From assembly GCA_017962275.1 (NCBI GenBank), contig JAGCVQ010000089.1:62-64061 (forward strand): a stretch of DNA of 64,000 bases. Reading direction: 5' to 3'. The stretch comes from Bacteroidales bacterium (lineage in GTDB: Bacteria; Bacteroidota; Bacteroidia; Bacteroidales; WCHB1-69). A model generated the notes under the pieces. That model was not told the DNA's origin. It saw nothing but the letters and a program-made list of their open reading frames with translations, and made no database searches. This document shows, piece by piece, positions 1-64,000 of this stretch. The first letter of the stretch is position 1, and every line of letters starts with the position of its first letter. Position numbers and translations under genes: made by a program.

Positions 1-3000
1 GGAGATGCCGAAGGAGAGCTGCACGGCGCGGAGGGGGATGGTATGGTTTTCCCCATTACTGAATATAGATTTTGTGGCTTTGATGCGCATGAAGTTGCGC
101 ATACCAGAGGGAGTGAGGGTGGTGCCCGAAAGAGTGGCTGCGTTGTCGCTGTTTTTGACCTTGCTCCATTTGAAGTTGGTGCCTGTAACAGGGGTGTAGG
201 AAGGCAACGTGTAGGAAGTGTTGGGGTTGTAGGACAAGTTATAGATATCGCCAATCTGCAACGCAAGTGCCGAGACTTGGCTGGCATCAGTGTTGGAAAT
301 GGTGGACAGACGCGGGTACATACCCTCGCTGTATATCCACGGACGGTCGCTAGCAAAGGTGATTCCCATCATCCCAGAGGTGGAGTGCGCCGTAACCCCC
401 GTCACATCCTCCTCGTTCACACCTTTGTAGGAGCACATCTGCTTGTCGTAATGGAGGTTGTGGAGCATGGTCGTGTCCGACGTGTAACCGCACACGGCAC
501 CGACCATCGATGAACCCTCGACCCAGCCGGCGGAGTAGCCATAGCCGGATGACACGGTAGGATCTTGCTGCAAACCAACTATACCACCCACCAGCGAAAT
601 ACCTTTCACGATCCCCGTGTGGTAACAATCGGTGAAATGGCAGGCCTCCGACAGATGTCCTATCAGGCCCCCCACAAAGTAGTGACCCATCACCAAACCG
701 CTGTTGAAGCACGCACTGACACTGGAAGAATCTGTCAATGAGCCGACGATACCGCCGACGTAATCGTCTGACTTCGATTCGCAGACAGTACCCGCGTTGA
801 AGCACCCGTTGATGCGGGTGCCTTTGGTACAAAGGCCCGCGATGCCGCCAATGTAGTTGCCCTCAGCGATGATGGTGCCCAAGTGCTCACAACCGTCGAT
901 AATACCGTTATCCATCTTGCCCACGACGCCGCCGATATAGTTGCCATGCGAAGGAACCCGGCTTTGTTCGTCCACATAGCAGCTGCGGATTTCCGACTGC
1001 GTGCCGTTGGAATAACCGGCAATGCAACCGACGTAGGACATAATGGATTTATTGTAACTGTTATTATAAGAGGTGTCGGCCACCAAGATGCCGTTGTGGT
1101 TGTATCCTACGATGCCACCGACGGTGTCAATGGTAACACCGGGGTTAATTGACAAGTGCGAGCGACAAGAGTCGATAGTGCCGAAATCGTTGTAGCCGCA
1201 GATGCCGCCGAAACAGCTTCCGTGGGTGTAGGTGGCGTTTTCGATTTGGGTCATATCTGTCTGGCAATAGACAATGCGACCGTAGTGGTTGGTGCCACAG
1301 ATGAAACCGAGGTTGCGGCCTGTGACAGCAGAAAGCCTGCTGGGGCTATGGTAGTTACTGCCGACATCTTGAGTTATGAAACAGTTGCGGATGGTGCCAC
1401 TGTTGAGGTATCCGCAGAGGATGGCGCGGTGGTTGCCGGTGGTATTATGGTTGGTTATGGCGCCGGCGATGGTGAGGTTTTTGACGGAGCCGCCGTAGAT
1501 GTAGCCGAAGAAGCCCTGGTTGTCGCTACCTGGGATGAGGAAATTGGAGACGGTGTGGCCCGCGCCGTCGAAATGGCCGAGGAAGGGGCGGTTAGGGGTG
1601 CCGATGGAGGTCCAGAGGTCGAGGACGTTGTACTGTTGCCCACTGCTGGTGGTGCCGTGGAAAGCGAGGTCGACGTTGGCGTTGAGTTTGAAGTAGAGGT
1701 TGCGGCCGCCATCGGTTATTCTAACATATTGAGAGGCGGAGCTGTTGTTCGGTGTACTGGTGAGGAAGGTTTGGTCGGTTATGCGATAAAAGCCCGACCC
1801 TTGGTTGATGATGGTGCGGAATTTCTTTAATTCATCCGCATTTTTGATAATTATCGGATTCGCCTCGGTAAGGTTCACCCACAGCTGCACCTTGCGATAA
1901 ACAGGATCGTTGGTACCGGCGCCCCGGAAGCCCAACGTGATATAGCCCTGGGCAGGATGATTGTTGGTGCTGGGGATGGTGACCGCTATAAGGTTGTTGC
2001 TGGGAGTCGTCCCTATCGACACACAATTGCTGCCGCCAATACGTTGCCAGCTGCCGCCATCGGAATAATTCACCGTGAATTGGTGGGAGACGGTGCTGTA
2101 GGTCTCGGTAGTGTACAACTTGGCCCTCATGGCAGAGGCTTTGGAAAGTATGGCGTTGATGCTTTGAACGCCCTTGAGTTGGGGATAATAATCGTCTTGG
2201 TAGTACCAGATACTGTCGCTGCTGTCATCTCCCAACAGAGGTTTCATATATTGCTCTCCCATCATGGTATCAGTAGGCAAACCTTTGGCCACGCCTGTCT
2301 GATCACTGCCGTCAATGCCACCTGCTGTTGACATTTGCTTGTCGTAGTAACAATTATGAATGGTTATGGGTGATGGGTTATTGGTTATTGAGGAGCCGAC
2401 GATGGAGCCGAGATGGAGGCCAGTAGAGCGTACGGTGTTGGAAACGTAGCAATTTTGAATGGTTATGGGTGATGGGTTATTGGTTGTTGAGCCGTCTATG
2501 GCGCCGCAAATACCACCGACGTATTTCCTATTTTCACCATTAACGATTCCAGCGTTATAGCAATTCTGAATTCTGCATTCAGGATTCTGAATTAATCCCA
2601 CGAGACCGCCGACCCAGTTGTCAGCATTGGGATTGCCGGGCTGGGCAGTCACGATGCCGGTGTTGAAACAATTGTACATTGTACATTGTACATTGTTCAT
2701 TGTGCCTATAAGGCCGCCGATATAGGGACAATCGGCCGTACCGGTAATGTCGCCTAAGTTGGCGGAATTCTTCACATTGCCATCCTTGGCGATAATACCG
2801 CCGATACATTGGATACCCATGACATCGACGTAGTTGAAGCAGCCGATGATGCTGTCGTTTGCGGTCAATGAGACACCGGCGATGCCGCCGACGGTAACAC
2901 CGTACATGTTGTCGCTTGTATTATTATATTTTTTGACGGAGCAGTTCTCGATGCGGCCGCCGTTGAGAATGGCGCAGACGGCACCGGCAGTGTCGGCACC

Positions 3001-5865
3001 GACGATGGTTTCGACAGTGATGTTTAGGTCATACACCTTGCCCGTAAGGGTGCCGAAAAGGCCGACCACAGACCGGGTTGAATTAAGTCGGGCGAGAGTA
3101 TGGTTATTGCCAAGGAATGTGCCCGCGAACCGTTTCGTGCCGATAGGAATCCAGTTGGATGTGATATCGGACAAGTTGATGTCGTTGGTGAGGCTGAAGA
3201 CGATGTCCTGCACATAATGCGGAAGGAGATAGTCTTTATAGATTACCATGTAGTTCCCGTTCACGATGTTTCGCAGATTATTCAGATCATGAAAGTTGTC
3301 AACGGTCATCGTGTCGGACAGCGGAAGACTGTCTAATGCTAATCGTGGTGTACAGGCGGCGATGGCGTCCATGCGGACGGACGAGCTGTCAGTCCAAGTC
3401 AGTCGAGGGTAGTGTCCCTCCTCGTAGAGCCAGTCGTCGTCGCCCATATACTCTCGCACAAGGGCTTCGGGACCGATGAAGTAGCGTGTAGCTACTTTTG
3501 TCGCCCCTTCACAGACGGGATTGACATGGTAGTCGTTGTAAAACGTTGTATATGCTGATTCCACCTCCACTTGATTGCCAGTAAGCACACCGACATTGTA
3601 ACAATCTGTAGAGACGTGGTGCACCGCGTCTCTACAGTGTCCAAGGGGGTGTACGGTGCCATTGGCGGCCGTGATGTCCCCCGTGTTGAAGCATCGTTCA
3701 AGGATGCAGGTGTCGGCGTTCACATAGCCCACCAAACCGGCAGCGTACCCGCTGCCACTATTGACCACTTTGCAGCTGTTGAAACAGCCCGTGATGCGGA
3801 TGCTGCTGAGTGCCTCACTGTCTGTTCCCACCGAGCCTATCAGAGCGGCACAGTTGTCGCCGTTGAACTGTAGGGGCGTACCTGCGTGTGCGCCCTTGAC
3901 CACGGCGCAATTCTCGAAAGAACCGCCCATGACGTTGGTGGCCAAGGCGGCCGACGAACCTCTGCAGCCGGTGATGTGCGGGTCTTCGAGGATCAAATTG
4001 CTTATCTCGCCCTTGCTATAAACAAAGAGTGCACGATCGGTGCCGTTCGTCATCGTTAGGTTCATCAGCTTATGCCCCCGGCCGTCGTAAAAACCGGTGA
4101 AACAGGTGTCGGCGTTCTTGCCGATGGAGACCCAGTCACCCACGCTGGCAAGGTCGATGTCGGCGGTCTGTATCCAGTGAATGTGCGGAAGAGAGTCGTG
4201 AGGAATCAGGAAGCGGTGGTAAACGAAGTCCTGGTTTGCGTTGATGCCGTCGCGGAAGGCGAGGAAGTCTTCCAGATTGCTGATGAGGAAGGGGTTCTCG
4301 GCGGAACCGACGTACGGGGGGATGTTGATCACCGCATCGTAATAGCGGGTGCGTCCAGCCACCTCTACGGTGAGGCGCACCACACCCTGCTTTTGCAGAT
4401 AGACATTCCAGCTGTTGTCGGGCGCATAGAACTCTCTGCGGACAGCATCGGGCCAGAGACTGTCAAGGGTCCACGTAATATCCAGACTGTCACACCCTTT
4501 CCACAGCACGAACGACTCGGTGAGGTAGGAGAGTTTCATGTGCTTGCGCTCATTGTCATTCATGTTGTTGATGGTACTTTGGCCGTTGCCATTCGGTTTC
4601 ATGAAGACATCGAGAAACGGAACGAGGGCGGCGGTCACAATGGAATCTTGGGGGTAATCCAATTCGAGGCGGTAGGTGACATTTATCGGATCGTTGAATG
4701 GATCCGGGTAGGGGTAAACATTGCACAGATAGGTGTTTTTCCACAAGCTGGGCTTCTGATTTTTGATGTCGAAATACATCATGCTGTAATAGGTCATGTC
4801 GTAGGTGCTGAGGGCTGCGGCACCTCTATTGTCCCGCCAATCTGCCGGAACCCATGACGATCCAGGAATTGACGGAAGGTCGCTCAGCTGCCAGTCGAAG
4901 TAGCAGGTGTCCACCCGGATGCTATCAACATCCGGATCATAGCTATTGGTGCTGTTAGGGGAGAGCGCATAGCCGTAGATGCCGCCTATGTGGTTGTTGA
5001 CAATTTCTTCGTCCGTGCCAATACCGCCGTTAGTTGGGTTCGCCCCCGAGAGGGCTGTGCCGACCATATCGGTGGTGCGGACAATCATGGAGGAGTAACA
5101 CTGACGCACGGTACCTTTCTCCACCTTGCCGACCAAGCCAGCAACATAGTCACCGGTGCAATCAACATGCCCGGAAGCGAAGCAAACGCTGACTTCGGGC
5201 AACAAAGTGTCATGGCGGGTCATCAGTCCGACCAAGCCGCCCACCTTGTCGCCGCTTGTGCGGATGCTGCCCTCGAAGAAACAGTCGTTGATATGGCCTC
5301 CTGAGAGTTCGCCCACAATACCGCCGATGTTGCTGGCACCACCTCTGATGTAGGAATTGACAATACCGAGTTTTTCGATGTGTGCATCCCCCTCCATTTT
5401 CGAAAAGAAGCCTACACCCACAGTGCCGTCCGGACAGTCGATGTACATACCGCTGATCGTATGCATATCACCGAGTAAGTGGCCTTTGAACACAACTGTC
5501 TCGGGCCAAACCGTCCATGTTGGGTCAATCTCACCGTCGCAGGCAGCCAGATTCCCCTGGTTGAGGATGATGTCATTCGGTATCAAGAAATACTTGCCTT
5601 CGCCGTAGGCGGGAATGGTGTCGTAGTCACCGTAGGTGGGAGGCGTTGTGCTACAGATGTACTCTTTGCTGTAGCCATATTTGTAAAAGTAGAACTCGTT
5701 GCCAGTACTGAGGCAGTTGGCAAAAGCCACTAATTCATTAGCCTTACGGATCCTGTACGGATTATTGGGCGCGCCATGACCACCCTGTGCAAAAACGGAG
5801 TTGCCGTAGAACCAAAAGGTCATTAATATAGTGATGCAAGTACTAAGTATAAATCTTCTTTTCAT
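1..5865 (-). CDS. Giant secreted GLUG-motif repeat surface protein. The N-terminal 1955 codons are in the window; the C-terminus lies beyond the window start.
   Basis: It is absent from the ORF track because it runs off the left edge. My reverse-strand translation from ATG 5865-5863 gives MKRRFILSTCITILMTFWFYGNSVFAQ, a signal peptide. No listed minus-strand ORF in 1-5865 uses this frame, which fits an uninterrupted frame. The protein carries many (V/I)GG(L/I)(V/I)G...C(Y/F)N.G(I/V) units, matching the GLUG motif. The + strand ORFs here are antisense artefacts. Confidence 0.8.
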   Translation of the reverse strand, partial: MKRRFILSTCITILMTFWFYGNSVFAQGGHGAPNNPYRIRKANELVAFANCLSTGNEFYFYKYGYSKEYICSTTPPTYGDYDTIPAYGEGKYFLIPNDIILNQGNLAACDGEIDPTWTVWPETVVFKGHLLGDMHTISGMYIDCPDGTVGVGFFSKMEGDAHIEKLGIVNSYIRGGASNIGGIVGELSGGHINDCFFEGSIRTSGDKVGGLVGLMTRHDTLLPEVSVCFASGHVDCTGDYVAGLVGKVEKGTVRQCYSSMIVRTTDMVGTALSGANPTNGGIGTDEEIVNNHIGGIYGYALSPNSTNSYDPDVDSIRVDTCYFDWQLSDLPSIPGSSWVPADWRDNRGAAALSTYDMTYYSMMYFDIKNQKPSLWKNTYLCNVYPYPDPFNDPINVTYRLELDYPQDSIVTAALVPFLDVFMKPNGNGQSTINNMNDNERKHMKLSYLTESFVLWKGCDSLDITWTLDSLWPDAVRREFYAPDNSWNVYLQKQGVVRLTVEVAGRTRYYDAVINIPPYVGSAENPFLISNLEDFLAFRDGINANQDFVYHRFLIPHDSLPHIHWIQTADIDLASVGDWVSIGKNADTCFTGFYDGRGHKLMNLTMTNGTDRALFVYSKGEISNLILEDPHITGCRGSSAALATNVMGGSFENCAVVKGAHAGTPLQFNGDNCAALIGSVGTDSEALSSIRITGCFNSCKVVNSGSGYAAGLVGYVNADTCILERCFNTGDITAANGTVHPLGHCRDAVHHVSTDCYNVGVLTGNQVEVESAYTTFYNDYHVNPVCEGATKVATRYFIGPEALVREYMGDDDWLYEEGHYPRLTWTDSSSVRMDAIAACTPRLALDSLPLSDTMTVDNFHDLNNLRNIVNGNYMVIYKDYLLPHYVQDIVFSLTNDINLSDITSNWIPIGTKRFAGTFLGNNHTLARLNSTRSVVGLFGTLTGKVYDLNITVETIVGADTAGAVCAILNGGRIENCSVKKYNNTSDNMYGVTVGGIAGVSLTANDSIIGCFNYVDVMGIQCIGGIIAKDGNVKNSANLGDITGTADCPYIGGLIGTMNNVQCTMYNCFNTGIVTAQPGNPNADNWVGGLVGLIQNPECRIQNCYNAGIVNGENRKYVGGICGAIDGSTTNNPSPITIQNCYVSNTVRSTGLHLGSIVGSSITNNPSPITIHNCYYDKQMSTAGGIDGSDQTGVAKGLPTDTMMGEQYMKPLLGDDSSDSIWYYQDDYYPQLKGVQSINAILSKASAMRAKLYTTETYSTVSHQFTVNYSDGGSWQRIGGSNCVSIGTTPSNNLIAVTIPSTNNHPAQGYITLGFRGAGTNDPVYRKVQLWVNLTEANPIIIKNADELKKFRTIINQGSGFYRITDQTFLTSTPNNSSASQYVRITDGGRNLYFKLNANVDLAFHGTTSSGQQYNVLDLWTSIGTPNRPFLGHFDGAGHTVSNFLIPGSDNQGFFGYIYGGSVKNLTIAGAITNHNTTGNHRAILCGYLNSGTIRNCFITQDVGSNYHSPSRLSAVTGRNLGFICGTNHYGRIVYCQTDMTQIENATYTHGSCFGGICGYNDFGTIDSCRSHLSINPGVTIDTVGGIVGYNHNGILVADTSYNNSYNKSIMSYVGCIAGYSNGTQSEIRSCYVDEQSRVPSHGNYIGGVVGKMDNGIIDGCEHLGTIIAEGNYIGGIAGLCTKGTRINGCFNAGTVCESKSDDYVGGIVGSLTDSSSVSACFNSGLVMGHYFVGGLIGHLSEACHFTDCYHTGIVKGISLVGGIVGLQQDPTVSSGYGYSAGWVEGSSMVGAVCGYTSDTTMLHNLHYDKQMCSYKGVNEEDVTGVTAHSTSGMMGITFASDRPWIYSEGMYPRLSTISNTDASQVSALALQIGDIYNLSYNPNTSYTLPSYTPVTGTNFKWSKVKNSDNAATLSGTTLTPSGMRNFMRIKATKSIFSNGENHTIPLRAVQLSFGIS
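2675..2702. repeat. Heptamer tandem repeat (TACATTG)x3 plus TTCATTG inside the GLUG CDS
   Basis: attg-TACATTG-TACATTG-TACATTG-TTCATTG encodes MNNVQCTMYNC on the minus strand. The same heptamer array occurs intergenically at 10989-11016. Confidence 0.85.
3607..3636. repeat. REP type B embedded in frame inside the GLUG gene
   Basis: The sequence is TGTAGAGACGTGGTGCACCGCGTCTCTACA. It is codon-aligned and encodes exactly CRDAVHHVST. A 22-nt core is identical to the intergenic copy at 58388-58409. Confidence 0.8.
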
Positions 5866-5870
5866 CTTCC

Positions 5871-5898
5871 TTTAACCTTAAATCTTTAATCTTCTTAA
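5871..5898. repeat. Degenerate heptamer array, 4 units (TTWAAYC-like)
   Basis: The units are TTTAACC TTAAATC TTTAATC TTCTTAA. The stop of the 52-aa gene (5895-5897) lies in the last unit. Confidence 0.4.
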
Positions 5899-6053
5899 TT
5901 GTTTTCACTTTTGTTGTTCCACTCACCGTAATAAGGCCAGTAGGTGTCGTTGGGATTGTGCTGGTGATAACGTATGGCTCGGATAAAGATCCATATAAGA
6001 AGGCCAAGTGCCAATCCGCCGACAACAAGAAGTATGATTAATTTTGTAGTCAT
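5895..6053 (-). CDS. Small single-pass membrane protein (52 aa), first gene of the GLUG operon
   Basis: MTTKLIILLVVGGLALGLLIWIFIRAIRY contains one TM helix. ATG 6053 lies 24 nt downstream of the -7 box at 6078-6085. The track start at 6080 falls inside that promoter. The stop is 29 nt upstream of the GLUG gene ATG. Confidence 0.55.
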   Translation of the reverse strand: MTTKLIILLVVGGLALGLLIWIFIRAIRYHQHNPNDTYWPYYGEWNNKSENN

Positions 6054-6077
6054 AAAATAAGTAAATTTTTGCGGCTG

Positions 6078-6085
6078 CAAAAATA
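6078..6085 (-). promoter_or_regulatory. -7 box TATTTTTG (Bacteroidetes sigma-A type), GLUG operon
   Basis: The reverse complement reads GTAGTATTTTTGCAGCC. It lies 24 nt upstream of ATG 6053. Confidence 0.65.
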
Positions 6086-6231
6086 CTACATTTATATAAG
6101 ATGGGATTTTCTCTAATAGAAAATTCCACGAAAGGAAAAGGGAAATTCCATTAGAGACAAAGATTCTGATAAAAGGAAAAACAGTGAAAAAACGAGGTAT
6201 TTATACTTCTATAATATTTGTTTATAGCTAT

Positions 6232-7386
6232 TTATGCTATTCTGTAGCTAGAAGGAGTGTCCTTTCCCTGGGCTTTGAAGGCCTTGGCCATGGATGCTTG
6301 AGAGGAAAAACCACACTGCTCGGCGATGTCGGCCAGACGCTTGTCTGGATGTTGGTGGATAAGGCTGATGGCATGGCGCACACGGTGTAGACTAATCATG
6401 TCGTAGAACGACTGATAACCACAGCGACGGATTACTTCGGCAAGGTATTTGCTGTTGGTGCCCAACCGCGAGATGAGCACGTCGCTGGTGATGTGTGGCT
6501 CGGTGAAAATTTTCTCTTCTGTGAGCAGAAGTTCGAGACGGCGGCCCAGATCATCAAAGCGGCTATCAGAGACATGGTGGACTATGTCGGTATTTTCGAG
6601 TTTTTCTGCATTCGTTTGGCTTTCATTGTTTTCTGTGTTTTCTGAATCATTTAGGTATTCGGTAAAATCAGAATTTTCTGTACTAGCAACCTTTCTCCAG
6701 GGATTCAGCGTGAGGATGCAGAACCACACATTAGCCACAGTGAATAGGATATCTCTTCCAAATTTTACCCATACATCGTCTGCATAGAAATTGATGGCCA
6801 ATAATATAAGTACCAAAGTGGGTATCCAGCGGATAAGATTGGCGAGACGTACAGGGAAGTCGTCGCTGTCGGCATATTGGTCCTCGTTGGCTCGCCTTAC
6901 TGCATTCCTGATTCTCAGTGCCATACGTACGGAAAGGGAAAAGTATGCCATAAAGAGGAGACTCACAGCTCCTACGGTCCAAATGCGCCATCCTTCGGGC
7001 ATGGAAATGAGATTGATTGCCTGCAGGAACATTGGCAGTAGCACCACCACAGCGGGTATAAACAGCCAATAACCATTGAGTCGGTGTTTGTTTTCCGGAA
7101 AGAAGTACCCCTCGCACATGATGAGCATTTGGATGGAGAAGAAGAGTAGCGAGAAAGCGTTGACGTAAAGCAGCGCGTCGCTGTCGCCAATTTGCAGCAG
7201 GTAAGGCAGTTCAAAAATCTGCAGCAGGTAAATGATACCCACCGCCTTTTGGGCAGGAAACAGCTCGTAGAAGTGTTCCCTGTAGGCCTCCGGCTTGTAA
7301 AACCACTTCAGCAGCCACCCATAAAGGTGAGTGATGATGAAGGCCAGGTTGGCGGAGTAAAGTATCATGTATGCTGTGTCGGTCAT
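6232..7386 (-). CDS. Membrane-anchored AraC-family (HTH_18) transcriptional regulator
   Basis: The N-terminal ~220 aa are polytopic and hydrophobic. The C-terminus (LISRLGTNSKYLAEVIRRCGYQSFYDMISLHRVRHAISLI...AEQCGFSSQASMAKAFK) is a classic AraC double HTH. Confidence 0.8.
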   Translation of the reverse strand: MTDTAYMILYSANLAFIITHLYGWLLKWFYKPEAYREHFYELFPAQKAVGIIYLLQIFELPYLLQIGDSDALLYVNAFSLLFFSIQMLIMCEGYFFPENKHRLNGYWLFIPAVVVLLPMFLQAINLISMPEGWRIWTVGAVSLLFMAYFSLSVRMALRIRNAVRRANEDQYADSDDFPVRLANLIRWIPTLVLILLAINFYADDVWVKFGRDILFTVANVWFCILTLNPWRKVASTENSDFTEYLNDSENTENNESQTNAEKLENTDIVHHVSDSRFDDLGRRLELLLTEEKIFTEPHITSDVLISRLGTNSKYLAEVIRRCGYQSFYDMISLHRVRHAISLIHQHPDKRLADIAEQCGFSSQASMAKAFKAQGKDTPSSYRIA

Positions 7387-7405
7387 ATTTTGGTTTTCGG
7401 TTCGT

Positions 7406-7435
7406 TGTAGAGACGCGCCATGGCACGTCTCTACA
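7406..7435. repeat. REP type B variant between the lpxD stop and the AraC-like gene start
   Basis: The sequence is TGTAGAGACGCGCCATGGCACGTCTCTACA. It has the same outer arms as the other REPs with a GC-rich centre. Confidence 0.8.
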
Positions 7436-7437
7436 GT

Positions 7438-8400
7438 TTACGTTAATCGTTTCTTGATCTCCTCCAATTCCTTGAAAAGATCAGGCAGCTTGCGCATCAT
7501 GGCCATCTCGCGCCAGCGTGCGGGGGCGTCACCGGCAGGCATTCCGAACAGAGTCCTGCCCTCCTCCTTCACATCCTTATCGATGGCCGAAAGAGCTAAC
7601 AACACCGTGCCTTTGGCCACGTATAGGTCTTTGTTGACCGCTGCCTTTGCCCAGATTTTGCAATCGTCGTCGATGTAAGTACAGCCGGCAATGCCGCATT
7701 GGGCGCCGAGGAGCACGCGCTTGCCGATGTGCGTGTCGTGGCCCACCTGCACGAGGTTGTCGAAGATGGTGCCGTCGTCGATGTAAGTGGTGCCGGAGAC
7801 GCCGCGGTCGATGCAGCAGTTGCAGCCGATCTCCACATCGTTGCCGATGTAGGTGTCGCCGCAGGAGGTCAGCTTCAGCCAACCTTCGGGCCGCTTCTGG
7901 TAGTAGCAGGCGTCGGCGCCGACAGTGGTGTTGGAATGAATGACCACATTGTCGCCGATGACCGTGTTGGCATAGATGCTCACGTTGGAGTGGATGATGC
8001 AGTTTTTGCCGATGCGCACGTTCTCGCCGATGAAAACCAGCGGCTGGATGACCGTGCCCTCGCCGATGACCGCGCTCGGGTGGATGGCGGTGTCTTGCGG
8101 CGTGAAATGCACGAAGTGCTCTACGACGTTGAGATAGTCGCGGAGCGGATCTTCGGTAACGAGCAGAACCTTGCCTTCAGGACATTCCGCATCTTCACTG
8201 TTGATCAGGATGACAGAAGCCTCGCTTTGCAGGATGCGGTTGTAATACTTCTCGCTGTCCACAAAAGTGAGATCTCCTGTGCGGACGGAGTGCAACTCAT
8301 TAACTCCTGTCACCCTCACGGAGGCGTTCCCCTTGACGGTGACAGGATGTCCAATCAGTTGTATCAGTTCGTCTAAAGTAAGCGACTGACGAAAAATCAT
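7438..8400 (-). CDS. lpxD: UDP-3-O-acylglucosamine N-acyltransferase (LpxD-type left-handed beta-helix)
   Basis: The N-terminal LpxD-like domain contains VTGVNELHSVRTGDLTFVDSEKY. It is followed by long hexapeptide repeats (IGENVRIGKNCIIHSNVSIYANTVIGDNVVIHSNTTVG...) and a C-terminal helical tail. Confidence 0.8.
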   Translation of the reverse strand: MIFRQSLTLDELIQLIGHPVTVKGNASVRVTGVNELHSVRTGDLTFVDSEKYYNRILQSEASVILINSEDAECPEGKVLLVTEDPLRDYLNVVEHFVHFTPQDTAIHPSAVIGEGTVIQPLVFIGENVRIGKNCIIHSNVSIYANTVIGDNVVIHSNTTVGADACYYQKRPEGWLKLTSCGDTYIGNDVEIGCNCCIDRGVSGTTYIDDGTIFDNLVQVGHDTHIGKRVLLGAQCGIAGCTYIDDDCKIWAKAAVNKDLYVAKGTVLLALSAIDKDVKEEGRTLFGMPAGDAPARWREMAMMRKLPDLFKELEEIKKRLT

Positions 8401-8409
8401 GCGGAAAGG

Positions 8410-8979
8410 TTACTCTTTAACGCGTTCGGAGTATTTGTTGGTGCGGGTGTCAACCTTGATTTTCTCACCCACGTTGATGAACAACGGCACATAAACGTCG
8501 GCGCCGGTCTCCACCACAGCGCGTTTGAGGGAGTTGGTGGCGGTGTCGCCCTTCACGCCGGGATCAGCCTCGATGACTTCCAGATCCACAAACGGGGGAA
8601 GTTCGCAGGTGAGCGGGGTGTCGGTGTCGGTGTCGTAGTTGATTTCCACCTCCTGGCCTTCCTTGAGCAGGTCGGGGTTGTTGATGAGGTCCTTCTCGAT
8701 GGGAAGTTGCTCGTAAGTCTCGGTGTGCATGAAGATGTAGGTGGTGTCACCTTCTTTATACAGGAATTGGTAAGGACGGCGCTCCACGCGGGCAAGTTCG
8801 ATCTTGATACCGGCGTCGAATCTGAACTCTTGAACTCTACCGTTTTTGAGGTTTTTCAGTTTCGTGCGGACGAAGGTGTTGCCCTTGCCGGGTTTCACGT
8901 GCAGGAATTCCACGATTGACCAAATTTCGTTGTTGTGAACGATACAGAGGCCGTTCTTAAAATCAGCAGTTGTTGCCAT
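8410..8979 (-). CDS. efp: Elongation factor P
   Basis: 189 aa. The sequence FKNG..I....EIWSIVEFLHVKPGKGNTFVRTKLKNLKNGRV shows the canonical EF-P KOW/OB layout. A -7 box lies 36 nt upstream. Confidence 0.95.
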   Translation of the reverse strand: MATTADFKNGLCIVHNNEIWSIVEFLHVKPGKGNTFVRTKLKNLKNGRVQEFRFDAGIKIELARVERRPYQFLYKEGDTTYIFMHTETYEQLPIEKDLINNPDLLKEGQEVEINYDTDTDTPLTCELPPFVDLEVIEADPGVKGDTATNSLKRAVVETGADVYVPLFINVGEKIKVDTRTNKYSERVKE

Positions 8980-9015
8980 ACAATGATAATATTTTAGTTA
9001 GAATGAAATCGGCGG

Positions 9016-9023
9016 CAAAGATA
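9016..9023 (-). promoter_or_regulatory. -7 box TATCTTTG, efp
   Basis: The reverse complement reads AAAAAAATTGTATCTTTGCCGCC. It lies 36 nt upstream of the ATG. Confidence 0.75.
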
Positions 9024-9037
9024 CAATTTTTTTCGTT

Positions 9038-9086
9038 TATGGTTTAAGGTTTATGGTTTAGGGTCATGGGTTAGTGGTTAAGGTCT
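9038..9086. repeat. Heptamer array, 7 units (TAWGGTT-like)
   Basis: The units are TATGGTT TAAGGTT TATGGTT TAGGGTC ATGGGTT AGTGGTT AAGGTCT. The array lies between the helicase-end REP and the efp promoter. Confidence 0.8.
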
Positions 9087-9087
9087 G

Positions 9088-9118
9088 TGTAGAGACGCAA
9101 AATGTTGTGTCTTTACCA
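9088..9118. repeat. Degenerate REP type A overlapping the helicase 3' end
   Basis: The sequence is TGTAGAGACGCAAAATGTTGTGTCTTTACCA. On the minus strand the far arm reads TGG TAA, which supplies the last Trp codon and the stop of the helicase. Confidence 0.65.
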
Positions 9119-10945
9119 ATCTTCATCCTCGGTAATCATCTCCAATTTCGTGGCAATTTGGAAATATTGACGGAAAATTTCCGCGCCGTCACGCAATTGG
9201 TCCGACGTGCTGGATTGCCGGCACAATTCGTCGCAGAAGGTGAATATCTTCTCGTTGGCGATGACGATGCACTTCACGCGGGCGCGGGTGAGAGCCACGT
9301 TCAGCCGGTTCGGACTGTAGAAGAACTCCAGACGGTCCTCCACCTCCGCCGGGTTGGAATTGGACATGCTGTAGAGAATGTAGTCCTTCTCCTGTCCTTG
9401 CATCCGCTCTACGGTGTCGATAAAGAGCTGGTTGACAGTCTCTTCTGAAATGTCTGGACGCTCCGAAAGGGCCCGTTTGATTTCGCGGATCTGCGCCCGG
9501 TACGGACTCATAATCCCGATTTCACTGACCGGCACGCCATTGTGCAGCAGGTCCGAAACGATATCGGCGGTGAGGTTGGCCTCGTAAGGCGACCTTCCGA
9601 GCGAGTCGAACTCGTGATGCACCACCAACAGCTCGTTGGAGGGGTGGTTGACGATTTGCGGCGCGGCGGGACAGACAAAGCCGGTGTAGGGCCGTTCCAA
9701 TGTGTGCGCGGCGGAAATCCGGTCGCCGTAAAACAGCCGGTTGGGGATGTGTATCAGGTTGTCGTTCAGGCGGTAAGATTGGTCCAACAGGGTGATGTCC
9801 TGCGGGTAGAGGTCGACGAGCCGTTTGAAGATGCTGCAGTCGAAAAACTTGTTGCCGGTGTCCTGCGGCACGATGGGGTCGAGCTGCTGGTGGTCGCCCA
9901 CGAAAATGAGCCGACGTCCGCGCATGATGGTCGGCAATGCCAACGGGATGCTCATCTGCGCGGCCTCGTCCATGATCACGTAGTCGAATTGCCAGCCCTC
10001 TAACTTTTTGGAAGCAGGAGAACAAAGCGCGAACGGAGTTCCGCCGATGACAAACCCCGCTTTCGAATACTCGTCACTGTGTTGATAATCATACAGTTTC
10101 AACGATTTCTTGCGCGTGATGTACGGATTGTGCACGATTTCGTCCGCTTGGTATCGCTCCCCGACCTTCACCACCATGGAGGCATCCTGCAACTCATTCG
10201 CGATGGCGTTGAGACAGTTGTTGATGGCGGTGTGTGTGGGCGCGGTCACAAAAACCTTCTTGCCCATTTTCATCAGATAATAGACGATTTTCGCGATGGT
10301 GAAGGTCTTGCCCGTGCCAGGAGGCCCTTGAATCAGGTGGAAGTAATTGCAGGTGAAGGCTTTGCGTATGGCCTCGTTTTGCGATGGGTTGCCGCAGCAA
10401 GGCGACGGCGATTCGCGGTACTGGTTGCGGAACTGTCCCGTGAGGAAACGTTCGAGATGGTCGCAGAAGTCGGGATTGCCGTAGAGATTCTCCCACGTGG
10501 AGCGCAGCAAACGTTGGGTGATGTCGGTGTTTACGGCGTTGATTTCCCAGCCATCGAGGGGAAAGCAGCTGGTGTCCAATACGTTGCGTTGATACTCGTA
10601 GCTGCTGGTTTGCAGCACGAAGTCGTTCACCCCGTCCTGCTCGATTTCCATGAGGAAGCTGAGCGGCCCGTGGCTGAGTCGCACCTGCGTGCCCTCGCGG
10701 AATTTGGAGATGTTGTATTCGCAGTGGATGCGCACTCGGTTGATGTAGCGTTTTGGCAGCACCGGCGCGGGAAGCCAGCGGGTGGGAGCCCCGTCGAAGA
10801 ACTCGAACTCCGCGTGCAGGTTGGTCATGGTGTAACCCCGGTTCACCCGTTCCTGCAACGGCCTGCTCATAAGATCGTTGTACTCTTCGTCCTGTCGTTG
10901 CTGCTGGATTTCGATGGCGGAGGATAGTTGGGTTAGGAAGGACAT
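9113..10945 (-). CDS. Superfamily-1B (Upf1/Dna2-like, AAA_11/AAA_12-type) DNA helicase
   Basis: Motif I is IQGPPGTGKT and motif II is IMDEAAQ. Other helicase motifs are FVGDHQQLDPIV, SYRLN, TVERMQGQEKD and LNVALTRAR. The last two codons and the stop overlap a degenerate REP. Confidence 0.85.
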   Translation of the reverse strand: MSFLTQLSSAIEIQQQRQDEEYNDLMSRPLQERVNRGYTMTNLHAEFEFFDGAPTRWLPAPVLPKRYINRVRIHCEYNISKFREGTQVRLSHGPLSFLMEIEQDGVNDFVLQTSSYEYQRNVLDTSCFPLDGWEINAVNTDITQRLLRSTWENLYGNPDFCDHLERFLTGQFRNQYRESPSPCCGNPSQNEAIRKAFTCNYFHLIQGPPGTGKTFTIAKIVYYLMKMGKKVFVTAPTHTAINNCLNAIANELQDASMVVKVGERYQADEIVHNPYITRKKSLKLYDYQHSDEYSKAGFVIGGTPFALCSPASKKLEGWQFDYVIMDEAAQMSIPLALPTIMRGRRLIFVGDHQQLDPIVPQDTGNKFFDCSIFKRLVDLYPQDITLLDQSYRLNDNLIHIPNRLFYGDRISAAHTLERPYTGFVCPAAPQIVNHPSNELLVVHHEFDSLGRSPYEANLTADIVSDLLHNGVPVSEIGIMSPYRAQIREIKRALSERPDISEETVNQLFIDTVERMQGQEKDYILYSMSNSNPAEVEDRLEFFYSPNRLNVALTRARVKCIVIANEKIFTFCDELCRQSSTSDQLRDGAEIFRQYFQIATKLEMITEDEDW

Positions 10946-10988
10946 TTTGGTAATGGTTGTTAGTGTTTGAAGGTTGTCGTATTAAATG

Positions 10989-11016
10989 TACATTGTACAT
11001 TGCTAATTGTACATTG
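10989..11016. repeat. Heptamer array, 4 units (TACATTG)
   Basis: The units are TACATTG TACATTG CTAATTG TACATTG. The nuclease stop (11003-11005) lies in unit 3. The array fills much of the nuclease-helicase spacer. Confidence 0.8.
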
Positions 11017-12355
11017 AAACATGCGCCGCAATCATCTCCTGCACTTCCGGCAATCGGTACTCGCCGAGCTTGATGGGGTAGTATCGGTCGTAATCGGGGT
11101 GGAGGACGCAAAGAATCATGGACGAGATCTTCATGCCGTATTCGGTTTCGAGGATGTATTTGTAGAAGCTTTGCTGGAGTTCGTAGTGGTAATAGCTGGA
11201 ATTGTCGAGGTGGGAGAGGATGGAGATGCCGCGGCCGGTGCCGTATTTCTTTGGGTAGCCGTCGATGATGAGGTTTTTGCTGCGCTTCCAATCGACCATC
11301 ACGAAGGTGCCGTCGGGCTTGCGGAAAAGCGCGTCCACGGTGCCGGCGATGCTGTATTGCGGAAGCGTGACAATCATCTCCGCGTCGTGAAATTCGAGAC
11401 CGCGGCGCAGGATCTGCTCCTCGTGGAACTTCTGGAAGAGCTGGAACTCCTTGAAGTCTTCCTCGTGCGGTTTCCCTTTGAGGAAGTATTCGATCTGCTG
11501 GTGCATGAAGGTGCCGCGCTCGGAAGGCTCCAACATTTTGCGCACCACCTCCTCGCGTGTCTTTCCGGATTCCTTCATGAACTTCTCAATATAGGCCTCT
11601 TCGTCGAAATAGGGGAAGAACTTCTCGATGAGCGTGGTTACGGATGTGTAATCGGCAGTGCCGGTGGTGTTCCGCTTGTCGGCGTAGGTGTGTGTCGCCT
11701 CGTCGAAGATGATTTCGGGTCGTTGCGGGACGGCAACACGCTGCTCGCAGATCTTCTCCCGCAGTTCCTGCAAACACTCCGGCTGTCCGAATGTTTGGAT
11801 GCCCAAGTACTTCTCCCTGAAGAGGTTGCGCTCCATCTCTACCGCCTCTTTGAACGTCCACCGCTTTTCGGGGGTCACGTTCGAGGTGATATCCGAAATG
11901 TCGCCTTGCAATTTCCTGACCGCCATGCGGATAAGCTCCAAACAGGCTCCGGGTTCTTTCCGCACTTGCTGTTCTGAAAACCGTACCACCGTCCATCCGC
12001 ATTCGTTGAAATAGCCATCGCGAACCGCATCCTTGCTGTCGATATGATGCAGCGGCACGCGGTACCATCCGTGGTAGGGCACGTCGATTTCAACATCCAC
12101 GAACCACCGGCCTGTTTTGTCTGCCAACACAAAAGCAGGTTCGTAAGGAATCGCACGACACGGCACATCCAAGTGAACGTCACGATGCAATAGGTCGCGC
12201 AAATCACTTTCATTCAATACTTTCCAAAAGAAATTATCCGAATACCCGTGGAATTCCGAACGACCGGGCTGCGGGAACATGATATCTGCTCCCTCCGCCG
12301 GCCATGAAATGCTCGGGTAATAATTGTCGTGATCGCCCATGTTTGTTTTCATCAT
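11003..12355 (-). CDS. Dual-nuclease protein with an N-terminal Vsr/DUF559-like endonuclease fold and a C-terminal RecB/Cas4-like PD-(D/E)xK nuclease
   Basis: The N-terminal part reads WFVDVEIDVPYHG...DAVRDGYFNECGWTVVRFSEQQV. The C-terminal part reads GTFMHQQIE...GTVDALF...VMVDWKRSK...ELQQSFYKY, giving D, DxK and QxxxY motifs. I place the start at ATG 12355; the track start at 12367 is a TTG. Confidence 0.7.
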   Translation of the reverse strand: MMKTNMGDHDNYYPSISWPAEGADIMFPQPGRSEFHGYSDNFFWKVLNESDLRDLLHRDVHLDVPCRAIPYEPAFVLADKTGRWFVDVEIDVPYHGWYRVPLHHIDSKDAVRDGYFNECGWTVVRFSEQQVRKEPGACLELIRMAVRKLQGDISDITSNVTPEKRWTFKEAVEMERNLFREKYLGIQTFGQPECLQELREKICEQRVAVPQRPEIIFDEATHTYADKRNTTGTADYTSVTTLIEKFFPYFDEEAYIEKFMKESGKTREEVVRKMLEPSERGTFMHQQIEYFLKGKPHEEDFKEFQLFQKFHEEQILRRGLEFHDAEMIVTLPQYSIAGTVDALFRKPDGTFVMVDWKRSKNLIIDGYPKKYGTGRGISILSHLDNSSYYHYELQQSFYKYILETEYGMKISSMILCVLHPDYDRYYPIKLGEYRLPEVQEMIAAHVSMYN

Positions 12356-12383
12356 TGTTCTATACAAGTTTCAGGTTTCAAAT

Positions 12384-12411
12384 CACACGTCACACGTCTT
12401 ACGTCTCACTC
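12384..12411. repeat. Heptamer array, 4 units (CWCACGT-like)
   Basis: The units are CACACGT CACACGT CTTACGT CTCACTC. The gldH stop (12406-12408) lies in unit 4. Confidence 0.75.
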
Positions 12412-12876
12412 CTCCCATTTCTCCAAAATAATTCCGAAACTCTCGATTCCTTCCACCTCGTCCTCTCGCATGCCCTGCGTGACGGTGAAAATGTACTCGC
12501 CGTTGTAGGGGAATCGCACCTTCGGTTGGAACAGGAACTTGTTGTCTTTCAGGCGTCCCTGCCCGCGTCCGGTCCAATTGCCGAACTTGTCGCAGAGAAT
12601 AAACCCGAGGGTGTCCTGCTCGGTGTGGCCGTCGGGGTATTTCGTTTTCATGAAGACGTAAAAGTTCTGCGTTTCGAAGTCGGTGGTGTTGCGCAGCTGT
12701 ATGTACATGTTGTAGTACTGCATCGAGTCCTCGATGTTCAACTTGAAGTAGAGCGGCCTATCGACCGCCCATTTCTCGTGCGGGAGCGTCTGGATGTGGC
12801 CGTAGTAGGTTTTATGATTGCAGCCGGCCAAGAGCAACATCGCAAACAAACTGATTATCAAGTAAATTCTTTTCAT
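12406..12876 (-). CDS. gldH: Gliding-motility/T9SS-associated lipoprotein GldH-like
   Basis: The lipobox is MKRIYLIISLFAMLLLAGC. At 156 aa it has the usual GldH size. It contains a GNWTGRGQG motif and sits directly downstream of a PSP1-domain gene, a neighbourhood I recall as typical for gldH. The family assignment is from memory. Confidence 0.6.
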   Translation of the reverse strand: MKRIYLIISLFAMLLLAGCNHKTYYGHIQTLPHEKWAVDRPLYFKLNIEDSMQYYNMYIQLRNTTDFETQNFYVFMKTKYPDGHTEQDTLGFILCDKFGNWTGRGQGRLKDNKFLFQPKVRFPYNGEYIFTVTQGMREDEVEGIESFGIILEKWEE

Positions 12877-12928
12877 TGTTATATGTCGTAAGGGTGATGA
12901 TACCCCTCCTTTTAGGGGGGCAGGAGGG

Positions 12929-14512
12929 TTATGAGTCTGCGATGTTTTTGAGTTCTTCGGCGCTCACATTGCCGCCCTCTTCCATCTTCTTCTGGTTGAC
13001 GACGGCGAAGCTTTCGAGGTTTTCGGGCATCTTGCCCTGCTCGTTCATCTTGATGATCTGCTTCACGCGGTCGAGGGGGATGGAGAAGAGGTTGTTGGGG
13101 TCGTCCTGGTAGGAGTACCACACCAGTTTCTTGAAGATGTCGATTTTGTTGTAGATGCCCTTGCCTTTTTGGGTTTTAAGGACCGTGTGCGAGGATGGGA
13201 ACTCCTTGAGCTCACGCTGGTAGGTCTCCTGCTCAAAGTTGAGGCAGCATTTGAGTTTGCCGCACATGCCGGCAAGCTTTTGCGGATTGAGGGAGAGCTG
13301 CTGGGTGCGGGCGGTGCTGGTGGAGACGGACTGGAAATTGGTGAGCCACTGCGAACAGCAAAGTTCGCGGCCGCAGGAACCGATGCCGCCTAACCGAGCC
13401 GCCTCTTGGCGCACGCCGATCTGGCGCATCTCGATACGGATATGGAACTGTTCGGCCAGAATCTTGATGAGCTCGCGGAAATCCACGCGCTCTTCGGCGG
13501 AATAGTAGAAGATGGCCTTTGTGCCGTCGCCCTGGTACTCCACGTCGTTGACCTTCATCTTCAGGTCGAGATCCCATGCCGTGTAGCGCGAGGAGAGCAT
13601 CGTGGTGTACTCCTTGTCCACGGTGGCGATCCATTCCTCAATGTCGGCGTAGCGGGCGTGGCGGTAGAGCTTCTTGGTGACGTTTTCGATTTTTACGCGC
13701 TTGGTCTGCATCTGCCGCTGCACCTGCAGACCGAGCATGGAGACGATGCCGATGTCGTGGCCCGGACTCGATTCCACGGCCACGATGTCGCCCACCTTGA
13801 ACGCGATGTTCGGGGGCAGCAGGTAGAAGTCCTTGTGGCTGTTTTTGAAGCGTACCTCCGCGATGGGGAACTCCAAGTAGTCGAGGCCGATTTCGAGGTT
13901 GTCCATCCAGTTGTAGGAGGGCAGCTTGCAGGAACTGTACTGATACTGGGCGCAGTGGGCGCTTTCGGGATTGGGGGTGTCCTTCAGACCGCGGGTGTGG
14001 AAGATGTTGCCGGCAATCTTGTCGGCCTCGTAGGAGACACCTGTGCGGATATCCATGTCGAGGTAGGGCTCCCAGTCCTCGCCGGCGGGCACGTTGCTTT
14101 CGAGGTCCTGCTTGTCGATGGGCGCGGTTTTCTTGCGCATCATCTTGGTGATCTCCTCCAGTTCCTCGGGGGTCATCGTGTCGAAATACTCGCGATCCTC
14201 TTCCGACTCGTCCTCGCTGTGCTCTAAAGACGGGTCTTTAAGCAATCGCTCGCCCTTGGCTTTGTTTCTCTCGCGGCGGCGGTTGTTGTCCTTCCGGTTG
14301 CCGTTACCATTGCCGTTCTGGGGCTTGTTGCCGCCTTCTCCTTTCGTCTTCGCGGGTTGTCCCTGCGGCTTGTCCGATTGAGGTTCCTTGTTCTCTGCGG
14401 TGGCTTCAACTTTCTTGTTGTCAGCTATATTTGCATTCTCGTTGTTCTCTTTCTGAGGACCCGCTCCGTCGTTTCTGCGGTGGTTTCTTCGTCTGTCGTT
14501 GTCGTTTCTCAT
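12929..14512 (-). CDS. PSP1 C-terminal domain protein (RicT/YaaT-like) with a long disordered N-terminal extension
   Basis: The PSP1 core reads FYYSAEERVDFRELIKILAEQFHIRIEMRQIGVRQEAARLGGIGSCGRELCCSQWL...GKLKCCLNFE. I place the start at ATG 14512 (MRNDNDRRRN). The -7 box at 14531-14538 lies inside the longer track ORF. Confidence 0.85.
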   Translation of the reverse strand: MRNDNDRRRNHRRNDGAGPQKENNENANIADNKKVEATAENKEPQSDKPQGQPAKTKGEGGNKPQNGNGNGNRKDNNRRRERNKAKGERLLKDPSLEHSEDESEEDREYFDTMTPEELEEITKMMRKKTAPIDKQDLESNVPAGEDWEPYLDMDIRTGVSYEADKIAGNIFHTRGLKDTPNPESAHCAQYQYSSCKLPSYNWMDNLEIGLDYLEFPIAEVRFKNSHKDFYLLPPNIAFKVGDIVAVESSPGHDIGIVSMLGLQVQRQMQTKRVKIENVTKKLYRHARYADIEEWIATVDKEYTTMLSSRYTAWDLDLKMKVNDVEYQGDGTKAIFYYSAEERVDFRELIKILAEQFHIRIEMRQIGVRQEAARLGGIGSCGRELCCSQWLTNFQSVSTSTARTQQLSLNPQKLAGMCGKLKCCLNFEQETYQRELKEFPSSHTVLKTQKGKGIYNKIDIFKKLVWYSYQDDPNNLFSIPLDRVKQIIKMNEQGKMPENLESFAVVNQKKMEEGGNVSAEELKNIADS

Positions 14513-14530
14513 TCCAAAAAAATTAAGCGG

Positions 14531-14538
14531 CAAAGATA
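14531..14538 (-). promoter_or_regulatory. -7 box TATCTTTG, PSP1-gldH transcription unit
   Basis: The reverse complement reads AAAAAAATTGTATCTTTGCCGC. It lies 18 nt upstream of ATG 14512. Confidence 0.75.
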
Positions 14539-14548
14539 CAATTTTTTT

Positions 14549-14576
14549 GGCCAACAGCCAATGGCCAACGGCCAAA
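14549..14576. repeat. Heptamer array, 4 units (GGCCAAC)
   Basis: The units are GGCCAAC AGCCAAT GGCCAAC GGCCAAA. The array lies between the secDF stop and the PSP1-gene promoter. Confidence 0.75.
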
Positions 14577-14633
14577 GAAAAAAGTGCCACCGTATCACGA
14601 TGGCACTTCCTTAGTTATTGGGGTAAAACCGGA

Positions 14634-17600
14634 TTACTTTTTCAGTTCCTCTTTGTTGCCTTTCTTGTCCTTTTTCAGTCTCAGCAGGTCGTATGCCAAC
14701 GGGTTGGACACGAAGATGCCGGAGTAGGTACCGAAGGCGATACCGAGGAACATGGCGAACACGAAACCGCGGATGACCTCGCCGCCGAAGATGAAGATCA
14801 CCAACAGGGTGACCAAGGTGGTGGCGGCGGTGTTCACGTTACGACCCAACGTGCCGTTGATGGCGGCGTTGAAGTTGTCGTAGTTGCTGCGCTTCGGATA
14901 CAGGGCCAAGTTCTCACGCACACGGTCGAAGATGACCACCACGTTGTTGATGGAGTAACCGATCACCGTCAAGATAGCGGCGATGAAGTTCTGGTCGATC
15001 TCCATGGTGAACGGCAGCACCTTGTAGAACAAGGAGAACATACCGATGGTCAGGAAGGAGTCGTGGAACAAAGCGAAGACACCGGCCATACCGAACTGCC
15101 AGTTGCGGAAACGGATGGCGATGTAGATGAAGATGAGCACCAGGGAGGCCAAGACGGCCCAGATGGCGTTGCGCAACAGCTCGCGGGCGACGGTGGGCTG
15201 GATCTTCGAAGAAGACTGGATACCACGCTCGTCGTTGGTCAGGTGCGTGAAGTCGTATTCGCTCAGGTTCTGTTTTTCGTAGAAGCCCTTCAACGCGACG
15301 TAGAGTTTCTTCTCACACTCTTGGTCAACTTGCACGTCGTTGCTCTCAATCTTGTAGTTGGTCACGATACGGACTTGGTTGTTGCTACCGAAGGTCTTCA
15401 CCTCAGGAGAACCACCGAATTCCTTGATGATCGCCTCACGGACATCCTTCGTGACGACATCCTTGTCGAAACGCACCACATAGCTACGACCGCCGGTGAA
15501 GTCAACACCGCGTTGCAGACCGAGGGTGCAGAAGGAGATGATGGAGATGAGCATCAAGGCACCAGACACGATGTAGAACACCTTACGGGTGCTGAGGAAG
15601 TCGAAATGGGTGTTGGTGAAGGCGTTGATGGTGAGCGGGGTGCCGACGGAGAACTCTTTGCCTCTCTTCAAACGGGCCTCGATGATCACGCGGGAAACGA
15701 GGATGGCGGTGAAGAGGGAGGAGAGGATACCGATGATCAACGTGGTGGCGAAACCTTGGATGGGGCCGGAACCGAAGATGTACAGCACGATGGCCGTGAT
15801 CAAGGTGGTGACGTTACCGTCGATGATGGCGGAGTAGGAGTTCTTGAAGCCCTCGTCGATAGCCACGCGCATGCCCTTGCCGGCGCGAACCTCCTCGCGC
15901 ACGCGTTCATATATAATCACGTTCGCATCGACGGCCATACCCAAGGTCAGGACGATACCTGCGATACCGGGCAACGTCAGCACGGCGCCCATGGAGGCGA
16001 GCACGCCGATGATGAAGAAGACGTTCAACAACAGGGCGAGGTCAGCAACCAGACCGGCGCGGCTGTAGTAGAAGAACATGTAGATGACCACCAACAGGAA
16101 GGCGCCGAGGAAGGAGAGCAAACCGGAACGGATGGATTCCTTACCGAGGGTAGGTCCGACGATTTCGGATTGCACGATGTTGACGCCAGCCTCCAGGTTA
16201 CCGGAGTTCAGGACGGTGGCGAGGTCCTTGGCCTCTTCGATGGAGAAGTGACCGGAGATTTCAGAGTTGCCGTTCGGGATTTCGCCGCGCACGCTGGGGG
16301 CGGAATAGACGAACTGGTCAAGCACGATAGCGATACAGGTGGGATTGTCGGCGGTACCCTTGGCGGCAGCCTCGCGGGTGATCTTGCGCCACTCGTCGGC
16401 AGCCTGGTCTTCCATCGACATGGTCACGACCACGCGGTTGTTTTGGTCAACGTCCTGACGGGCGGTGCGCACCACGCGGTTGCCTCCGATGGTCTCAGAG
16501 CTCAACAGCGGTCCGATACGGTCGTTTTTCTTCTTCAACGGGTAGAGCGGGAAAGCGGTGACGCCGTTGTTCAATTTCTCGGGGGAGCCCCAGTAGAAGA
16601 CCACGTTGGGGTCGCCAAGGATGCGCTCCAGCTCGGGAAGCATCTGGTCGATCTTCGGCATGTCAGCTTCCTTGAAATAAGCGATGACATTGTAACCGCC
16701 GGTGACGGCGTGGCTGAGGATCGCGCCCTCGCCGATTTCAGTCTCGTCCTCGTCTTCCTCTTCGTCTTCTTCATCCGCGGGAGCGGCAGCATCGGCAGCG
16801 GCGAGGGTGGTGTCGGCATTCAGAGCGGCGTCGATGGCGGCGTCAGCTTCGTTTTCGGCGGGCTGGGCCTCTTTCTTGTTCTTCAGCTGTTCGGCCAGTT
16901 TGGCGTCGGCTTCCATGAAACGTTGTTGGATGGATTTGCCGCCCACGGCATCATGATAGACCTCCCAGAACTCCAGTTTTGCGGTGCTCTTCAACAGGTC
17001 GGTGACACGCTCGGGTTCCTTCACGCCAGGAAGCTCCACGAGGATACGGCCGCCTTGCAGCATCTGCAGGTTGGGCTGTGCCACACCGAAACGGTCGATA
17101 CGGGTGCGCAGGATCTTGAAGGTACGATCGACGATCTCGTTGCTCTCCTTGCGGATGAAGGTGATGATCTGGTCGTCGGTCGCGTTCTTCATGCCGGAAC
17201 GCTCGCCGAAGTAGGTGCGCAGGTTGGCGTTGTTAAGTCCCAGCGCTTTCTTCTCGGCGTTGAAGTTCTTCACGAAGATATCGATAAAGTCGCCGTTCAC
17301 CGTCTTGGCGTATTCCGCTTGGGCCTTCTCGAAGGCGTTCTTGAAGAGTTGGTCTTCGGTGTTGGTGGCCAAGCTCTTGACAGCGTCGGGCATGGAGATC
17401 TCGAGGGTCACGTTCATACCGCCCTTCAGGTCCAGACCCAGGTTCAACTCTTTGTACTTGCACTGTTTGTAGGTGTTTCCGAGATAGACAGTCGAATCGT
17501 TCATGCCGGTCAGATACTGACGGGTACGAGCGTCGATCACGGAGTCAACCAAGTGTTTTTCCAGCATAACGTCACCGTTTGCCAGCTTCTTCACCTCCTC

Positions 17601-17735
17601 GATGGCTGCGGGGTCGTTGGCGTATTTCGCCGCCTTGCTCTCCACCCGCCATGAGGCGAATGAGAACGACAGACAATAGACGCAGACCAATGCAATTAGA
17701 ATAGTGAAGAATAAAATCAGTCCTTTGTTTTTCAT
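14634..17735 (-). CDS. secDF: Fused protein-export membrane protein SecDF
   Basis: 1033 aa, with an N-terminal TM helix, a large periplasmic domain and two blocks of six TM segments (for example MAVDANVIIYERVREE). This is the fusion architecture typical of Bacteroidetes. Confidence 0.9.
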   Translation of the reverse strand: MKNKGLILFFTILIALVCVYCLSFSFASWRVESKAAKYANDPAAIEEVKKLANGDVMLEKHLVDSVIDARTRQYLTGMNDSTVYLGNTYKQCKYKELNLGLDLKGGMNVTLEISMPDAVKSLATNTEDQLFKNAFEKAQAEYAKTVNGDFIDIFVKNFNAEKKALGLNNANLRTYFGERSGMKNATDDQIITFIRKESNEIVDRTFKILRTRIDRFGVAQPNLQMLQGGRILVELPGVKEPERVTDLLKSTAKLEFWEVYHDAVGGKSIQQRFMEADAKLAEQLKNKKEAQPAENEADAAIDAALNADTTLAAADAAAPADEEDEEEDEDETEIGEGAILSHAVTGGYNVIAYFKEADMPKIDQMLPELERILGDPNVVFYWGSPEKLNNGVTAFPLYPLKKKNDRIGPLLSSETIGGNRVVRTARQDVDQNNRVVVTMSMEDQAADEWRKITREAAAKGTADNPTCIAIVLDQFVYSAPSVRGEIPNGNSEISGHFSIEEAKDLATVLNSGNLEAGVNIVQSEIVGPTLGKESIRSGLLSFLGAFLLVVIYMFFYYSRAGLVADLALLLNVFFIIGVLASMGAVLTLPGIAGIVLTLGMAVDANVIIYERVREEVRAGKGMRVAIDEGFKNSYSAIIDGNVTTLITAIVLYIFGSGPIQGFATTLIIGILSSLFTAILVSRVIIEARLKRGKEFSVGTPLTINAFTNTHFDFLSTRKVFYIVSGALMLISIISFCTLGLQRGVDFTGGRSYVVRFDKDVVTKDVREAIIKEFGGSPEVKTFGSNNQVRIVTNYKIESNDVQVDQECEKKLYVALKGFYEKQNLSEYDFTHLTNDERGIQSSSKIQPTVARELLRNAIWAVLASLVLIFIYIAIRFRNWQFGMAGVFALFHDSFLTIGMFSLFYKVLPFTMEIDQNFIAAILTVIGYSINNVVVIFDRVRENLALYPKRSNYDNFNAAINGTLGRNVNTAATTLVTLLVIFIFGGEVIRGFVFAMFLGIAFGTYSGIFVSNPLAYDLLRLKKDKKGNKEELKK

Positions 17736-17802
17736 CTTACTTTTATTAATTGTTTGATTTATAAATATTTATAACTATCTCAACCTAATATTTTTAAGGC
17801 CG

Positions 17803-17810
17803 CAAATATA
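17803..17810 (-). promoter_or_regulatory. -7 box TATATTTG, secDF
   Basis: The reverse complement reads AAAAATTGTATATTTGCGGCC. It lies 67 nt upstream of the ATG. Confidence 0.7.
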
Positions 17811-17940
17811 CAATTTTTGTGGTATGATTTTCAGCGGTTGAAAAATTGTTGAAAAGAAAGGTTGTAAGGGTGTGACACGCCAGGGAAAGCAGTTGAGAAA
17901 CAAATTTTTGCGTCTTCACGTGTTGTATATATAAAAAATG

Positions 17941-17948
17941 TATTTTTG
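17941..17948 (+). promoter_or_regulatory. -7 box TATTTTTG, mntA-hepT
   Basis: The context is AAAAAATGTATTTTTGCC. It lies 21 nt upstream of ATG 17970. Confidence 0.75.
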
Positions 17949-17969
17949 CCTTTGCAAAAGAAGACGATT

Positions 17970-18266
17970 ATGAGCACGGAAATGATAGAGACCATCCGCG
18001 AGTATTTCAAGACCCAGCCGGTGTTGAAGGCTTGGATCTTCGGTTCGTATGCGCGTGGGGAGGAAACGGAGGACAGTGACGTGGACATTTTGGTGGTATA
18101 TGATGACAGCAAGCCGGTTGGATTGATGAAAATAGCCAACATGTACGTCAATTTGAAAAAACTCCTCCATAGGGAAGTTGATCTCGTTGAAGAGGGTACG
18201 CTTTTGCCATTTGCGGTTGAAAGTGCAAATCGTGATAAAAAACTGATCTATGAGAGAGCCTGTTAG
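17970..18266 (+). CDS. mntA: Minimal nucleotidyltransferase antitoxin (MntA-like)
   Basis: FGSYARGEETEDSDVDILVVYDD matches the GS-x10-DxD NTase motif. ATG 17970 lies 21 nt after the -7 box at 17941-17948. The 3' end overlaps the next gene by 17 nt. Confidence 0.85.
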   Translation: MSTEMIETIREYFKTQPVLKAWIFGSYARGEETEDSDVDILVVYDDSKPVGLMKIANMYVNLKKLLHREVDLVEEGTLLPFAVESANRDKKLIYERAC

Positions 18267-18603
18267 AGACAAAGAACGACTTCATCACATCTATGATGCC
18301 ATTAGTAGGATTCAAGGCAGAATTCCAACGTTAAATCTGGAAAGTTTACTTCAGGATGTATTAATCTATTATGGTGTCGTAAAAAACATTGAAATCATCG
18401 GAGAGGCCGTTTATAAACTCTCCAAGGAATTCAAGGAGGAGCATACTATGACCGCATGGGAGGATATTGAAGGTATGCGGCACGTGCTTGTGCATGACTA
18501 TTACAACATACAACCGGGGCGTGTGCTCCATGTTATAGAGAACGACCTCCCTCCTCTCAAAGCCCAAATTGAACAATATCTGTCCGAAATGGACGAACAA
18601 TAG
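18250..18603 (+). CDS. hepT: HEPN/DUF86 RNase toxin (HepT-like)
   Basis: It contains KNIEIIGEAVYKL and the Rx4HxY motif (MRHVLVHDYY). At 117 aa it is translationally coupled to the upstream NTase gene. Confidence 0.85.
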   Translation: MREPVRDKERLHHIYDAISRIQGRIPTLNLESLLQDVLIYYGVVKNIEIIGEAVYKLSKEFKEEHTMTAWEDIEGMRHVLVHDYYNIQPGRVLHVIENDLPPLKAQIEQYLSEMDEQ

Positions 18604-18611
18604 AATACTAT

Positions 18612-18675
18612 AACCCCCAATTTTTCACCAACCCCAAAAGAACACCAAAAGAGTGATTGAAATTATAACAGATTG
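18612..18675 (+). repeat. Left copy of a ~64-nt direct repeat bracketing the rayT/REP cassette
   Basis: The sequence AACCCCCAATTTTTCACCAACCCCAAAAGAACACCAAAAGAGTGATTGAAATTATAACAGATTG is about 80% identical to 19694-19758 by eye. Confidence 0.7.
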
Positions 18676-18736
18676 GCGGGGTTATAGAACGACAGATTAT
18701 TGCCATCCGCGGAGAAATGTGACGATTATCCCACGT

Positions 18737-18766
18737 TGTAGAGACGCAAAATTTTGCGTCTCTACA
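18737..18766. repeat. REP type A, perfect 30-nt palindrome
   Basis: The sequence is TGTAGAGACGCAAAATTTTGCGTCTCTACA. It lies about 100 nt upstream of rayT. Confidence 0.9.
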
Positions 18767-18868
18767 CAGGGTGTAAACCGATCCTGTTTACCTCAATTGT
18801 CGAAAAAAAGAAAACCCTTGAACAAATAAAACGTTGATTTAGCCGTCAGAACCTTAAAAACGAAAACA

Positions 18869-19462
18869 ATGACAAACGAATTATTCAAGAACCGGTATCG
18901 CATACCGTCCGCACGCGCACCTTGGCATGATTACAGGCACGGAACCTATTTCGTGACCATCTGTACAAAAAACAGAGAACATTCTTTCGGGGAAATCACA
19001 AACGATGCCACTGGAAATCACATAATGAGTCTGTCGGAAATTGGCAAAAATGCCGATGTGTGCTGGCAAGAAATCCCATCGCATTTCCCGCACGTCCAAA
19101 CGTTGTCTCGGGTAATCATGCCCAACCATATTCATGGGATTTTGACCATTAACCCCATCGAAGGGACGCGAAATTTTGCGTCTCTACAACCGGGAGAATC
19201 GCAACAGAATGGGCAAACACGACAAACCAACAACGTCATCGTGCCAAACAACCGATTCGGCCCTCAATCGAGAAATCTGGCATCGGTGATGCGCGGATTC
19301 AAAATCGGTGTCACCAAATTCTCACGGCAAAACCGAATTCCGTTTGAATGGCAGCCTCGATATTACGAACACCTCATCCGAAACATGGACGAGTTGTATT
19401 TCATCATGGATTACATTGAAAACAACGTGGCTAAATGGGAGGAGGACGGATTTTATGGGTGA
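18869..19462 (+). CDS. rayT: REP-associated tyrosine transposase (RayT; IS200/IS605-like Y1 HUH enzyme)
   Basis: It contains GTYFVTICTKNREHSFG, the HUH motif MPNHIHGIL and the catalytic-Tyr region RYYEHLIRN. REP palindromes flank it on both sides. Confidence 0.85.
   Translation: MTNELFKNRYRIPSARAPWHDYRHGTYFVTICTKNREHSFGEITNDATGNHIMSLSEIGKNADVCWQEIPSHFPHVQTLSRVIMPNHIHGILTINPIEGTRNFASLQPGESQQNGQTRQTNNVIVPNNRFGPQSRNLASVMRGFKIGVTKFSRQNRIPFEWQPRYYEHLIRNMDELYFIMDYIENNVAKWEEDGFYG
19160..19188. repeat. REP type A copy embedded in frame inside the rayT CDS
   Basis: The sequence is GAAGGGACGCGAAATTTTGCGTCTCTACA. The right arm matches 15/15 and the left arm is partly degenerate. It encodes EGTRNFASLQ, between the HUH and Tyr motifs. 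Confidence 0.75.
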
Positions 19463-19470
19463 CGCACGTG

Positions 19471-19497
19471 AATATTGCGGTCCCCGACCGCAATATT
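19471..19497. repeat. Perfect 12-bp hairpin directly after the rayT stop
   Basis: The sequence is AATATTGCGGTC-CCC-GACCGCAATATT. It could be a terminator or a second palindrome type. Confidence 0.6.
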
Positions 19498-19589
19498 GTA
19501 ATCCGCCCGCGGGAAACGCAACGGAACACCCACGGTGTTGAAACGTGAAACATTGCCATCTGCGGGGAAACGCAACGGAATACCCACGT

Positions 19590-19619
19590 TGTAGAGACGC
19601 ATAATTATGCGTCTCTACA
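19590..19619. repeat. REP type A, perfect palindrome with a variant centre
   Basis: The sequence is TGTAGAGACGCATAATTATGCGTCTCTACA. It lies downstream of rayT. It is preceded by a ~38-nt flank (ATTGCCATCYGCGG.GAAA...CCCACGT) that is shared with the 18737 copy. Confidence 0.9.
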
Positions 19620-19693
19620 AATTGTGCAACATCAAAATTTTCCGTAATATGACCGCAACCCAATAATTTTCGTATTTTCGCACCCTGAAATAT

Positions 19694-19758
19694 CAACCCC
19701 AATTTTTCACCAAACCCCAAAAAACATTAAAAAGAGAAACTGAAATTATAACATATTG
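19694..19758 (+). repeat. Right copy of the direct repeat bracketing the rayT/REP cassette
   Basis: The sequence is CAACCCCAATTTTTCACCAAACCCCAAAAAACATTAAAAAGAGAAACTGAAATTATAACATATTG. Confidence 0.7.
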
Positions 19759-19997
19759 ACATAAAGCGTTTTCGCTTTTCTTTGTTGCACGAGAATCTGG
19801 ACAATTTTCAGCAATACCACAGAAAGAAACGAACCGCTTGCGATGTAAATCGTGGGCTTTTTGTTTGTGGTATAGGTAGTCCAGAACCTTTCGTGCAGTA
19901 CAAAACAGGCTCACGATTTTTTTGTGTTTGTGTTGGAAGGCGGAAACGGTTTATAACCGGCTGAAATCCAATTAGTACAAACATAAAAAAGAAGAGT

Positions 19998-22900
19998 ATG
20001 AAAAAAACGAAACACTGTTTTAGCCTTCTCATTATGATGATGGGCATCATGGGACTGTTCGCGCAAGAAGCGAATAACCTTTATCCAAAAGTCAAACGTC
20101 TCGAAGGACAAGGTAATGGAGGCAATTGGCTGGAAATCACCGAACAAACACGAGACAACATCATGTCTGGCGCACCCTGGAAAGTGCAGCAAGTGGAATA
20201 TGAACATGGTGCGTCTCCAGTGGTGGTTCGGGTAACAAATCCCTCTGAACTAAAGCCTTACGAATACTATTTAAGTTTAAATGATTATGACAACTTTTGG
20301 AAACTTAAATGGTATGATTCAACTGGTACGCAACTCGGTGAGTATATGTCGCAATATACTATCGAAGAAGGGAAAGAGGAAATTGTTGAAGGACATGGCA
20401 TTGCCATAACCATGAAGAACCATCCGTTTTCCATCCATGACAAAAATTTGGCGTTTCATGTTAGCACACACGGTGGAAATACATATCAAAACTATACACA
20501 TTACGCACAACCAGATCTAATCGGATCACAAGTGATATATCATGGTGATGTTCAGTGGTTGGATGGGTTGAAAGATGCCGAAACTTCCACTCCGGACAAC
20601 TGGATTCGTGCAGGACATTACAAATCAACACATTATTGGGTATGTTACTCTGGCCAACCGAGTATGGCTGAATGTGACTACTCGAAGTGGCGCACCGAAG
20701 ATTTCTTCAATCTCTATAACACGACAACTACTTGGGGAGGGACAAATAGCACAAGAGGATACATGGACTACTACGGCCAGTATGAGCATGTGGCGCAGGG
20801 TTCATGGGCACCCTATATGCTGAGTTCTCCATACGACGGAGGTCCTAAAGCGCAATTTCTTACCAAAGACGTGATATTTGGGAACAACATGCCCTCCCCC
20901 GCCTATTACGATTTCCGTTTTCTTGAATCGGTACCCAACAGGTCAAGGTATAACCAAACATTGACAAATCTTTATTCTGTAGATATAATATTCACCCCAG
21001 ACACCTCTCTATGGACTCGTGCACTCGTCTTGGAATCCGGTTCCGGAACTGTCGAATCGAACTATAAAGTCATTCAGCATTTTAATGGACAAACTTATCA
21101 AAATATCCGACATGAACCCAAGGCCTGCCCTTCGGTCGACAAAAACGGCAATCCCGACAACAGTGGGACATACGGATTTGGTTGGTTTCCTGGATATGCC
21201 ATCAATGTGGAGACTGGCGAACGTCTCAACATTATGTTCGCCGAGAACTCCGAAGACGAATACAACCATGGTAACGACATGATTTTCAACCCTACAAATG
21301 TATATGCCTTCAGAAAAAACAATGAGGACAACTACATATTAGACGATGCCGGCAACCCTATCCCCATGACCCAAGAAGAATACAACGCGTTGTACTCCAG
21401 CTCTTTATGTGACCATGAAATCTTGGGCGAACCTTTGTACGGTGGCAGGCATTATGTTTATATTTGCGGAAGCTCCGGCAACACGTGCAATGTTGCTCAG
21501 CAACGTAACTACAATAACGATGGCTATACAACAACCGTTCAAGGAGTTAGCCACGGTGGAGTTTTTACCGGCTCAGATGGGGTGTCTTATCCGTATTACG
21601 AATGTGGAGTTTATGATGAGGGGAAATGGTTGAAGGAAAAATTCAATACCCTATACGAGACCGACTATGACAGGAACTCTCGCAAGGCTAAAAAGATGCA
21701 GGTGTTCAACAATGTAATGTGGACAGGTATCCCGATGCCGAAACAGGGGCTGGAAACAGAATGGTTGGCAAACGAGGCCACTGTCAGCATCCGAGTATCA
21801 AGACCATTCATGAAATACACATCTGCAGTGGGCACTGGACCTGATCATCCTGTTAACAACAACGCGCCCCTGTTCTCTTTTACCACCAATGATTTATATG
21901 TGGCACAAAGCCACAACCTCTTCGACTTATCTAATATCATAGTCAGTTGTGACAATCGAATTGATGTCAATAATATAGACGCACCAGTGTCGCCTCACAG
22001 TGGTGCGTGGTTCTATGATGAAGAAACTCACAATGCTGACTATGTTGTACCGAAAGGGGCTGACAAACGACCGTTATTTAATTATTCATTCTGGATGGGC
22101 GGCAAAGATGGACAAAACAACTTGCATGTTTTTGCAGAAAGATTCAGACAACAAGGCTATGAAACTTGGCCTGGACCATTATCGACCATAGACGCTTCCA
22201 TTGATGAGGAAACATTGCGAAAATGGGACCGCACTTTCAAGATAACACGAAAGGAGGTGCTGGAGTTCATGGCTTGCCGTCAAAATCCCGAATACACTGT
22301 TCCGCAGCATATCCTTGAATGGCCCGCACATGGCGATACCACTAAGGGCCAAGCCTGGTTACTTGCCCCCTTTATTGACATCGACGGTGACAACCATTAT
22401 GATCCCACACAAGGTGACTATCCTGACTTTCCAGGTGACATGGCACAATTTGTTATCTTCAACGATAATTATGCACAACACGGAGAGAGTCAAGGGGCAC
22501 CTATGGGGGTTGAGGTTCATGTGATGGTGTATGCTTTTGATGCGCCGGAAGATTCTATCATGAATAATACGCTCTTTATTAAATACAAGTTATTCAACCG
22601 TTCACAAAACGAATACCACCAGACATATATCGGCTTATGGAATGACTGGGATTTAGGTTATGCTTACGATGATTATGTGGGCTGTGATGTTATGAAGAAT
22701 ACAGCTTATTGTTACAACGGGTCTGAAATTGATGGAACTGGCCAGTATTGGGCGTACGATTCCTTATGGCCTGTGCAGACTCTCACGCTACTCTCAGGTC
22801 CGCTAATGCCCGCCGACGGACAAGACAACCCTGCTTATACCAGTAGTTCAGATTGTTCAACGTTTATGAACAATGGACTCAATGAATATGGCATAAACGG

Positions 22901-25900
22901 CACCGATGGTTTCGGGGACGGTATTGTGGATAACGAGCGCTATGGCTTGACTGGATTTGTTTATCACGCCAATGACTATTCAGTGACCAGTGATCCGCAA
23001 TTTGCAGCGGAATATTACAACTTGATGCGTGGTGTTTGGAAAGACGGATCGCATGTAAGATATGGCGGTAACGGTCATACCTCCAACGGTGGTAATGGCC
23101 CGGAGTGCAACTTCATGTTTCCCGCCCTCACAGATAACTGTAATTTAGGCACTCATGGTGTTGACCCTAACTCAAGCCAATATGGAACTGACGGATGGAC
23201 AGAAGCCAACGTGGGTAACGAACCCTCCGACCGTCGTGGCCTTGCTTCCGTGGGTCCTTTCAACCTTGAGGCAGGAGGTGTGCAGGAGTTGGAACTCTGT
23301 TTGGTGACTATTCCGCACAGTTATGCAGTGACCCCAAATGGTATAACACTTGACAGCCTTTACCGAATCAACCCGCAATACCACAGCCAACAACTCGTCA
23401 CCCCAATAGTGAATAATGTGTATGATACTATCTGCGAAGGTGACAGCATCAACTTTTTTGGGACTATATACCGTGAGGCCGGATCGTTCCCCCATTTAGT
23501 ACCCAATTCATCACACACAGACGAAATTGCAGACACGATTCACTATCTGCATCTTACTGTTACCCCAACCTATACGTTTCATGAAGTGTCAGCCTGCGAT
23601 AGCTTGGTTTGGAACGATTCAACCTATACATCCTCAATGGAATACATACAGTCATTTACTACTGAAAACGGATGTGAGTTCCAGGTAATACAACGTCTAA
23701 CGGTAACTAACACGCATAATGTGGAATACGCCTCCTTGATATGCGATGATTATTACTGGCACGGTCATCCGTATCGTGAACCAGGAACATACACATATGA
23801 GTACGTCACTGCGAACGGGTGCCAAGGAACGGACACGCTGCACCTCGAGCGTGATACCACCATAGTGAACGATACTGTATTTGGATATTACTATTATAAT
23901 TCAAACGGAACAACCATATCTATCAAAGGGCAGAAATATTTATATCAATACATAATAGCCCCGGATAAATATGCACAATGGGCGGACTCCATGTTGACAA
24001 CATTTGAGTGGATTGATAGTACATATATATCTTTGGCCTACGATTCCTCTACTAACATTGCATCGTTCAGTTATATCGAAGTGTATGATTACAGAAATTT
24101 GCCTGGAGATAATTCTATCTGGGAGGACTTCTATTTGGACAGAACTTATAAAGATAGTACCTATTACGATGTTTTTGATACTTTAACAGGCCTGTCATCA
24201 ATCGGCTGCGACTCCACTGTGGTTTGGAATACGAGAATTATGTTCAAAGACATTCAATACCTTTATAACGAAGAATGTGGAAATTATATTTGGCAAGGAG
24301 ACAGCCTTTTCATTAGTGGTACAACATCTACAGGGACGACAATAGTTGGATTTGCTTCCGGAGACTCATTAACAGAGTCTGGTACTTATTATCAGAATTT
24401 AACAAATGTAAGTGGTTCCGATTCCACTGTAACCCGATATCTTATCATACATCCCACCGTATTCGATGAAATCACCTATGTCGGTTGTGAAAACCACACA
24501 TTCAACGACATTTCATACACCGAGTCAGGCGTTTACACTTTTAATTATGACACTACATTAACGATTACTCGGAATTTGTTTTGGAATAATAATCAATATC
24601 AGTGGGGTTACTGGAATAGTTTAGGTTTGTTCTGTGCGAATAGGCCTAAAGGTTGGAGTAATCGTTATTCTTCCTATGTTGATGGTGAATACGTTCACTA
24701 TTATTATGACGCAAATGGCGTTGTTCATTATCTCAATAGTCCTGATCAGGTTGTGCAATATATGGATACCGTCAAGGCTTGCAAGTTGCTGACACTTGAC
24801 CTAACTATCAATCACTCCGTCACAAATACTTTTGAGGTTACCGCCTGCGACTCCTACACCTGGAACGACAGCACCTACACCACCTCCGGTGAGTATGTCC
24901 AGACCTTCACTTCCGCCAACGGTTGTGACTCCACCGTCACTCTGCAACTAACCATCAACGAGTCCAAACACACTGATACCACAGCTGAAAGCTGTGGCTC
25001 CTATACGTGGAACGAGACCACCTACACCTCCTCTGGCGAGTACATCCAGAACTTCACGGCGGCTAACGGGTGCGACTCCACTGTCACCCTGCAACTGACC
25101 ATCCTGCCGCTGCCGACCCCGAACATCACGGGCGTCACTACGGTGTGTGAAGGACAGACCGCCACGCTGAACGCTACGGGCGGTGTGAGCTACCTGTGGG
25201 AAGACGGCACCACGACGAACACCTACCCTGCTACCGTGAGCGGCCTCTATACCGTTACGGTTACGAACGCGGAGGGTTGCTCCGCCACGGCTTCCACCAC
25301 GGTTACGGTGAACCCGCTACCGGAAGTGGCCATCACGGGCAACACCGCCATCTGCCCCGGCGGCAGCACAGTGCTAACCGCCACGGGCGCGGACAGCTAC
25401 CAATGGAGCAACGGCAGCACCAATCCTTCCATCCCGGTGAATATGTTCGGTCAATACAGCGTTATCGGCACGAGCTCGGCTGGATGCTTCAGCACCGCCT
25501 CGGTTACCGTTTTAGTGTCGCAACCGCCGGTTATCACCATCAGCGGCAACACGGACATCTGTGCGGGCGAGAGCACCACTCTCACGGCCAACGGCGGTGT
25601 CAGCTATATGTGGAGCAACGGCAGCACCGCCGACACGTTAGTAGCCATCACTGCGGGCAACTGGCAGGTAATCGGATACAACGCAGACGGTTGCAGCAAT
25701 ATGGCCTCCGTCACGGTGAACGTCTGGCAGCCCGCTTCATCCGACCTCTACATCACGGCGTTCGACAGCTGCTATATGTGGTTCGGGACACCGCGCTGCG
25801 AGTCCGGTGACTATACCCACACATTGCAGACCATCCACGGTTGCGACTCCGTGATTATCCTGCACCTCACCCTGGAGGATGCCATCACAACGGAGTTCAG

Positions 25901-27950
25901 CGCAACAAGTTGCGACAGTTACACCTGGAATGGCATCACCTATTCACAATCGGGTAACTATACGCAGAACTTCACGGCGGTTAATGGTAACGACTCCATT
26001 GTTACGCTACATCTCACCATCAATTACTCGGTGTCTGAGGTTGTCGAAGTCACTGCTTGCGACAGCTACGAGTGGAACGGCCAAACCTACACATCTTCTG
26101 GCAACTACACCCAAACCTTCATCGCGGCAAACGAATGTGACTCGGTTGTGACGTTGAATCTCACAGTCAACCCCTCGGTGTCTGAGGTTGTCGAAGCCAC
26201 TGCTTGCGACTCGTACCTATGGAACGACAGCAACTACACAGTTTCTGGTGACTATATCCAAATCTTCACTGCAGCAAATGGCTGCGATTCTGTGGTTACC
26301 CTGCACCTTACAATCAACCACCCGGTGGCAGAGTTTGTCGAAACCACCGTCTGCGACAGCTATGAATGGAACGGACAATCATATGTCACTTCTGGTGATT
26401 ACACGCAGACTTTCACCGCCGCTAATGGCTGTGATTCCGTCGTGACGCTACACCTAATTGTGAATGACACCAAACACGTCGAGTTCGCAGATTCCACCTG
26501 TACCACATATACTTGGAATGGTCAGAGCTACGCGCAGAGTGGTGATTATACGCAAAACTTCACGGCTGCCAACGGTTGCGACTCTGTGGTGACACTTCAT
26601 CTGACCATCGTTCCTACAATTACGCCCGTAATTGCCGTTAACGGCAGCTTGACTGCCTGTGGTAACGGCTCCGCCACATTGACGGTGCCGGGTAACTACA
26701 GCAACTTCGTATGGTCAACAGGGGCTGTTTCTTCTGCACTCACAGTCAACGAGGCAGGTTACTACTGGGTCACCGCCACGGATGTTTATGGATGTGAGGG
26801 CGTTTCTGAAATGGTGCAGTTGGGTGGTAGTGTGCAGATTGACGAGACCCCGGCCATCTGTATGGTAGGGGTGGACAACGATCACAATCTTGTGGTATGG
26901 GAACCGCTTACCGATCCTGATGTTTCTGAATATCGTATCTATCGTGAGGACGGTCAAGCGAATATCTTTGAACCGCTCGCCGTAATTCCCGCCAGCAATA
27001 GCAACGCTTACGTAGATGCTACTGCTGATCCCTCTGTTAGAGCTTACCGCTACAAAATCACGGCGGCAGATACCTGCGGTGGAGAAACTCCGATGAGCGC
27101 ATTCCACAAGACGGTACATCTCACCATCAACCAGGGATTGGGTAACAGCTACAACCTGATATGGACTCCTTACGAAGGATTCGAGTTCTCCAGCTACAAG
27201 CTCTATCGTGGAACAGCCAACAATAATCTGCAGCTCATCCAAACGATGCCTTCCACGTTAACTTCTTACACGGACAACAACCCGGCTGGTGATGCACTAT
27301 TCTACCAAATCGAGGTGGTCATGACGGAAAGTTGCGTGCAACAGACCCGTGATATCACATACACGGGTGCGCGCTCGAACATCGTCTATAATGGTGTGGC
27401 TGTCACTACAGAAGTGACAATTGAAGCTTGCGATAGTTACGATTGGAATGGTCAGATTCTGACCTCGTCAGGTGACTATACACAGAATTTTGTCTCCGAG
27501 TTGGGCTACGATTCCGTCGTCACCCTCCATCTCACCATTAATCCCTCGGTGACTGAGGTTATCGAAGTCACTACTCTCGACTCCTGCTATACTTGGAACG
27601 GCCAAGACTACTGTACCTCCGGCACCTACACCCAAACCCTCCAGACCGTCCATGGTTGCGATTCAGTGGTGACAATGCACCTCACCATCACAGTTGGTGT
27701 TAACGATTACGACGGTTTCGATTTCAAGGTTTACCCGAATCCTACCACCGGCGTTGTCAATGTCCAAATCACCAATCACAATTCCCCCATCACAGAATTC
27801 CATGTGTTTGATGCGTATGGGAAATTAATCCGTGTGGTGGACGTGCAGACAACACAGATTGACCTGTCCGGTTTTGCCTCCGGCGTCTATTTCATCAAGG
27901 CCGTTTCGGACGGCAACGTGGTGGCCGTGCGGAAGGTGGTGAAACAATAA
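19998..27950 (+). CDS. 2650-aa T9SS-sorted modular cell-surface protein
   Basis: The signal peptide is MKKTKHCFSLLIMMMGIMGLFAQE. An N-terminal region of ~1100 aa has no motif I recognise. At least 14 two-Cys ~49-aa modules follow (CDSYxWNGxxYxxSGxYTQxFTAANGCDSVVTLHLTIN), together with Ig-like modules (TGxTxxCxGxxxTLTAxGGxSYxW...) and FN3-like segments. The C-terminus (KVYPNPTTGVVNV...GVYFIKAV) is a T9SS type-A sorting domain. Confidence 0.9.
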   Translation: MKKTKHCFSLLIMMMGIMGLFAQEANNLYPKVKRLEGQGNGGNWLEITEQTRDNIMSGAPWKVQQVEYEHGASPVVVRVTNPSELKPYEYYLSLNDYDNFWKLKWYDSTGTQLGEYMSQYTIEEGKEEIVEGHGIAITMKNHPFSIHDKNLAFHVSTHGGNTYQNYTHYAQPDLIGSQVIYHGDVQWLDGLKDAETSTPDNWIRAGHYKSTHYWVCYSGQPSMAECDYSKWRTEDFFNLYNTTTTWGGTNSTRGYMDYYGQYEHVAQGSWAPYMLSSPYDGGPKAQFLTKDVIFGNNMPSPAYYDFRFLESVPNRSRYNQTLTNLYSVDIIFTPDTSLWTRALVLESGSGTVESNYKVIQHFNGQTYQNIRHEPKACPSVDKNGNPDNSGTYGFGWFPGYAINVETGERLNIMFAENSEDEYNHGNDMIFNPTNVYAFRKNNEDNYILDDAGNPIPMTQEEYNALYSSSLCDHEILGEPLYGGRHYVYICGSSGNTCNVAQQRNYNNDGYTTTVQGVSHGGVFTGSDGVSYPYYECGVYDEGKWLKEKFNTLYETDYDRNSRKAKKMQVFNNVMWTGIPMPKQGLETEWLANEATVSIRVSRPFMKYTSAVGTGPDHPVNNNAPLFSFTTNDLYVAQSHNLFDLSNIIVSCDNRIDVNNIDAPVSPHSGAWFYDEETHNADYVVPKGADKRPLFNYSFWMGGKDGQNNLHVFAERFRQQGYETWPGPLSTIDASIDEETLRKWDRTFKITRKEVLEFMACRQNPEYTVPQHILEWPAHGDTTKGQAWLLAPFIDIDGDNHYDPTQGDYPDFPGDMAQFVIFNDNYAQHGESQGAPMGVEVHVMVYAFDAPEDSIMNNTLFIKYKLFNRSQNEYHQTYIGLWNDWDLGYAYDDYVGCDVMKNTAYCYNGSEIDGTGQYWAYDSLWPVQTLTLLSGPLMPADGQDNPAYTSSSDCSTFMNNGLNEYGINGTDGFGDGIVDNERYGLTGFVYHANDYSVTSDPQFAAEYYNLMRGVWKDGSHVRYGGNGHTSNGGNGPECNFMFPALTDNCNLGTHGVDPNSSQYGTDGWTEANVGNEPSDRRGLASVGPFNLEAGGVQELELCLVTIPHSYAVTPNGITLDSLYRINPQYHSQQLVTPIVNNVYDTICEGDSINFFGTIYREAGSFPHLVPNSSHTDEIADTIHYLHLTVTPTYTFHEVSACDSLVWNDSTYTSSMEYIQSFTTENGCEFQVIQRLTVTNTHNVEYASLICDDYYWHGHPYREPGTYTYEYVTANGCQGTDTLHLERDTTIVNDTVFGYYYYNSNGTTISIKGQKYLYQYIIAPDKYAQWADSMLTTFEWIDSTYISLAYDSSTNIASFSYIEVYDYRNLPGDNSIWEDFYLDRTYKDSTYYDVFDTLTGLSSIGCDSTVVWNTRIMFKDIQYLYNEECGNYIWQGDSLFISGTTSTGTTIVGFASGDSLTESGTYYQNLTNVSGSDSTVTRYLIIHPTVFDEITYVGCENHTFNDISYTESGVYTFNYDTTLTITRNLFWNNNQYQWGYWNSLGLFCANRPKGWSNRYSSYVDGEYVHYYYDANGVVHYLNSPDQVVQYMDTVKACKLLTLDLTINHSVTNTFEVTACDSYTWNDSTYTTSGEYVQTFTSANGCDSTVTLQLTINESKHTDTTAESCGSYTWNETTYTSSGEYIQNFTAANGCDSTVTLQLTILPLPTPNITGVTTVCEGQTATLNATGGVSYLWEDGTTTNTYPATVSGLYTVTVTNAEGCSATASTTVTVNPLPEVAITGNTAICPGGSTVLTATGADSYQWSNGSTNPSIPVNMFGQYSVIGTSSAGCFSTASVTVLVSQPPVITISGNTDICAGESTTLTANGGVSYMWSNGSTADTLVAITAGNWQVIGYNADGCSNMASVTVNVWQPASSDLYITAFDSCYMWFGTPRCESGDYTHTLQTIHGCDSVIILHLTLEDAITTEFSATSCDSYTWNGITYSQSGNYTQNFTAVNGNDSIVTLHLTINYSVSEVVEVTACDSYEWNGQTYTSSGNYTQTFIAANECDSVVTLNLTVNPSVSEVVEATACDSYLWNDSNYTVSGDYIQIFTAANGCDSVVTLHLTINHPVAEFVETTVCDSYEWNGQSYVTSGDYTQTFTAANGCDSVVTLHLIVNDTKHVEFADSTCTTYTWNGQSYAQSGDYTQNFTAANGCDSVVTLHLTIVPTITPVIAVNGSLTACGNGSATLTVPGNYSNFVWSTGAVSSALTVNEAGYYWVTATDVYGCEGVSEMVQLGGSVQIDETPAICMVGVDNDHNLVVWEPLTDPDVSEYRIYREDGQANIFEPLAVIPASNSNAYVDATADPSVRAYRYKITAADTCGGETPMSAFHKTVHLTINQGLGNSYNLIWTPYEGFEFSSYKLYRGTANNNLQLIQTMPSTLTSYTDNNPAGDALFYQIEVVMTESCVQQTRDITYTGARSNIVYNGVAVTTEVTIEACDSYDWNGQILTSSGDYTQNFVSELGYDSVVTLHLTINPSVTEVIEVTTLDSCYTWNGQDYCTSGTYTQTLQTVHGCDSVVTMHLTITVGVNDYDGFDFKVYPNPTTGVVNVQITNHNSPITEFHVFDAYGKLIRVVDVQTTQIDLSGFASGVYFIKAVSDGNVVAVRKVVKQ
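25885..26620 (+). repeat. Five tandem 147-bp coding repeats inside the 2650-aa gene
   Basis: The TG(C/T)GAC..TA....TGGAA cores recur at about 25908, 26055, 26202, 26349 and 26496, an exact 147-bp period. Further dispersed copies occur at about 24835, 24985, 25760, 27421 and 27575. Confidence 0.85.
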
Positions 27951-27974
27951 TACTGAGTGTATGCATATATTTTG

Positions 27975-28009
27975 ACAACGGTTGCTGGCAATTTACTAGC
28001 AACCGTTGT
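27975..28009 (+). terminator. Stem-loop terminator after the 2650-aa gene
   Basis: ACAACGGTTGCT-(11 nt)-AGCAACCGTTGT forms a perfect 12-bp stem beginning 25 nt after the stop, followed by a short T-rich TTTCAATCCTTT stretch. Confidence 0.6.
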
Positions 28010-28096
28010 TTCAATCCTTTCCGCCCATACGGACCGAGTAGTTTATTAGATTATTAGAAAAAAAAATCAACGAATGTTGTGGTATTAAAAAAAATG

Positions 28097-28104
28097 TATT
28101 TTTG
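28097..28104 (+). promoter_or_regulatory. -7 box TATTTTTG, tRNA-like RNA
   Basis: The context is AAAAAAAATGTATTTTTGCAG. No ORF lies downstream. Confidence 0.7.
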
Positions 28105-28110
28105 CAGTCG

Positions 28111-28200
28111 AAACGTTGGTTGATGGTCGCAACATGGTAGCGGGGGTGACTCATAACAATGGGCCACTATATTGAGGGTTCGACTCCCTCCGCCAGCGCA
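28111..28200 (+). ncRNA. Candidate small RNA with a tRNA-like 3' half. It is not a foldable canonical tRNA.
   Basis: A strong promoter (AAAAAAAATGTATTTTTGCAG) lies upstream and an intrinsic terminator at 28203-28229 lies downstream. The body contains a perfect T-arm (GAGGG-TTCGACT-CCCTC) followed by an acceptor-like CGCCAGC-G. It also contains the heptamer CTCATAA, identical to a CAU anticodon loop. The 5' GTTGGTT pairs with the acceptor-like strand at only 6 of 7 positions, two of them G-U. I could not build D or anticodon stems. Confidence 0.4.
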
Positions 28201-28202
28201 AA

Positions 28203-28229
28203 AGAGGGTGCTTTCGCATCCTCTTTTTT
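28203..28229. terminator. Bidirectional intrinsic terminator
   Basis: AGAGGGTGC-TTTC-GCATCCTCT is followed by TTTTT on the + strand. On the - strand the same hairpin follows the stop of 28228-28737 and is followed by TTTT. Confidence 0.7.
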
Positions 28230-28737
28230 ATCGAATTAGTCGATATTGCCCTCCCCGCATATTCTCACATTGCACAATGCCCCACGATTTAGCTAAGTTC
28301 ACCACAACCCCTTGATTTTTGAAATTTGGTTCAACCACCACTTTCACTAAACGGTTGCCCTGGTATGGGTAGGAGCACACATACACAAGGCGCTTTTGGA
28401 CCGTATCCTCATATATGTGTGTAGGATCCTTCAAAGTCGCTTCTATGACCCCATAATCTTCTATAGGAATATTCGCTCCCTTTCTCGTCTTCGGATGATT
28501 TCGGTACTTGAAGATTTGCCGCTGCGTTACAACAACATCTTTGGACAACAATTCAACGCCTCTCGTTTTCATATCATTCAAGATTGTTGGCGCGATGTCA
28601 CAAACACGACATACTGTTCCGCCACCACGTCCCTTTGTAAGTATATCATTTGCAAATTCACAAAGCGTTCCTTTATAATATTTTGGTTTACAATGTCTTG
28701 AGTTTACGTCTGAGACACTGGTCTCTTTTGTTTGCAT
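28228..28737 (-). CDS. Hypothetical protein, possibly a PBECR/Barnase-EndoU-like toxin-nuclease fold (weak call)
   Basis: 169 aa, with its own -7 box at 28791-28798. The segment VVVTQRQIFKYRNHPKTRKG...LVKVVVEPN resembles nuclease modules of polyvalent mobile-element proteins. That resemblance is judged by eye only. GC is lower than in the neighbouring genes. Confidence 0.5.
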   Translation of the reverse strand: MQTKETSVSDVNSRHCKPKYYKGTLCEFANDILTKGRGGGTVCRVCDIAPTILNDMKTRGVELLSKDVVVTQRQIFKYRNHPKTRKGANIPIEDYGVIEATLKDPTHIYEDTVQKRLVYVCSYPYQGNRLVKVVVEPNFKNQGVVVNLAKSWGIVQCENMRGGQYRLIR

Positions 28738-28790
28738 AGCGGCGATATTTATAATTATTTCGATACAATGGGTTTTAATATTTTATTCGG

Positions 28791-28798
28791 CAAAAATA
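28791..28798 (-). promoter_or_regulatory. -7 box TATTTTTG, gene 28228-28737
   Basis: The reverse complement reads GTTGTATTTTTGCCG. It lies 53 nt upstream of the ATG. Confidence 0.6.
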
Positions 28799-28986
28799 CA
28801 ACAGATTTTACATTCTGCCAATACTTTTAATGTTTTTTCTCCGAATCTGATTGCCAGTTATTTAGAATTTTTCTTAACAATTCTATCTCTGAATAGTTAA
28901 TTTTTTGGATGCGTTTTTCGCGTCCCACTGCTGCTATCGTCGCCAACTCATTTTTCACCTCCCCGCCTCCGTTAAACAAAAAATTG

Positions 28987-28994
28987 TACCTTTG
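28987..28994 (+). promoter_or_regulatory. -7 box TACCTTTG, ettA
   Basis: The context is AAAAAATTGTACCTTTGCCGC. It lies 18 nt upstream of ATG 29013. Confidence 0.75.
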
Positions 28995-29012
28995 CCGCTC
29001 AAAATTGACAGT

Positions 29013-30692
29013 ATGGCAGACGACAAAAAAATAATCTTCTCGATGGTGAACGTCAGCAAGACGTTTCCGCCTCAAAAACAAGTGCTTAAGAACATATACC
29101 TCTCCTTCTTCTATGGAGCGAAGATCGGCGTGCTGGGTCTCAACGGCGCGGGAAAGTCCTCGCTGCTGAAGATCATCGCGGGAATCGACAAGTCCTACCA
29201 GGGCGAGGTGGTCTTCGCGCCGGGCTACTCGGTGGGCTACCTGCCGCAGGAACCGCAGATCGACGACAACCTCACCGTCAAGGAGGTGGTGATGCAGGGC
29301 GTGCAACCCATCGTGGATGTATTAAAAGAATATGAAGAGGTGAACATGAAGTTTGCGGAGCCGATGAGCGACGACGAGATGAACAAACTCATCGAACGGC
29401 AGGGCGAGCTTACCGACCTCATTGAACAGTATGACGCATGGGAGCTCGATTCCAAGTTGGAACGTGCCATGGACGCGCTGCGCTGTCCCGACGGCGACAC
29501 CCCCGCCAAGAACCTCTCGGGAGGTGAGCGTCGCCGTGTGGCCCTTTGCCGCCTGCTGCTTACCGAACCCGACATTCTGCTTTTGGACGAGCCTACCAAC
29601 CACCTCGATGCCGAGTCGGTGGAATGGTTAGAGGCTCATTTACAGCAATATAAGGGTACGGTCATCGCCGTTACCCACGACCGCTACTTCCTCGACCATG
29701 TGGCCGGCTGGATTCTCGAACTCGACCGCGGGGAGGGCATCCCGTGGCAGGGCAACTACAGCTCGTGGCTGGAGCAGAAGGCCAACCGTCTCGCCATGGA
29801 ACAGAAACAGGAGAGCAAGCGCATGAAGACGCTGGAGCGCGAGTTGGAGTGGGTGCGCATGGCCCCGAAAGCGCGCCACGCCAAGTCGAAGGCCCGTCTG
29901 AATGCTTACGACAAACTCCTCAACGAGGACGTGAAGGAGAAAGAAGAGAAACTGCAGATATTCATTCCCAACGGTCCGCGTTTGGGCAACAACGTCATCG
30001 AGGCGTGCCACGTGCGCAAGGCCTTCGGTGACAAGTTGCTGTTCGAGGATCTCAACTTCAACTTGCCGCCCAACGGCATTGTGGGCGTCATCGGTCCGAA
30101 CGGCGCGGGCAAGACCACCCTCTTCCGCCTCATCATGGGCTTAGAGCAGCCCGACAGCGGCGATTTCAAGGTCGGGGAGACCGTGAAAGTGGGTTACGTG
30201 GACCAGCAGCACACGGTCATCGATCCCGAGAAGAGTGTTTGGGAGGTGGTTTCCGAGGGCAACGAGCAGATCATGATGGGCGGACGGCTCATCAATTCGC
30301 GGGCCTACCTGTCGCGGTTCAACTTCAGCGGCACCGACCAAAGCAAGAAGGCCGGCGTACTCTCCGGCGGTGAGCGCAACCGTCTGCATCTCGCTCTCAC
30401 GCTGAAGTCGGAAGCCAACGTGCTACTCTTGGACGAACCTACTAACGATATCGACGTCAACACGTTGCGGGCGTTGGAAGAAGGTCTGGAGAACTTCGCG
30501 GGCTGTGCCGTGGTGATCTCCCACGACCGCTGGTTCCTCGACCGTATCTGCACCCACATCCTCGCTTTCGAGGGCGACTCGCAGGTCTATTTCTACGAGG
30601 GCAGTTACACCGAATATGAGGAGAACAAGAAGATGCGTCTCGGCAACGAGGCTCCGAAGCGGATTCGCTATAAGAAGATTACGGTGATTTAG
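29013..30692 (+). CDS. ettA: Energy-dependent translational throttle ABC-F ATPase EttA
   Basis: It begins MADDKKIIFSMVNVSKTFPP and has two ABC cassettes (GLNGAGKSSLL/LSGGERRRVAL and GPNGAGKTTLF/LSGGERNRLHLA). ATG 29013 lies 18 nt after the -7 box at 28987-28994, so I reject the track start at 28905. Confidence 0.92.
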   Translation: MADDKKIIFSMVNVSKTFPPQKQVLKNIYLSFFYGAKIGVLGLNGAGKSSLLKIIAGIDKSYQGEVVFAPGYSVGYLPQEPQIDDNLTVKEVVMQGVQPIVDVLKEYEEVNMKFAEPMSDDEMNKLIERQGELTDLIEQYDAWELDSKLERAMDALRCPDGDTPAKNLSGGERRRVALCRLLLTEPDILLLDEPTNHLDAESVEWLEAHLQQYKGTVIAVTHDRYFLDHVAGWILELDRGEGIPWQGNYSSWLEQKANRLAMEQKQESKRMKTLERELEWVRMAPKARHAKSKARLNAYDKLLNEDVKEKEEKLQIFIPNGPRLGNNVIEACHVRKAFGDKLLFEDLNFNLPPNGIVGVIGPNGAGKTTLFRLIMGLEQPDSGDFKVGETVKVGYVDQQHTVIDPEKSVWEVVSEGNEQIMMGGRLINSRAYLSRFNFSGTDQSKKAGVLSGGERNRLHLALTLKSEANVLLLDEPTNDIDVNTLRALEEGLENFAGCAVVISHDRWFLDRICTHILAFEGDSQVYFYEGSYTEYEENKKMRLGNEAPKRIRYKKITVI

Positions 30693-30756
30693 GGTTACAT
30701 GGTTACATGGTTACACGGTTAGATGGTTACATGGTTACATGGTTAGATGGTGAAAT
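30693..30756. repeat. Octamer array, 8 units (GGTTACAT)
   Basis: It starts at the base after the ettA TAG. The units run GGTTACAT x2, GGTTACAC, GGTTAGAT, GGTTACAT x2, GGTTAGAT, GGTGAAAT. Confidence 0.9.
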
Positions 30757-30781
30757 GCATAAGACGGTTCGACCTGTTGGG

Positions 30782-30814
30782 ATAATTATCAATTATCCAT
30801 TATCAATTATCCAT
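30782..30814. repeat. Heptamer array, 4 to 5 units (TATCMAT)
   Basis: ATAAT TATCAAT TATCCAT TATCAAT TATCCAT lies just upstream of the -7 box at 30827. Confidence 0.8.
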
Positions 30815-30826
30815 TCAAAAAATGTG

Positions 30827-30834
30827 TATCTTTG
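30827..30834 (+). promoter_or_regulatory. -7 box TATCTTTG, lipoprotein-tyrS unit
   Basis: The context is AAAAAATGTGTATCTTTGCCGC. It lies 23 nt upstream of the ATG. Confidence 0.75.
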
Positions 30835-30857
30835 CCGCTTGTTAAAATAAGGAATAT

Positions 30858-31250
30858 ATGAAACGTGGATTTTGGATTTTAATGATGGTATGCGCCGTGT
30901 TGACGACGGTCTCCTGCCAGAACAAAGCGAAGAAAAACACCCCTGAGGCGGCCACCGAACAGTTCGCCAAGGCCTTCTACACCGCTGATTTCACTCACAT
31001 GTACCAATACACGACCAAAAAGTCGGACATTGTGATAAAACAGCTCCAGAACGGAATGAAGGACAACACCGAGCGTCTTGAGGAGATGAAGAAAGCCAAG
31101 GTGGAATTCGTGAGTACTTCCGTGAACAATTTGACAGACTCCACCTGTTCCTGCGAATGCAAGATCCTTTTGAACGGCCAACCTCGTCAAAATCAATGGG
31201 ATCTCCTCAAAGAGGATGACCTTTGGAAAGTTACGCTGGTTCTCCCGTAA
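30858..31250 (+). CDS. Small lipoprotein of unknown function
   Basis: The lipobox is MKRGFWILMMVCAVLTTVSC. The protein is 130 aa. A -7 box lies 23 nt upstream. Confidence 0.6.
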   Translation: MKRGFWILMMVCAVLTTVSCQNKAKKNTPEAATEQFAKAFYTADFTHMYQYTTKKSDIVIKQLQNGMKDNTERLEEMKKAKVEFVSTSVNNLTDSTCSCECKILLNGQPRQNQWDLLKEDDLWKVTLVLP

Positions 31251-31255
31251 GCTTT

Positions 31256-31290
31256 AATAACCTATAACCCATAACCAATAACCATTAAGG
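31256..31290. repeat. Heptamer array, 5 units (NATAACC)
   Basis: The units are AATAACC TATAACC CATAACC AATAACC ATTAAGG. The array ends 3 nt before the tyrS ATG. Confidence 0.8.
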
Positions 31291-31293
31291 AAG

Positions 31294-32580
31294 ATGAATT
31301 TCGTACAAGAATTGAGATGGCGCGGCATGTTGCACGACATCATGCCCGGAACCGAAGAGTTGTTTAACAAAGAAGTCTGTTCCGTCTATCTGGGCATCGA
31401 CCCGACGGCGGATTCACTGCATATCGGCCATTTGGTGGGCATCATGATGCTCTCGCACCTGCAGCGTTGCGGCCACCGGCCTATTGCCTTGCTTGGCGGC
31501 GCTACCGGCATGATTGGCGATCCCTCCGGCAAGAGCCAAGAGCGTAACCTGCTGGACGAAGCGACGTTGCGTCACAACCAGGAGTGCATCAAGAAGCAGC
31601 TGAGCAAGTTCCTCGACTTCGACAGCAAGGAACCCAACGCAGCCCTGTTGGTCAACAATTACGACTGGATGAGCAAGTTCTCCTTCCTGGAGTTTATCCG
31701 CGATGTCGGCAAACACCTGACTGTCAACTATATGATGGCCAAGGATTCCGTGAAGAAGCGTTTCAACGGCGAAGGCGACGGCATGTCGTTCACCGAGTTC
31801 TCCTACCAGCTGGTACAGGGCTACGACTTTCTGCATCTCTACCAGACGCAGAACTGCAAGGTGCAGATGGGCGGCTCCGACCAGTGGGGCAACATCACCA
31901 CCGGCACGGAGCTCATCCGCCGTATGCTCAACGGCGAGGCCTACGCGCTCACCTGTCCGCTCATCACCAAGGCAGACGGCGGCAAGTTCGGCAAGACCGA
32001 GAAGGGCAACGTCTGGCTTGATCCCGCCCGCACCTCCCCGTATGCCTTCTACCAGTTCTGGCTCAACTGCTCCGACGACGACAGCAAGCGCTATATCCGC
32101 ATCTTCACTCACTTCATGAAGGAGGAAATCGAGGAAATGGAGCGTCAGCATGATGCCGAACCACATTTGCGTATCCTACAGAAGGCGCTGGCTAAGGATT
32201 TGACGGTGCGCGTGCACTCGCAAGAGGACTACGACGCGGCCGTCAACGCCTCCGAAATCCTCTTCGGCAAAGGCACTGCCGAGAACCTCGCGGCCCTCTC
32301 AGAGGAGATGTTCCTCTCTGTGTTCGAAGGTGTTCCGCAGTTCGAGGTGCCGATGTCCGTCCTCGACGAGACCTGCGGCGTGGTGGATTTCCTCGCCAAG
32401 CACACTCAGGTTTTCAATTCCAACGGCGAAGCCCGCCGTATGCTGAAAGACAACGGCGTCGCCATCAACAAGACCAAAGTGAAAGATGATAAAATGATGA
32501 CGAAAGACGACCTCCTCAACGGCAAATACGTCCTCGTCCAGAAAGGCAAGAAGAATTATTATATTGTGAAATTCATTTAA
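31294..32580 (+). CDS. tyrS: Tyrosine--tRNA ligase
   Basis: The HIGH region is [10 protein letters not shown] and the KMSKS-like motif is KFGKT. A C-terminal S4-like domain is present. 428 aa. Confidence 0.93.
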
Positions 32581-32586
32581 CCCATT

Positions 32587-32616
32587 TGTAGAGACGCAAT
32601 ATTTTGCGTCTCTACA
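32587..32616. repeat. REP type A (one arm mismatch)
   Basis: The sequence is TGTAGAGACGCAATATTTTGCGTCTCTACA. It begins 7 nt after the tyrS stop. Confidence 0.85.
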
Positions 32617-32622
32617 ACCCCT

Positions 32623-32654
32623 TAACCCTCTAACCCTCTAACCCTCTAACCTCA
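32623..32654. repeat. Octamer array, 4 units (TAACCCTC)
   Basis: TAACCCTC x3 plus TAACCTCA lies between the REP at 32587 and the nfeD ATG at 32659. Confidence 0.85.
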
Positions 32655-32658
32655 AATA

Positions 32659-33129
32659 ATGGGCTACATCAGTTTAATCCTCCTCATCCTCCTCGGCCTC
32701 GTCCTGATGATTCTGGATTTCCTCGTCATCCCCGGCGGGGTGGTGGCCATTCTCGGCGTGCTCTGCATGGTCGGGGGTGTGGTCACGTCGTTTGTGCAGT
32801 TTGGTACCACCGTGGGCATCCTGACCTTGGTGCTGACCGCAGTGATCACGCTCGGTTCGTTCTGGTTGATGATGCGGACGAAGACGTGGCGCAAACTGCA
32901 GCTTAAGACGCAGATTGACAGTAAGATGAACGAGGTGGATGAATCGAAGTTGGCAGAGGGTATGGAAGGCGTGGCGATTTCTCGTCTCGCTCCGACCGGC
33001 ACTGGACTTTTCGGCGATACCGAGGCCGAGGTGGTCTCCATGCAGGGTTTCATTGACCAAAACACGCCCATCGTGATTCACAAAATTGAAGGAAGCAAGA
33101 TTATCGTAGAAGTTTATCATCAAAATTAA
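32659..33129 (+). CDS. NfeD-family membrane protein
   Basis: The N-terminus is hydrophobic with several TM segments and the C-terminus forms an OB-like domain. It sits directly upstream of floA, the canonical pairing. Confidence 0.75.
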   Translation: MGYISLILLILLGLVLMILDFLVIPGGVVAILGVLCMVGGVVTSFVQFGTTVGILTLVLTAVITLGSFWLMMRTKTWRKLQLKTQIDSKMNEVDESKLAEGMEGVAISRLAPTGTGLFGDTEAEVVSMQGFIDQNTPIVIHKIEGSKIIVEVYHQN

Positions 33130-33135
33130 TACATT

Positions 33136-34116
33136 ATGACACAGACTGTTATCACCATTGTGATTGTTTTGGCGCTGGTCATCCTGTTCTTCTGGATGGT
33201 GCCGTTGCGTCTGTGGTTCATCGCCATCCTGAACGGTGTCCACGTCTCTTTAGTACAGCTTATTCTGATGCGTTGGCGTCGCGTTCCGCCGGATATGATT
33301 GTCAATTCGATGATTACCGCTTCCAAGGCGGGCATTGACATCAGCCGTGACCAGCTGGAGGCTCACTATTTGGCTGGCGGTCACGTGAAACCGGTCGTCA
33401 ACGCCCTCATTTCCGCCGACAAGGCTAATATCACCCTCGATTTCAAGGCGGCCACCGCTATCGATTTGGCCGGTCGTAACGTCTTGGAGGCCATCCAGAC
33501 GTCCGTGAATCCCAAGGTCATCAACACGCCTCCGGTGGCGGCTGTCGCCAAGGACGGTATCCAGCTGATTGCCAAGGCGAGAGTGACCGTGCGCACCAAT
33601 ATCCGCCAGTTGGTGGGTGGTGCCGGTGAAGAGACTATCATTGCCCGTGTGGGTGAGGGTATTGTCTCCGCTATCGGTTCCGCCGATACACACAAGTCGG
33701 TGCTCGAAAACCCCGATTCCATCTCCAAGTTGGTGTTGACCAAGGGTTTGGACTCCGGTACGGCCTTCGAGATTCTCTCCATCGACATCGCGGATGTGGA
33801 TGTGGGTAAGAACATCGGCGCTATGCTGCAAATGGATCAGGCTAACGCCGACAAGAACATTGCACAGGCCAAGGCCGAGGAGCGTCGTGCCATGGCTGTG
33901 GCCCAGGAGCAGGAGATGAAGGCGAAAGCCCAAGAAGCTCGCGCCCAAGTGATTCTCGCCGAGGCTGAGGTGCCGAGAGCCCTTGCCGACGCTTTCCGTA
34001 GCGGCAACCTCGGCGTGATGGATTACTATAAGCTTGAGAACATCAAGGCTGACACCTCCATGCGCGATGGCATCAGCAAGATGGGCCAAGGCGGTCAGAA
34101 TCCGACCAAAAAATAG
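33136..34116 (+). CDS. floA: Flotillin-like protein FloA (UPF0365/YqfA family)
   Basis: The sequence [25 protein letters not shown]...[15 protein letters not shown]...[11 protein letters not shown]...[17 protein letters not shown] matches the FloA signature. Confidence 0.88.
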
Positions 34117-34120
34117 CGTG

Positions 34121-34888
34121 ATGAATATTAGATCATTCATCACGGGTGTCATTTTGAGCATAGCCCTCTTCGGTTATGCTCAAAATGTTTCTGCGCCGAG
34201 ATACAAGTACCAGTACAATATGGTAAGGCTCGATTCGACCTACGATGCGAAAATCGATCCGAAATTGGCCAAATATGTGGACAAGAAACGCCGGCAGATG
34301 GAGAAGCAGATGCAGGTGGTGATTGCACACACCGATGCCGAGTTAGAGTCTTACGCGCCCGAAAGTCCGCTCTCTAACTTCTTGACGGACATCTTGTTGA
34401 ACGAGGCTTCCAATTACATCAAGGACACTGTGTTCGACAATTTAGACCTCTCGATGCTCAACTTCGGGGGCATCCGAACCTCCATGCCTGCGGGAAATGT
34501 GACGGTTGGGGATATGTACCGTATTGCGCCGTTTGAAAACTATCTCACGTTTATCGTCTTGAAAGGCAGTGAGTTGAAGAAGGCCTTAGGGCGTTTTACC
34601 GACCAGTTCAACGCGCCCTATTCCGGCGTGACGATCACCTATCAGAACAACCGTCCGGTGCAAATCTTGGTCAATGGCAAACCCATTGAGGAGGGTCGCG
34701 AATACAAACTTGTCACGTTGAACTTCCTTGCAGACGGTGGCGACCATCTTTTGGAAGGCATTCAGTATGAGAAGATTGAATACACCGCGGTGACCTTCCG
34801 TGATTTTCTGATTGCCGAGTTGAAGGCCATGACGGCGCGAGGCGAGAAAGTGGATGGAAAGAAGGACGGGAGAGCCTCCTTCAAGTAG
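34121..34888 (+). CDS. 5'-nucleotidase C-terminal (substrate-binding) domain protein, secreted
   Basis: The signal peptide is MNIRSFITGVILSIALFGYAQ. The motifs SPLSNFLTDILL, NFGGIRTSMPAGNVTVGDMYRIAPFEN and LNFLADGGD are present. I place the start at ATG 34121; the track extension overlaps the 3' end of floA. Confidence 0.75.
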   Translation: MNIRSFITGVILSIALFGYAQNVSAPRYKYQYNMVRLDSTYDAKIDPKLAKYVDKKRRQMEKQMQVVIAHTDAELESYAPESPLSNFLTDILLNEASNYIKDTVFDNLDLSMLNFGGIRTSMPAGNVTVGDMYRIAPFENYLTFIVLKGSELKKALGRFTDQFNAPYSGVTITYQNNRPVQILVNGKPIEEGREYKLVTLNFLADGGDHLLEGIQYEKIEYTAVTFRDFLIAELKAMTARGEKVDGKKDGRASFK

Positions 34889-34899
34889 TCAGAAATGAT

Positions 34900-35736
34900 C
34901 TATTTACGTACCAGCGCGACGCGGAATCCACAATCCTCGTAACGGGAGTGCATGCTGCCATAGTCGCGGTTGGCGCAGCGGCTATACGGAGCTGCATAGT
35001 TCCAACTGCCTCCCCGCACCACATAATAGGTGTTTTCCTGCTTGTTCAGCGGATCGTTCCAGTCCTGGTTGTCGGCGTAATAATTCTCGTCGTACCAGTC
35101 CTGGCACCATTCCCAAACGTTCCCGCTCATATCGAAGATTCCCAGTTCGTTAGCCGATTTGACGCGCACGTCATGGGTGCGTTCGTTGCTGTTGCTATAA
35201 TACCAGGCAAGTTGTTTCAGGTCGTTGCCGCCTGAATAGAGGAAGCTTGCGCTCTTCTGACCACCGCGAGCGGCATATTCCCATTGTGCCTCGCTCGGCA
35301 GGGCAAAACGATAACCCTGGGGCAGTTCGGCTGCGAGTGCCTTGTTGAGGCGGGCTACAAAACGCTGGCATTCCGCCCAGCTCACACGCTCCACGGGAAG
35401 GGTGTTACCTTTCCAATAACTCGGGTTGTTGTCACGTCCCATCACCGCCATCCACTGTGCCTGTGTGATTTCTGTCTCGCCGATGTAAAAGTCCGTCAGT
35501 GTGACTGTATGGGACGGGACCTCTCTTGCTTTGCAGCTGTCGTCCCGAGACTCGTTACAACCCAACTGTAATTCCCCACCTTTCACAAAAACCAGCTTCA
35601 GGGGTATATGATTCACCGTGAACACGCGGTTACCAGTTCCTTGTGTCTGGGCCGGCAGTACGCCTGCGTAGGCAAGCATCAAAACGAGAATTCCTAAAAG
35701 AACCGATGTTTGTCGTATATTTGATGTCTGTTTCAT
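34900..35736 (-). CDS. Formylglycine-generating-enzyme (SUMF1/FGE-sulfatase) family protein, secreted
   Basis: It contains VSWAECQRFVARLN, NVWEWCQDWY and VVRGGSWNYAAPYSRCANRD...GFRVA, preceded by an N-terminal signal peptide. Confidence 0.85.
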   Translation of the reverse strand: MKQTSNIRQTSVLLGILVLMLAYAGVLPAQTQGTGNRVFTVNHIPLKLVFVKGGELQLGCNESRDDSCKAREVPSHTVTLTDFYIGETEITQAQWMAVMGRDNNPSYWKGNTLPVERVSWAECQRFVARLNKALAAELPQGYRFALPSEAQWEYAARGGQKSASFLYSGGNDLKQLAWYYSNSNERTHDVRVKSANELGIFDMSGNVWEWCQDWYDENYYADNQDWNDPLNKQENTYYVVRGGSWNYAAPYSRCANRDYGSMHSRYEDCGFRVALVRK

Positions 35737-35757
35737 TGCTTTTCAGAATTATAGGGG

Positions 35758-38700
35758 TTAGAACGAGTATTTTACATGCAACAGTATCTGCCACGTGGAG
35801 GACAGATTGTTGTAATACGACCACGTGGAGGGCGTGAAGGTGTAGCTCCCGCTCTGTTTGTCGTATCGCAACACCACTTCGTTGTCCAACACTTTGTAGG
35901 CGCCCCATTTGCTGCACAAGAGGTTTCCGAGGTTGTTGAAATCAACTCCGACGTCTAGGGTCTGTTTGTGTCCGTTGATGTTGAAGTAGATCTCCTGGTC
36001 GATCTTGAAATTGATGCGGTTCACCCACGGGGATCTGCCGCCGTTGCGCATCGAGTACTCTCCCCTGTGTTTCCTCAGGTAATTGTCGCTGCTGATGAAT
36101 TCCTCGAAAGCAGCGCGGTTTTCTTCGGTAACGAAGGGCATGGCCGCCAATTCCTCTTCGGTGGGGATGTATATCAGCTGAGAACTGGTCAGTCCGCTGA
36201 CATTCTGGATGAGGTAGGAACGGCGGGCGCGGAAGTTCGCGTTATAGACCCCCAGGTTCAACCCTTCATAGAACAGTCCGAGGCGTGTGGCGGTGCGCGG
36301 ACCCTCCTTGATGAGGTATCCGATGGCGGCAATCACGCGGTGCGGTGTCACGTATGCGGTGTACCCGATCTCAGGGCTGTTGCAGTCATTCACGTTGAAG
36401 GTGTTGGCGAAGCTGGAAACCTGATCGCCTATGCCGTCGGTGATGGAGTTGGCGTTGCTGAAGGTGTAGGCAGCCATCAAACTCAGGCCGAAGCGGAACT
36501 CTTTGCTCAGCTGGGCGGTAAGGGAAAGGTACTGACCGTGCAGTTTTTTCTCGTTGTAGAGGTAATAACCGCTCATGACGGAACCTTCGCTGTTGGTGAT
36601 TCCCTCGCTCGTGTAGTGAGTGCGGGCGCCGGGCTCGCCGGGCAGCATGACGGTGCCGTCTTCTTTATATCCCAACACTTTGGCATACACTTCGTGGTAA
36701 TTGAAAGAATAGATTCCCTCAAGGGTGGCTTTGATATCACCTGGAATCACGACATCCAAAGCCAAAGAGGTCTTCCAGCTGGTGGGCATCCGCAAGTTTT
36801 TGGACAGGATGGTGGCGTTGGTGGGCGCGGGCAGTTGGGATTGGGAGTAATGCTGACTCTGGTGCACGCTGTAGATGATGTTTTCGAGGTCGGGGTCGAA
36901 ACCCACTACGTTCTGTCCGGTTTCCTGATTGGCGATGTATTGGTATTGCAGACAGTTGGAATTGCTGGCGGCACTCACCAACCAGACGTTCGGAATGCGG
37001 CCCGTGAAGAGTCCTGTGCCGCCCCGGAGGATGACCTGGCGTTTGTGGGTGATGTCCCAGTTGAAGCCGACACGCGGGGAGATGTGGTAGTCGGCGCTCG
37101 GCAGGTCAGCGGTGCTGAGTCCGGCAAAGGAGCTCGTCGGGTTCGCGTTTGCAATCTGTTCGAAGTTGATATTGTGATTGTCGTAGCGGAAACGGGTGAA
37201 CGGCATCTCCAAGCGGAGACCCACGGTGAGTTTGAAAAACTTGCTGAACTCCATGTCGTCTTGGGCATAGACGGAGATCTGGGATTGGACGAAGGTGGGA
37301 TAGACCTGCTCCGTGGGGGTGTCCGTGTTGGCATGGGTGACCATGAATAGCGAAGGTCCGGCGCCTTCCTCCCCGTTGACATCCGCGAGGAACGACTGCC
37401 ACGAGTCATAGATGTACCATCCGGCACCGCCTTGCATGAAGCCGTTGATGATGCGGCTCCATTCGAACTGGGCACCGGCCAGGATATTGTGGATGCCCTT
37501 CTTGTAGTTGAACTCGTCGGTGACTGTGACGTTGTGGACGCGGCGCAGGTTTCCGTAAGAGAACGGATCGGGGCCGAAAGTGGTGAACGTCGCCAGTTGT
37601 GTGCTGCCGTCGGCGGCGGTGTAGGGCTCCAAAATATCGACGGTAGGAAAGAGTTCGCCTTCGAAGGTGCGGGGCTCGTTCTGCATCGACCAGGTGATAC
37701 GGGCCATGTTGTTCGCTTGTCCGTTTAGCACGTGACTGTTGAGCTCCGCCGCCAAGGAGGTGAAGTTCAGGTATTGGTTGTAACGGGCCGATTCAAACGG
37801 CAACGCGTATGACGAGTTGCGTCCGGCGTTGTAGCGGTTTACCGAATACAACGTGCCATCGGACAGGAGGGTGATGTTTGAGCCGCCCAATGGACTGAAA
37901 GAGCTGGACGGAGAATTTGCGTTGGAGACGTGGGTGTGGGAGAAGCGAATCAAGAACTGGTGGTAGTCGTTGATGCGCCAGTCCAAGCGGGCGAACGCCT
38001 TGAAGTCGGGGGTATGCACTGTGTATCCCTCATAGCGGCCGGGGTCGTAGCCGAATCTGTCCGCGAGGAATTGATGGATTTCCTCCATCTGGCTTGAGGT
38101 GGGGCGGTTAAAGCCGGTACTGCCGCCATACTCTTGGTCCGTGTCGATGCGGGCCAACGCATCGGATCCGGACTCGTGGTCAATCGTATATTCTCCGTTG
38201 ACGAAGAAGAAAAGTTTGTTCTTGACGATGGGGCCGCCAAGGGTGAAACCGATGAAGTTGTTGAGGGTGGGGGAGGTGGTCAGCCAGTTGGTGTCGATTT
38301 TCCATCCTTGCAAACTGCTGCTGGTAAAGTAATCATAGACAGACCCGTGCCATTCGTTGGTGCCGTGTTTGGTGACCATGTTGATGGCACCGCCTTGGAA
38401 TCCGCTGTGTCGGACGTTGTAGGGGGTGAGGTTGACGCCGATCTGGTTGATGGCCTCGAGGGAGATCGGGGTGCCGTCGGCGGGCAGACTCGAACCGATG
38501 CCGAAGGAGTTGTTGAAGGATGCGCCATCAACGGTGACGTAAGAGCCGCGGTAGTTGGCGCCGCCGAAGGCCGCTCCGTTTTCCGTCATCAGTCCCTGCG
38601 GGGTGAGTTTCAGCACGTCGTACAGGCTGCGGCTTACAGTGGGAATCATCTCTATTTCGTTGTTGTTGAGGAGGATGCCGGTGCCCGAACGGTTGATGTT

Positions 38701-39135
38701 CATGGAGGATTTCTCCCCGTCGCCGAAGATAGTGACCTCCTTAATCCGCTGTGTGGTGCGTTCTAGCTCCACGTTCACAACGACAGTCTCGCCGATGGGG
38801 GCGTCGATATCGTGGACGACGGCGGTGACGTAGTTGAGCCGTTCCACTCGCACGGTATAGGGGCCACCCACCAAAATATTGTTGATGACGTAGTTGCCTT
38901 TTTCATTGGAGAAGACGTAGTAGTGCGTGCCTGTGGGGTCGTGCACGACGGTGACCACGGCGTCCACGATGGGTTTTTTGCCGTCGCTGACATTACCTGA
39001 GATGGCGGAGGTGGTGATCTGCGCCGTCAGCGGCAGGACCGCCAGCAGGCAGAAAATCGTCGTCAAAACAGCCGCCACGCCAGATCTCATTCTTCCGTGG
39101 TCGTTGAAAAAGCGTAAAATATGAGTCATAATCAC
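35758..39135 (-). CDS. TonB-dependent outer-membrane receptor with an N-terminal carboxypeptidase-regulatory-like domain (Oar-like)
   Basis: The sequence ISGNVSDGKKPIVDAVVTVVHDPTGTHYY...GNYVINNILVGGPYTVRVE is followed by a plug and a large barrel of 1125 aa. The C-terminus ends LLHVKYSF. The -7 box is at 39232-39239. Confidence 0.88.
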   Translation of the reverse strand: MIMTHILRFFNDHGRMRSGVAAVLTTIFCLLAVLPLTAQITTSAISGNVSDGKKPIVDAVVTVVHDPTGTHYYVFSNEKGNYVINNILVGGPYTVRVERLNYVTAVVHDIDAPIGETVVVNVELERTTQRIKEVTIFGDGEKSSMNINRSGTGILLNNNEIEMIPTVSRSLYDVLKLTPQGLMTENGAAFGGANYRGSYVTVDGASFNNSFGIGSSLPADGTPISLEAINQIGVNLTPYNVRHSGFQGGAINMVTKHGTNEWHGSVYDYFTSSSLQGWKIDTNWLTTSPTLNNFIGFTLGGPIVKNKLFFFVNGEYTIDHESGSDALARIDTDQEYGGSTGFNRPTSSQMEEIHQFLADRFGYDPGRYEGYTVHTPDFKAFARLDWRINDYHQFLIRFSHTHVSNANSPSSSFSPLGGSNITLLSDGTLYSVNRYNAGRNSSYALPFESARYNQYLNFTSLAAELNSHVLNGQANNMARITWSMQNEPRTFEGELFPTVDILEPYTAADGSTQLATFTTFGPDPFSYGNLRRVHNVTVTDEFNYKKGIHNILAGAQFEWSRIINGFMQGGAGWYIYDSWQSFLADVNGEEGAGPSLFMVTHANTDTPTEQVYPTFVQSQISVYAQDDMEFSKFFKLTVGLRLEMPFTRFRYDNHNINFEQIANANPTSSFAGLSTADLPSADYHISPRVGFNWDITHKRQVILRGGTGLFTGRIPNVWLVSAASNSNCLQYQYIANQETGQNVVGFDPDLENIIYSVHQSQHYSQSQLPAPTNATILSKNLRMPTSWKTSLALDVVIPGDIKATLEGIYSFNYHEVYAKVLGYKEDGTVMLPGEPGARTHYTSEGITNSEGSVMSGYYLYNEKKLHGQYLSLTAQLSKEFRFGLSLMAAYTFSNANSITDGIGDQVSSFANTFNVNDCNSPEIGYTAYVTPHRVIAAIGYLIKEGPRTATRLGLFYEGLNLGVYNANFRARRSYLIQNVSGLTSSQLIYIPTEEELAAMPFVTEENRAAFEEFISSDNYLRKHRGEYSMRNGGRSPWVNRINFKIDQEIYFNINGHKQTLDVGVDFNNLGNLLCSKWGAYKVLDNEVVLRYDKQSGSYTFTPSTWSYYNNLSSTWQILLHVKYSF

Positions 39136-39231
39136 AATGTTTCAAGATGACGTAATACAATATAACCCGTTAAATGACAATGATATACGGAGTTTTATCC
39201 CGTATGGTTCACTGTACATTTAAAGAAGTGA

Positions 39232-39239
39232 CAAAGATA
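39232..39239 (-). promoter_or_regulatory. -7 box TATCTTTG, TonB receptor-FGE unit
   Basis: The reverse complement reads TTTTTTTTGTATCTTTGTCAC. It lies 96 nt upstream of the ATG. Confidence 0.65.
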
Positions 39240-39298
39240 CAAAAAAAAGGAAAGGATGAGCGAAGATCTTATTGGGTGCTCCGCCGCAACGGCAAGAT

Positions 39299-39757
39299 TC
39301 ACTCAGGCAGTTCCACTTCCTCCATCCACGGGCCGTAGAGACTCAGTTTGTGGATGTCCCAAAGTTCCTCCACGGAGGTTTCGGTAAAGATTTCAGGGTT
39401 CTCTTTCGCCACGAGACGCGACTTGCTGTCCACCACCTGCCACTCCGCCGGATAGACTTTGCGGGTGATTTCCATAATGGAAATGATGGAATAGATGCGA
39501 CGATCCCTCAGGTGGATCAAACAATTGCTGTCGTGGATATATATTCCCGGTGCATAGAGGAATTTCTGAGGCTTTTTCGGCTTGGAAAGTCCCTCAAATT
39601 CCATGAACTCCTCCAAAAGAGCAGCCATCGGATCTTTGGGCTCTGGTTTCGGCTTGGGCTCTTCTCCCAAAATTTCCACCACAACACCCCACTCTGTCTC
39701 CTTTTCGGAGAGATTATATAGTTTGACGAACCGTTCTAAAAGTTCTTTTTCTGTCAT
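39299..39757 (-). CDS. Small acidic hypothetical protein, paralog A
   Basis: 152 aa. It shares ExEWG(V/I) and RR(I/F)YS(I/L)...EITRK(V/I)(Y/H)PA blocks with the adjacent gene. I recognise no family. Confidence 0.55.
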   Translation of the reverse strand: MTEKELLERFVKLYNLSEKETEWGVVVEILGEEPKPKPEPKDPMAALLEEFMEFEGLSKPKKPQKFLYAPGIYIHDSNCLIHLRDRRIYSIISIMEITRKVYPAEWQVVDSKSRLVAKENPEIFTETSVEELWDIHKLSLYGPWMEEVELPE

Positions 39758-39798
39758 ATTTTGCGATTATTTAATGATTCAAAAACAATGTCGGCTAC

Positions 39799-40215
39799 TC
39801 ACAAGAGCAGTCCTTCCTCCAATTGCGGGACATACAGTGCATTGCAGAAAACACTCTCAAAAACCGAATCGTCATATACCAGAAACATCCGGTCATTGTC
39901 TTTGGCGGAAATCACCATCTTCCCCTCCACATACTCATTTTCGGGATCATCCTCGTCAATCATCACCAGTCCCGTTTCCTCGGTTTGCATGGTCGCCGGG
40001 TGAATCTTGCGGGTGATTTCGGCTCGATCCACCAAGGAGTAGAACCGGCGGGCGAAAAGATCGAGGCACACGCGACTGCCCTTGATGAGGAGTCCGGGTC
40101 TGAGTTGAGTGTCCTCATCACCGTTCTCCCGTTTGGTCACCTCGATGATGCCCCATTCCACCTCCTTGTCTTCCAACTGGAAGGCACTCTTGAAAAATTC
40201 CATCCATTCTTCCAT
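39799..40215 (-). CDS. Small acidic hypothetical protein, paralog B
   Basis: I place the start at ATG 40215 (MEEWMEFFKSAFQLEDKEVEWG). The -7 box at 40237-40244 overlaps the track start at 40239. It is paralogous to 39299-39757. Confidence 0.55.
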   Translation of the reverse strand: MEEWMEFFKSAFQLEDKEVEWGIIEVTKRENGDEDTQLRPGLLIKGSRVCLDLFARRFYSLVDRAEITRKIHPATMQTEETGLVMIDEDDPENEYVEGKMVISAKDNDRMFLVYDDSVFESVFCNALYVPQLEEGLLL

Positions 40216-40236
40216 ATTACGATAATTTTGTCGGTG

Positions 40237-40244
40237 CAAAGGTA
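40237..40244 (-). promoter_or_regulatory. -7 box TACCTTTG, paralog B
   Basis: The reverse complement reads AAAAAAATGTACCTTTGCACC. It lies 21 nt upstream of ATG 40215. Confidence 0.7.
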
Positions 40245-40258
40245 CATTTTTTTGCCAT

Positions 40259-40307
40259 TGGCTGTTGGCTATTAGCTATTGGCTGTTAGCTAAACCATAA
40301 ACCCTAA
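40259..40307. repeat. Heptamer array, 7 units (TTRGCTR, then AACCMTA)
   Basis: The units are TTGGCTG TTGGCTA TTAGCTA TTGGCTG TTAGCTA AACCATA AACCCTA. Confidence 0.75.
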
Positions 40308-40315
40308 CTCCCATC

Positions 40316-40864
40316 TCACATCCTCACCACCTTCTTCTTCCCCAACAACGTTTCGTCAATTTCCAAAGTCTCGCACATTTCCTTGACGAACGCCTCCTTC
40401 GACATATCCTCTCTTTTACCCATATTAAAATGTCTATCCATATCCGTAGAGCCCATTATATAGCCATTATACGACTTCTCAAGCGTGTAATAGGCATATA
40501 TTTTCTCGAGTTTGTTGATATAGACCGCGCCGAATTTCGCCAATGGCTCTTTGGTGGGCTTCGGGAATTCATACACCACGAGACCTTCCGTGTTCATATC
40601 CCCCATCACCTCGCACGCGATTTCATTCCAATCTATCACCTTGGTGGAGTACATCCGCCTGATCAAATCTTGACTCCAAACGGAGAAGTCATACAATTTG
40701 GCTGCATCGGCGTTCTTTCTCTCAATAGTCCACACATAAAGCGGAATAAGCTTGTATTCCAACTCATGTAAGCTATTTTTGTTTAACAATCTCTCATCCA
40801 AAACCGGATGTTCCTCTTCGATGTAAAACGGTGTTGATGATTTTGTCTCTTTTTCCATAATCAT
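40316..40864 (-). CDS. Hypothetical cytoplasmic protein (182 aa)
   Basis: It has its own -7 box at 40892-40899, which lies inside the longer track ORF. I therefore place the start at ATG 40864 or 40858. No motif is recognisable. Confidence 0.5.
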   Translation of the reverse strand: MIMEKETKSSTPFYIEEEHPVLDERLLNKNSLHELEYKLIPLYVWTIERKNADAAKLYDFSVWSQDLIRRMYSTKVIDWNEIACEVMGDMNTEGLVVYEFPKPTKEPLAKFGAVYINKLEKIYAYYTLEKSYNGYIMGSTDMDRHFNMGKREDMSKEAFVKEMCETLEIDETLLGKKKVVRM

Positions 40865-40891
40865 TTGGTTTTTGAAAATAAAACAACGCTG

Positions 40892-40899
40892 CAAATGTA
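40892..40899 (-). promoter_or_regulatory. -7 box TACATTTG, 182-aa gene
   Basis: The reverse complement reads GAGTACATTTGCAGCG. It lies 27 nt upstream of ATG 40864. Confidence 0.6.
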
Positions 40900-40931
40900 C
40901 TCAATCTTTGCGCACATGGCCAAAAAAGAGG

Positions 40932-40939
40932 TACATTTG
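40932..40939 (+). promoter_or_regulatory. Orphan -7 box TACATTTG firing toward the 3' end of the sigma/anti-sigma operon (antisense)
   Basis: The context is AAAAAAGAGGTACATTTGCAGG. It sits back-to-back with the 40892 promoter. No credible + strand ORF lies downstream. Confidence 0.5.
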
Positions 40940-41113
40940 CAGGGGTATTTCGTACAGTGGAGGGAGGGGTTTGTACAATGGGGGTGAGGGAAGGGGGAAT
41001 TCTGGGGAAGAAACGAGGATTTCGCTGTCAATTTCCGACTGCGGTGCAAGGTGAGGATTGTCGTTTTTGCTTTTTATTCGGTAGTTTGATTATATTGTTG
41101 AATAAGTTGCGGG

Positions 41114-41527
41114 TTAGCCTTCGTTTTTCGGGTCGGTATTGTCCAGCAATCCGCTCTCTTCGTCTGAATCATCTTCGTTCGGGGCGCATGCGGCGGGCGC
41201 GGCGTCGCAGCATTCGTACTCGGCATAGCGGGCGGACGCCGTTTTGCAGACCATGCCATACACCCGCTCAAAGGGACGATCCGCCCCTCTGTCAGGGTTA
41301 GGGATGTCGAACTCATCGTCCTGCAGTTCTTCGGGCAGCTGCTCCCCGGAGGCCTCGAAAGCCTCCATGTCACTGTCGATTTCGTCGCTTACAGCCACCA
41401 TCTCCTGCAGCATCGGGTCGCCCTGAATCTGTTCCGCTAGCTGCGTCATCTCTTCCGCCGAAAGGTTGCCGTCGAGCCAGGAAGCCATCTTTTCAATACT
41501 CATGTCGGGATGAAATTCGTTACGCAT
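41114..41527 (-). CDS. Soluble acidic anti-sigma-factor-like protein
   Basis: The N-terminus (MRNEFHPDMSIEKMASWLDGNLSAEEM) resembles an anti-sigma N-terminal helix. There is no TM segment and the tail is very acidic. The ATG overlaps the sigma gene stop by 8 nt, suggesting translational coupling. Confidence 0.5.
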   Translation of the reverse strand: MRNEFHPDMSIEKMASWLDGNLSAEEMTQLAEQIQGDPMLQEMVAVSDEIDSDMEAFEASGEQLPEELQDDEFDIPNPDRGADRPFERVYGMVCKTASARYAEYECCDAAPAACAPNEDDSDEESGLLDNTDPKNEG

Positions 41528-42131
41528 GTTGCACCTCCTTTCTCCAAATTTGTTCATACTGCTGTTTGGCTAATTTGTGCTTGTTGTAGTAGTTCTCCAT
41601 GGTCATCCCCAGGGCCGCGGCGGTCTCCTCGTTGGAGTATTCCTCCAGATAGCGCAGGCGGATGAGGGTGCTGTAGCGTCGGTTGGGCATCAGGTTCAGC
41701 ACCGTATGGACATCCCTGCGGTTGATATTGCCGAAATCCATTTCCTCGTAGCCATAGCGCTGGTCGTGACGGTCGCCGAAGTTCTCATCGGGTTTAAGCA
41801 GCGGTTCCGGCACCGGTATGCGCTCGCGTTTCTCGTACTTGTCGTAGCAATAGAAAAGGCACACGGCCTTGAGCCAGCTGGCAAGGGTGCTCTCCCCGCG
41901 GAACCCCTCCAATTTGCACTGGCCATAGCCGTTCTTGGGCGTTATCACCAAAAGGTAAATCTCGTCGATGAACTCCTTGCAGGTCTCGCAGTCGGTGTAG
42001 TAATGGTCGAAAATGGATTTGAAGAGCGGGTAACACTGGCGGTAGAAATAGTCGCGGGTGACCTCCTCATCGCGTCGGATGAGGGCCCTGGCCACCCGCA
42101 GGTCTTCCGTGTATAAACGCTTGATTTCCAT
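41520..42131 (-). CDS. Sigma-70 family (ECF-like) RNA polymerase sigma factor
   Basis: The region-2-like segment is FRGESTLASWLKAVCLFYCYD and the region-4 HTH is MPNRRYSTLIRLRYLEEYSNEETAAALGMTMENYYNKHKLAKQQ. I place the start at ATG 42131 because the -7 box at 42149-42156 abuts the track GTG start. Confidence 0.75.
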   Translation of the reverse strand: MEIKRLYTEDLRVARALIRRDEEVTRDYFYRQCYPLFKSIFDHYYTDCETCKEFIDEIYLLVITPKNGYGQCKLEGFRGESTLASWLKAVCLFYCYDKYEKRERIPVPEPLLKPDENFGDRHDQRYGYEEMDFGNINRRDVHTVLNLMPNRRYSTLIRLRYLEEYSNEETAAALGMTMENYYNKHKLAKQQYEQIWRKEVQHA

Positions 42132-42148
42132 TTTCGTTTTTTTCACGG

Positions 42149-42156
42149 CAAAAATA
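42149..42156 (-). promoter_or_regulatory. -7 box TATTTTTG, sigma/anti-sigma unit
   Basis: The reverse complement reads TTTATGTATTTTTGCCG. It lies 17 nt upstream of ATG 42131. Confidence 0.7.
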
Positions 42157-42193
42157 CATAAATTCCGAATATAATTCCGGAGAACGGTTCGAA

Positions 42194-42913
42194 TTACATG
42201 TTCTCGACCTCGTCGAAGGCATCGTCCGCCATGGTAGCGTAAAGCTCGTTGCGCTCAGACTGGGGCATGGCGGCCTCCTCCTCGATGTGCGACATACGGT
42301 AGTCGTGGATGCGGGAGAACAGGCCCATGCGGGTGCTGCTGTCTTTGCACATGGCACTTTTCGCTCCTTCGGCCGAGTAGTCGAAATTGCGGGCGTTGCG
42401 GATGGAGAGGGTGAAAGCCACCTCAATCGAGTCTTGGTTGGCGCCCATGTAGGTGAAGGTCCAGCCTTGACCGCGCAGCTCTTCCACGAGCCTCTTCACC
42501 GTATGCCCTGAATACTCCTTCGAGGCGTTCTCCAATCCGTCGGTGATGATGGTGACCACCACCATGGTGTCGCTCAGACCGGCCACATGTTTGCGGATGT
42601 CGGTGAGGGTGAAACCCATCGCGTCATAGAGGGGCGTGCAGCAACAGGGTTGATACTCCTCGTAGTCGAGCGGAAGTGCTTCGGCCACAGGCGTTTTGTC
42701 GTACAGTTTGCGCATTTCGCAGCTGCAGAAGGCCACTAAGGAGATGTAGTGCTGCTGCGTCTCGGAGAATTTCTCTTGAGCTTTTTGGATGCCGGCCAGG
42801 GTCTCGTTGAACCCATCGACCGCCGCCCTGCGGATAGAACTCATGGAACCGCTTTTGTCCAGGATCACCACGTTGTAAACCTGGGTCTTCTCTTTCATTC
42901 CGTCGTTGTTCAT
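42194..42913 (-). CDS. Cytoplasmic von Willebrand factor A (vWA) domain protein
   Basis: The MIDAS motif is VILDKSGSMSS, followed by VVTIITDGLENAS. I place the start at ATG 42913 (MNNDGMKEK). The upstream extension in the track is hydrophobic junk. Confidence 0.7.
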   Translation of the reverse strand: MNNDGMKEKTQVYNVVILDKSGSMSSIRRAAVDGFNETLAGIQKAQEKFSETQQHYISLVAFCSCEMRKLYDKTPVAEALPLDYEEYQPCCCTPLYDAMGFTLTDIRKHVAGLSDTMVVVTIITDGLENASKEYSGHTVKRLVEELRGQGWTFTYMGANQDSIEVAFTLSIRNARNFDYSAEGAKSAMCKDSSTRMGLFSRIHDYRMSHIEEEAAMPQSERNELYATMADDAFDEVENM

Positions 42914-42992
42914 AATTCTACAATTTTTGATGATTACTACGGATATAGAGGACCCTGTTTTGCGAAATCTATCACCTACTTGAAAAAAATTG

Positions 42993-43000
42993 TATTTTTG
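42993..43000 (+). promoter_or_regulatory. -7 box TATTTTTG, cstA
   Basis: The context is AAAAAAATTGTATTTTTGCCGCC. A 78-nt leader, made mostly of the 9-unit heptamer array, precedes the ATG. Confidence 0.75.
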
Positions 43001-43013
43001 CCGCCAGCTTATT

Positions 43014-43076
43014 AGGCAAGAGGCAAGAGGCAAAAGGCATAAGTCAAAACTCAAAAGTCATAAATCATAAGTCAAA
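43014..43076. repeat. Heptamer array, 9 units (AGKCAWR), inside the cstA 5' leader
   Basis: The units are AGGCAAG x2, AGGCAAA, AGGCATA, AGTCAAA, ACTCAAA, AGTCATA, AATCATA, AGTCAAA. The array lies between the -7 box (42993-43000) and ATG 43079. Confidence 0.9.
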
Positions 43077-43078
43077 AT

Positions 43079-44509
43079 ATGGTAACATTCTGTATCGCAT
43101 TAGTACTGCTCATTTTAGGATATCTGTTCTACGGACGCCTCGTGGAACGCGTGTTTGGAATCGACGAAAACCGTCCGACGCCGGCGCAGACGATGGCCGA
43201 CGGTGTGGATTACGTGCCGATGAAGCCGTGGAAACTCTTCCTCATCCAATTTCTGAACATCGCGGGCGTGGGCCCGATCTGCGGTGCCATCATGGGGGCG
43301 CAGTTCGGCACGGCCTCCTACCTCTGGATCGTCTTCGGCTGCATCTTCGGAGGCGCGGTCCATGATTATATGTCGGGCATGATCTCCCTCCGCGACAACG
43401 GCTGTTCGCTGCCGGAGACCCACGGCAAGTACCTCGGCAACGGGGTCAAACAGTTCATGCGCGGCTTTATGGTGCTGCTGATGGTGCTGGTCGGCGTGGT
43501 CTTCGTGAACACCCCCGCACAACTGCTGCAATCGCAGTTCACCCCCAATATGAGCGTCTATATTTGGGTGGTTATCATTCTTGCTTACTATTTGATAGCC
43601 ACATTGTTACCTATTGATAAGGTCATCGGCCGCATCTATCCTATTTTCGGTTTTCTGCTGATGGGCATGGCGGTGGCCATCGTGGTCGCTTTCGCCATCT
43701 ACCGTCCCGAAATCCCCGAAATCTGGAGCGGTCTGCAGAACCGTCACCCGCAGGCGGCGACGAATCCCATCTTCCCGATGATGTTCATCAGCATCGCGTG
43801 CGGTGCGGTGTCGGGATTTCACGCCACCCAATCGACCCTCGTGGCTCGCTGCATGACCAACGAGCGTCAAGGCCGCCATATCTTCTACGGCGCCATGATT
43901 GTGGAAGGTATCGTTGCCTTGATCTGGGCTGCGGCTGCGGCTTACTTCTACCACTCTGACGCGGCGTTGCAGGCCAAGAGCGGTCCCGCGATGGTGGGCC
44001 ATATCGCCAACACCTGGTTCCCGACAGTCATCGCGGTCATCACGGTTCTGGGTGTCATCAGCGCGGCGGTCACTTCCGGCGATACGGCATTGCGCTCCGC
44101 CCGACTCATCGTGGCTGACTTTATGCATCTGGAACAGAAAAGCATCAGCAAACGGTTGTGGATCGCCATTCCGCTGTTTGTGGTCACGGGCGGACTGCTC
44201 GTCTTCAGTCTCGCCGCTCCGTCCGGTTTCCAAGTAATCTGGCAGTATTTCTCCTGGGCTAACCAACTGCTTGCCGCTTTCACGCTGTGGGCGGTCACGG
44301 TCTATCTGCGCCGCGCCAACACGAAACCGTATTACTGGATGGCGCTGATTCCGGCCCTCTTCATGACGATGGTCACGGTGAGCTTCGTTTTCGTGTCACC
44401 CACCTTCCTCGGCGCGTTCATTCCGCGTGCATTGGGTTACGTCCTCGCCGCAATCTGCACCGTTGGTACGGCCGTGTTGTTTTTCCGCAAAGGCCAAAAA
44501 GATTCTTAG
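43079..44509 (+). CDS. cstA: Carbon starvation protein CstA-family transporter
   Basis: It contains FLIQFLNIAGVGPICGAIMGAQFG and GGAVHDYMSG within a polytopic 476-aa protein. Confidence 0.88.
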   Translation: MVTFCIALVLLILGYLFYGRLVERVFGIDENRPTPAQTMADGVDYVPMKPWKLFLIQFLNIAGVGPICGAIMGAQFGTASYLWIVFGCIFGGAVHDYMSGMISLRDNGCSLPETHGKYLGNGVKQFMRGFMVLLMVLVGVVFVNTPAQLLQSQFTPNMSVYIWVVIILAYYLIATLLPIDKVIGRIYPIFGFLLMGMAVAIVVAFAIYRPEIPEIWSGLQNRHPQAATNPIFPMMFISIACGAVSGFHATQSTLVARCMTNERQGRHIFYGAMIVEGIVALIWAAAAAYFYHSDAALQAKSGPAMVGHIANTWFPTVIAVITVLGVISAAVTSGDTALRSARLIVADFMHLEQKSISKRLWIAIPLFVVTGGLLVFSLAAPSGFQVIWQYFSWANQLLAAFTLWAVTVYLRRANTKPYYWMALIPALFMTMVTVSFVFVSPTFLGAFIPRALGYVLAAICTVGTAVLFFRKGQKDS

Positions 44510-44519
44510 CCTATAGCTC

Positions 44520-44568
44520 CCACGTCTCACGTCCCACTTCCCACGTCTCACGTCCCACGTCTTACATC
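44520..44568. repeat. Heptamer array, 7 units (YCACGTC)
   Basis: The units are CCACGTC TCACGTC CCACTTC CCACGTC TCACGTC CCACGTC TTACATC. The M1-peptidase stop (44562-44564) lies in the last unit. Confidence 0.85.
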
Positions 44569-46868
44569 TTCACAAACATCGTGCGGGCAACGGATTTCCC
44601 TTTGTGATACAGCACGATGACGTAATTGCCTGCGGGTAACCCATATATGTTGATTTCTTGCTGGTCGCTGTTGATTCTCAGCGTCTTAACCTTATGCCCG
44701 AGCGAGTCGAAAACAACGGCTTTGTCTGTTCGGGTGGCGTCGGTCTTCAGTGTGAGCGTACTGTTGGCCGGATTGGGATAGACATTCAGACGAACGCCGT
44801 CGAGGGAGTTTACGGAGACTCCGGCATCGGCGACGGCAAAGCAGTATTGGCCCGGTTGCAGGTCGAGGGTGGTCAGCGTTGAGTTGTAGAGAGTGCCTGT
44901 GCGGTTAAAAGGCACGGGCGTCCAGGCTGAATGGCCGTCAGGACGGTACATCAGCTTCAGATTGTCGAAGTCGTATCCGCCGTCAAACAGGTGCTCGTCA
45001 AGCTGGTTGGAACCGCGCATCAGTTTGAACTTCCACACGCCATCAATCGGAGAGCCAGCGTAATTCACTGACCAATAATGATTTGTTGAGTACTTGTAGT
45101 AGCCTTCGGGCAGTGGGTCGGGGGCTGTCGGGGCGACGTAATGGTGCTCAACCCGTATGAGTGCCGTGTCCGCCACTTGACTTAGATTCGCGCTGCAATA
45201 GGTGTCGGTGAAGGTTACATTGCCCGTTGCCGTGACCTTTTTCGAGGCATCAATGGTGGCTTTGTTCAGTTTGCCATGGTAGTCGAGAATGATAAATACC
45301 GGCGTGAACGGTGACAGCACCATCAACTCGGTCGTATCTCCGCTAACCATCTGATTCTCATTTGTGTACATCTCCATGTCGGCGGAGACGAACGTCACAT
45401 CGACGGGAACATTGGTGCCCAAGTGGTTTGTGCCGTAACCTTTCTGGCGGATCTTCACAGCGAAAATCCCGCAGCCGTGCGAAATAATGTCCTCCACCTC
45501 AAAGTCCAGGTATCCGGGTTGGTGGATCCAGTCTTCGTAGAAATCCATCAGATTCATGCCGGAAACTTGACTCAAGTAAGTAAAAAACTGCTCTGAATTA
45601 ACATTTTGGTAAGCATAATGGCTCAAAAGTTGTGTCAGACTGCTGAAAAAGAGCGAATCGCCCATATAATTGCGCAACGTGTGGACGACCTGGCCTCCCT
45701 TCTGATAAGAGTGCATCCCGTAGGTGTGGTCTTGCGGCACGTTGTCGAGGGCATAGAGGCCGCCGTCCTGCTTGGCGAGGTTCATCAAAGTGTTGTCGTG
45801 TTCGCTTTTGATATGCTTGGCGTATGCGTTGTAAGTGTCTGTGTTATAGAGCCATTCCTGCACCATCGCCTCGGAGTAGTCGGCAAAGCCTTCGTTGATC
45901 CACATCTCTTCGGGCCGCTCGCAGGTGATGAGATCGCCGAACCAGTGGTGGAAGAGCTCGTGCATGATGGTGCCCTCGTAGTTGAGGGTTCCGTTGACCG
46001 CCGCGTTGGGGATGGCGATGTTGGTGGCATGCTCCATAGCTCCGCCAGTGGCCGCTACACTCACGTAACCAACTCTGGGCCAGCGGTATGGACCGAAATT
46101 CTCCTCATACTTACGCAGCACATCCTTGAGGTGTACGAAGGAGGCCGCGACGTTGGGATGAAGCGACGGGGAGGTGTAGATTTCGATGGGTATGATTTTC
46201 TCAACCCCATGGAAGGTGTCTGCATAGCAGCTGAAGTCTCCCACGGCGATGGAGGCCAGATAGGTCGGAATAGCTTCCTCTAACTGCCAGGACCACAGCA
46301 TGGTGCTGTCCGCCAGCTGCAGCGAATCGGTCAGCAGACCGTTGCAGATACCCCGTTTGCCGTTCTCCGTGCGGATGTGGAAGCTGTAGCTCGACTTGTC
46401 GGTGAACTCGTCCAAGCAGGGGAACCACACGCGGCCGTAGGAGTGCGGGGTGGCCTCCAACGCAACGCCGTAGTTGTATGCGTACTGGCCGTTGAAGTAG
46501 AACCCGCCGAAGTAGTTGTCGTGGGCGGGCGTTCCGTGGTAGTGTACTCGGATTGCCGCTGTGTCGCCGGTCTGCATCGCCGGCACGGTCACGAGCAGCG
46601 ATTCCCCGACGTGCGAAAAAGTGGCCGCCGCACCGTTGACGAATATGGAGTCGGCAATCAACGCCTTCAGGTCGAGGCGCACCTGCGTGAGGTTGTTGAC
46701 TTTCGCCACGGCGGTGATGTCCGTGTAGCCGTCAATGGTGTGACCGGTGAAATCCACGACCGAAAGGTTGAGGTCGTAGTGCGCCACATGTACGGAGTCC
46801 GTGCGTTGCTGGGCGTTTGCTGCCGCCAGGAGGATGAGGGCGGCGAGGGTGAGGGTGATTTGTTTCAT
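44562..46868 (-). CDS. M1-family zinc aminopeptidase with a T9SS C-terminal sorting domain
   Basis: GGAMEHATN matches the GxMEN motif and HELFHHWFGDLIT...WINEGFADY matches HExxH-x18-E. The C-terminus (LNVYPNPANSTLTL...GNYVIVLY) is the sorting domain. Confidence 0.88.
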   Translation of the reverse strand: MKQITLTLAALILLAAANAQQRTDSVHVAHYDLNLSVVDFTGHTIDGYTDITAVAKVNNLTQVRLDLKALIADSIFVNGAAATFSHVGESLLVTVPAMQTGDTAAIRVHYHGTPAHDNYFGGFYFNGQYAYNYGVALEATPHSYGRVWFPCLDEFTDKSSYSFHIRTENGKRGICNGLLTDSLQLADSTMLWSWQLEEAIPTYLASIAVGDFSCYADTFHGVEKIIPIEIYTSPSLHPNVAASFVHLKDVLRKYEENFGPYRWPRVGYVSVAATGGAMEHATNIAIPNAAVNGTLNYEGTIMHELFHHWFGDLITCERPEEMWINEGFADYSEAMVQEWLYNTDTYNAYAKHIKSEHDNTLMNLAKQDGGLYALDNVPQDHTYGMHSYQKGGQVVHTLRNYMGDSLFFSSLTQLLSHYAYQNVNSEQFFTYLSQVSGMNLMDFYEDWIHQPGYLDFEVEDIISHGCGIFAVKIRQKGYGTNHLGTNVPVDVTFVSADMEMYTNENQMVSGDTTELMVLSPFTPVFIILDYHGKLNKATIDASKKVTATGNVTFTDTYCSANLSQVADTALIRVEHHYVAPTAPDPLPEGYYKYSTNHYWSVNYAGSPIDGVWKFKLMRGSNQLDEHLFDGGYDFDNLKLMYRPDGHSAWTPVPFNRTGTLYNSTLTTLDLQPGQYCFAVADAGVSVNSLDGVRLNVYPNPANSTLTLKTDATRTDKAVVFDSLGHKVKTLRINSDQQEINIYGLPAGNYVIVLYHKGKSVARTMFVKM

Positions 46869-46963
46869 ATTTACTTAAGTTTCGCAAGCTCGATTCGCGA
46901 GCATGATTGAACAAATTTAATAAAAAAGTGGCATAGATACTTGCATAATTAACTGAAATTCAG

Positions 46964-46971
46964 TATTTTTG
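46964..46971 (+). promoter_or_regulatory. Possible orphan -7 box TATTTTTG
   Basis: The context is TTCAGTATTTTTGTGG, with no A-tract and no downstream ORF. Confidence 0.3.
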
Positions 46972-47012
46972 TGGTGTCAAATAACAAAAAAGCCAATCGT
47001 TATGCCAGGTCG

Positions 47013-47020
47013 CAAAAATA
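47013..47020 (-). promoter_or_regulatory. -7 box TATTTTTG, M1 peptidase
   Basis: The reverse complement reads ATATTGTATTTTTGCGACC. It lies 144 nt upstream of the ATG. Confidence 0.55.
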
Positions 47021-47204
47021 CAATATAAATCGTTGAAGTGGGAACTTTTTTCAAAAAACAGCCATGATACTGAAAAGTTAAATGTTAAAAACTGTCTCGC
47101 CTGTTGTCCATTTGTTTGAATAACAACAGGTTAAGGATAGCATTTCCCGATTGATTTTACCTAAAGTGCTGTCTACCAAGCCTTCACGTGCTGTTTCTTG
47201 CTGA

Positions 47205-47270
47205 TTTCAGCAAGGTTTCAGCAAGAAACCAGCAAGGAGACAGCAAGGGAACAGAAAGGGGACAGCAAGA
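47205..47270. repeat. 11-mer array, 6 units (nnnCAGCAAGr)
   Basis: The units are TTTCAGCAAGG TTTCAGCAAGA AACCAGCAAGG AGACAGCAAGG GAACAGAAAGG GGACAGCAAGA. The array is preceded by the inverted CTTGCTG. Confidence 0.8.
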
Positions 47271-47280
47271 AAATTACAGT

Positions 47281-47316
47281 TTAATCCTTCATTTAATCCT
47301 TCATTTAATCCTTCAT
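47281..47316. repeat. 12-mer array, 3 units (TTAATCCTTCAT)
   Basis: The three copies are exact. On the minus strand each unit reads ATGAAGGATTAA (M-K-D-stop). The array begins 4 nt after the TolC stop. Confidence 0.9.
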
Positions 47317-47319
47317 TTT

Positions 47320-48663
47320 TTAGTGGGAGCTTGTCAGCGTTTTATAGTGTTCGGCCTTGATTTTCAGGTCGATGAGAGCGTCGGTGCGTTGGTTTTGGGC
47401 TTGGAGGAGGAGGGTCTGCGCCTCGAGGAGGTCGGAGACGGGGACGAGGCCTGCATCGAAATTGGATTTCGTGTCGGCGAGGTTGGATTCGGCGCTTCGG
47501 ACGGAGGATTCCGCCAATGTCACCTGACTTTTCGCCTCTTCGACGTTGCACCACGCCTGACGGGTTTCCAGCTCCATCTTGGCCACGTAATCGGCGCGTT
47601 CGTTCTCGGCCTTCTGGATGAGGAAGTTCTGCTGCCGGATTTTGTGCGCGGTTTCCCACCAACTGGTCAGTGGTATCTGCAACGTGGTGAATGCCAATGC
47701 ATTGGCGGAAAAGTGGTCGAAAACGAGGTTGCCGTAGGAAGCGGTGCCGCCGATGGTGAGATGCGGAAGCGTTTCCCCTAATGCCATTTTTTTCTTCAAC
47801 TCTTCGGCACTGACCTGCAAATCCAGCAGCTGGCTCTCTTTTCTGCGTCGTACAGCGTCCGCAAAATCCGCTTCAGGCGAAGCCGTTGATCCTGTTTCGT
47901 TGGAAACCGTGTCCGTAAGAATCAGATTTTCACTGTATTCCATTCCTATCATCTGACACAACAGCATGGTGGAAAGGGTGATGCCGTTGTTTACCTTCAG
48001 CATGTTGGAGCGCATCTCGTTCTGCTTGAGTTCCACCTTCAGGATGTCATTCCGAGTCACCAGCCCGGCTTCCGCTGCGGCGGTCACATCACGGTGCAAC
48101 GTGTCTAAAAAGGAGATCGCTTGGCGCAAGGTTTTCCGTTTTTCGATGAGCGAGACGGTTTGCCAGTAAGTCTCTTCTACCTGCTGTGTTATCTGGTCTT
48201 CCGTGAGTTGCGCTTTCAGTTCGGCGGCTTCCACCCCCACTTTCGCCAGCTTGTTGCCGTTCACGATCTGCCCGCCCATATAGACCGGCTGTACGACCAT
48301 CGCGCCGGCCATCACGCCGTTTTCACAAAGTGTAATCCGGTCGGGCAGTCCTATCGCCGCACCATATTCGTAATAAAGATTATGCAACCACTGACGGGCA
48401 TTGGCGTTCTCGATGTCGTCGATACCATACTCGAACAGCGGATTTGCCGCGTAATAGCCGCCAGCCATCACACTCACGTTGGGAAAGTACTTCGTGAACG
48501 CCTGCTTCTTGACCTCCTGCGCCGCCGCCACGTCCAACGCGGCGTTCTTCACGGCGGCGTTGTTCCGCAGGGCGAGGACCTTGCAGGAGTCCAATGTGAG
48601 GCTCTGCGCGTACATCGCCGCACATCCCAACATGATGGCTATGATTGTTATCGTTTTTTTCAT
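47320..48663 (-). CDS. TolC-family outer-membrane efflux channel
   Basis: 447 aa, with a signal peptide and duplicated OEP repeats. It is the last gene of the RND operon. Confidence 0.85.
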   Translation of the reverse strand: MKKTITIIAIMLGCAAMYAQSLTLDSCKVLALRNNAAVKNAALDVAAAQEVKKQAFTKYFPNVSVMAGGYYAANPLFEYGIDDIENANARQWLHNLYYEYGAAIGLPDRITLCENGVMAGAMVVQPVYMGGQIVNGNKLAKVGVEAAELKAQLTEDQITQQVEETYWQTVSLIEKRKTLRQAISFLDTLHRDVTAAAEAGLVTRNDILKVELKQNEMRSNMLKVNNGITLSTMLLCQMIGMEYSENLILTDTVSNETGSTASPEADFADAVRRRKESQLLDLQVSAEELKKKMALGETLPHLTIGGTASYGNLVFDHFSANALAFTTLQIPLTSWWETAHKIRQQNFLIQKAENERADYVAKMELETRQAWCNVEEAKSQVTLAESSVRSAESNLADTKSNFDAGLVPVSDLLEAQTLLLQAQNQRTDALIDLKIKAEHYKTLTSSH

Positions 48664-48700
48664 CGTATTATCGTCTTATCCCTCAGGGTTTCTTCTTGGA

Positions 48701-48783
48701 GGCCCCACACTGCGCTCCTTCGTCGCTTGTGTGGGGTTATTAGCACTCCGTGCGTTTTGCCTCTCCGAGGCTGCTTAAGGAAT
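48701..48783 (-). repeat. Structured intercistronic element, copy A (RND-TolC junction)
   Basis: The sequence is GGCCCCACAC...GTGTGGGGTT-ATTAGCACTCCGTGC-GTTTT-GCCTCTCCGAGGC-TGCTTAAGGAAT. It forms three hairpins and is nearly identical to copy B outside the loops. Confidence 0.75.
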
Positions 48784-48813
48784 ATTTTAATATAAACATT
48801 ACGTTTCGAACAT

Positions 48814-48862
48814 TTCACTACTAACTGCTAATTACTAATTACAAATTACAAATTACTAATTG
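48814..48862. repeat. Heptamer array, 7 units (CTAAYTR)
   Basis: The units are TTCACTA CTAACTG CTAATTA CTAATTA CAAATTA CAAATTA CTAATTG. The RND stop (48856-48858) lies in the last unit. Confidence 0.85.
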
Positions 48863-51800
48863 CTTTTGAAGATTTGCCAATACGCCACCGGCAGCACCGT
48901 GACCACCAGCGGCAAGGAGAAGATGGTGCCGAAGCAGATGACCACGCCCATGGGCATCCAGAGGTTGGTGTGCGCCACGATCATCGGCATCACGCCCAAT
49001 GCGGTGGTGGCGGAGGTGAGGAAAATCGGGCGCATACGGCGGCGGCCCGCTTCGAAGGCGGCCTCGCGGGCGCTCTTGCGGCGGTTGCGACGCAAGTCCT
49101 CCGCATACTCGAACATGATGATGGCATTGCGCACGATGATGCCGATCAAGCTCACCACACCCAGTACCGCCGTGATGCTGAAGTCGAGACCGAAAATCCA
49201 GAGACCGAGACACGCGCCGAAGACACAGATCAGACTGGCGGACAGGGTGAGGAACACGATGTCCAACCGCCCGAAATGATAGAGCAGGAAGACGAACAGC
49301 ACCAGCACGGCGGCTAAGAAGCTGAGCGCGATTTCCGGAATCACCATGCCGTTGATGCCGGTCAGACCGCCGTAGGTAACGTCCACATTGTCAGCGATAT
49401 TCGGTTTCAGTTCCTCGTTAATGTAACGGTCGATCTTCTTCATCACGTCGGGTTGACTGTAGCCGAAGTTGAGATCCGCACCAACTGTAACGGTGCGGAC
49501 ACTGTTGCGACGGTTGATGACGGCATCGTGCCATTCGGGACTGATGTCGGCGACCTGTCGCAGCGGCACCCAAGTGCCTGGCACAGAGGTCGGTATCAGG
49601 AAGTCCTCCAACCCTTGGTAGTCCAACGTGTCACCGCCTTTCTGGGTGTAGAGCGTCACCGGCACCTTATAGTCTCCCTCCCAGACGTTGGTGAGATTCT
49701 GCCCGCCGAGTGCGGAGGAGAGGTACAGAGACAACATGCTTTGCGTAACCCCGAGACGCGTGGCTTCATCGCTTTTCAGGGTGATGCCGATGTCCTGCGA
49801 GGTCTCGTCCATGTTGGAATGCACCCATGTGAGCTCCGGCAGCGTGTGCAGGTAACGCTTCAGCGAGTCGGCAGCCGATTTCATCGCATCGAAGTCGTCA
49901 CCGGAGAAACGCACCTCCACAGGGTTGCTTACGGCCTGATAATCAATTTGTTTGAAACGAATATAGGCATTCGGGAAATGGTACTCGTATTTTGGACCAT
50001 ATTCGCGAATGAGCCTCAGCGTATTTTTCTCGGAAGTGGTGTTGACGATGAACTGGGCGTAATTCTTGTGCGCCATCTGCGGGGCGTAGGTGGCGTGGAA
50101 ACGCGGCGAGGAACAGCCGATGAAAGAGGTAACTGAGGTCACCCTCGGGTCGGCGCGAAGCACGTGCTCCATGCTGTCGGCCACGGCTTCGGTCTGCGCC
50201 AGCGTACTTCCTTCCGCAAGGTGCATCTCCACGGCGAAACAGTTGCGGTCGGCCTTCGGCAGCATTTGGATCTGCAGCCGGGTGAACAGGAACCCGCCGA
50301 GCGTGATGGCGCTGACGGCCAGCAGGATGACGACGGCAGGGTGTCGGAAGCAGTGGGTCAGCACCTCGTCGTAACGCTCTTGCAGGAACACGAAGAAACG
50401 GTTCTGCGCAGCTTCAAACCGGTTCGGCGCGATACCGTCCTTGTTGCGCTTGATGAAAACCGTTGACAGATAAGGAATTACCCATACGGCGTAGAAGATG
50501 GAGCAGACCAGCGCGAACAGGACTGTCCAGGGGAACAGCTGCACGAAATCGCCCAACGGTCCCGTGATGATGTGCGTCATCGGGAAGAACATGCCCGAAA
50601 TCGCCAAGGTGGCCAACGACATCGGAACGAACAGGGCTTTGGTGCTGTAAAGCGCTGAATACCAACGAGAATAACCTCGTTGTAAATAGTCGGTATAGCC
50701 ATCGATGACGATGACGGAATCATCCACAATCATACCCAACACCACGATGAGCGCGGCGAGGGTGACAGTGTTCAGCTCGATGCCGAAAATGTACATCAGC
50801 CCCATGGTGACGGCAGTGCAGACAGGCACGCTGGAACCCGACACCAAGGCGGTGCGCAGCGGGAAAAGCAGCAGCATCACCGCGATGACCACGAGGATGG
50901 AGAAGAGCAGGTCGCGCAGGAACGACATCACCGATTTGTTGACCACGTAGGGCTGGTTGGTGATCTTGTGCATATCAACGTCCGGCGGCAGGGTGCTCTT
51001 GCACTTCTCAATCTCCTTTTCCACCTTCTTGCCGAAGGCCACGATGTTGTTGCCGGGTGCCATCTCCATGGAAATCAGCACGGTGGAAGTTCCGTTGTAT
51101 TTGATATAGTTCTTGGGCTTGGCGTAGCGGCGTTCGATGGTGGCGATGTCGCGCAGACGCACGTGATGTCCCATCGGGTCGGTAAAGACAATCTGCTCAC
51201 CGATCTCATATTCAGACTGATACGGTATGGAGATATGGACTTCTGCCTCGCCGGCCTCGTTCTCCACGCTGCCGCCCACGGTGCGTATTCCTTGCGTGGC
51301 CAGTTCCACTAAAAGTGCTCTTTGGCTGATGCCGTACGCCGCTAATTTCTCCTGATCCACCAACACGGCGATTTCCTCGTTCTGCTGGCCCAAAATCTTG
51401 ATGTTGCCCATCTCGGGGATTGAACGCAGCCGGTCGCAAAGCCGCTCGGCATAATCTTCCAGCTCGCGCGGGGTCCTTTCGGGCGATTCCACGGTCAGCA
51501 ACATGGAGGAGGTGTTGCCGAAATCATCCACGACCACGATTTCCAAAACGCCTGCGGGCAGCGAGGTCTTCTTGAACAGTTGCAGCCCGTGGCGGATCTT
51601 CGACCACGCGCCGTCCTTGTCTTTTACCGACACGCGCAGCTCCGCATACACATACACGATGCCGTTCTCCGTCACCGAATAGGTTTTCTCCTTGTCGATC
51701 TCGGCGTAGGTGAAGAGGAACCGCTCCAATGGCTTGGTGACTTGCTCCTCCACCTCCTGGGCCGTCGCGCCGGGATAAACTGCCGCTACCACGCCCTGTC

Positions 51801-51936
51801 GGATGGTGAACTGAGGAAACTCGTCCTTGTTCAGCCTTGTCAGCGCGAAAATGCCGAACAGCACCAAGCACGCCACAATGAAGAAGATGATCTTGTGGCT
51901 GCGCATCGCGGAGAGGATATGGTGCTTTGACGACAT
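48856..51936 (-). CDS. RND (AcrB/HAE1-like) efflux permease
   Basis: 1026 aa, with 12 TM segments and two large periplasmic loops. It contains VVLGMIVDDSVIVID and GIIVRNAIIMFEY. Confidence 0.92.
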   Translation of the reverse strand: MSSKHHILSAMRSHKIIFFIVACLVLFGIFALTRLNKDEFPQFTIRQGVVAAVYPGATAQEVEEQVTKPLERFLFTYAEIDKEKTYSVTENGIVYVYAELRVSVKDKDGAWSKIRHGLQLFKKTSLPAGVLEIVVVDDFGNTSSMLLTVESPERTPRELEDYAERLCDRLRSIPEMGNIKILGQQNEEIAVLVDQEKLAAYGISQRALLVELATQGIRTVGGSVENEAGEAEVHISIPYQSEYEIGEQIVFTDPMGHHVRLRDIATIERRYAKPKNYIKYNGTSTVLISMEMAPGNNIVAFGKKVEKEIEKCKSTLPPDVDMHKITNQPYVVNKSVMSFLRDLLFSILVVIAVMLLLFPLRTALVSGSSVPVCTAVTMGLMYIFGIELNTVTLAALIVVLGMIVDDSVIVIDGYTDYLQRGYSRWYSALYSTKALFVPMSLATLAISGMFFPMTHIITGPLGDFVQLFPWTVLFALVCSIFYAVWVIPYLSTVFIKRNKDGIAPNRFEAAQNRFFVFLQERYDEVLTHCFRHPAVVILLAVSAITLGGFLFTRLQIQMLPKADRNCFAVEMHLAEGSTLAQTEAVADSMEHVLRADPRVTSVTSFIGCSSPRFHATYAPQMAHKNYAQFIVNTTSEKNTLRLIREYGPKYEYHFPNAYIRFKQIDYQAVSNPVEVRFSGDDFDAMKSAADSLKRYLHTLPELTWVHSNMDETSQDIGITLKSDEATRLGVTQSMLSLYLSSALGGQNLTNVWEGDYKVPVTLYTQKGGDTLDYQGLEDFLIPTSVPGTWVPLRQVADISPEWHDAVINRRNSVRTVTVGADLNFGYSQPDVMKKIDRYINEELKPNIADNVDVTYGGLTGINGMVIPEIALSFLAAVLVLFVFLLYHFGRLDIVFLTLSASLICVFGACLGLWIFGLDFSITAVLGVVSLIGIIVRNAIIMFEYAEDLRRNRRKSAREAAFEAGRRRMRPIFLTSATTALGVMPMIVAHTNLWMPMGVVICFGTIFSLPLVVTVLPVAYWQIFKSN

Positions 51937-51990
51937 GTTTTTTTTTGCTTTGACTCTAACTACACTGCGGCTGTTGCTTTTGTTGTGAGG

Positions 51991-52070
51991 GGCCCCACAC
52001 TGCGGCTATCGCCTTGTGTGGGGTTATTAGCACTCCGTGCGTTTTGCCTCTTCGAGGCAGCTTAAGGAAT
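51991..52070 (-). repeat. Structured intercistronic element, copy B (MFP-RND junction)
   Basis: It has the same stems as copy A, with different loop sequences in hairpins 1 and 3. Confidence 0.75.
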
Positions 52071-52071
52071 T

Positions 52072-52106
52072 ATTCTTCATTATGCATTCTTAATTCTTAA
52101 TTCTGA
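52072..52106. repeat. Heptamer array, 5 units (ATTCTTA-like), spanning the MFP stop and its last 8 codons
   Basis: The units are ATTCTTC ATTATGC ATTCTTA ATTCTTA ATTCTGA. The stretch encodes ...ELRIKNA*. Confidence 0.7.
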
Positions 52107-53105
52107 ATTTACGTATAGTTTGTCCATCCCGCTGGTGATGACCGTGTCGCCGGGGTGGAGGCCGGAGGATACGAGGACGCCGTTGGACATGAAGGCGGAG
52201 GAGGTGATGAGGCGGTGCTGGGCGCGGCCGTTCTCCACCACCCAGACGGAAAGGCCCTCGGGACGGGTCTGCACGCACTTGGCCGGGATGACAAATCCTT
52301 GGTCGTCAGGCTGTTCGAGCTGCACCTTGCACACCATGCCGGGCAGCAGGGAACGGTCTTGGTTGGGGAAGGCGATCTTGACCTCGTAGCTGTGCGACAC
52401 GCGGGAGGCGTTGACGCTGCGGTCGGTTATGCGGCCGGTGAGAATGCGGTTGTCGAGCGCGGCCACACAGACAGAGGCGTTGTCACCAATATTCACGGTG
52501 CTGATTTCGCTCTCAGGGACCGAGAAGGAGACGGACACGCTGCCCATATCGAGGATGGTGACGGCTGGTTCGCCCGGCAGCAACGATGCGCCCGCCTTGG
52601 CGTTGCAGCTGCCCACCACGCCCGCGACGGGAGCTCGTAAGGTGCAGTCATCCAGCTGTTTCTTGGCAATCTGCTCCATCGAACGGGCTTTCTCCAACGT
52701 AGTTTCCATCTCCACCCACTTCACTTCGGCCAGACTTCCCTGGTCATACACTTTCTTCAGTCTTTTATAAGCATCCTCCGCCTGCTCCAACGAAGCTTTG
52801 GCGGAGTTGTAGGCGTTCTGTGCATTGCTGCTGTTCACGGTGGCGAGGATTTGTCCTGCCCGCACGCGGTCGCCCTCGTGCACATACACACGCTCCACGC
52901 GCCCGCCCATGGGGAAACTCGCCGCCACCGACAGATTCTCTTCCACCTCGCCCACGTAGGTGCGCGTCATGCCGCCGGCCACAGTATCGACCACCATCAC
53001 CTCGACGGTGACGGCCGCTTGCTCCTGCTTCGGAGCCTCATGACGGCAGCCCGCGACCAACAGACCGAGCAGAACGGCAAGGATGACGAATTTACAGTCT
53101 CTCAT
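52080..53105 (-). CDS. RND efflux periplasmic adaptor (membrane fusion protein)
   Basis: The lipobox is LLVAGC. The layout runs from a barrel-sandwich hybrid domain through a coiled-coil hairpin to a beta-barrel. 341 aa. Confidence 0.88.
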   Translation of the reverse strand: MRDCKFVILAVLLGLLVAGCRHEAPKQEQAAVTVEVMVVDTVAGGMTRTYVGEVEENLSVAASFPMGGRVERVYVHEGDRVRAGQILATVNSSNAQNAYNSAKASLEQAEDAYKRLKKVYDQGSLAEVKWVEMETTLEKARSMEQIAKKQLDDCTLRAPVAGVVGSCNAKAGASLLPGEPAVTILDMGSVSVSFSVPESEISTVNIGDNASVCVAALDNRILTGRITDRSVNASRVSHSYEVKIAFPNQDRSLLPGMVCKVQLEQPDDQGFVIPAKCVQTRPEGLSVWVVENGRAQHRLITSSAFMSNGVLVSSGLHPGDTVITSGMDKLYVNSELRIKNA

Positions 53106-53107
53106 GA

Positions 53108-53635
53108 TTAGTTCTTTTCGGCTATGATGTTCATTTCCATTCCGTTAAGCCGCACGCTCGGGTTCCCGCTTTGGTAACCGTTCCACCGTTCCTTCAGGAT
53201 CAACATGTTGCCGTTGCGAACCCCGTTGCCCGATGCCGTGACGCGATAGATGGCGGAGGGCACGTCATCTCCGCCGAGGTCAACGTCCAGATTGAGATCC
53301 GGAAGACCGCTGGAAGAGAGGATGTTCGTGCTGAACGAATGGGTCTCCAGGATTAGGTTGTCGCCGTCAATTCCCGCCGACAGCGTGTAGCCGCCGCCGT
53401 TCATCTCGTTCATGGTGATGATGTATTTCCCCTTTTGGGACTTGTCTTTCAGGATGTTCATCTGTCCGTTGCGGTGGATGAGGTGGTAGGTCACCTCGCC
53501 GTCCTCGTCCATAATGGCCACCTCGCCCGACAGTTTGTAGCTGTAGTCGCCGGTGATCCGCATCGATTCCCGCTGGCACGCGAAGAGCGTCAGCGACAGG
53601 ACACCGATGATTCCGATGATGAGATGTTTGTACAT
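53108..53635 (-). CDS. Lipoprotein of unknown function, first gene of the RND operon
   Basis: I place the start at ATG 53635 (MYKHLIIGIIGVLSLTLFAC), 26 nt downstream of the -7 box at 53662-53669. Its stop lies 2 nt before the MFP start. Confidence 0.6.
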   Translation of the reverse strand: MYKHLIIGIIGVLSLTLFACQRESMRITGDYSYKLSGEVAIMDEDGEVTYHLIHRNGQMNILKDKSQKGKYIITMNEMNGGGYTLSAGIDGDNLILETHSFSTNILSSSGLPDLNLDVDLGGDDVPSAIYRVTASGNGVRNGNMLILKERWNGYQSGNPSVRLNGMEMNIIAEKN

Positions 53636-53661
53636 TTTCGCATGTTTTTCGTTAAAACCTG

Positions 53662-53669
53662 CAAAGATA
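53662..53669 (-). promoter_or_regulatory. -7 box TATCTTTG, RND efflux operon
   Basis: The reverse complement reads AAAAAATGTATCTTTGCAGG. It lies 26 nt upstream of ATG 53635. Confidence 0.75.
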
Positions 53670-53768
53670 CATTTTTTCTGCATCGTTCATCTCTCGTCAT
53701 TCCGCAATCATCATTGAAACCAAAGGCGCGGCCCGAATCACCGAATCCTGCGAAATTCTCTTTTAAAA

Positions 53769-53796
53769 ATTAACTATCCAATGTTAAATAGTTAAT
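53769..53796. promoter_or_regulatory. Perfect 9-bp inverted repeat with a 10-nt spacer, operator-like or islet boundary
   Basis: ATTAACTAT-ccaatgttaa-ATAGTTAAT lies between the divergent RND-operon and ORF6N promoters. Confidence 0.3.
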
Positions 53797-53872
53797 GAGG
53801 TTTTTCTAAAGTGTTGAGAGTCAAACTAAAAAAAGTATTGCAAAAACCCTTGACATCGGATCTTTTTTGTTG

Positions 53873-53880
53873 TATCTTTG
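53873..53880 (+). promoter_or_regulatory. -7 box TATCTTTG, ORF6N remnant
   Basis: The context is TTTTTTGTTGTATCTTTGTCGC. It lies 24 nt upstream of ATG 53905. Confidence 0.65.
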
Positions 53881-53904
53881 TCGCAACAATTAAAACAAAC
53901 GATT

Positions 53905-54117
53905 ATGGAATTTATAGAAGAAAACAAAATTGAAATTGCAACTCCAGAAATCATCAAGTCACGCATCTTCAAAGTACGTAGAAGATGTGTCATCATTGAC
54001 AGCGACCTTGCTGAGATGTATGGGGTTGAAACAAAAAATTTGAAACGTACTGTTCGGATGAACATTGAACGTTTGCCTTGGCTTTTTTGGGGATTTATCG
54101 TTTATCGTTATATTTGA
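53905..54117 (+). pseudogene. Truncated ORF6N/KilA-N-like DNA-binding domain gene
   Basis: IKSRIFKVRRRCVIIDSDLAEMYGVETKNLKRTVRMNIERLP matches the ORF6N N-terminal core. The frame then decays into WLFWGFIVYRYI* after about 70 aa, whereas full-length family members as I recall them are roughly 170-190 aa. The -7 box is at 53873-53880. Confidence 0.55.
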
Positions 54118-54185
54118 AAAATGAGGGACTTAAAAAAACAAAACCCCAAGGTTTGATTGCTCAGGGACCTCAGGGGATAACACGG

Positions 54186-54193
54186 CAAAAATA
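54186..54193 (-). promoter_or_regulatory. Orphan -7 box TATTTTTG, antisense to the ORF6N remnant
   Basis: The reverse complement reads AAAAAAAATGTATTTTTGCCGTG, the full extended consensus. The downstream minus-strand sequence ends in GGGGTTTTGTTTTTTT within about 50 nt. Confidence 0.5.
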
Positions 54194-54268
54194 CATTTTT
54201 TTTGCACACAACAATTATTATGAAATTTTATTTGTAATACATATCTATGTTTCTGAATTCTAAAGACT

Positions 54269-54958
54269 ATGAAATACGAAGAATATGAAAATGCTTTTTC
54301 TGCGGCTCGATTAAACAAATATTTGTATGCATGCGAGGGTAGCAAAGACAAAGCTCTCAAACTATATCGGTTAAACATTAAACTATGTCAGAAATTGTAT
54401 GGAGTGTTGAACGTTTTTGAAATAGTTCTAAGAAATGCAGTGCACGAGCACTATAAAAGATACTTTTCAAATCCAGATTGGATAAAGGCTCAATTATCAG
54501 AAGGCGGAATGTTGAGCTTGGCTCCTAAAAAAGACGAGGCGGCATTCATCATTCAGAACTTGCTTGACTCGGGGAAATACTCTCCTGACAGAGTTGTATC
54601 TTCTTTATCGTTTGGCTTTTGGACCCATCTGTTCACCAAACATCCATTTTCCAAAGGAGGCAAAAGCATTTTGAACATTTTTCCAAACAAGTCTAAACCA
54701 TTAGGGCAAAGGGTTATCTTCAATGAGCTGATGAGGATAAAAGCATTTAGGAACAGAATAGCGCACCATGAACCGATTTGTTTTGACCAAACAGGTTTTG
54801 TTGATACAGTTTACGCCCGAAGCAATTACATGCTGATTTTACGCTATTTGTTCTTCCTCGGCTATAAAGAAAGCCAGATTCTATACGGATTGGATGTTCA
54901 ACCCGATGCGATTTTCAACAAAATTGATTCAATTGCAAAAATGAACATTCATGAATAA
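54269..54958 (+). CDS. Abi_2 (AbiD/AbiF-like) HEPN-domain abortive-infection protein
   Basis: It contains FSAARLNKYL...ALKLYRLNIKLCQKLYGVLNVFEIVLRNAV and FRNRIAHHEP, an Rx4H HEPN motif. It lies in a low-GC islet. Confidence 0.75.
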   Translation: MKYEEYENAFSAARLNKYLYACEGSKDKALKLYRLNIKLCQKLYGVLNVFEIVLRNAVHEHYKRYFSNPDWIKAQLSEGGMLSLAPKKDEAAFIIQNLLDSGKYSPDRVVSSLSFGFWTHLFTKHPFSKGGKSILNIFPNKSKPLGQRVIFNELMRIKAFRNRIAHHEPICFDQTGFVDTVYARSNYMLILRYLFFLGYKESQILYGLDVQPDAIFNKIDSIAKMNIHE

Positions 54959-55010
54959 CAAGTCACTTCACATTCTGCATTGTAAAAGGGCGCAGCCCCA
55001 CGGCCACGCC

Positions 55011-55045
55011 CTAATTCCTAATTCCTAATTCTTCATTCTTAATTC
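55011..55045. repeat. Heptamer array, 5 units (CTAATTC)
   Basis: The units are CTAATTC x3, TTCATTC, TTAATTC. The dxr stop (55039-55041) lies in unit 5. A 12-nt core, CATTCTTAATTC, is shared with 52085-52096. Confidence 0.85.
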
Positions 55046-56202
55046 AGAATCGTCCTCTTCGTTTCCGCATCCAGCGCGATGTACTCCTCGATGCTCTTCG
55101 GCTTGATGCCCGGGGCATTGGCGAGGGCATTCTCGATGATGCGTGGGATGTCGGTGAACTTGATCTTCTCCTGCATGAACAGCTTCACGGCGGCCTCGTT
55201 GGCGGCGTTCATCACGCAGGGCATCCCGCCACCGGTAGCCGACGCCTTGTAGGCCATGTCCAGGCACGGGAACATCTCCCGGTTGGGTTTCTCGAACGTG
55301 AACTGCCCGTATTGGGTGAAGTCCAGACGCGGGTACGGCAACGGCAACCGCAACGGATAGGTCAGCGCGTACTGGATGGGCAGCCGCATATCGGGGATGC
55401 CGAGCTGCGCTTTCACGGAACCGTCCTCGAACTGCACCATGGAGTGGATGACCGACTGCGGATGTACCAGCACGTCGATCTTCTCCAACGGCATGCCGAA
55501 CAGCCACTTGGCCTCGATGACCTCCAACCCCTTGTTCATCAGGCTCGCACTGTCAATGGTCACCTTCGGACCCATACTCCAGTTCGGATGCTTGAGGGCG
55601 TCCTTCAGCGTAACCTTCTCCAACTGTTCCGGCGTGAAACTCCGGAAAGCGCCGCCGGAAGCCGTGATGATCAGCTTCTCCACGGGGTTGAAATGTTCGC
55701 CGGCCAGACATTGGAAGATGGCCGAATGTTCCGAATCCACCGGAATCACCGGCGCATTGTGCTCCTTCGCGGTGCGCATGATGAGTTCGCCGGCCACCAC
55801 AAGGGTCTCTTTGTTGGCGATGGCCAACGGCGTGCCGCACGACACGGTGCGGAAGGCCGGACGCAACCCCGCGATGCCCACGATGCATGAAAGGACCACA
55901 TCCACGCAGTCCATCTCGCAGACATCGCACAAAGACTCCTCGCCGCAGAAGACCTTCACGTCTTCGTCTGCCAGAGCCTCTTTCACCTTGCGGTAGGCCT
56001 CTTCCTGCACCACCACGACGATGTTGGGATGGTACTGTTTCGCCTGCTGGATCAAAATATCCGCACTGGAGTTGGCGGCGATGATCTCCAATTGCAGCAC
56101 TTCGGGATGGAGGGCGATGATCTCCAACGCCTGCGTGCCCATCGAACCCGTCGAGCCAAGAACGGCAATGCGGCGGGGACTATTCTCTTGTTGATTGTTC
56201 AT
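55039..56202 (-). CDS. dxr: 1-deoxy-D-xylulose-5-phosphate reductoisomerase
   Basis: It contains RIAVLGSTGSMGTQAL, NKETLVVAG, VDSEHSAIFQCL and HPNWSMGPKVTIDSA. I prefer the start at ATG 56202 (MNNQQENS). Confidence 0.93.
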   Translation of the reverse strand: MNNQQENSPRRIAVLGSTGSMGTQALEIIALHPEVLQLEIIAANSSADILIQQAKQYHPNIVVVVQEEAYRKVKEALADEDVKVFCGEESLCDVCEMDCVDVVLSCIVGIAGLRPAFRTVSCGTPLAIANKETLVVAGELIMRTAKEHNAPVIPVDSEHSAIFQCLAGEHFNPVEKLIITASGGAFRSFTPEQLEKVTLKDALKHPNWSMGPKVTIDSASLMNKGLEVIEAKWLFGMPLEKIDVLVHPQSVIHSMVQFEDGSVKAQLGIPDMRLPIQYALTYPLRLPLPYPRLDFTQYGQFTFEKPNREMFPCLDMAYKASATGGGMPCVMNAANEAAVKLFMQEKIKFTDIPRIIENALANAPGIKPKSIEEYIALDAETKRTILN

Positions 56203-56217
56203 AGATTGTTGTTTTTG

Positions 56218-56300
56218 GGACCCCAGGGGTTGCGGCACTCGTACCTCGCGCCTTACCCCTGGCTACCGAGCTCTTGCCCCTAACGGGGCTGTTCAAGGAA
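56218..56300 (-). repeat. Diverged member of the same structured element (adk-dxr junction)
   Basis: The sequence is GGGACCCCAGGGGT...ACCCCTGG...GCCCCTAACGGGGC-TGTTCAAGGAAG. The architecture matches copies A and B, with stem changes that preserve pairing. Confidence 0.5.
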
Positions 56301-56382
56301 GTTGTTTTATATTACTACCCCGCCCTTCGGGCACCCCTTCTGAAACAGAAGGGGAATTGGGGTTGCTCGTAACTGCAAACCA

Positions 56383-56417
56383 CTAACTGCTAACTACTAA
56401 CTACTAACTGCTAACTA
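56383..56417. repeat. Heptamer array, 5 units (CTAACTR), abutting the adk stop
   Basis: The units are CTAACTG CTAACTA CTAACTA CTAACTG CTAACTA, followed by the adk stop (TTA, the reverse complement of TAA). A 12-nt core, ACTAACTGCTAA, is shared with 48820-48831. Confidence 0.9.
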
Positions 56418-56993
56418 TTACAGCGCTTCCACGACCTTGCAGATATCCGCAAACACGTGCTCGATGTCCTGCATGCCGTTGATTTCCACTAACTTGCCTT
56501 GTTTCTGGTAGTATTCCACCAGCGGCATGGTCTGGGCGAAGAAGTTCTCCACGCGGGCCTTGACGGTGGCGGGGGTGTCGTCGGCGCGCTGCTCGATTTC
56601 GGCGCGTTTGAGGATGCGGCGTTGCACCTCCTCCATCTCCACCTTCAGGTAGATGACCTTGGTGATGTCGAGGTTGGTGAAGAAGGTCGGATCGTCCAAC
56701 ATCTCGGCCTGCTTGATGGTGCGCGGTACGCCGTCGAAGATGAAGCCCTTGCTGTCTGCGTGCTTCTCGATGTGGTTGCGCAACATGCCGAGGGTGATGT
56801 CGTCCGGACAGAGGTCGCCGCGGTTGATGATCTCCTGCGCCTTCAGGCCCAGCGGGGTCTTGTGGGAGATTTCGTAACGGAACAGGTCGCCGGTGGAGAC
56901 GTGTTCGAGGTTGAATTTTTCGGCCATCTGCTTGGCCTGGGTGCCTTTCCCGCTGCCGGGGGCACCGAACATGACGAGGTTGATTTGTTTCAT
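56418..56993 (-). CDS. adk: Adenylate kinase
   Basis: The P-loop is LVMFGAPGSGKGTQ. 191 aa, short-LID type. Confidence 0.93.
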   Translation of the reverse strand: MKQINLVMFGAPGSGKGTQAKQMAEKFNLEHVSTGDLFRYEISHKTPLGLKAQEIINRGDLCPDDITLGMLRNHIEKHADSKGFIFDGVPRTIKQAEMLDDPTFFTNLDITKVIYLKVEMEEVQRRILKRAEIEQRADDTPATVKARVENFFAQTMPLVEYYQKQGKLVEINGMQDIEHVFADICKVVEAL

Positions 56994-57002
56994 AATTCTT
57001 AT

Positions 57003-57037
57003 CTCTAAACTCTAAACTCTAAACTCTTAACTCTCAA
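57003..57037. repeat. Heptamer array, 5 units (CTCTAAA)
   Basis: The units are CTCTAAA x3, CTCTTAA, CTCTCAA. The hpt stop (57027-57029) lies in unit 4. The array nearly fills the hpt-adk spacer. Confidence 0.9.
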
Positions 57038-57566
57038 CTTGATAAATGTCGGGGAGATTGCGGCCGTAGCCGTCGTAGTCAAGACCGCGGCCGACGACGA
57101 ACTTGTTGGGGATGCTGAACCCGACGTAGTGGACGGGCAGGTCGGCTTTGTAGGCTTCCGGCTTCATCGTCATGGTGGCGATGCGCACGTCCTTCGCGCC
57201 GGCATCCATCAGCATTTTGTGGAGATGCACGTAAGTGCGGCCGGTATCGACAATGTCCTCCAGAATGAGGATCCGCTTTCCGCGAATGTCCTCGTTGAGG
57301 CCGATGAGACTGTTGATGGTGCCGGTGGATTCGGTGCCGCTGTAGGAGGAGAGTTTCACGCAGGAGATCCGGCAGGGGAAGTCCAGCTGTTTCAGCAGAT
57401 CGACGGCGAAGACGATGGCCCCGTTGAGGGTGATTAACAGGATCGGGTCGTCGTACCGGTATTCCAGCATGATGTCCGCAGCCACCTTGGCGATGGCCTC
57501 GTCGATTTTATCGGCGGTGATGTACTTGACAAAAGTCTTGTCCAAAAGGGTCACTTTCTCGCTCAT
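57027..57566 (-). CDS. hpt: Hypoxanthine(-guanine) phosphoribosyltransferase
   Basis: The PRPP loop is ILILEDIVDTGRT. 179 aa. The -7 box is at 57588-57595. Confidence 0.9.
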   Translation of the reverse strand: MSEKVTLLDKTFVKYITADKIDEAIAKVAADIMLEYRYDDPILLITLNGAIVFAVDLLKQLDFPCRISCVKLSSYSGTESTGTINSLIGLNEDIRGKRILILEDIVDTGRTYVHLHKMLMDAGAKDVRIATMTMKPEAYKADLPVHYVGFSIPNKFVVGRGLDYDGYGRNLPDIYQVES

Positions 57567-57587
57567 AACGGCAATTTTTTAGAAGCG

Positions 57588-57595
57588 CAAAAATA
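57588..57595 (-). promoter_or_regulatory. -7 box TATTTTTG, hpt-adk-dxr unit
   Basis: The reverse complement reads AAAAAATATTTATTTTTGCGC. It lies 21 nt upstream of the ATG. Confidence 0.7.
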
Positions 57596-57629
57596 AATAT
57601 TTTTTCTGTTAGTCGGTTGGTACTTTAAA

Positions 57630-57720
57630 GTTCCAAGTTCCAGGTTCCAAGTTCCAAGTTCCAGGTTCCAAGTTCCAAGTTCCAGGTTCCAAGTTCCAGG
57701 TTCCAGGTTCCAAGTTCAAG
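57630..57720. repeat. Heptamer array, 13 units (GTTCCAR)
   Basis: GTTCCAA and GTTCCAG alternate in a 21-nt super-period. The array lies between the trmH-family stop/REP and the hpt promoter. Confidence 0.95.
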
Positions 57721-57746
57721 GTGGCGTTGGGAACAGGTGATTAAGC

Positions 57747-57772
57747 AGGGACGTAAAATTTTGCGTCTCTAC
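57747..57772. repeat. Degenerate REP type A overlapping the trmH-family stop
   Basis: The sequence is AGGGACGTAAAATTTTGCGTCTCTAC. The TAG stop of the gene is the TAG of the REP arm. Confidence 0.65.
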
Positions 57773-58302
57773 CGAATGGCCAATTGTCGGATTGCCTCCC
57801 ACAGGGTGATGCCGGTGGCGACGGCCACGTTCAGCGAATGTTTCGTGCCGAACTGCGGGATCTCGACGGCCGCGTCGCACAAAGGCAGCAGCTCCTCCGA
57901 GATGCCGAACACCTCGTTGCCGACAAACAGCGCGACCTTTTCATATTGGGCGAAGTTGAAATCCTGAAGCATCACGGAACCGTCGGTCTGCTCCACTAAG
58001 ATAATAGCGTAACCTTCTGACTTTAACTCCGTTGCAAGCTCCGCCACATTCTCCTTGTACACCCATTCCACGCTTTCGGTCGCTCCGAGGGCGGTCTTGC
58101 TGATCTCCTTCTGCGGGGGCGTGGCGGTGATGCCGCACAGGTAGAGCCGCTCCACGTTGAAGGCGTCGCACGTCCGGAACGCCGACCCTACATTGTGCAT
58201 GCTGCGGATGTTGTCCAACACCAGCACGATGGGGCTTTTCCCCTGCTGCTTGAATTCCTCCGGGGTCACCCGCCCCAATTCCTCCATACTCAACTTTTTC
58301 AT
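57769..58302 (-). CDS. SpoU/TrmH-family RNA 2'-O-methyltransferase
   Basis: It contains LDNIRSMHNVGSAFRT, GNEVFGIS and IPQFGTKHSLNVAVATGI. The TAG stop lies inside a degenerate REP. Confidence 0.85.
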   Translation of the reverse strand: MKKLSMEELGRVTPEEFKQQGKSPIVLVLDNIRSMHNVGSAFRTCDAFNVERLYLCGITATPPQKEISKTALGATESVEWVYKENVAELATELKSEGYAIILVEQTDGSVMLQDFNFAQYEKVALFVGNEVFGISEELLPLCDAAVEIPQFGTKHSLNVAVATGITLWEAIRQLAIR

Positions 58303-58386
58303 ACTAGCATTATATTCTTCGTTATTTTACCTCCATTCCGCCCGACGATAGGAGGGCGGAACCTCCGACTTGCAAAGGCACGTAAT

Positions 58387-58416
58387 CGTAGAGACGTGGT
58401 GCACCGCGTTTCTACT
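58387..58416. repeat. REP type B (two arm mismatches) abutting the dnaB stop
   Basis: The sequence is CGTAGAGACGTGGTGCACCGCGTTTCTACT. It overlaps the dnaB TAG at 58415-58417. Confidence 0.75.
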
Positions 58417-59998
58417 AAAATGCAAAATCATCCTCGTATCCCTGCTGCGACGGGTCTCCGCTACCGCTGCCGCCGTCGTCGCCGTTGGCCGCACTGTCGT
58501 AGTATTGGGCCGAGAAGTTCTCGTTGGGGGTGATGCCCGCGCCGGGGGAGACGTAGCTGCCGCCCTCGCCGAACGAACCCTCGCTCACATCGCAGAACTT
58601 CGTGAACTGGCTCTGGAAGCGTACTTTCACGTTGCCGGTGCTGCCGTGACGGTTCTTCTCGAACATGATTTCCGCCATGCCGTCGCTCGGGGTGTTGTCC
58701 TCGAAAGTGTCCAAATGGTAGTATTCCGGGCGGTAGATGAAGAGCACCATGTCGGCGTCCTGCTCGATGGAACCGGACTCACGCAGGTCGGACAATTGCG
58801 GGCGTTTGGAGCCGCCGCGGGTCTCCACGGCACGACTCAACTGAGAAAGTGCGATGACGGGAATGTTCAGCTCCTTGGCCAACGCCTTGAGGGATCGGGA
58901 GATATAACTGATCTCCTGTTCGCGGTTGCCGCCGTGCTTCGAACTGTCGGTGCCGGCCTGCATCAGCTGCAGGTAGTCGATGATGACCATCTGGATGTCG
59001 TATTTGTGTTTCAGACGGCGGCACTTGGCGCGCAGGTCGAACACGGAAAGCGCCGGGGTATCGTCGATGATGAGGTTCGAGCTGTTCAGCTTGCTGACGT
59101 TTTCCCACAGCTTCGACCACTCCACATCCGAGAGCGTACCCTTCGAGATATGGTCGGAGGGGATGCCTGATTCAATGGAGAAGAGACGGTGAACCAGCTG
59201 GGTAGCAGACATTTCCAGCGAGAAAAAGGCAATAGGCTGATCGAAATCGATGGCGGCGTTGCGGGCCACGGAGAGCACGAAGGAGGTCTTACCCATACCG
59301 GGACGGGCGGCGAGGATCACGAGGTCGGACTTCTGCCAACCGCCGGTTTTCTCGTCGATGGCGCGGATGCCGCACGGCACACCCTGTAATTCGTCCTGCG
59401 ATTCACGGATTTCCGACAGCTCGCTGAGGGCGGTGCTTACCACATCGCCCAGCTCCTTGCTGTCGCGGTGCAGGTTGCTCTCCACGATGGAGAAGATTTT
59501 CGTCTCGGCGGCGTCAAGCAGCTCCAACACGTCCCGGCTCTCGTCGTAGGAGTCGGTGACAATGGTGTTGCACTGACGGATGAGCTCGCGCAGGATGAAT
59601 TTCTCCATCACAATGCGGGAGTGGTATTCCACGTTGGCGGCGGAATTCAGCCGGCTGGTCAGACCTGCCACGTAGGAGGCGCCTCCGCAGAGTTCCAGCT
59701 GCTTGTTCTTTTTCAGCTGGTTGGTGACCGTCAGCACATCGATGGGCTGCGAAGCGGAGAAAAGTTGTCGAATCGCGGTGAATATCTGTTGATTAGCTTC
59801 CACATAGAACATTTCGGGGCGCAGCATGGCGAGCACCTCGGTCACGGCGTTGTCGTCGATCATCAGGGCGCCGAGCACCGCCTCCTCGAACTCCACGGCC
59901 TGCGGGGTGAGCTTGCCGGTGGTGCCCAAAAGCGTGTCGATGCGGTTATATGACATTGTCCGAGAGGGACGGTTTGTTGTAATCGTTTCGTTATCCAT
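58415..59998 (-). CDS. dnaB: Replicative DNA helicase DnaB
   Basis: Walker A is ILAARPGMGKTSF. Other motifs are IIDYLQLM, ALSQLSRAVE and SGSIEQDADMV. It carries an acidic C-terminal tail of about 60 aa and no intein. Confidence 0.93.
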   Translation of the reverse strand: MDNETITTNRPSRTMSYNRIDTLLGTTGKLTPQAVEFEEAVLGALMIDDNAVTEVLAMLRPEMFYVEANQQIFTAIRQLFSASQPIDVLTVTNQLKKNKQLELCGGASYVAGLTSRLNSAANVEYHSRIVMEKFILRELIRQCNTIVTDSYDESRDVLELLDAAETKIFSIVESNLHRDSKELGDVVSTALSELSEIRESQDELQGVPCGIRAIDEKTGGWQKSDLVILAARPGMGKTSFVLSVARNAAIDFDQPIAFFSLEMSATQLVHRLFSIESGIPSDHISKGTLSDVEWSKLWENVSKLNSSNLIIDDTPALSVFDLRAKCRRLKHKYDIQMVIIDYLQLMQAGTDSSKHGGNREQEISYISRSLKALAKELNIPVIALSQLSRAVETRGGSKRPQLSDLRESGSIEQDADMVLFIYRPEYYHLDTFEDNTPSDGMAEIMFEKNRHGSTGNVKVRFQSQFTKFCDVSEGSFGEGGSYVSPGAGITPNENFSAQYYDSAANGDDGGSGSGDPSQQGYEDDFAF

Positions 59999-60072
59999 AT
60001 CTTACAAAGTTTGGTTCATTACTCGTTCGGGGTGGCAAATATCCGAAATTTTATGAGGGTTTCGCGGGCGAG

Positions 60073-60116
60073 TTATCAACATTTCATCACAAGCGGTTGT
60101 GAACAATTGTTGATAA
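60073..60116. promoter_or_regulatory. Three DnaA-box-like 9-mers upstream of dnaB
   Basis: They are TTATCAACA (60073-81), TGTGAACAA (60098-106, reverse complement TTGTTCACA) and TGTTGATAA (60108-16, reverse complement TTATCAACA). Each is one mismatch from TTWTNCACA. The outer two form a 9-bp inverted repeat. Confidence 0.3.
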
Positions 60117-60122
60117 TTCAAA

Positions 60123-60147
60123 ATGAAGAATGAAGAATGAAGAATGA
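60123..60147. repeat. Heptamer array, 3.5 units (ATGAAGA)
   Basis: ATGAAGA x3 plus ATGAGCG lies in the divergent dnaB/A2M spacer. Confidence 0.8.
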
Positions 60148-60194
60148 GCGGGGGACAATAAACCATTAAGGAAAAGCGTTATCTAATGAAATTG

Positions 60195-60202
60195 TATTTT
60201 TG
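60195..60202 (+). promoter_or_regulatory. -7 box TATTTTTG, A2M-like gene
   Basis: The context is GAAATTGTATTTTTGCGCAGG. It lies 23 nt upstream of ATG 60226. Confidence 0.7.
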
Positions 60203-60225
60203 CGCAGGATATTATATTCATTGTC

Positions 60226-63200
60226 ATGAAAAGACCTCTAATCATCGCCATCATGATCATCGCCACCACCATCACCGTCAGCGGGCAGACGCAGAGCCCG
60301 TCGGCAATCGCCAAGAAATGGAAGGAGATCCAAGCCTGCTGTGACAAGTACGACGACGGCGCGGACTCCGCCTACCGCATCCTCAACGAGCAGCTCGCCG
60401 CCACGAAGCGCGATCCCGTGGCCAACGCCATCTGGCACAGCTGCTTGGCGCAGTTCCTGTCGGATTACTACAGTTCGAATCGCTACCGCCTCGGTCAGCG
60501 CACAGAAGTGGCAGATGAGACTCCCGCCGACTATAAAGAGTGGGATGCCCGCACCTTCGACCGTTGCATACGGGAGGAGTATCTGGCGTCGCTCAAAAAT
60601 GCGGATGCCACGCAGCGGGTGGTTGCTTCTTCATATTCCGCCATTATGGAGAATACAAGAAATCTCCGTTCAGAACATACTCTTTACGACATCCTTGCAC
60701 AGCGTGCCCTATCGTACCTGCGCTCAAAACTCAAAAGCGATGACAATCCCGCCCCCTTTTTGCGACAGAATCCCGTCCTTTGGAATCCGGATGCGTTTCT
60801 GAATATTCCGCTTTCTTTGCTGGAAACCAACGATGAGGTCTCCAATATACTCTCAGTGTATCAATCACTTGAGAAATACCACGTCAAGCAGCACCACGAA
60901 ACGTTGCGGACAAACTACCTACTGGAACGTTTCGATTTTATGCGACAACGGGGACTTGCTCCCGACAACTCTTTGACTTGGTACATCGAACTACTGACCC
61001 GCTATGGCGAGACGTGTGTGGATAAGGAAGCATACGGCTATGTGGCCTACAAGTTGGGCACACTCTATGCGGAGCGTAGCAATGAATATGATGAGGAATT
61101 GCATCCCGAATTCCGCAACGATCTCGTGACCGCCGCCGAATATCTCAAAGCATCCCTGCAGAAGGCGTCACCAAAGGCAAAAGCCCCTGATTATGAGTAT
61201 GATGCAAAGGAATTGTTGGAGAAGATTCAAAAACAGGTTTTGCATTTCCAATTGCTTCATTTAGCATTCCCGACGGAATCGCCGTTGTTGGTGGATATTG
61301 AATACAAGGATGTTACCAAAGCATACATCCGACTCATTCCGATTTCTGGCACCATGTTCGAGCAGGTAACCGTCAAGGGGATTTATGATTACTTCGGCAA
61401 TGTCATTTCTATAAAGCCCTCTTTCCAGGAGACAGTGGATCTTCCTGATTTTCAAGATCATCGTAAGCATGAGGGACACTACATCATTCCCCGTCAAAAG
61501 GCTGGTGGCTATTTGTTGATTATCTCGTCCAAACCGGTTTTAAAAACGCATAAGGATTGTGATGAGATTGTCTATATTCAGGTTTCCGACATCCTTGTCG
61601 CCGTCAGGGAACAGGACCAGCAGATCGAGTATCTGGTGGTGAGCCGGCAGACGGGCGAACCTTTGGAGAATGCTACCATCACGTTCACGACTGGAAAAAC
61701 AAAACGTACGCTGAAAACCGATCGAAACGGATTAGCCGCCATTAACAAAGCCAAAGGCCGCAGCTTCCATTCGGATGTTGTGGTAGAGTGGAACAATCAG
61801 GTGTTGCGGTTGACGGGCACAAACTATTGGTGGAGCAGAAATCAAGAAGAGTCGACCATCATTCTATGCGACCTGTTTTTAGACCGGAAATTATATCGCC
61901 CTGGACAGACGGTTTATTTCAAAGGAATTGTCAGTGAGACGGTTACCGCGCATGACGAAACCCAGCAAATCCAGTTAAAGCCGAATAAGGAAGTTACCGT
62001 TCATCTTTACGATGCCAATTATCAAGAAATTGACGTTAAAACATTGAAAACGAATGATTTCGGTTCCTTTTCTGGCAGTTTTGACTTGCCTGCCGACGGA
62101 CTGACAGGTCGATTCATCATCCATGTGAAAATCAATGGTAAACAATACATCGGCACTACTTACTTCTCCATGGAGGAGTACAAACGTCCGACTTTCGAGG
62201 TGACGCTGAGTGCCCCCACAGAGGCGGTGAGAGTAGGGGAGACCGTCACGGTGAAGGGTAGTGCGGAGGCGTTGTCTGGCTATCCTATTGATGGTGCGTC
62301 TGTTAGTTACAAGGTGACCCGCAGAACGGAGTTTCCGTGGTGTCGCTTAGGGTTGTGGCCCTCTGATAATCCGCGCACCATCCTCACCGGCACCGCCGAA
62401 ACCGATGCGGAAGGCTCGTTTACCATTGCATTTCCAACCGAAGAAGATCTTGCCCTCAAACGATATACGCCGCTGTATATCTATGATGTTGAGGCGGTTG
62501 TGACGGATATCAATGGTGAGACACATACAGAATCTTCCGTGGTGAAGGTGAGCCGCCGTAGTTTGGAACTCCAAGTCTCCATACCAGAAGAGTTGGATAT
62601 TACCCGTGTGGAAAATCGATTCCAAGTCTCGCTGACCAATATAGCCGGTGTACCACAAGATGGGGAAATGTGGTATGAAATTCATCGTTTGCAGATGCCT
62701 AGCAAGTATTATTATCCAGTTTCTTCCAGCGATACCGTCATCACCCCATTGTCCAAATTGCAGGATGTTTTTCCGGATCTGGCCTTTCAGAAAGAGAATG
62801 AAATGGAACATTGGAAGTCTGAGAAGGTTATCGAAGTGTTATACTTGGTTTCAAAGGATGAGGAAAACTATGTTACAGTTCCAGTACTTTCAGAGTTAGA
62901 GAGTGGTTATTACAAGTTCGTCTTTAAGGTGAAAGACCCGAGCGGGGATTGGGTGGAAGTGACGAGGATGGTTCACATATACAGAAACCAGGACACGGAA
63001 TGCTCTGGTTACAAATCTCTTTGGCATGATTTCGACCAGTATAATCCGCTATTCTCTTTAGGCAAAGGTGGCTATTCGATTGATGCCGGCGACACGCTGA
63101 AATTCTCATTCGGCACCTATTTGGACCACGCACAGGTATTATGCGAGATTGCGCATAATGATTCAGTTGTGCATGCCCAATGGTATGAATTGCGGAAAAA

Positions 63201-64000
63201 CACGGTTTCCGTTGAACTGCCGACAAAACCGACGGATCGCGGGAAGCTGTCCGTACATCTCTATATGATGGCAGGGAACAGCGTTTTTGAAATCTCTCCT
63301 GAAGTGAAGATAATCAATCATCAGCAGGATATCCGTTTTGATTTTTTGCGCTTCCGCGACAAGACGTTGCCTGGAAGTCAGGAGGAACTACAGGTGCGTT
63401 TGACCGACAAAGACGGCACACCTATTTCCGCTGAGCTGCTTTGTTCGATGTATGATTATTCGTTGGATGTGTTGGGCGGTCAGAATTACCACTACCTTGT
63501 GTATGATTATAGGTATAATCAATGTAATCTTCGTTTTGGCCGCACCCTCAACACTGGCACCTCAATGTGGACAAGTGCCTATTTCAATACGGTACCATTC
63601 CATTCCCCACAGTTCTTCTCCCCAAACATTGATCTGCGGAGTTTCTATTGCGGGCGACATCCTATGAGATATGGCGCGTTAGCAAAGGGAGAAGTTATCC
63701 TTAATGTGGTGGAGGATAATATTGCGGTCAATACGGATTTGGATATTGTGGAATCAGCCGAGGAAGAGGAACCGGCAGTGGTGTTTACGGATGCTTTGAT
63801 GGCGCAGAATGCTTCGCAAACGGAGGCTGCGAAACTGGGAAACACGCCTGTGGGATCGCAGATCCGCACCAATTTCAACGAGACCGCCTTCTTCTACCCG
63901 CAGCTGCGCACCGACGAGCACGGCGAGGTCTATATCAGCTTCACCATGCCCGACGCGCTGACGAAATGGAAGATGCAGGGCGTGGCGCACAACCCCGACC
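60226..64000 (+). CDS. Alpha-2-macroglobulin-family (MG-domain) protein, N-terminal 1258 aa. It continues beyond the window end.
   Basis: It is absent from the ORF track because it runs off the right edge. My translation from ATG 60226 reads MKRPLIIAIMIIATTITVSGQ. Further on come LDRKLYRPGQTVYFKGIV, FSMEEYKRPTFEV and NFNETAFFYPQLRTDEHGEVYISFTMPDALTKWKM, which are bacterial A2M hallmarks. The -7 box is at 60195-60202. Confidence 0.8.
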   Translation, partial: MKRPLIIAIMIIATTITVSGQTQSPSAIAKKWKEIQACCDKYDDGADSAYRILNEQLAATKRDPVANAIWHSCLAQFLSDYYSSNRYRLGQRTEVADETPADYKEWDARTFDRCIREEYLASLKNADATQRVVASSYSAIMENTRNLRSEHTLYDILAQRALSYLRSKLKSDDNPAPFLRQNPVLWNPDAFLNIPLSLLETNDEVSNILSVYQSLEKYHVKQHHETLRTNYLLERFDFMRQRGLAPDNSLTWYIELLTRYGETCVDKEAYGYVAYKLGTLYAERSNEYDEELHPEFRNDLVTAAEYLKASLQKASPKAKAPDYEYDAKELLEKIQKQVLHFQLLHLAFPTESPLLVDIEYKDVTKAYIRLIPISGTMFEQVTVKGIYDYFGNVISIKPSFQETVDLPDFQDHRKHEGHYIIPRQKAGGYLLIISSKPVLKTHKDCDEIVYIQVSDILVAVREQDQQIEYLVVSRQTGEPLENATITFTTGKTKRTLKTDRNGLAAINKAKGRSFHSDVVVEWNNQVLRLTGTNYWWSRNQEESTIILCDLFLDRKLYRPGQTVYFKGIVSETVTAHDETQQIQLKPNKEVTVHLYDANYQEIDVKTLKTNDFGSFSGSFDLPADGLTGRFIIHVKINGKQYIGTTYFSMEEYKRPTFEVTLSAPTEAVRVGETVTVKGSAEALSGYPIDGASVSYKVTRRTEFPWCRLGLWPSDNPRTILTGTAETDAEGSFTIAFPTEEDLALKRYTPLYIYDVEAVVTDINGETHTESSVVKVSRRSLELQVSIPEELDITRVENRFQVSLTNIAGVPQDGEMWYEIHRLQMPSKYYYPVSSSDTVITPLSKLQDVFPDLAFQKENEMEHWKSEKVIEVLYLVSKDEENYVTVPVLSELESGYYKFVFKVKDPSGDWVEVTRMVHIYRNQDTECSGYKSLWHDFDQYNPLFSLGKGGYSIDAGDTLKFSFGTYLDHAQVLCEIAHNDSVVHAQWYELRKNTVSVELPTKPTDRGKLSVHLYMMAGNSVFEISPEVKIINHQQDIRFDFLRFRDKTLPGSQEELQVRLTDKDGTPISAELLCSMYDYSLDVLGGQNYHYLVYDYRYNQCNLRFGRTLNTGTSMWTSAYFNTVPFHSPQFFSPNIDLRSFYCGRHPMRYGALAKGEVILNVVEDNIAVNTDLDIVESAEEEEPAVVFTDALMAQNASQTEAAKLGNTPVGSQIRTNFNETAFFYPQLRTDEHGEVYISFTMPDALTKWKMQGVAHNPD

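Follow-up and report, generated by a model that had tools for sequence, protein, structure and literature searches.

The window, a 64-kb stretch of DNA analyzed over its whole length, carries approximately 22 short tandem arrays, or roughly 1 per 3 kb, and we confirmed that these arrays are real. Between positions 5871 and 60147, Tandem Repeats Finder (TRF) identified 18 period-7 arrays (starting at 5870, 9035, 10987, 12383, 14549, 30784, 31256, 40257, 43014, 43031, 44518, 48819, 52086, 55010, 56370, 57003, 57628, and 60122), 2 period-8 arrays (30693 and 32619), a single 11-mer array (47219), and a single 12-mer array (47280), with copy numbers from 3.4 to 12.9. The original prediction had counted 17 heptamer, 2 octamer, one 11-mer, and one 12-mer arrays; the leeway between the counts is explained by 43014 and 43031, which can be taken as one array or as two. 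No period-7 or period-8 array with a score of at least 40 appeared in 30 dinucleotide-preserving shuffles. A comparison set of 80 dxr loci (1.36 Mb), taken from other and mostly Bacteroidota genomes, held 13 period-7 arrays, or about 0.6 per 64 kb, and array density in the window was approximately 30-fold that of these loci. Assembly artefacts had been raised as a concern, but the arrays are not artefacts, since they recur in assemblies of at least 10 samples and strains differ in them by whole units.

The genome is compact (91% coding), and arrays covered 13.7% of intergenic bases compared to 0.36% of coding bases. They were found at 20 of 42 gene boundaries, or 20 of 35 when only spacers of at least 33 nt were considered, so the predicted presence at nearly every gene boundary was too strong. 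Arrays were nearer to stop codons than expected by chance: 12 of 20 touched or contained a stop codon, where a generous null predicted 5.8 (P = 4e-4). The predictions on stop codons held: of the 8 genes named as having a stop within a unit, six had it inside the array, and the stops of the other two, the 52-aa ORF and the M1 peptidase, abut their arrays. The stop lay inside the array for the genes of the DUF559 nuclease (stop 11003-11005; TGTACAT x4.3, 10987..11016, minus strand, 11 nt into coding sequence), GldH (TCACACG x3.9, sense CGTGTGA, 12383..12409, minus), the RND pump (stop 48856-48858; TACTAAT x6.1, 48819..48861, minus), the MFP (stop 52080-52082; an ATTCTTA-type array, 52070..52109, minus, encoding the last ~9 codons), Dxr (CCTAATT x5.1, sense GAATTAG/GAATGAA, 55010..55045, minus, with a hairpin and T-run directly after), and Hpt (CTCTAAA x5.3, sense GTTNAGA, 57003..57039, minus, starting in the last three hpt codons and filling the 33-nt hpt-adk spacer). 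Five further stops were abutted at a gap of 0-1 nt, including those of adk and ettA, as had been predicted. These belonged to the 52-aa ORF (5895-6053; CTTTAAT x3.4, sense AAGATTA, 5870..5893, minus, ending 1 nt after the stop), the M1 peptidase (TCCCACG x6.3 with a perfect 21-nt higher-order period, 44518..44561, minus, filling a 52-nt convergent spacer and lying 8 nt from the CstA stop), Adk (TAACTAC x6.9, sense AGTTAGY, 56370..56417, minus), EttA (octamer GGTTACAT x7.4, 30693..30751, plus, its first base directly after the stop), and the outer-membrane efflux protein (OEP) gene (47219..47318, minus, comprising an 11-mer x5 at 47219-47273 and a perfect 12-mer, TTTAATCCTTCA x3.2, at 47280-47318, the latter ending 1 nt from the stop). 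A weak 10-mer x3 (6221..6250, minus) overlapped the stop of an AraC-family gene (6232-6234). For hpt, dxr, and the genes of the MFP and the nuclease, and for spoU in loci L084 and L115, the repeat unit began within the final codons, and C-terminal tails vary between species as a result.

Four arrays ended 10-12 nt upstream of TAnnTTTG promoter boxes. These were GTTTATG x4.3 (9035..9064, minus, 14-nt higher-order period), located 48 nt after the helicase stop and 11 nt before the -7 box TATCTTTG of the EF-P promoter; GGCCAAC x3.9 (14549..14575, minus, without stop triplets), 10 nt ahead of the PSP1 promoter's -7 box; AATTATC x4.6 (30784..30815, plus), 11 nt upstream of a -7 box TATCTTTG at 30827; and ATTGGCT x5.1 (40257..40292, minus, 14-nt higher-order period), 12 nt before the -7 box TACCTTTG. 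Other arrays ended at a terminator-like hairpin. A/C-rich, G-poor arrays were situated 1-9 nt before the start codons of cstA, tyrS, nfeD, and adk. AGGCAAG x3.7 followed by CAAAAGT x6.7 (43014..43077, plus) lay in the cstA 5' UTR, downstream of the promoter at 42993 and ahead of the start codon at 43079, and AATAACC x4.7 (31256..31288, plus) filled the 43-nt spacer that separates a 122-aa ORF from tyrS, leaving 5 nt to the stop of the former and 5 nt to the start of the latter. The octamer CCCTCTAA x4.2 (32619..32651, plus) ended 7 nt before the nfeD start; it had been listed under tyrS, but does not touch the tyrS stop; a hairpin separates the two. AAGTTCC x12.9 (57628..57717, minus, 21-nt higher-order period with 98% match, without stop triplets) was in the middle of the spoU-hpt spacer, and a perfect AATGAAG x3.7 (60122..60147) was in the divergent spacer between dnaB and an A2M-like gene (start 60226). 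Within the window, no array was in the 5' part of any gene or between promoter elements; the sites were 3' ends, positions upstream of a whole promoter, or UTRs.

The source of the window is an uncultured rumen Bacteroidales bacterium. Copy number was polymorphic among conspecific strains by whole units, with length differences of -56, -14, -7, and +7 nt. The AAGTTCC array was 56 nt (8 units) shorter in strain L095, the adk array was 14 nt shorter in L096 and absent in L095, the hpt array was 7 nt shorter in L096, and the GldH array was 7 nt longer in L102 and L105. The GAATGAA variant of the dxr array was amplified in L095, and the nuclease site had an extra 54 nt in other strains. Turnover between species was rapid. 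Close relatives (DnaB at least 82% identical) also had arrays in the corresponding spacers, built from other units, and relatives of 87-88% DnaB identity had different units, different periods, or no array in those spacers. Only the adk array kept its unit (AGTTAGY) at that distance, as seen in the 87%-identity relative L085. Relatives at 69-75% DnaB identity had no arrays in approximately 98 kb of partly overlapping loci; all counts for the clade draw on some 0.1-0.15 Mb of non-redundant sequence. Intergenic heptamer arrays of a similar kind were present, in small numbers, in other Bacteroidota loci (L059 Prevotellaceae, L049, and L041), and the difference between this clade and other Bacteroidota is one of degree.

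The predicted strong bias toward unit lengths of 7 and 8 was evident in the period counts. Among 55 arrays from window, strain, and close-relative loci, a loosely de-duplicated set with some orthologous copies left in, the periods were 7 (39 arrays), 8 (6), 6 (5), and 9, 11, 12, 33, and 45 nt (1 each). The excess was limited to units of 6-12 nt; units of 1-5 nt were at or below chance. Units were AT-rich and diverse, without a G-tract basis. The prediction that each array has a private unit was mostly true (10 unit pairs at most 1 mismatch apart compared to 6.3 expected, P = 0.12), except that 2 pairs were identical. Arrays were mostly imperfect, with at least 3 perfect units in only 4 of 18 heptamer arrays, and TRF detected 14- and 21-nt higher-order periods that matched at 98-100%. 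The sense strand had more G than C in 18 of 21 arrays, a bias explained by the matching composition of the final 10 codons across all of the window's genes.

Taken together, these data favor a length-dependent, sequence-independent mutational process with a filter of purifying selection. The arrays are probably long simple sequence repeats formed in place by slipped-strand mispairing during replication or repair and confined by selection, and this, rather than copying of a mobile or protein-recognised sequence, is the best explanation for them. A 7- or 8-nt segment would be duplicated in tandem, and slippage at two or three copies would then gain or lose whole units; once units had diverged, gains and losses would come in 14- or 21-nt blocks of 2-3 units. 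Loops of 7-8 nt may exceed the reach of MutS-type mismatch repair and so persist, while repeats with units of 1-4 nt would be kept down. Because 7 and 8 are not multiples of 3, an event within a gene would shift the reading frame and be purged, so that arrays, presumably neutral where they persist, would be left only at the small number of joints that are free of constraint in a compact genome. Such joints could be the last codons with the stop codon, where the first copy retains the stop and the protein is unchanged; the DNA directly upstream of a promoter's -7 box and its A-tract; and 5' UTRs and inter-cistron spacers. As for the step size, the one published idea that we found is a match of 7 nt to the stretch of DNA that the polymerase holds (Mrazek 2007, as summarised in PMC4679880). 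Several observations weigh against slippage with selection. Arrays cover only ~14% of intergenic DNA, yet 12 of 20 touch a stop, which uniform birth would not predict unless most other spacer sequence is constrained. The adk unit AGTTAGY, kept at 87% DnaB identity, hints at persistence or constraint. The preference for 7 over 5, 6, or 9 is left without account. The sharp clade boundary (arrays present at >=82% and absent at <=75% DnaB identity) also goes beyond ordinary slippage, which occurs in all bacteria; something particular to this lineage must make the arrays more frequent or better tolerated.

That boundary leads to the possibility that a lineage-specific enzyme or altered replication or repair factor actively makes 7-8 nt tandem duplications, with selection only filtering the sites. 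A variant polymerase or primase would be among the candidates, as would an exonuclease or a flap-processing enzyme, and the length of the step would then mirror the enzyme's footprint. Every sampled relative at or above 82% DnaB identity has arrays and none was seen in the ~98 kb at 69-75%, the density is ~30-fold that of other, mostly Bacteroidota, loci, and the step length is narrow whatever the unit sequence. However, heptamers are preferred in many unrelated phyla (Mrazek 2007, as summarised in PMC4679880), which points to a general property of replication, similar arrays occur in L059, L049, and L041, and no candidate gene was identified; we regard active duplication as unlikely. Selection for three-frame stop buffers, which would catch readthrough or frameshifted ribosomes at gene ends, is weakly supported and very improbable. 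Consistent with a buffer, 12 of 20 arrays touch a stop, sense stop triplets are denser in arrays than in other intergenic DNA (0.088 versus 0.046 per nt), and 10 of 19 arrays stop all three sense frames. However, the antisense strand is nearly as stop-rich (0.067 per nt, three-frame coverage in 7 of 19), and with 67 sense and 51 antisense triplets there was no sense-specific enrichment in the arrays; this slight difference is what leaves the buffer weakly supported. Of the 11 arrays at a stop, only 6 cover all sense frames, a correction to the original prediction, the GGAACYT x13, GTTGGCC, and AATTATC arrays have no stop at all, as anticipated by the original prediction in stating that a buffer cannot be the whole explanation, and ordinary AT-rich spacer is already rich in stops. 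Stops within stop-abutting arrays follow by construction, as by-products of duplicating a unit that begins in the final codons and carries the stop. Their stop triplets and purine-rich, C-poor sense strand would thus be a legacy of a gene-end seed and not a selected buffer.

Arrays could instead act in RNA, as unstructured spacers or as platforms with many docking sites, each for a protein (with a cold-shock-domain or S1-type OB fold) that contacts ~7 nt of single-stranded RNA, with effects on Shine-Dalgarno-free translation initiation, cistron coupling, or mRNA 3'-end stability. The A/C-rich, G-poor arrays 1-9 nt before the cstA, tyrS, nfeD, and adk starts, the predicted near lack of structure in most arrays, and the conservation of the adk unit between species are compatible with such a role, which has also been proposed for TAACTGA repeats with reference to CspB, at one heptamer per protein (PMC4679880). 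However, private units exclude a sequence-specific binder, and arrays were no less structured than arrays of permuted units, with no RNA-structure bias in that comparison. The four arrays upstream of promoters may be missing from the downstream gene's transcript, array presence at orthologous spacers is not conserved, and copy number is free to vary between strains. We therefore consider a role in RNA distinctly unlikely. The same copy number polymorphism, along with the location of some arrays near promoters or in 5' UTRs, could suggest contingency loci that switch flanking genes on or off (phase variation). This is highly implausible, as no array falls within the 5' portion of a gene or separates the elements of a promoter, and the neighbors are housekeeping genes (adk, hpt, dxr, tyrS, and efp) rather than surface or restriction genes.

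The original prediction knew of no described system, but the repeat class is known, from long simple sequence repeats in which heptanucleotides dominate (Mrazek 2007) and from TAACTGA arrays (MacGregor 2015). We found no description of such arrays in rumen Bacteroidales in the literature, and what is new here is an unusually dense, extreme case, in a rumen Bacteroidales bacterium, of this already described class. Mrazek, Guo and Shah (2007), as summarised in PMC4679880 and PMC4692102, surveyed long simple sequence repeats (5-11 nt units), found heptanucleotides dominant in non-coding DNA, and proposed polymerase slippage as the origin; the class, the proposal, and the falling efficiency of mismatch repair for larger loops are covered by these sources and PMC4060949. 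According to these summaries, those repeats, like ours, form longer-than-chance arrays, mostly of 7 nt, nearly all non-coding and phylogenetically sporadic, without an excess of 1-4 nt repeats; the density here, at ~1 array per 3 kb, is far higher. As points of reference, a Xanthomonas campestris genome is reported to hold 186 GGGAATC arrays (PMC4692102), and more than 4 satellites per Mb were reported in only 18 bacterial species, in a survey whose criteria differ (PMC6749651). TAACTGA repeats of marine Beggiatoaceae, cyanobacteria, and five Bacteroidetes (MacGregor 2015, PMC4679880) are likewise intergenic heptamers, often a few nt before start codons; they stop all three frames in one orientation, and 13 overlap the preceding gene's stop. 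In contrast to our arrays, which each have their own unit and are tied chiefly to stop and not to start codons, a single unit dominates those genomes and horizontal spread has been proposed. No TAACTGA tandem was found here, and other heptamer repeats have been noted in intergenic regions of Gramella and Aequorivita (PMC4679880). Cyanobacterial STRR heptamers and the GGGAATC and GGGGAYT repeats of Xanthomonas and Nostoc (PMC4692102) are also heptameric and intergenic, but comprise a few G-rich families per genome with G-quadruplex potential, whereas units here are AT-rich, diverse, and not built on G-tracts. Tandem repeats of Borg extrachromosomal elements (PMC9879509) share locus-unique units, fast and genome-specific evolution, intergenic units that are mostly not multiples of three, and a purine or A bias on the coding strand. 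However, Borg repeats are perfect, at least 50 nt long, with longer units (e.g., 18-21 nt), and approximately half lie in frame inside genes, whereas the arrays described here are mostly imperfect, locked to 7-8 nt, and kept out of coding sequence except for gene tails.

A gene map of the window was built from Pfam hits, codon-usage scoring, and public gene calls on identical contigs that were mapped back, and 91% of the window was determined to be coding. Between 5.8 and 60.2 kb, Tandem Repeats Finder (TRF) returned a non-redundant list with 18 arrays of period 7 (a unit length of 7 nt), 2 arrays of 8-nt units (30693-30751 and 32619-32651), an 11-mer array (47219-47273), and a perfect 12-mer array (47280-47318). 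This list essentially reproduced the count in the original prediction. Copy number ranged from 3.4 to 12.9, and the density was approximately 1 array per 3 kb. Arrays covered 13.7% of the 5,702 intergenic bases compared to 0.36% of coding bases. An array was present at 20 of 42 gene boundaries; the earlier description of arrays at nearly every boundary was, therefore, overstated.

No period-7 or period-8 array was found at the same score in 30 dinucleotide-preserving shuffles of the sequence. Other genomes were represented by 80 dxr-centred loci (1.36 Mb, mostly Bacteroidota, with Dxr identity of 59% or less among the matches listed), and these held 13 period-7 arrays in total, or approximately 0.6 per 64 kb. 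The period-7 density of the window was approximately 30-fold higher than this background. The excess was restricted to periods of 6-12 nt; perfect repeats of 1-5 nt units were at or below chance, and perfect arrays of 3 or more units occurred only at periods 6, 7, 8, and 12. When the arrays of the window were pooled with those of strain loci and close relatives (55 in total), 39 had a period of 7 and 6 had a period of 8. Most arrays were imperfect and 24-60 nt long. Units within the window were no more alike than expected by chance (10 pairs with 1 mismatch or less vs 6.3 expected, P = 0.12), and the surplus of related units that seemed to exist between loci was traced to orthologous copies. 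These results bear out the original prediction that the arrays exceed chance, that unit lengths of 7 and 8 are strongly favored, and that arrays mostly have units of their own.

The coding regions had features of their own. A giant ORF (1-5823, minus strand; 1,941 aa or more) extends past the left end of the window, and an A2M-like gene beginning at 60226 extends past the other end. Four 7-nt-periodic stretches of 30-33 nt (2361-2390, 2460-2489, 2562-2593, and 2671-2703) were observed in the giant ORF, outside the range covered by the original prediction. They are in frame (e.g., ...TNNPSPITIQNCY...) inside a repeated protein module, and they show that heptamer arrays can persist in coding sequence without disruption of the frame. 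A second giant gene, a 2,650-aa ORF at 19998-27950, contains an in-frame 147-nt x2.5 tandem repeat with a 72% match (26013-26378). The block at 17.7-28.9 kb is swapped for an acyltransferase gene in L107, a contig with an identical TyrS. An MNT/HepT-type toxin-antitoxin pair (NTP_transf_2 and HepT) is located at 17970-18603, and an ORF6N and Abi_2 pair at 53905-54958 has been inserted so that it separates the efflux operon from dxr; the conspecific locus L095 lacks this Abi block.

A stop codon was overlapped by, or no more than 1 nt away from, 12 of 20 arrays. A null model in which arrays could fall anywhere in the spacer and overlap the gene by 14 nt gave an expectation of 5.8 (P = 4e-4), and arrays are thus nearer to stop codons than chance predicts, as had been proposed. 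When sequences were read in the mRNA sense of the upstream gene, the repeated unit began within the last codons of that gene. For hpt in the window, the conserved protein end ...YQV is followed by GTTGAGA GTTAAGA GTTTAGA GTTTAGA, giving the tail ES*. At the equivalent spot in a relative, L085, the units are GTGATCA GTGAATA GTGATCA GTGAACA and the tail is ISE*. The same kind of start was seen in dxr, the MFP gene, the nuclease gene, and spoU of two further relatives, L084 (GTTAGAA) and L115 (AATTAAG). The short C-terminal tails are, therefore, array-encoded, and stop codons lie inside arrays because the duplicated 7-mer contained the stop. With stop triplets masked, the sense strand had more G than C in 18 of 21 stop-abutting arrays (P = 0.0015), a bias that was present for genes on both DNA strands. 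Array-free genes were just as purine-rich and C-poor over their last 10 codons; the bias of the arrays is therefore inherited from the gene-end seed.

Arrays away from stop codons were also non-random in placement. The arrays starting at 9035, 14549, 30784, and 40257 each ended 10-12 nt upstream of a TAnnTTTG box with an A-tract before it, which is the Bacteroidota -7 promoter element. The local consensus of this promoter-like motif was AAAAAATTGTAtnTTTGCCGC, in which the box is preceded by an A-tract and TG. No conserved -33 element was evident in the intergenic regions of the window, because arrays of unrelated sequence fill that position. Four arrays ended 1-9 nt ahead of a start codon (cstA, tyrS, nfeD, and adk). 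The AAAAAATTGTAtnTTTGCCGC motif itself was strongly conserved upstream of most transcription units, for example at 9023, 14538, 28987, 30827, 42993, 54193, 57595, and 60195.

Exact-protein look-up recovered same-species contigs from at least 10 samples. Arrays were identical in most of these contigs and differed by whole units in more diverged strains. The GGAACYT array had 13 units in the window and approximately 5 in L095 (-56 nt). Likewise, the hpt and adk arrays were shorter in conspecific L096 (-7 and -14 nt, respectively), and the gldH array was longer in conspecific L102 and L105 (+7 nt). The dxr array of L095 had amplified a GAATGAA variant in place of GAATTAG. TRF also detected higher-order periods of 14 and 21 nt in the window with 98-100% match, the expected trace that multi-unit slippage would leave. 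Assembly artefact was rejected as an explanation, since independent assemblies carried identical arrays and the overall length range of 24-90 nt can be spanned by single reads.

The closest named proteins were labelled "MAG: Bacteroidales bacterium", and the organism is an uncultured rumen Bacteroidales. Contigs of 138-328 kb were found that encode the same EF-P and Adk together with closely related DnaB proteins. Arrays of 7- or 8-nt units at gene ends were also found in the relatives L084-L087 and L115, which have 82-88% DnaB identity. At orthologous spacers in these relatives, the unit, the period, or the presence of the array had usually changed; the unit was retained only at the adk array. 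In L085, ACGATGAR x14 spans the entire dnaB-spoU spacer, where the window has no array, and no array is present at the site of the window's GGAACYT x13. Heptamer arrays were absent from approximately 98 kb (including overlapping loci) of L108-L113, relatives with 69-75% DnaB identity. The dnaB-spoU spacer is 2-35 nt in relatives at that identity, which suggests that arrays were inserted recently and widened junctions that had been tight. Onset of the trait fell between approximately 75% and 82% DnaB identity. Similar intergenic heptamer arrays, at 2-4 per 21 kb, were found in a Prevotellaceae MAG, a Paludibacteraceae MAG, and a Larkinella genome; the trait is extreme in this lineage, not unique to it.

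The best explanation for the arrays is in-place slippage of 7-8 nt units filtered by frameshift selection. Slippage that is dependent on length and independent of sequence would make and resize tandem duplications of 7-8 nt in place, and selection against frameshifts would leave arrays only at those joints, few in a compact genome, that are free of constraint: at stop codons, upstream of promoters, and in UTRs. Slippage leaves the greater than uniform anchoring at stop codons, the clade boundary, and the 7-nt step unaccounted for, which makes a lineage-specific change in replication or repair a live possibility, albeit one that we consider unlikely. In that case, a replication or repair activity newly gained or modified in one genus- or family-level clade of rumen Bacteroidales would generate tandem duplications of 7-8 nt very frequently, probably at places where replication encounters transcription-unit ends. 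The sharp phylogenetic onset, from approximately 75% to 82% DnaB identity, argues for such a change. Owing to that sharpness, comparison of array-rich and array-free sister genomes could reveal the factor if this alternative is true, and the factor would then explain why long simple sequence repeats in bacteria favor heptanucleotides.

Several functional readings were weighed as well. Stop triplets numbered 67 in sense vs 51 in antisense, and all three frames were stopped in 10 of 19 arrays in sense vs 7 of 19 in antisense. Only 6 of 11 stop-abutting arrays covered all three frames, in agreement with the original prediction that a three-frame stop buffer is not the whole explanation; arrays exceed other intergenic DNA in stops because their units are AT-rich on either strand. 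Folding of each array in the sense orientation gave no consistent bias relative to arrays of permuted units, and many arrays had an MFE of 0 simply from composition. Selection on RNA structure was rejected, since the arrays were neither more nor less structured than their permuted counterparts. No match at or above the gathering score of Rfam 15 was found anywhere in the window. Intrinsic terminators were also rejected because a terminator scan found no more terminator-like sites or hairpins than in shuffles. Avoidance of rho (rut) sites was rejected as a reading of the C-depletion of the sense strand. The asymmetry is real, but genes in general, whether or not they carry an array, have the same composition over their final 10 codons, so that gene-end seeding suffices to account for it. 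In phase-variable contingency loci, a repeat inside the 5' coding region or between promoter elements switches expression as its units change; the arrays here do not fit this pattern, since they are found at 3' ends, in UTRs, or ahead of the complete promoter and have housekeeping genes as neighbors. Because each array has a private unit, both a protein that binds a specific sequence and dissemination through a mobile element are ruled out.

Other repeat elements were also present. The palindromic element TGTAGAGACG-N8-10-CGTCTCTACA had six copies in the window (3611-3632, 7410-7431, 18741-18762, 19594-19615, 32591-32612, and 58391-58412), of which 5 were intergenic, often directly after a stop codon (tyrS and dnaB), and 1 was inside the giant ORF. 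Its stem includes the motif CGTCTC/GAGACG, and the copies resemble a family of REP-like or terminator hairpins. Several spacers of the RND efflux operon, and also relatives, contain another hairpin, CCCCACAC...GTGTGGGGTTATTA, which frequently occurs together with a CCCCGAAGGGG hairpin (48703-48754 and 51993-52041 in the window, 2359-2592 in L081, and 12900-13000 and 13600-13790 in L085). In L081, a tandem array of five 46-nt units of this hairpin element lies upstream of dnaB.

The arrays alter the C-termini that are predicted for proteins, and gene callers are misled by them. As an example, public calls of adk in a single 90% identity cluster (P0137-P0151) vary in length from 185 to 218 aa; the long calls are N-terminal extensions in which the upstream spacer was apparently taken as coding (e.g., MTLDFSNVMSYVTHHTSYVIKLKPQTN...), and the last 1-2 residues vary (EAL, EAMQ, ETLY, EKLC). 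The arrays also enlarge intergenic spacers, and they could be used to tell apart strains of a rumen group that is abundant and uncultured. A preference for 7 nt among bacterial non-coding tandem repeats has been reported since 2007, with an explanation that is so far speculative. This lineage offers an unusually clear natural example, and its array density, private units, and narrow phylogenetic onset make the 7-nt question approachable through comparative genomics of existing rumen metagenome-assembled genomes.

Cyanobacterial STRR heptamer repeats have reportedly been on record since 1990. In single-family heptamer systems (STRR, GGGAATC, and TAACTGA), most arrays share one unit or a few units; this is not so here, and no TAACTGA tandem was present in the window. 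TAACTGA arrays carry stops in all three frames and overlapped upstream stop codons in 13 cases (MacGregor 2015, PMC4679880). As summarised in PMC4679880 and PMC4692102, Mrazek et al. 2007 described long simple sequence repeats of non-coding DNA in which heptanucleotides dominate, and proposed polymerase slippage as their origin. The earlier view that no described system exists was thus mistaken, since both this class and TAACTGA arrays over stop codons are already published. The window arrays are head-to-tail and longer than chance, as is the class of Mrazek et al. (5-11 nt units). Heptanucleotides are the most common unit length both in that class and among the window, strain, and relative arrays, units that are not a multiple of 3 are largely non-coding in both (here, 13.7% vs 0.36%), and copy number changes by whole units between strains in both. 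Mismatch repair deals only with loops of limited size, and the contrast between short and long units has been tied to this limit (PMC4060949). For the arrays here, the lack of an excess of 1-5 nt repeats is indirect evidence that loops of 7-8 nt may go unrepaired by a functional MutS/MutL. Borg tandem repeats (PMC9879509) likewise have locus-private units and arrays that begin within ORF ends; however, Borg units are perfect, their arrays are at least 50 nt, and approximately half are in frame within ORFs, whereas the arrays here are mostly imperfect, 24-60 nt long, and almost never inside genes. A survey of prokaryotic satellites, with criteria that differ from those used here, found more than 4 per Mb in only 18 bacterial species (PMC6749651). 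Taken together, these comparisons place the arrays as a new, very dense member of a known repeat class, not a new type of system.

Follow-up and report, generated by a model that had tools for sequence, protein, structure and literature searches.

The 64-kb stretch of DNA analysed here (64,000 nucleotides, referred to as the window) very probably carries a REPtron of TnpA-REP subclass 2.4, which is equivalent to RAYT group 4 (Bertels et al. 2017, GBE 9:2110, PMC5581495), in an uncultured ruminant-gut Bacteroidales genome. One RayT-type gene, for a domesticated single-strand DNA transposase, adjoins palindromes with a GTAG foot and further copies of the palindrome are dispersed through the window, which supports the REPtron reading put forward in an earlier note on this DNA. 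The novelty that the note had seen in such a system in this lineage was overstated, as the type is described in Quentin et al. 2018 (PMC6006769) and was grouped in Bertels et al. 2017 (PMC5581495). Since the subclass was described in 2018 for Cyanobacteria and Bacteroidetes, the locus joins an already known kind, and it leaves the current picture of REPtrons unchanged. New here are the turnover of REPs at orthologous sites of relatives with 82-92% DNA identity, by gain, loss or exchange of centres, and the presence of the same stem arms across about ten phyla.

The Y1/HUH gene of the RayT type that had been claimed is present as an open reading frame of 197 aa on the plus strand (rayT or tnpA-REP, 18869..19462). 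The key residues of the protein are the HUH motif at H87-I-H89, W161-Q162, the catalytic Y182 in YIENNV and N186. In an alignment H87, H89, W161, Q162, Y182, I183 and N186 were invariant in 29 homologues, and H87-I-H89 and Y182 were aligned with EHMH and DYIYINP in the E. coli TnpA-REP structure 4ER8. RYYEH (aa 164-168) was also considered as the tyrosine motif and rejected, as the 4ER8 alignment and the published motif table lead to Y182 in YIENNV. The sole NCBIfam match of RayT was NF047646, REP-associated tyrosine transposase (E 4.8e-11), a profile that was also matched by 29 of 29 aligned RayT relatives. Its score of 42.7 bits is below the curated cutoff of 80, and the score for the Pfam profile Y1_Tnp (PF01797), 15.8 bits, is likewise below the cutoff of 23. 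As these curated thresholds are not reached, family membership rests on profile, fold and motifs. Poor coverage by PF01797 has been described for class 2 in Quentin 2018 (PMC6006769).

A search of the RayT family profile against PDB led to E. coli TnpA-REP 4ER8 (E 5.4e-6). The AlphaFold model of RayT (mean pLDDT 75.9) is confident except for residues 1-10 and 99-126, and its top Foldseek match in PDB was again this structure (4er8_A, E 2.4e-6, rmsd 2.5 A, TM 0.51/0.60). IS200/IS605 TnpAs were also significant in Foldseek, ranked behind 4ER8 and aligned to the model at rmsd 7-15 A. The modelled fold is Y1/HUH with E. coli TnpA-REP 4ER8 as the nearest solved structure.

When we searched for a second copy of rayT, only one was found within the 64-kb window. 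An identical rayT lies at one syntenic locus in the four metagenome contigs listed, out of five on record. The MNT/HepT-rayT-T9SS gene context is kept in relatives whose RayT is 71-76% identical, and so is the order of a REP, rayT with an internal REP, and a second REP. The gene sits in a variable segment of about 11 kb that is missing from some relatives, and a decayed type-A REP (GTTGAGAAACAAATTTTTGCGTCTTCAC, 17892..17919, 22/28 matches to the consensus) marks the left junction of this segment. Direct repeats at the segment edges were considered and rejected, because the similarity of the junctions is explained by the Bacteroidetes promoter consensus TAnnTTTG.

The REP consensus is a 30-nt palindrome, TGTAGAGACG-N10-CGTCTCTACA, with the layout T-GTAG-AGACG...CGTCT-CTAC-A, i.e. 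a 'double foot', a 13-bp stem and a 4-nt loop. Ten copies are present in the 64-kb window: two flank rayT, one lies inside rayT and one inside a giant ORF, five are at stop codons and one is the decayed copy at the edge of the 11-kb segment. Apart from the copies around rayT, the earlier note had listed seven (3607, 7406, 9088, 19159, 32587, 57744 and 58387); all of them were found again, and the copy at 17892-17919 is an eighth. The palindrome is over-represented in the window, as a search for the arms that tolerated 3 mismatches gave 8 matches, and none in 100 dinucleotide-preserving shuffles. Moreover, 20 shuffles of the window contained no 28-mer within 7 mismatches of the REP consensus.

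Three REP copies are perfect 30-nt palindromes; as ssDNA, the perfect copies form hairpins with a 13-bp stem and a folding energy between -13.5 and -14.0 kcal/mol (z about -9). Among the five imperfect copies, four fold better on the plus strand, a sample too small to interpret. As the palindrome extends over the whole of foot and stem, either strand presents an identical substrate. The shape of the palindrome therefore leaves no asymmetry between REP and iREP, and the elements occur as singletons and not as inverted doublets. When pairing was checked, all dispersed REPs were solitary 30-mers and no inverted doublet (REPIN) was found among the window copies. The REP arms contain GAGACG/CGTCTC; CGTCTC is the recognition sequence for some type IIS restriction enzymes.

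Two subfamilies with different centres had been distinguished before. The centres do differ; nevertheless the division is a simplification, since the arms are constant and the top of the hairpin varies freely both in the window and in other genomes. Such 'subfamilies' arise because, in the loop and the three uppermost pairs of the stem, pairing is the only constraint. The type-A centre, CAAAATTTTG with near variants, was given correctly, whereas the former type B lumps two centres, TGGTGCACCG, which occurs twice, and TGCCATGGCG, which occurs once on the minus strand.

The REPtron is bracketed by a 64-nt direct repeat on the plus strand, with a left copy at 18612..18675 that is 75% identical to the right copy at 19695..19758 detected in a repeat search. 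The repeat is kept on both sides in the relatives L127 and L131. We rejected it as a dispersed element, as it is present only here and at orthologous loci. Upstream of rayT, a conserved extension of 38-39 nt (ATTGCCATCCGCGGAGAAATGTGACGATTATCCCACGT, 18699..18736, plus strand) lies directly 5' of the upstream REP and constitutes the non-REP part of a 54-nt module; its sequence is also found within the coding region of rayT in relatives. The upstream REP itself (type A, TGTAGAGACGCAAAATTTTGCGTCTCTACA, 18737..18766) is a perfect 30-nt palindrome (-13.6 kcal/mol, z -9.1) that starts 132 nt and ends 102 nt 5' of the rayT start codon, a position conserved in relatives. A long hairpin or REPIN spanning 18690-18810 was rejected, as the 30-mer alone folds reliably and its flanks are without a convincing stem.

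Downstream of rayT, a perfect 12-bp hairpin (AATATTGCGGTC-CCC-GACCGCAATATT, 19471..19497, plus strand) begins 9 nt 3' of the stop codon and is conserved in L127; it may be a terminator or a 3'-end structure. It is followed by about 1.7 tandem 54-nt modules (19498..19589, plus strand), in which a 39-nt stretch and a left half-REP recur at a spacing of 54. The decayed copy proposed at about 19505-19552 is real and belongs to this 54-nt unit, with the 39-nt stretch and the decayed left half-REP TGTTGAAACGTGAAAC at 19536-19551. Within rayT of relatives the same module gives rise to 18-aa repeats (VETQNVAIHG.xQR..DG). Tandem, directly repeated half-REP modules with a 54-nt period were seen at rayT loci only. 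The downstream REP (TGTAGAGACGCATAATTATGCGTCTCTACA, 19590..19619) starts 128 nt after the rayT stop and carries the type-A' centre CATAATTATG; L125 and L127 have this variant at the corresponding position. The REPs at 18737 and 19590 had been called perfect copies of one sequence. Both are perfect palindromes; they are not identical, however, and the downstream REP is not a perfect copy of the upstream one because two centre bases differ in a mutually compensating way.

One REP (19159..19188) lies in frame within rayT itself and encodes EGTRNFASLQ. Its left arm is decayed (GTAG to GAAG), its right arm is intact, and in the AlphaFold model it falls within a disordered loop that separates the HUH motif from the Tyr motif. 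The internal REP is intact in the relatives L125, L127 and L131. In relatives rayT contains one to four REP-derived units, which are read as VETQNFASLQ in one frame and as CRDAKFCVST in another. The REP-derived insert of the homologues measures 18-122 aa; the strict pattern was present in 92 of 109, and about 9 more carried a degenerate form. As more than 90% of the top homologues carry the palindrome in frame, and do so in two reading frames, it is linked to rayT at the DNA level. That the two copies at 19159 in rayT and 3607 in the giant ORF are in frame had been missed by the earlier reader.

We tentatively suggest that the embedded REP is a conserved 'seed' or cis-element and not a tolerated accident, an idea that for now is rather doubtful. 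More than 90% of the top homologues across Bacteroidota retain this REP, whose centre is then nearly always of type A. It is also retained in a Pedobacter genome and in a rumen Bacteroidales genome, both of which lack a dispersed copy within 20 kb, and at the Pedobacter rayT locus the flanking REP is absent as well. If the embedded copy were a seed, enzyme and substrate would travel together, both in inheritance and in transfer, and the embedded copy would spawn lineage-specific REP populations with new tops and invariant arms. This would account both for the same arms in about ten phyla and for differing tops at one site in relatives. In addition, the embedded hairpin might feed back on the expression of rayT.

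The dispersed REPs are found mostly after stop codons, as had been noted, and this holds for the copies at 7406, 32587, 9088, 57744 and 58387. The REP at 7406..7435, with the centre CGCCATGGCA (TGCCATGGCG on the minus strand), lies between two minus-strand ORFs, 2 nt after the stop of one (7438..8400) and 19 nt before the start of the other (6232..7386). Another, of type A with the centre CAATATTTTG (32587..32616), follows the stop of the tyrosine-tRNA ligase gene (31294..32580) by 6 nt. Three REPs overlap or supply the stop codon of a minus-strand ORF: the type-A copy with a decayed right arm at 9088..9117 holds the TAA stop (9113-9115) of a helicase ORF (9113..10945), the CTAC foot of the type-A copy with a decayed left arm at 57744..57773 is the TAG stop of ORF 57769..58302, and the end of the decayed copy with the centre TGGTGCACCG at 58387..58416 is the TAG stop of ORF 58415..59998. 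The remaining copy with this centre (3607..3636) encodes CRDAVHHVST in frame within a minus-strand ORF of at least 1954 aa, whose ATG is at 5865 and which extends beyond the window start. A search for an empty site with 300 aa around this intragenic REP returned two fragmentary proteins only. None of the window REPs is followed 3' by the T-run of a classical intrinsic terminator, and no known RNA family of Rfam was matched anywhere in the window. The hairpins at mRNA 3' ends and the supply of stop codons are probably by-products or selected side functions of the REPs.

We compared five relative lineages with 82-92% DNA identity. At the site after the tyrS stop, the REPs of L145 and L143 have the same arms; in L145 the centre is of type A and one base off that of the window, and in L143 8 of 10 centre bases are different. 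The same site is without a REP in L136-L141 and in L146. Other orthologous sites likewise differ in their REPs among relatives, and L145 has a REP cluster in the SecDF/ABC-F spacer orthologous to the 17892 site. At orthologous sites, relatives have thus gained REPs, lost them or exchanged their centres. The centre CGATTAATCG occurs twice in L143, and type A is repeated in L145 and in the window. Hairpin tops that are specific to a lineage and present in identical copies per genome suggest copying within the lineage.

The picture is different for contigs of the same strain, four of which were compared over 8869-29462 or 15344-29462 and a further one (L142) over 21294-42580. Over the recovered parts they are 99.98-100% identical and show no REP differences, so no recent movement is visible among them. 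Because of this near-identity to the window, the four contigs with an identical RayT are uninformative on recent REP movement. The earlier wording 'apparently active' is stronger than these observations: REP turnover was found between related genomes, and no polymorphism was found among the near-identical contigs.

Beyond these relatives, a scan of a genome collection found the same 9+9-nt arms at at least 120 loci in about ten phyla; the loci listed come from genomes other than that of the window. Among the matches listed, the next three pairs were Watson-Crick in 108 of 128 despite differing sequence, and a rayT was located within 8 kb at 7 of 120 loci.

The mechanism that we propose is derived from the enzymes of E. 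coli, Stenotrophomonas and Marinomonas. By analogy, the REP palindrome would fold in single-stranded DNA, for example at a replication fork, and RayT would recognise the GTAG foot together with the invariant lower stem (GAGACG/CGTCTC). A metal ion would be held by the HUH histidines, and Tyr182 would cut beside the hairpin, giving a 5'-phosphotyrosine intermediate. Strand transfer could then either reseal the DNA or move the hairpin to a new site. Enzymology is available for groups 2 and 3 only (PMC8266576), and the literature searched contained neither biochemistry nor in vivo activity for subclass 2.4; we therefore infer the activity of the RayT/REP system.

A different view of the same locus is that RayT is domesticated or decaying and has ceased to move REPs in this lineage, and that the REPs persist as useful or neutral hairpins which protect mRNA 3' ends, terminate transcription or supply stop codons; the differences among relatives would then go back to old events and to loss. 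The uniform same-strain contigs, the location of REPs at gene 3' ends and the housekeeping-like behaviour of group 4 RAYTs with their few associated repeats (PMC5581495) are in line with such a relic. Moreover, the internal REP with GAAG in place of GTAG and the four decayed dispersed copies raise the possibility that this lineage has a quiescent system. However, rayT is an intact ORF with every catalytic residue in place, three REPs are still perfect 30-nt palindromes, the identical copies of lineage-specific tops suggest copying within lineages, and the lack of a T-run speaks against classical termination. We consider a quiescent relic unlikely.

It is far less probable still that the gene is an ordinary IS200/IS605 TnpA and that the flanking palindromes are IS ends. 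The weak Pfam Y1_Tnp match, the significant TnpA structures in Foldseek and the palindromes on both sides of the gene would fit an insertion sequence. Nevertheless, the protein did not group with ordinary IS200 TnpA, as its best matches in structure and sequence were TnpA-REP 4ER8 and NF047646. The hairpin is symmetric and the same on both flanks, where an IS would have left and right ends that differ; hairpins also occur in the window on their own, dispersed and without the gene, and no tnpB-like ORF is adjacent to rayT. Instead of multiple gene copies with IS-type ends, the window has a single rayT, at a locus that is syntenic in relatives with a more divergent RayT (71-76% identity). A purely coincidental association, in which the palindromes are regulatory or protein-binding sites of the host unrelated to RayT, for example a site linked to CGTCTC, is equally hard to credit. 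The GAGACG/CGTCTC in the arms and the small share of loci with a rayT within 8 kb (7 of 120 among the matches listed) would agree with host sites. Yet dispersed REPs far from a single rayT are the normal picture of a REPtron (PMC8266576), the palindrome is in frame in two reading frames of rayT homologues, the flanking copies keep conserved distances from rayT, and the taxonomic spread of the arms equals the spread that Quentin 2018 gave for this subclass of RayT. The REPtron of subclass 2.4 remains our preferred reading.

REP/RayT systems are among the commonest bacterial repeats, and their enzymology comes from three proteobacterial enzymes of groups 2 and 3. Group 4, or subclass 2.4, has been studied by comparative genomics only; it is spread through Bacteroidota and Cyanobacteria and is the only one with its substrate inside the gene. 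The locus offers a compact and intact experimental example with a protein of 197 aa, a symmetric substrate of 30 nt and natural variants of the hairpin top, and the related rumen genomes allow gain, loss and replacement of REPs to be scored at orthologous sites; there are many such rumen Bacteroidales contigs, with TyrRS 96-99% identical. For the annotation of Bacteroidales MAGs it is also a warning, as the palindrome gives rise to spurious peptides (VETQNFASLQ, CRDAKFCVST) and to stop codons. Besides, the palindrome probably breaks Bacteroidales MAG assemblies.

Among known systems, IS200/IS605 elements such as IS608 and ISDra2 share with the window a Y1/HUH core and the recognition of an ssDNA hairpin with a tetranucleotide at its foot. 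In contrast, these elements move with their own gene, have distinct left and right ends, are multi-copy and often carry tnpB, none of which was seen in the window, and the domain-swapped dimer of their TnpA of about 130-150 aa was not seen either. The REPtron of E. coli K-12 (RayT group 2, subclass 2.2; 4ER8) shares the fold (rmsd 2.5 A), HUH with a single catalytic Tyr, the 5' GTAG foot, a gene adjoining REPs, which in the window is present once, and dispersed REPs at gene 3' ends, although E. coli TnpA-REP has only about 20% sequence identity to the window RayT. The REPs of E. coli are imperfectly palindromic, have a bulge that is essential, are arranged in BIME doublets and are processed only as REP, not as iREP, whereas the window REP is perfect, strand-symmetric, mostly solitary and also located inside the gene.

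Perfect palindromic REPs with a GTAG foot, populations of near-identical copies within a genome and several REP types per genome are likewise found in group 3, or subclass 2.5, of Pseudomonas, Stenotrophomonas and Marinomonas. There, however, the REPs are short, are typically paired as inverted doublets (REPINs) and number in the hundreds to thousands, no REP lies inside the gene, and the motifs are DH[LF]H and YI[VI]ANP. Similarly, the GTAG and CGTC super-families of REPs comprise GTAG stem-loops that supply TAG stops, insert in frame and prefer sites downstream of coding regions. GTAG repeats were reported mainly from Proteobacteria and Cyanobacteria, and Bacteroidetes only for CGTC (Di Nocera et al. 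2013, BMC Genomics 14:522); the window palindrome carries the tags of both super-families, GTAG at the foot and CGTC in the stem.

The closest counterpart is subclass 2.4 itself. According to Table 1 of Quentin 2018 (BMC Genomics 19:475, PMC6006769), it has the motifs NH[IFV]H, WQ and YIxNNP and a mean length of 194 aa. That paper further describes a variable insert of REP sequence between HuH and Y that keeps the frame, and double-foot REPs with 5' GT[AG]G and 3' C[TC]AC, in Cyanobacteria, Bacteroidetes and various phyla. The window protein shares NHIH, WQ, a YIxNN-type motif and a similar length (197 aa), and also the in-frame REP insert, the double-foot REPs and the occurrence in Bacteroidetes; its gene is present once in the window. 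Nothing essential differs; the tyrosine motif YIENNV has V for P, and relatives have NNP or NNV. The assignment to subclass 2.4, or group 4, is thus suggested by the motifs together with these unique features. With ten REPs in 64 kb, the density in the window exceeds the only about 14 copies per replicon that were counted for the flanking 16-mers of group 4 RAYTs (Bertels 2017, PMC5581495). Compared with the accessible part of Quentin 2018, our analysis adds the 54-nt module in the flanks and the coding sequence, the constancy of the arms across phyla and the site-by-site turnover of REPs.

The gene rayT (18869-19462, + strand) encodes a protein of 197 aa. A Pfam search of RayT gave only a sub-threshold match to Y1_Tnp, and the one match in NCBIfam, the REP-associated tyrosine transposase NF047646, was significant, yet with 42.7 bits below the curated cutoff of 80. 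Among aligned relatives NF047646 was matched by 29 of 29 and Pfam Y1_Tnp by 18 of 29. The sole meaningful sequence match in the PDB was E. coli TnpA-REP 4ER8 (E 0.0046 alone, 5.4e-6 with the family profile). An AlphaFold model with the family alignment as input was confident throughout, apart from the first 10 residues and the stretch 99-126. In the Foldseek search of the PDB its top match was again 4ER8 (rmsd 2.5 A), and IS200/IS605 TnpAs ranked below at far larger rmsd. H87, H89, W161, Q162, Y182, I183 and N186 were invariant in 29 homologues, and Y182 (in YIENNV) aligned to the tyrosine of DYIYINP in 4ER8. Judged from sequence, predicted structure and these residues, rayT looks intact and its product catalytically competent.

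The window has a G+C content of 51.8%. When the arms with any 10-nt centre were searched with up to three mismatches, 8 REP sites were found, compared with none in 100 dinucleotide-preserving shuffles. A ninth copy is located at 57744-57773, and a decayed tenth at 17892-17919 has 22 of 28 matches, a level reached by no shuffle. The earlier note had described the REPs flanking rayT as perfect copies. Indeed, both the upstream REP (18737-18766, the exact 30-mer TGTAGAGACGCAAAATTTTGCGTCTCTACA) and the downstream REP (19590-19619, TGTAGAGACGCATAATTATGCGTCTCTACA) are perfect palindromes, but they are not identical to each other since two compensating changes in the centre separate them. As single-stranded DNA the perfect REPs fold into 13-bp hairpins with 4-nt loops (-13.5 to -14.0 kcal/mol, z about -9), and across the whole window the only perfect stems of 10 bp or longer belong to three REPs and two other hairpins. 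One strand of the imperfect REPs folds better because of G.T oppositions. The + strand was favoured in four of five (3607, 9088, 57744 and 58387 versus 7406), independent of gene orientation, in a sample too small for interpretation. Being G-rich, this strand probably corresponds in sequence to the leading strand and to the template of the lagging strand.

Several REPs lie at the ends of genes. The REP at 7406 is located 2 nt past the stop of the ORF 7438..8400 (- strand) and the one at 32587 6 nt past the stop of the tyrosine-tRNA ligase gene tyrS, while those at 9088, 57744 and 58387 include the stop codon of the upstream gene, formed by the CTAC/GTAG foot. Either target choice or selection in favour of a 3'-end hairpin could underlie the placement near stops. 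Other REPs are read in frame: the copy at 3607 codes for CRDAVHHVST in a - strand ORF of at least 1954 aa (ATG at 5865, continuing beyond the window), and the copy at 19159 within rayT codes for EGTRNFASLQ. REPs which supply a TAG and REPs within ORFs are known from Di Nocera et al. 2013 (PMC3733652).

One genome per species, 596 Gb in total, was scanned for exact matches to GTAGAGACG-N10-CGTCTCTAC. The scan yielded at least 120 loci, compared with about 9 chance matches calculated for this amount of sequence. The matches listed come chiefly from Bacteroidota and Cyanobacteria, and further from Chloroflexota, Acidobacteriota, Ignavibacteria, Spirochaetota, Desulfobacterota, Planctomycetota and more phyla. 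Their centres vary widely, and the next three pairs are Watson-Crick in 108 of the 128 matches listed. As pairing is kept despite differing centres, the foot and lower stem of the REP are constrained in sequence and the top of the hairpin in structure only. The earlier note had proposed two REP subfamilies, types A and B. The differing centres are real and type-B centres were found again in other Bacteroidales genomes, but they are better described as variants of the hairpin top than as subfamilies.

In three related contigs (L125, L127 and L131; RayT 71-76% identical) rayT again has an MNT/HepT toxin-antitoxin pair on one side and a very large T9SS-secreted protein on the other, with one REP about 130 nt upstream, at least one inside the gene and one about 130 nt downstream. 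Their internal REP is a perfect 30-mer, while in the window copy the left arm is decayed and GTAG has become GAAG. REPs adjoining rayT are longer than the dispersed ones by a 39-nt 5' extension (ATTGCCATCYGCGGGGAAAYGCAACGG....CCCACGKT), which together with the left half-REP forms a 54-nt unit. This unit occurs in tandem downstream of the window rayT (19498-19589) and within the coding region of rayT in relatives, where it gives 18-aa repeats, and at none of the dispersed REP sites. On either side of the whole cassette lies one copy of a 64-nt direct repeat (18612-18675 and 19695-19758, 75% identical), and the outer limits of this repeat are those assigned to the REPtron in the earlier note (18612-19758). 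The repeat is retained on both sides of the cassette in relatives and found nowhere else. Y1 transposition produces no target duplication. Segmental duplications do occur at the rayT locus, as shown by L127. There a tandem duplication (L127:6649-7429) comprises the downstream REP and roughly 95 nt more, among them the 25 nt with which the 64-nt repeat starts, and its junction coincides with a microhomology (CCCAC) to the 39-nt module's end. A perfect 12-bp non-REP hairpin, common to L127, lies 9 nt past the rayT stop (19471-19497). The giant T9SS gene has a leader with a small hairpin, AAAGCG-TTTT-CGCTTT (19763-19778), embedded in the sequence ATATTGACATAAAGCGTTTTCGCTTTTCTT, which four relatives share without change, and two more inverted repeats follow at 19814-19919. 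These leader hairpins had no match in Rfam and may represent a regulatory RNA or leader.

The REP inside rayT was analyzed in the best 120 of 1614 homologues, 109 of which have both landmarks. A clear REP-encoded peptide lies between the landmarks in 92 of these 109 and a degenerate one in about 9 more. It reads VETQNFASLQ in most homologues and CRDAKFCVST in some; it is therefore the DNA that is conserved and not the peptide. The centre is nearly always type A (triplets QNF 72, QDF 25, QNL 18, QNI 14), counts in which some bias is possible because the set was gathered by similarity to the window RayT. The REP-encoded loop corresponds to the disordered part of the model, in agreement with the view of a peripheral extension expressed by Quentin et al. 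2018 (PMC6006769). Within 20 kb, Pedobacter helvus has internal REP copies only, and in L134, another rumen Bacteroidales genome, REPs occur only upstream of and inside rayT. In this 52%-identical homologue they are units with a 45-46-nt period (L134:9867-9980 and 10286-10352), with a GTAG foot on the first unit only and a CTAC foot on the last only, and look like an opened-up double-foot palindrome.

Contigs of the same strain are 99.98-100% identical to the window (four over the rayT region, L142 over 21294-42580) and uninformative on activity. Informative relatives were located via the neighbouring tyrosine-tRNA ligase (protein 97-98%, aligned DNA 81-92% identical). Just past the tyrS stop the window and L142 have a REP with the centre CAATATTTTG, L145 one with CAAAATTTTG, and L143 and L144 one with identical arms and the centre GTGTACACAC, which differs from that of the window in 8 of 10 bases and is itself one base off a palindrome. 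The REP is absent from this site in L136-L141 and in L146. At the orthologous sites past the ABC-F gene and past the 5'-nucleotidase gene a REP is present in some lineages and absent in the window. Repeated centre types are lineage-specific: L143 carries two copies each of CGATTAATCG and GTGTRCACAC, and L145 has the type-A centre four times in 21 kb. Such a pattern is that expected from copying within lineages and does not imply present-day movement.

The rayT cassette itself is carried by a variable segment of 11.1 kb (about 17859-28978), together with the MNT/HepT pair (17946-18603), the gene of the 2650-aa T9SS-secreted protein (19998-27950) and a 169-aa ORF (28228-28737, - strand). L136-L141, L145 and L146 lack this segment between SecDF and ABC-F. 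Of these empty sites, that of L145 holds a REP and two half-REPs and that of L146 a palindrome with a GTGG foot; in the window a decayed REP is retained at the left junction. Inside the T9SS gene a 147-nt (49-aa) tandem repeat of 2.5 copies (26013-26378) is consistent with a repeated CDSxxWNGxxYTxSGxYxQxF domain in the translation.

Short tandem arrays, about 20 in all, also occur in the window. They repeat with a period of 7 nt, in a few cases 8 nt, have 3-13 copies each and are located at 9035-9064, 10987-11016, 12383-12409, 14549-14575, 30693-30815, 31256-31288, 32619-32651, 40257-40292, 43031-43077, 44518-44561, 48819-48861, 55010-55045, 56370-56417, 57003-57039, 57628-57717 and 60122-60147, and at 2361-2703 within the giant ORF of at least 1954 aa. 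Their units all differ (GTTTATG, TGTACAT, GGTTACAT, CCCTCTAA, TCCCACG, AAGTTCC and others). Nearly all occupy short spacers between ORFs, and three adjoin REPs. The array in the tyrS-nfeD spacer (TAACCCC / CCCTAAA-like) is retained in relatives with or without the REP. The arrays seem to be a genome-wide feature of the lineage, separate from the REP system.

Taken together, the observations of the earlier note hold with minor corrections, and the reading as a REPtron is supported: an intact gene for a TnpA-REP-type Y1/HUH protein is accompanied by its cognate palindrome, found next to the gene, within it and at distant sites, with structure-preserving variation of the hairpin top and evolutionary turnover of REPs. 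By analogy with the studied enzymes (PMC8266576), RayT would bind the folded single strand, read the GTAG foot and the stem, cut nearby with its tyrosine to give a 5'-phosphotyrosine link, and rejoin the DNA. For a RayT of the subclass 2.4 type both strands would be substrates because the REP is symmetric, foot included, which fits the absence of inverted REP doublets.

The novelty in Bacteroidota suggested by the earlier note was not borne out, since Quentin et al. 2018 already published this type, along with its occurrence in Bacteroidetes and its intragenic REP (PMC6006769). In the literature searched we found no later papers treating subclass 2.4 further. What remains of interest is the locus as a clean candidate for experiments on an uncharacterised RayT group, the constancy of the REP arms across phyla, the conserved REP embedded in rayT, and the site-level turnover of REPs among rumen relatives. 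In the account of Quentin et al. (PMC6006769), subclass 2.4 is found in Cyanobacteria, Bacteroidetes and scattered phyla and equals RAYT group 4 as defined in Bertels et al. 2017 (PMC5581495). Its proteins average 194 aa in length, with NH[IFV]H, WQ and YIxNNP as motifs and a variable region between HuH and Tyr. Its REPs are described there as 'double foot' (5' GT[AG]G and 3' C[TC]AC), and frame-preserving REP insertions inside the tnpA-REP gene as unique to it. The putative assignment of the window RayT to subclass 2.4 rests on this motif signature and the unique features, and each defining feature listed by Quentin et al. was found at the window rayT locus.
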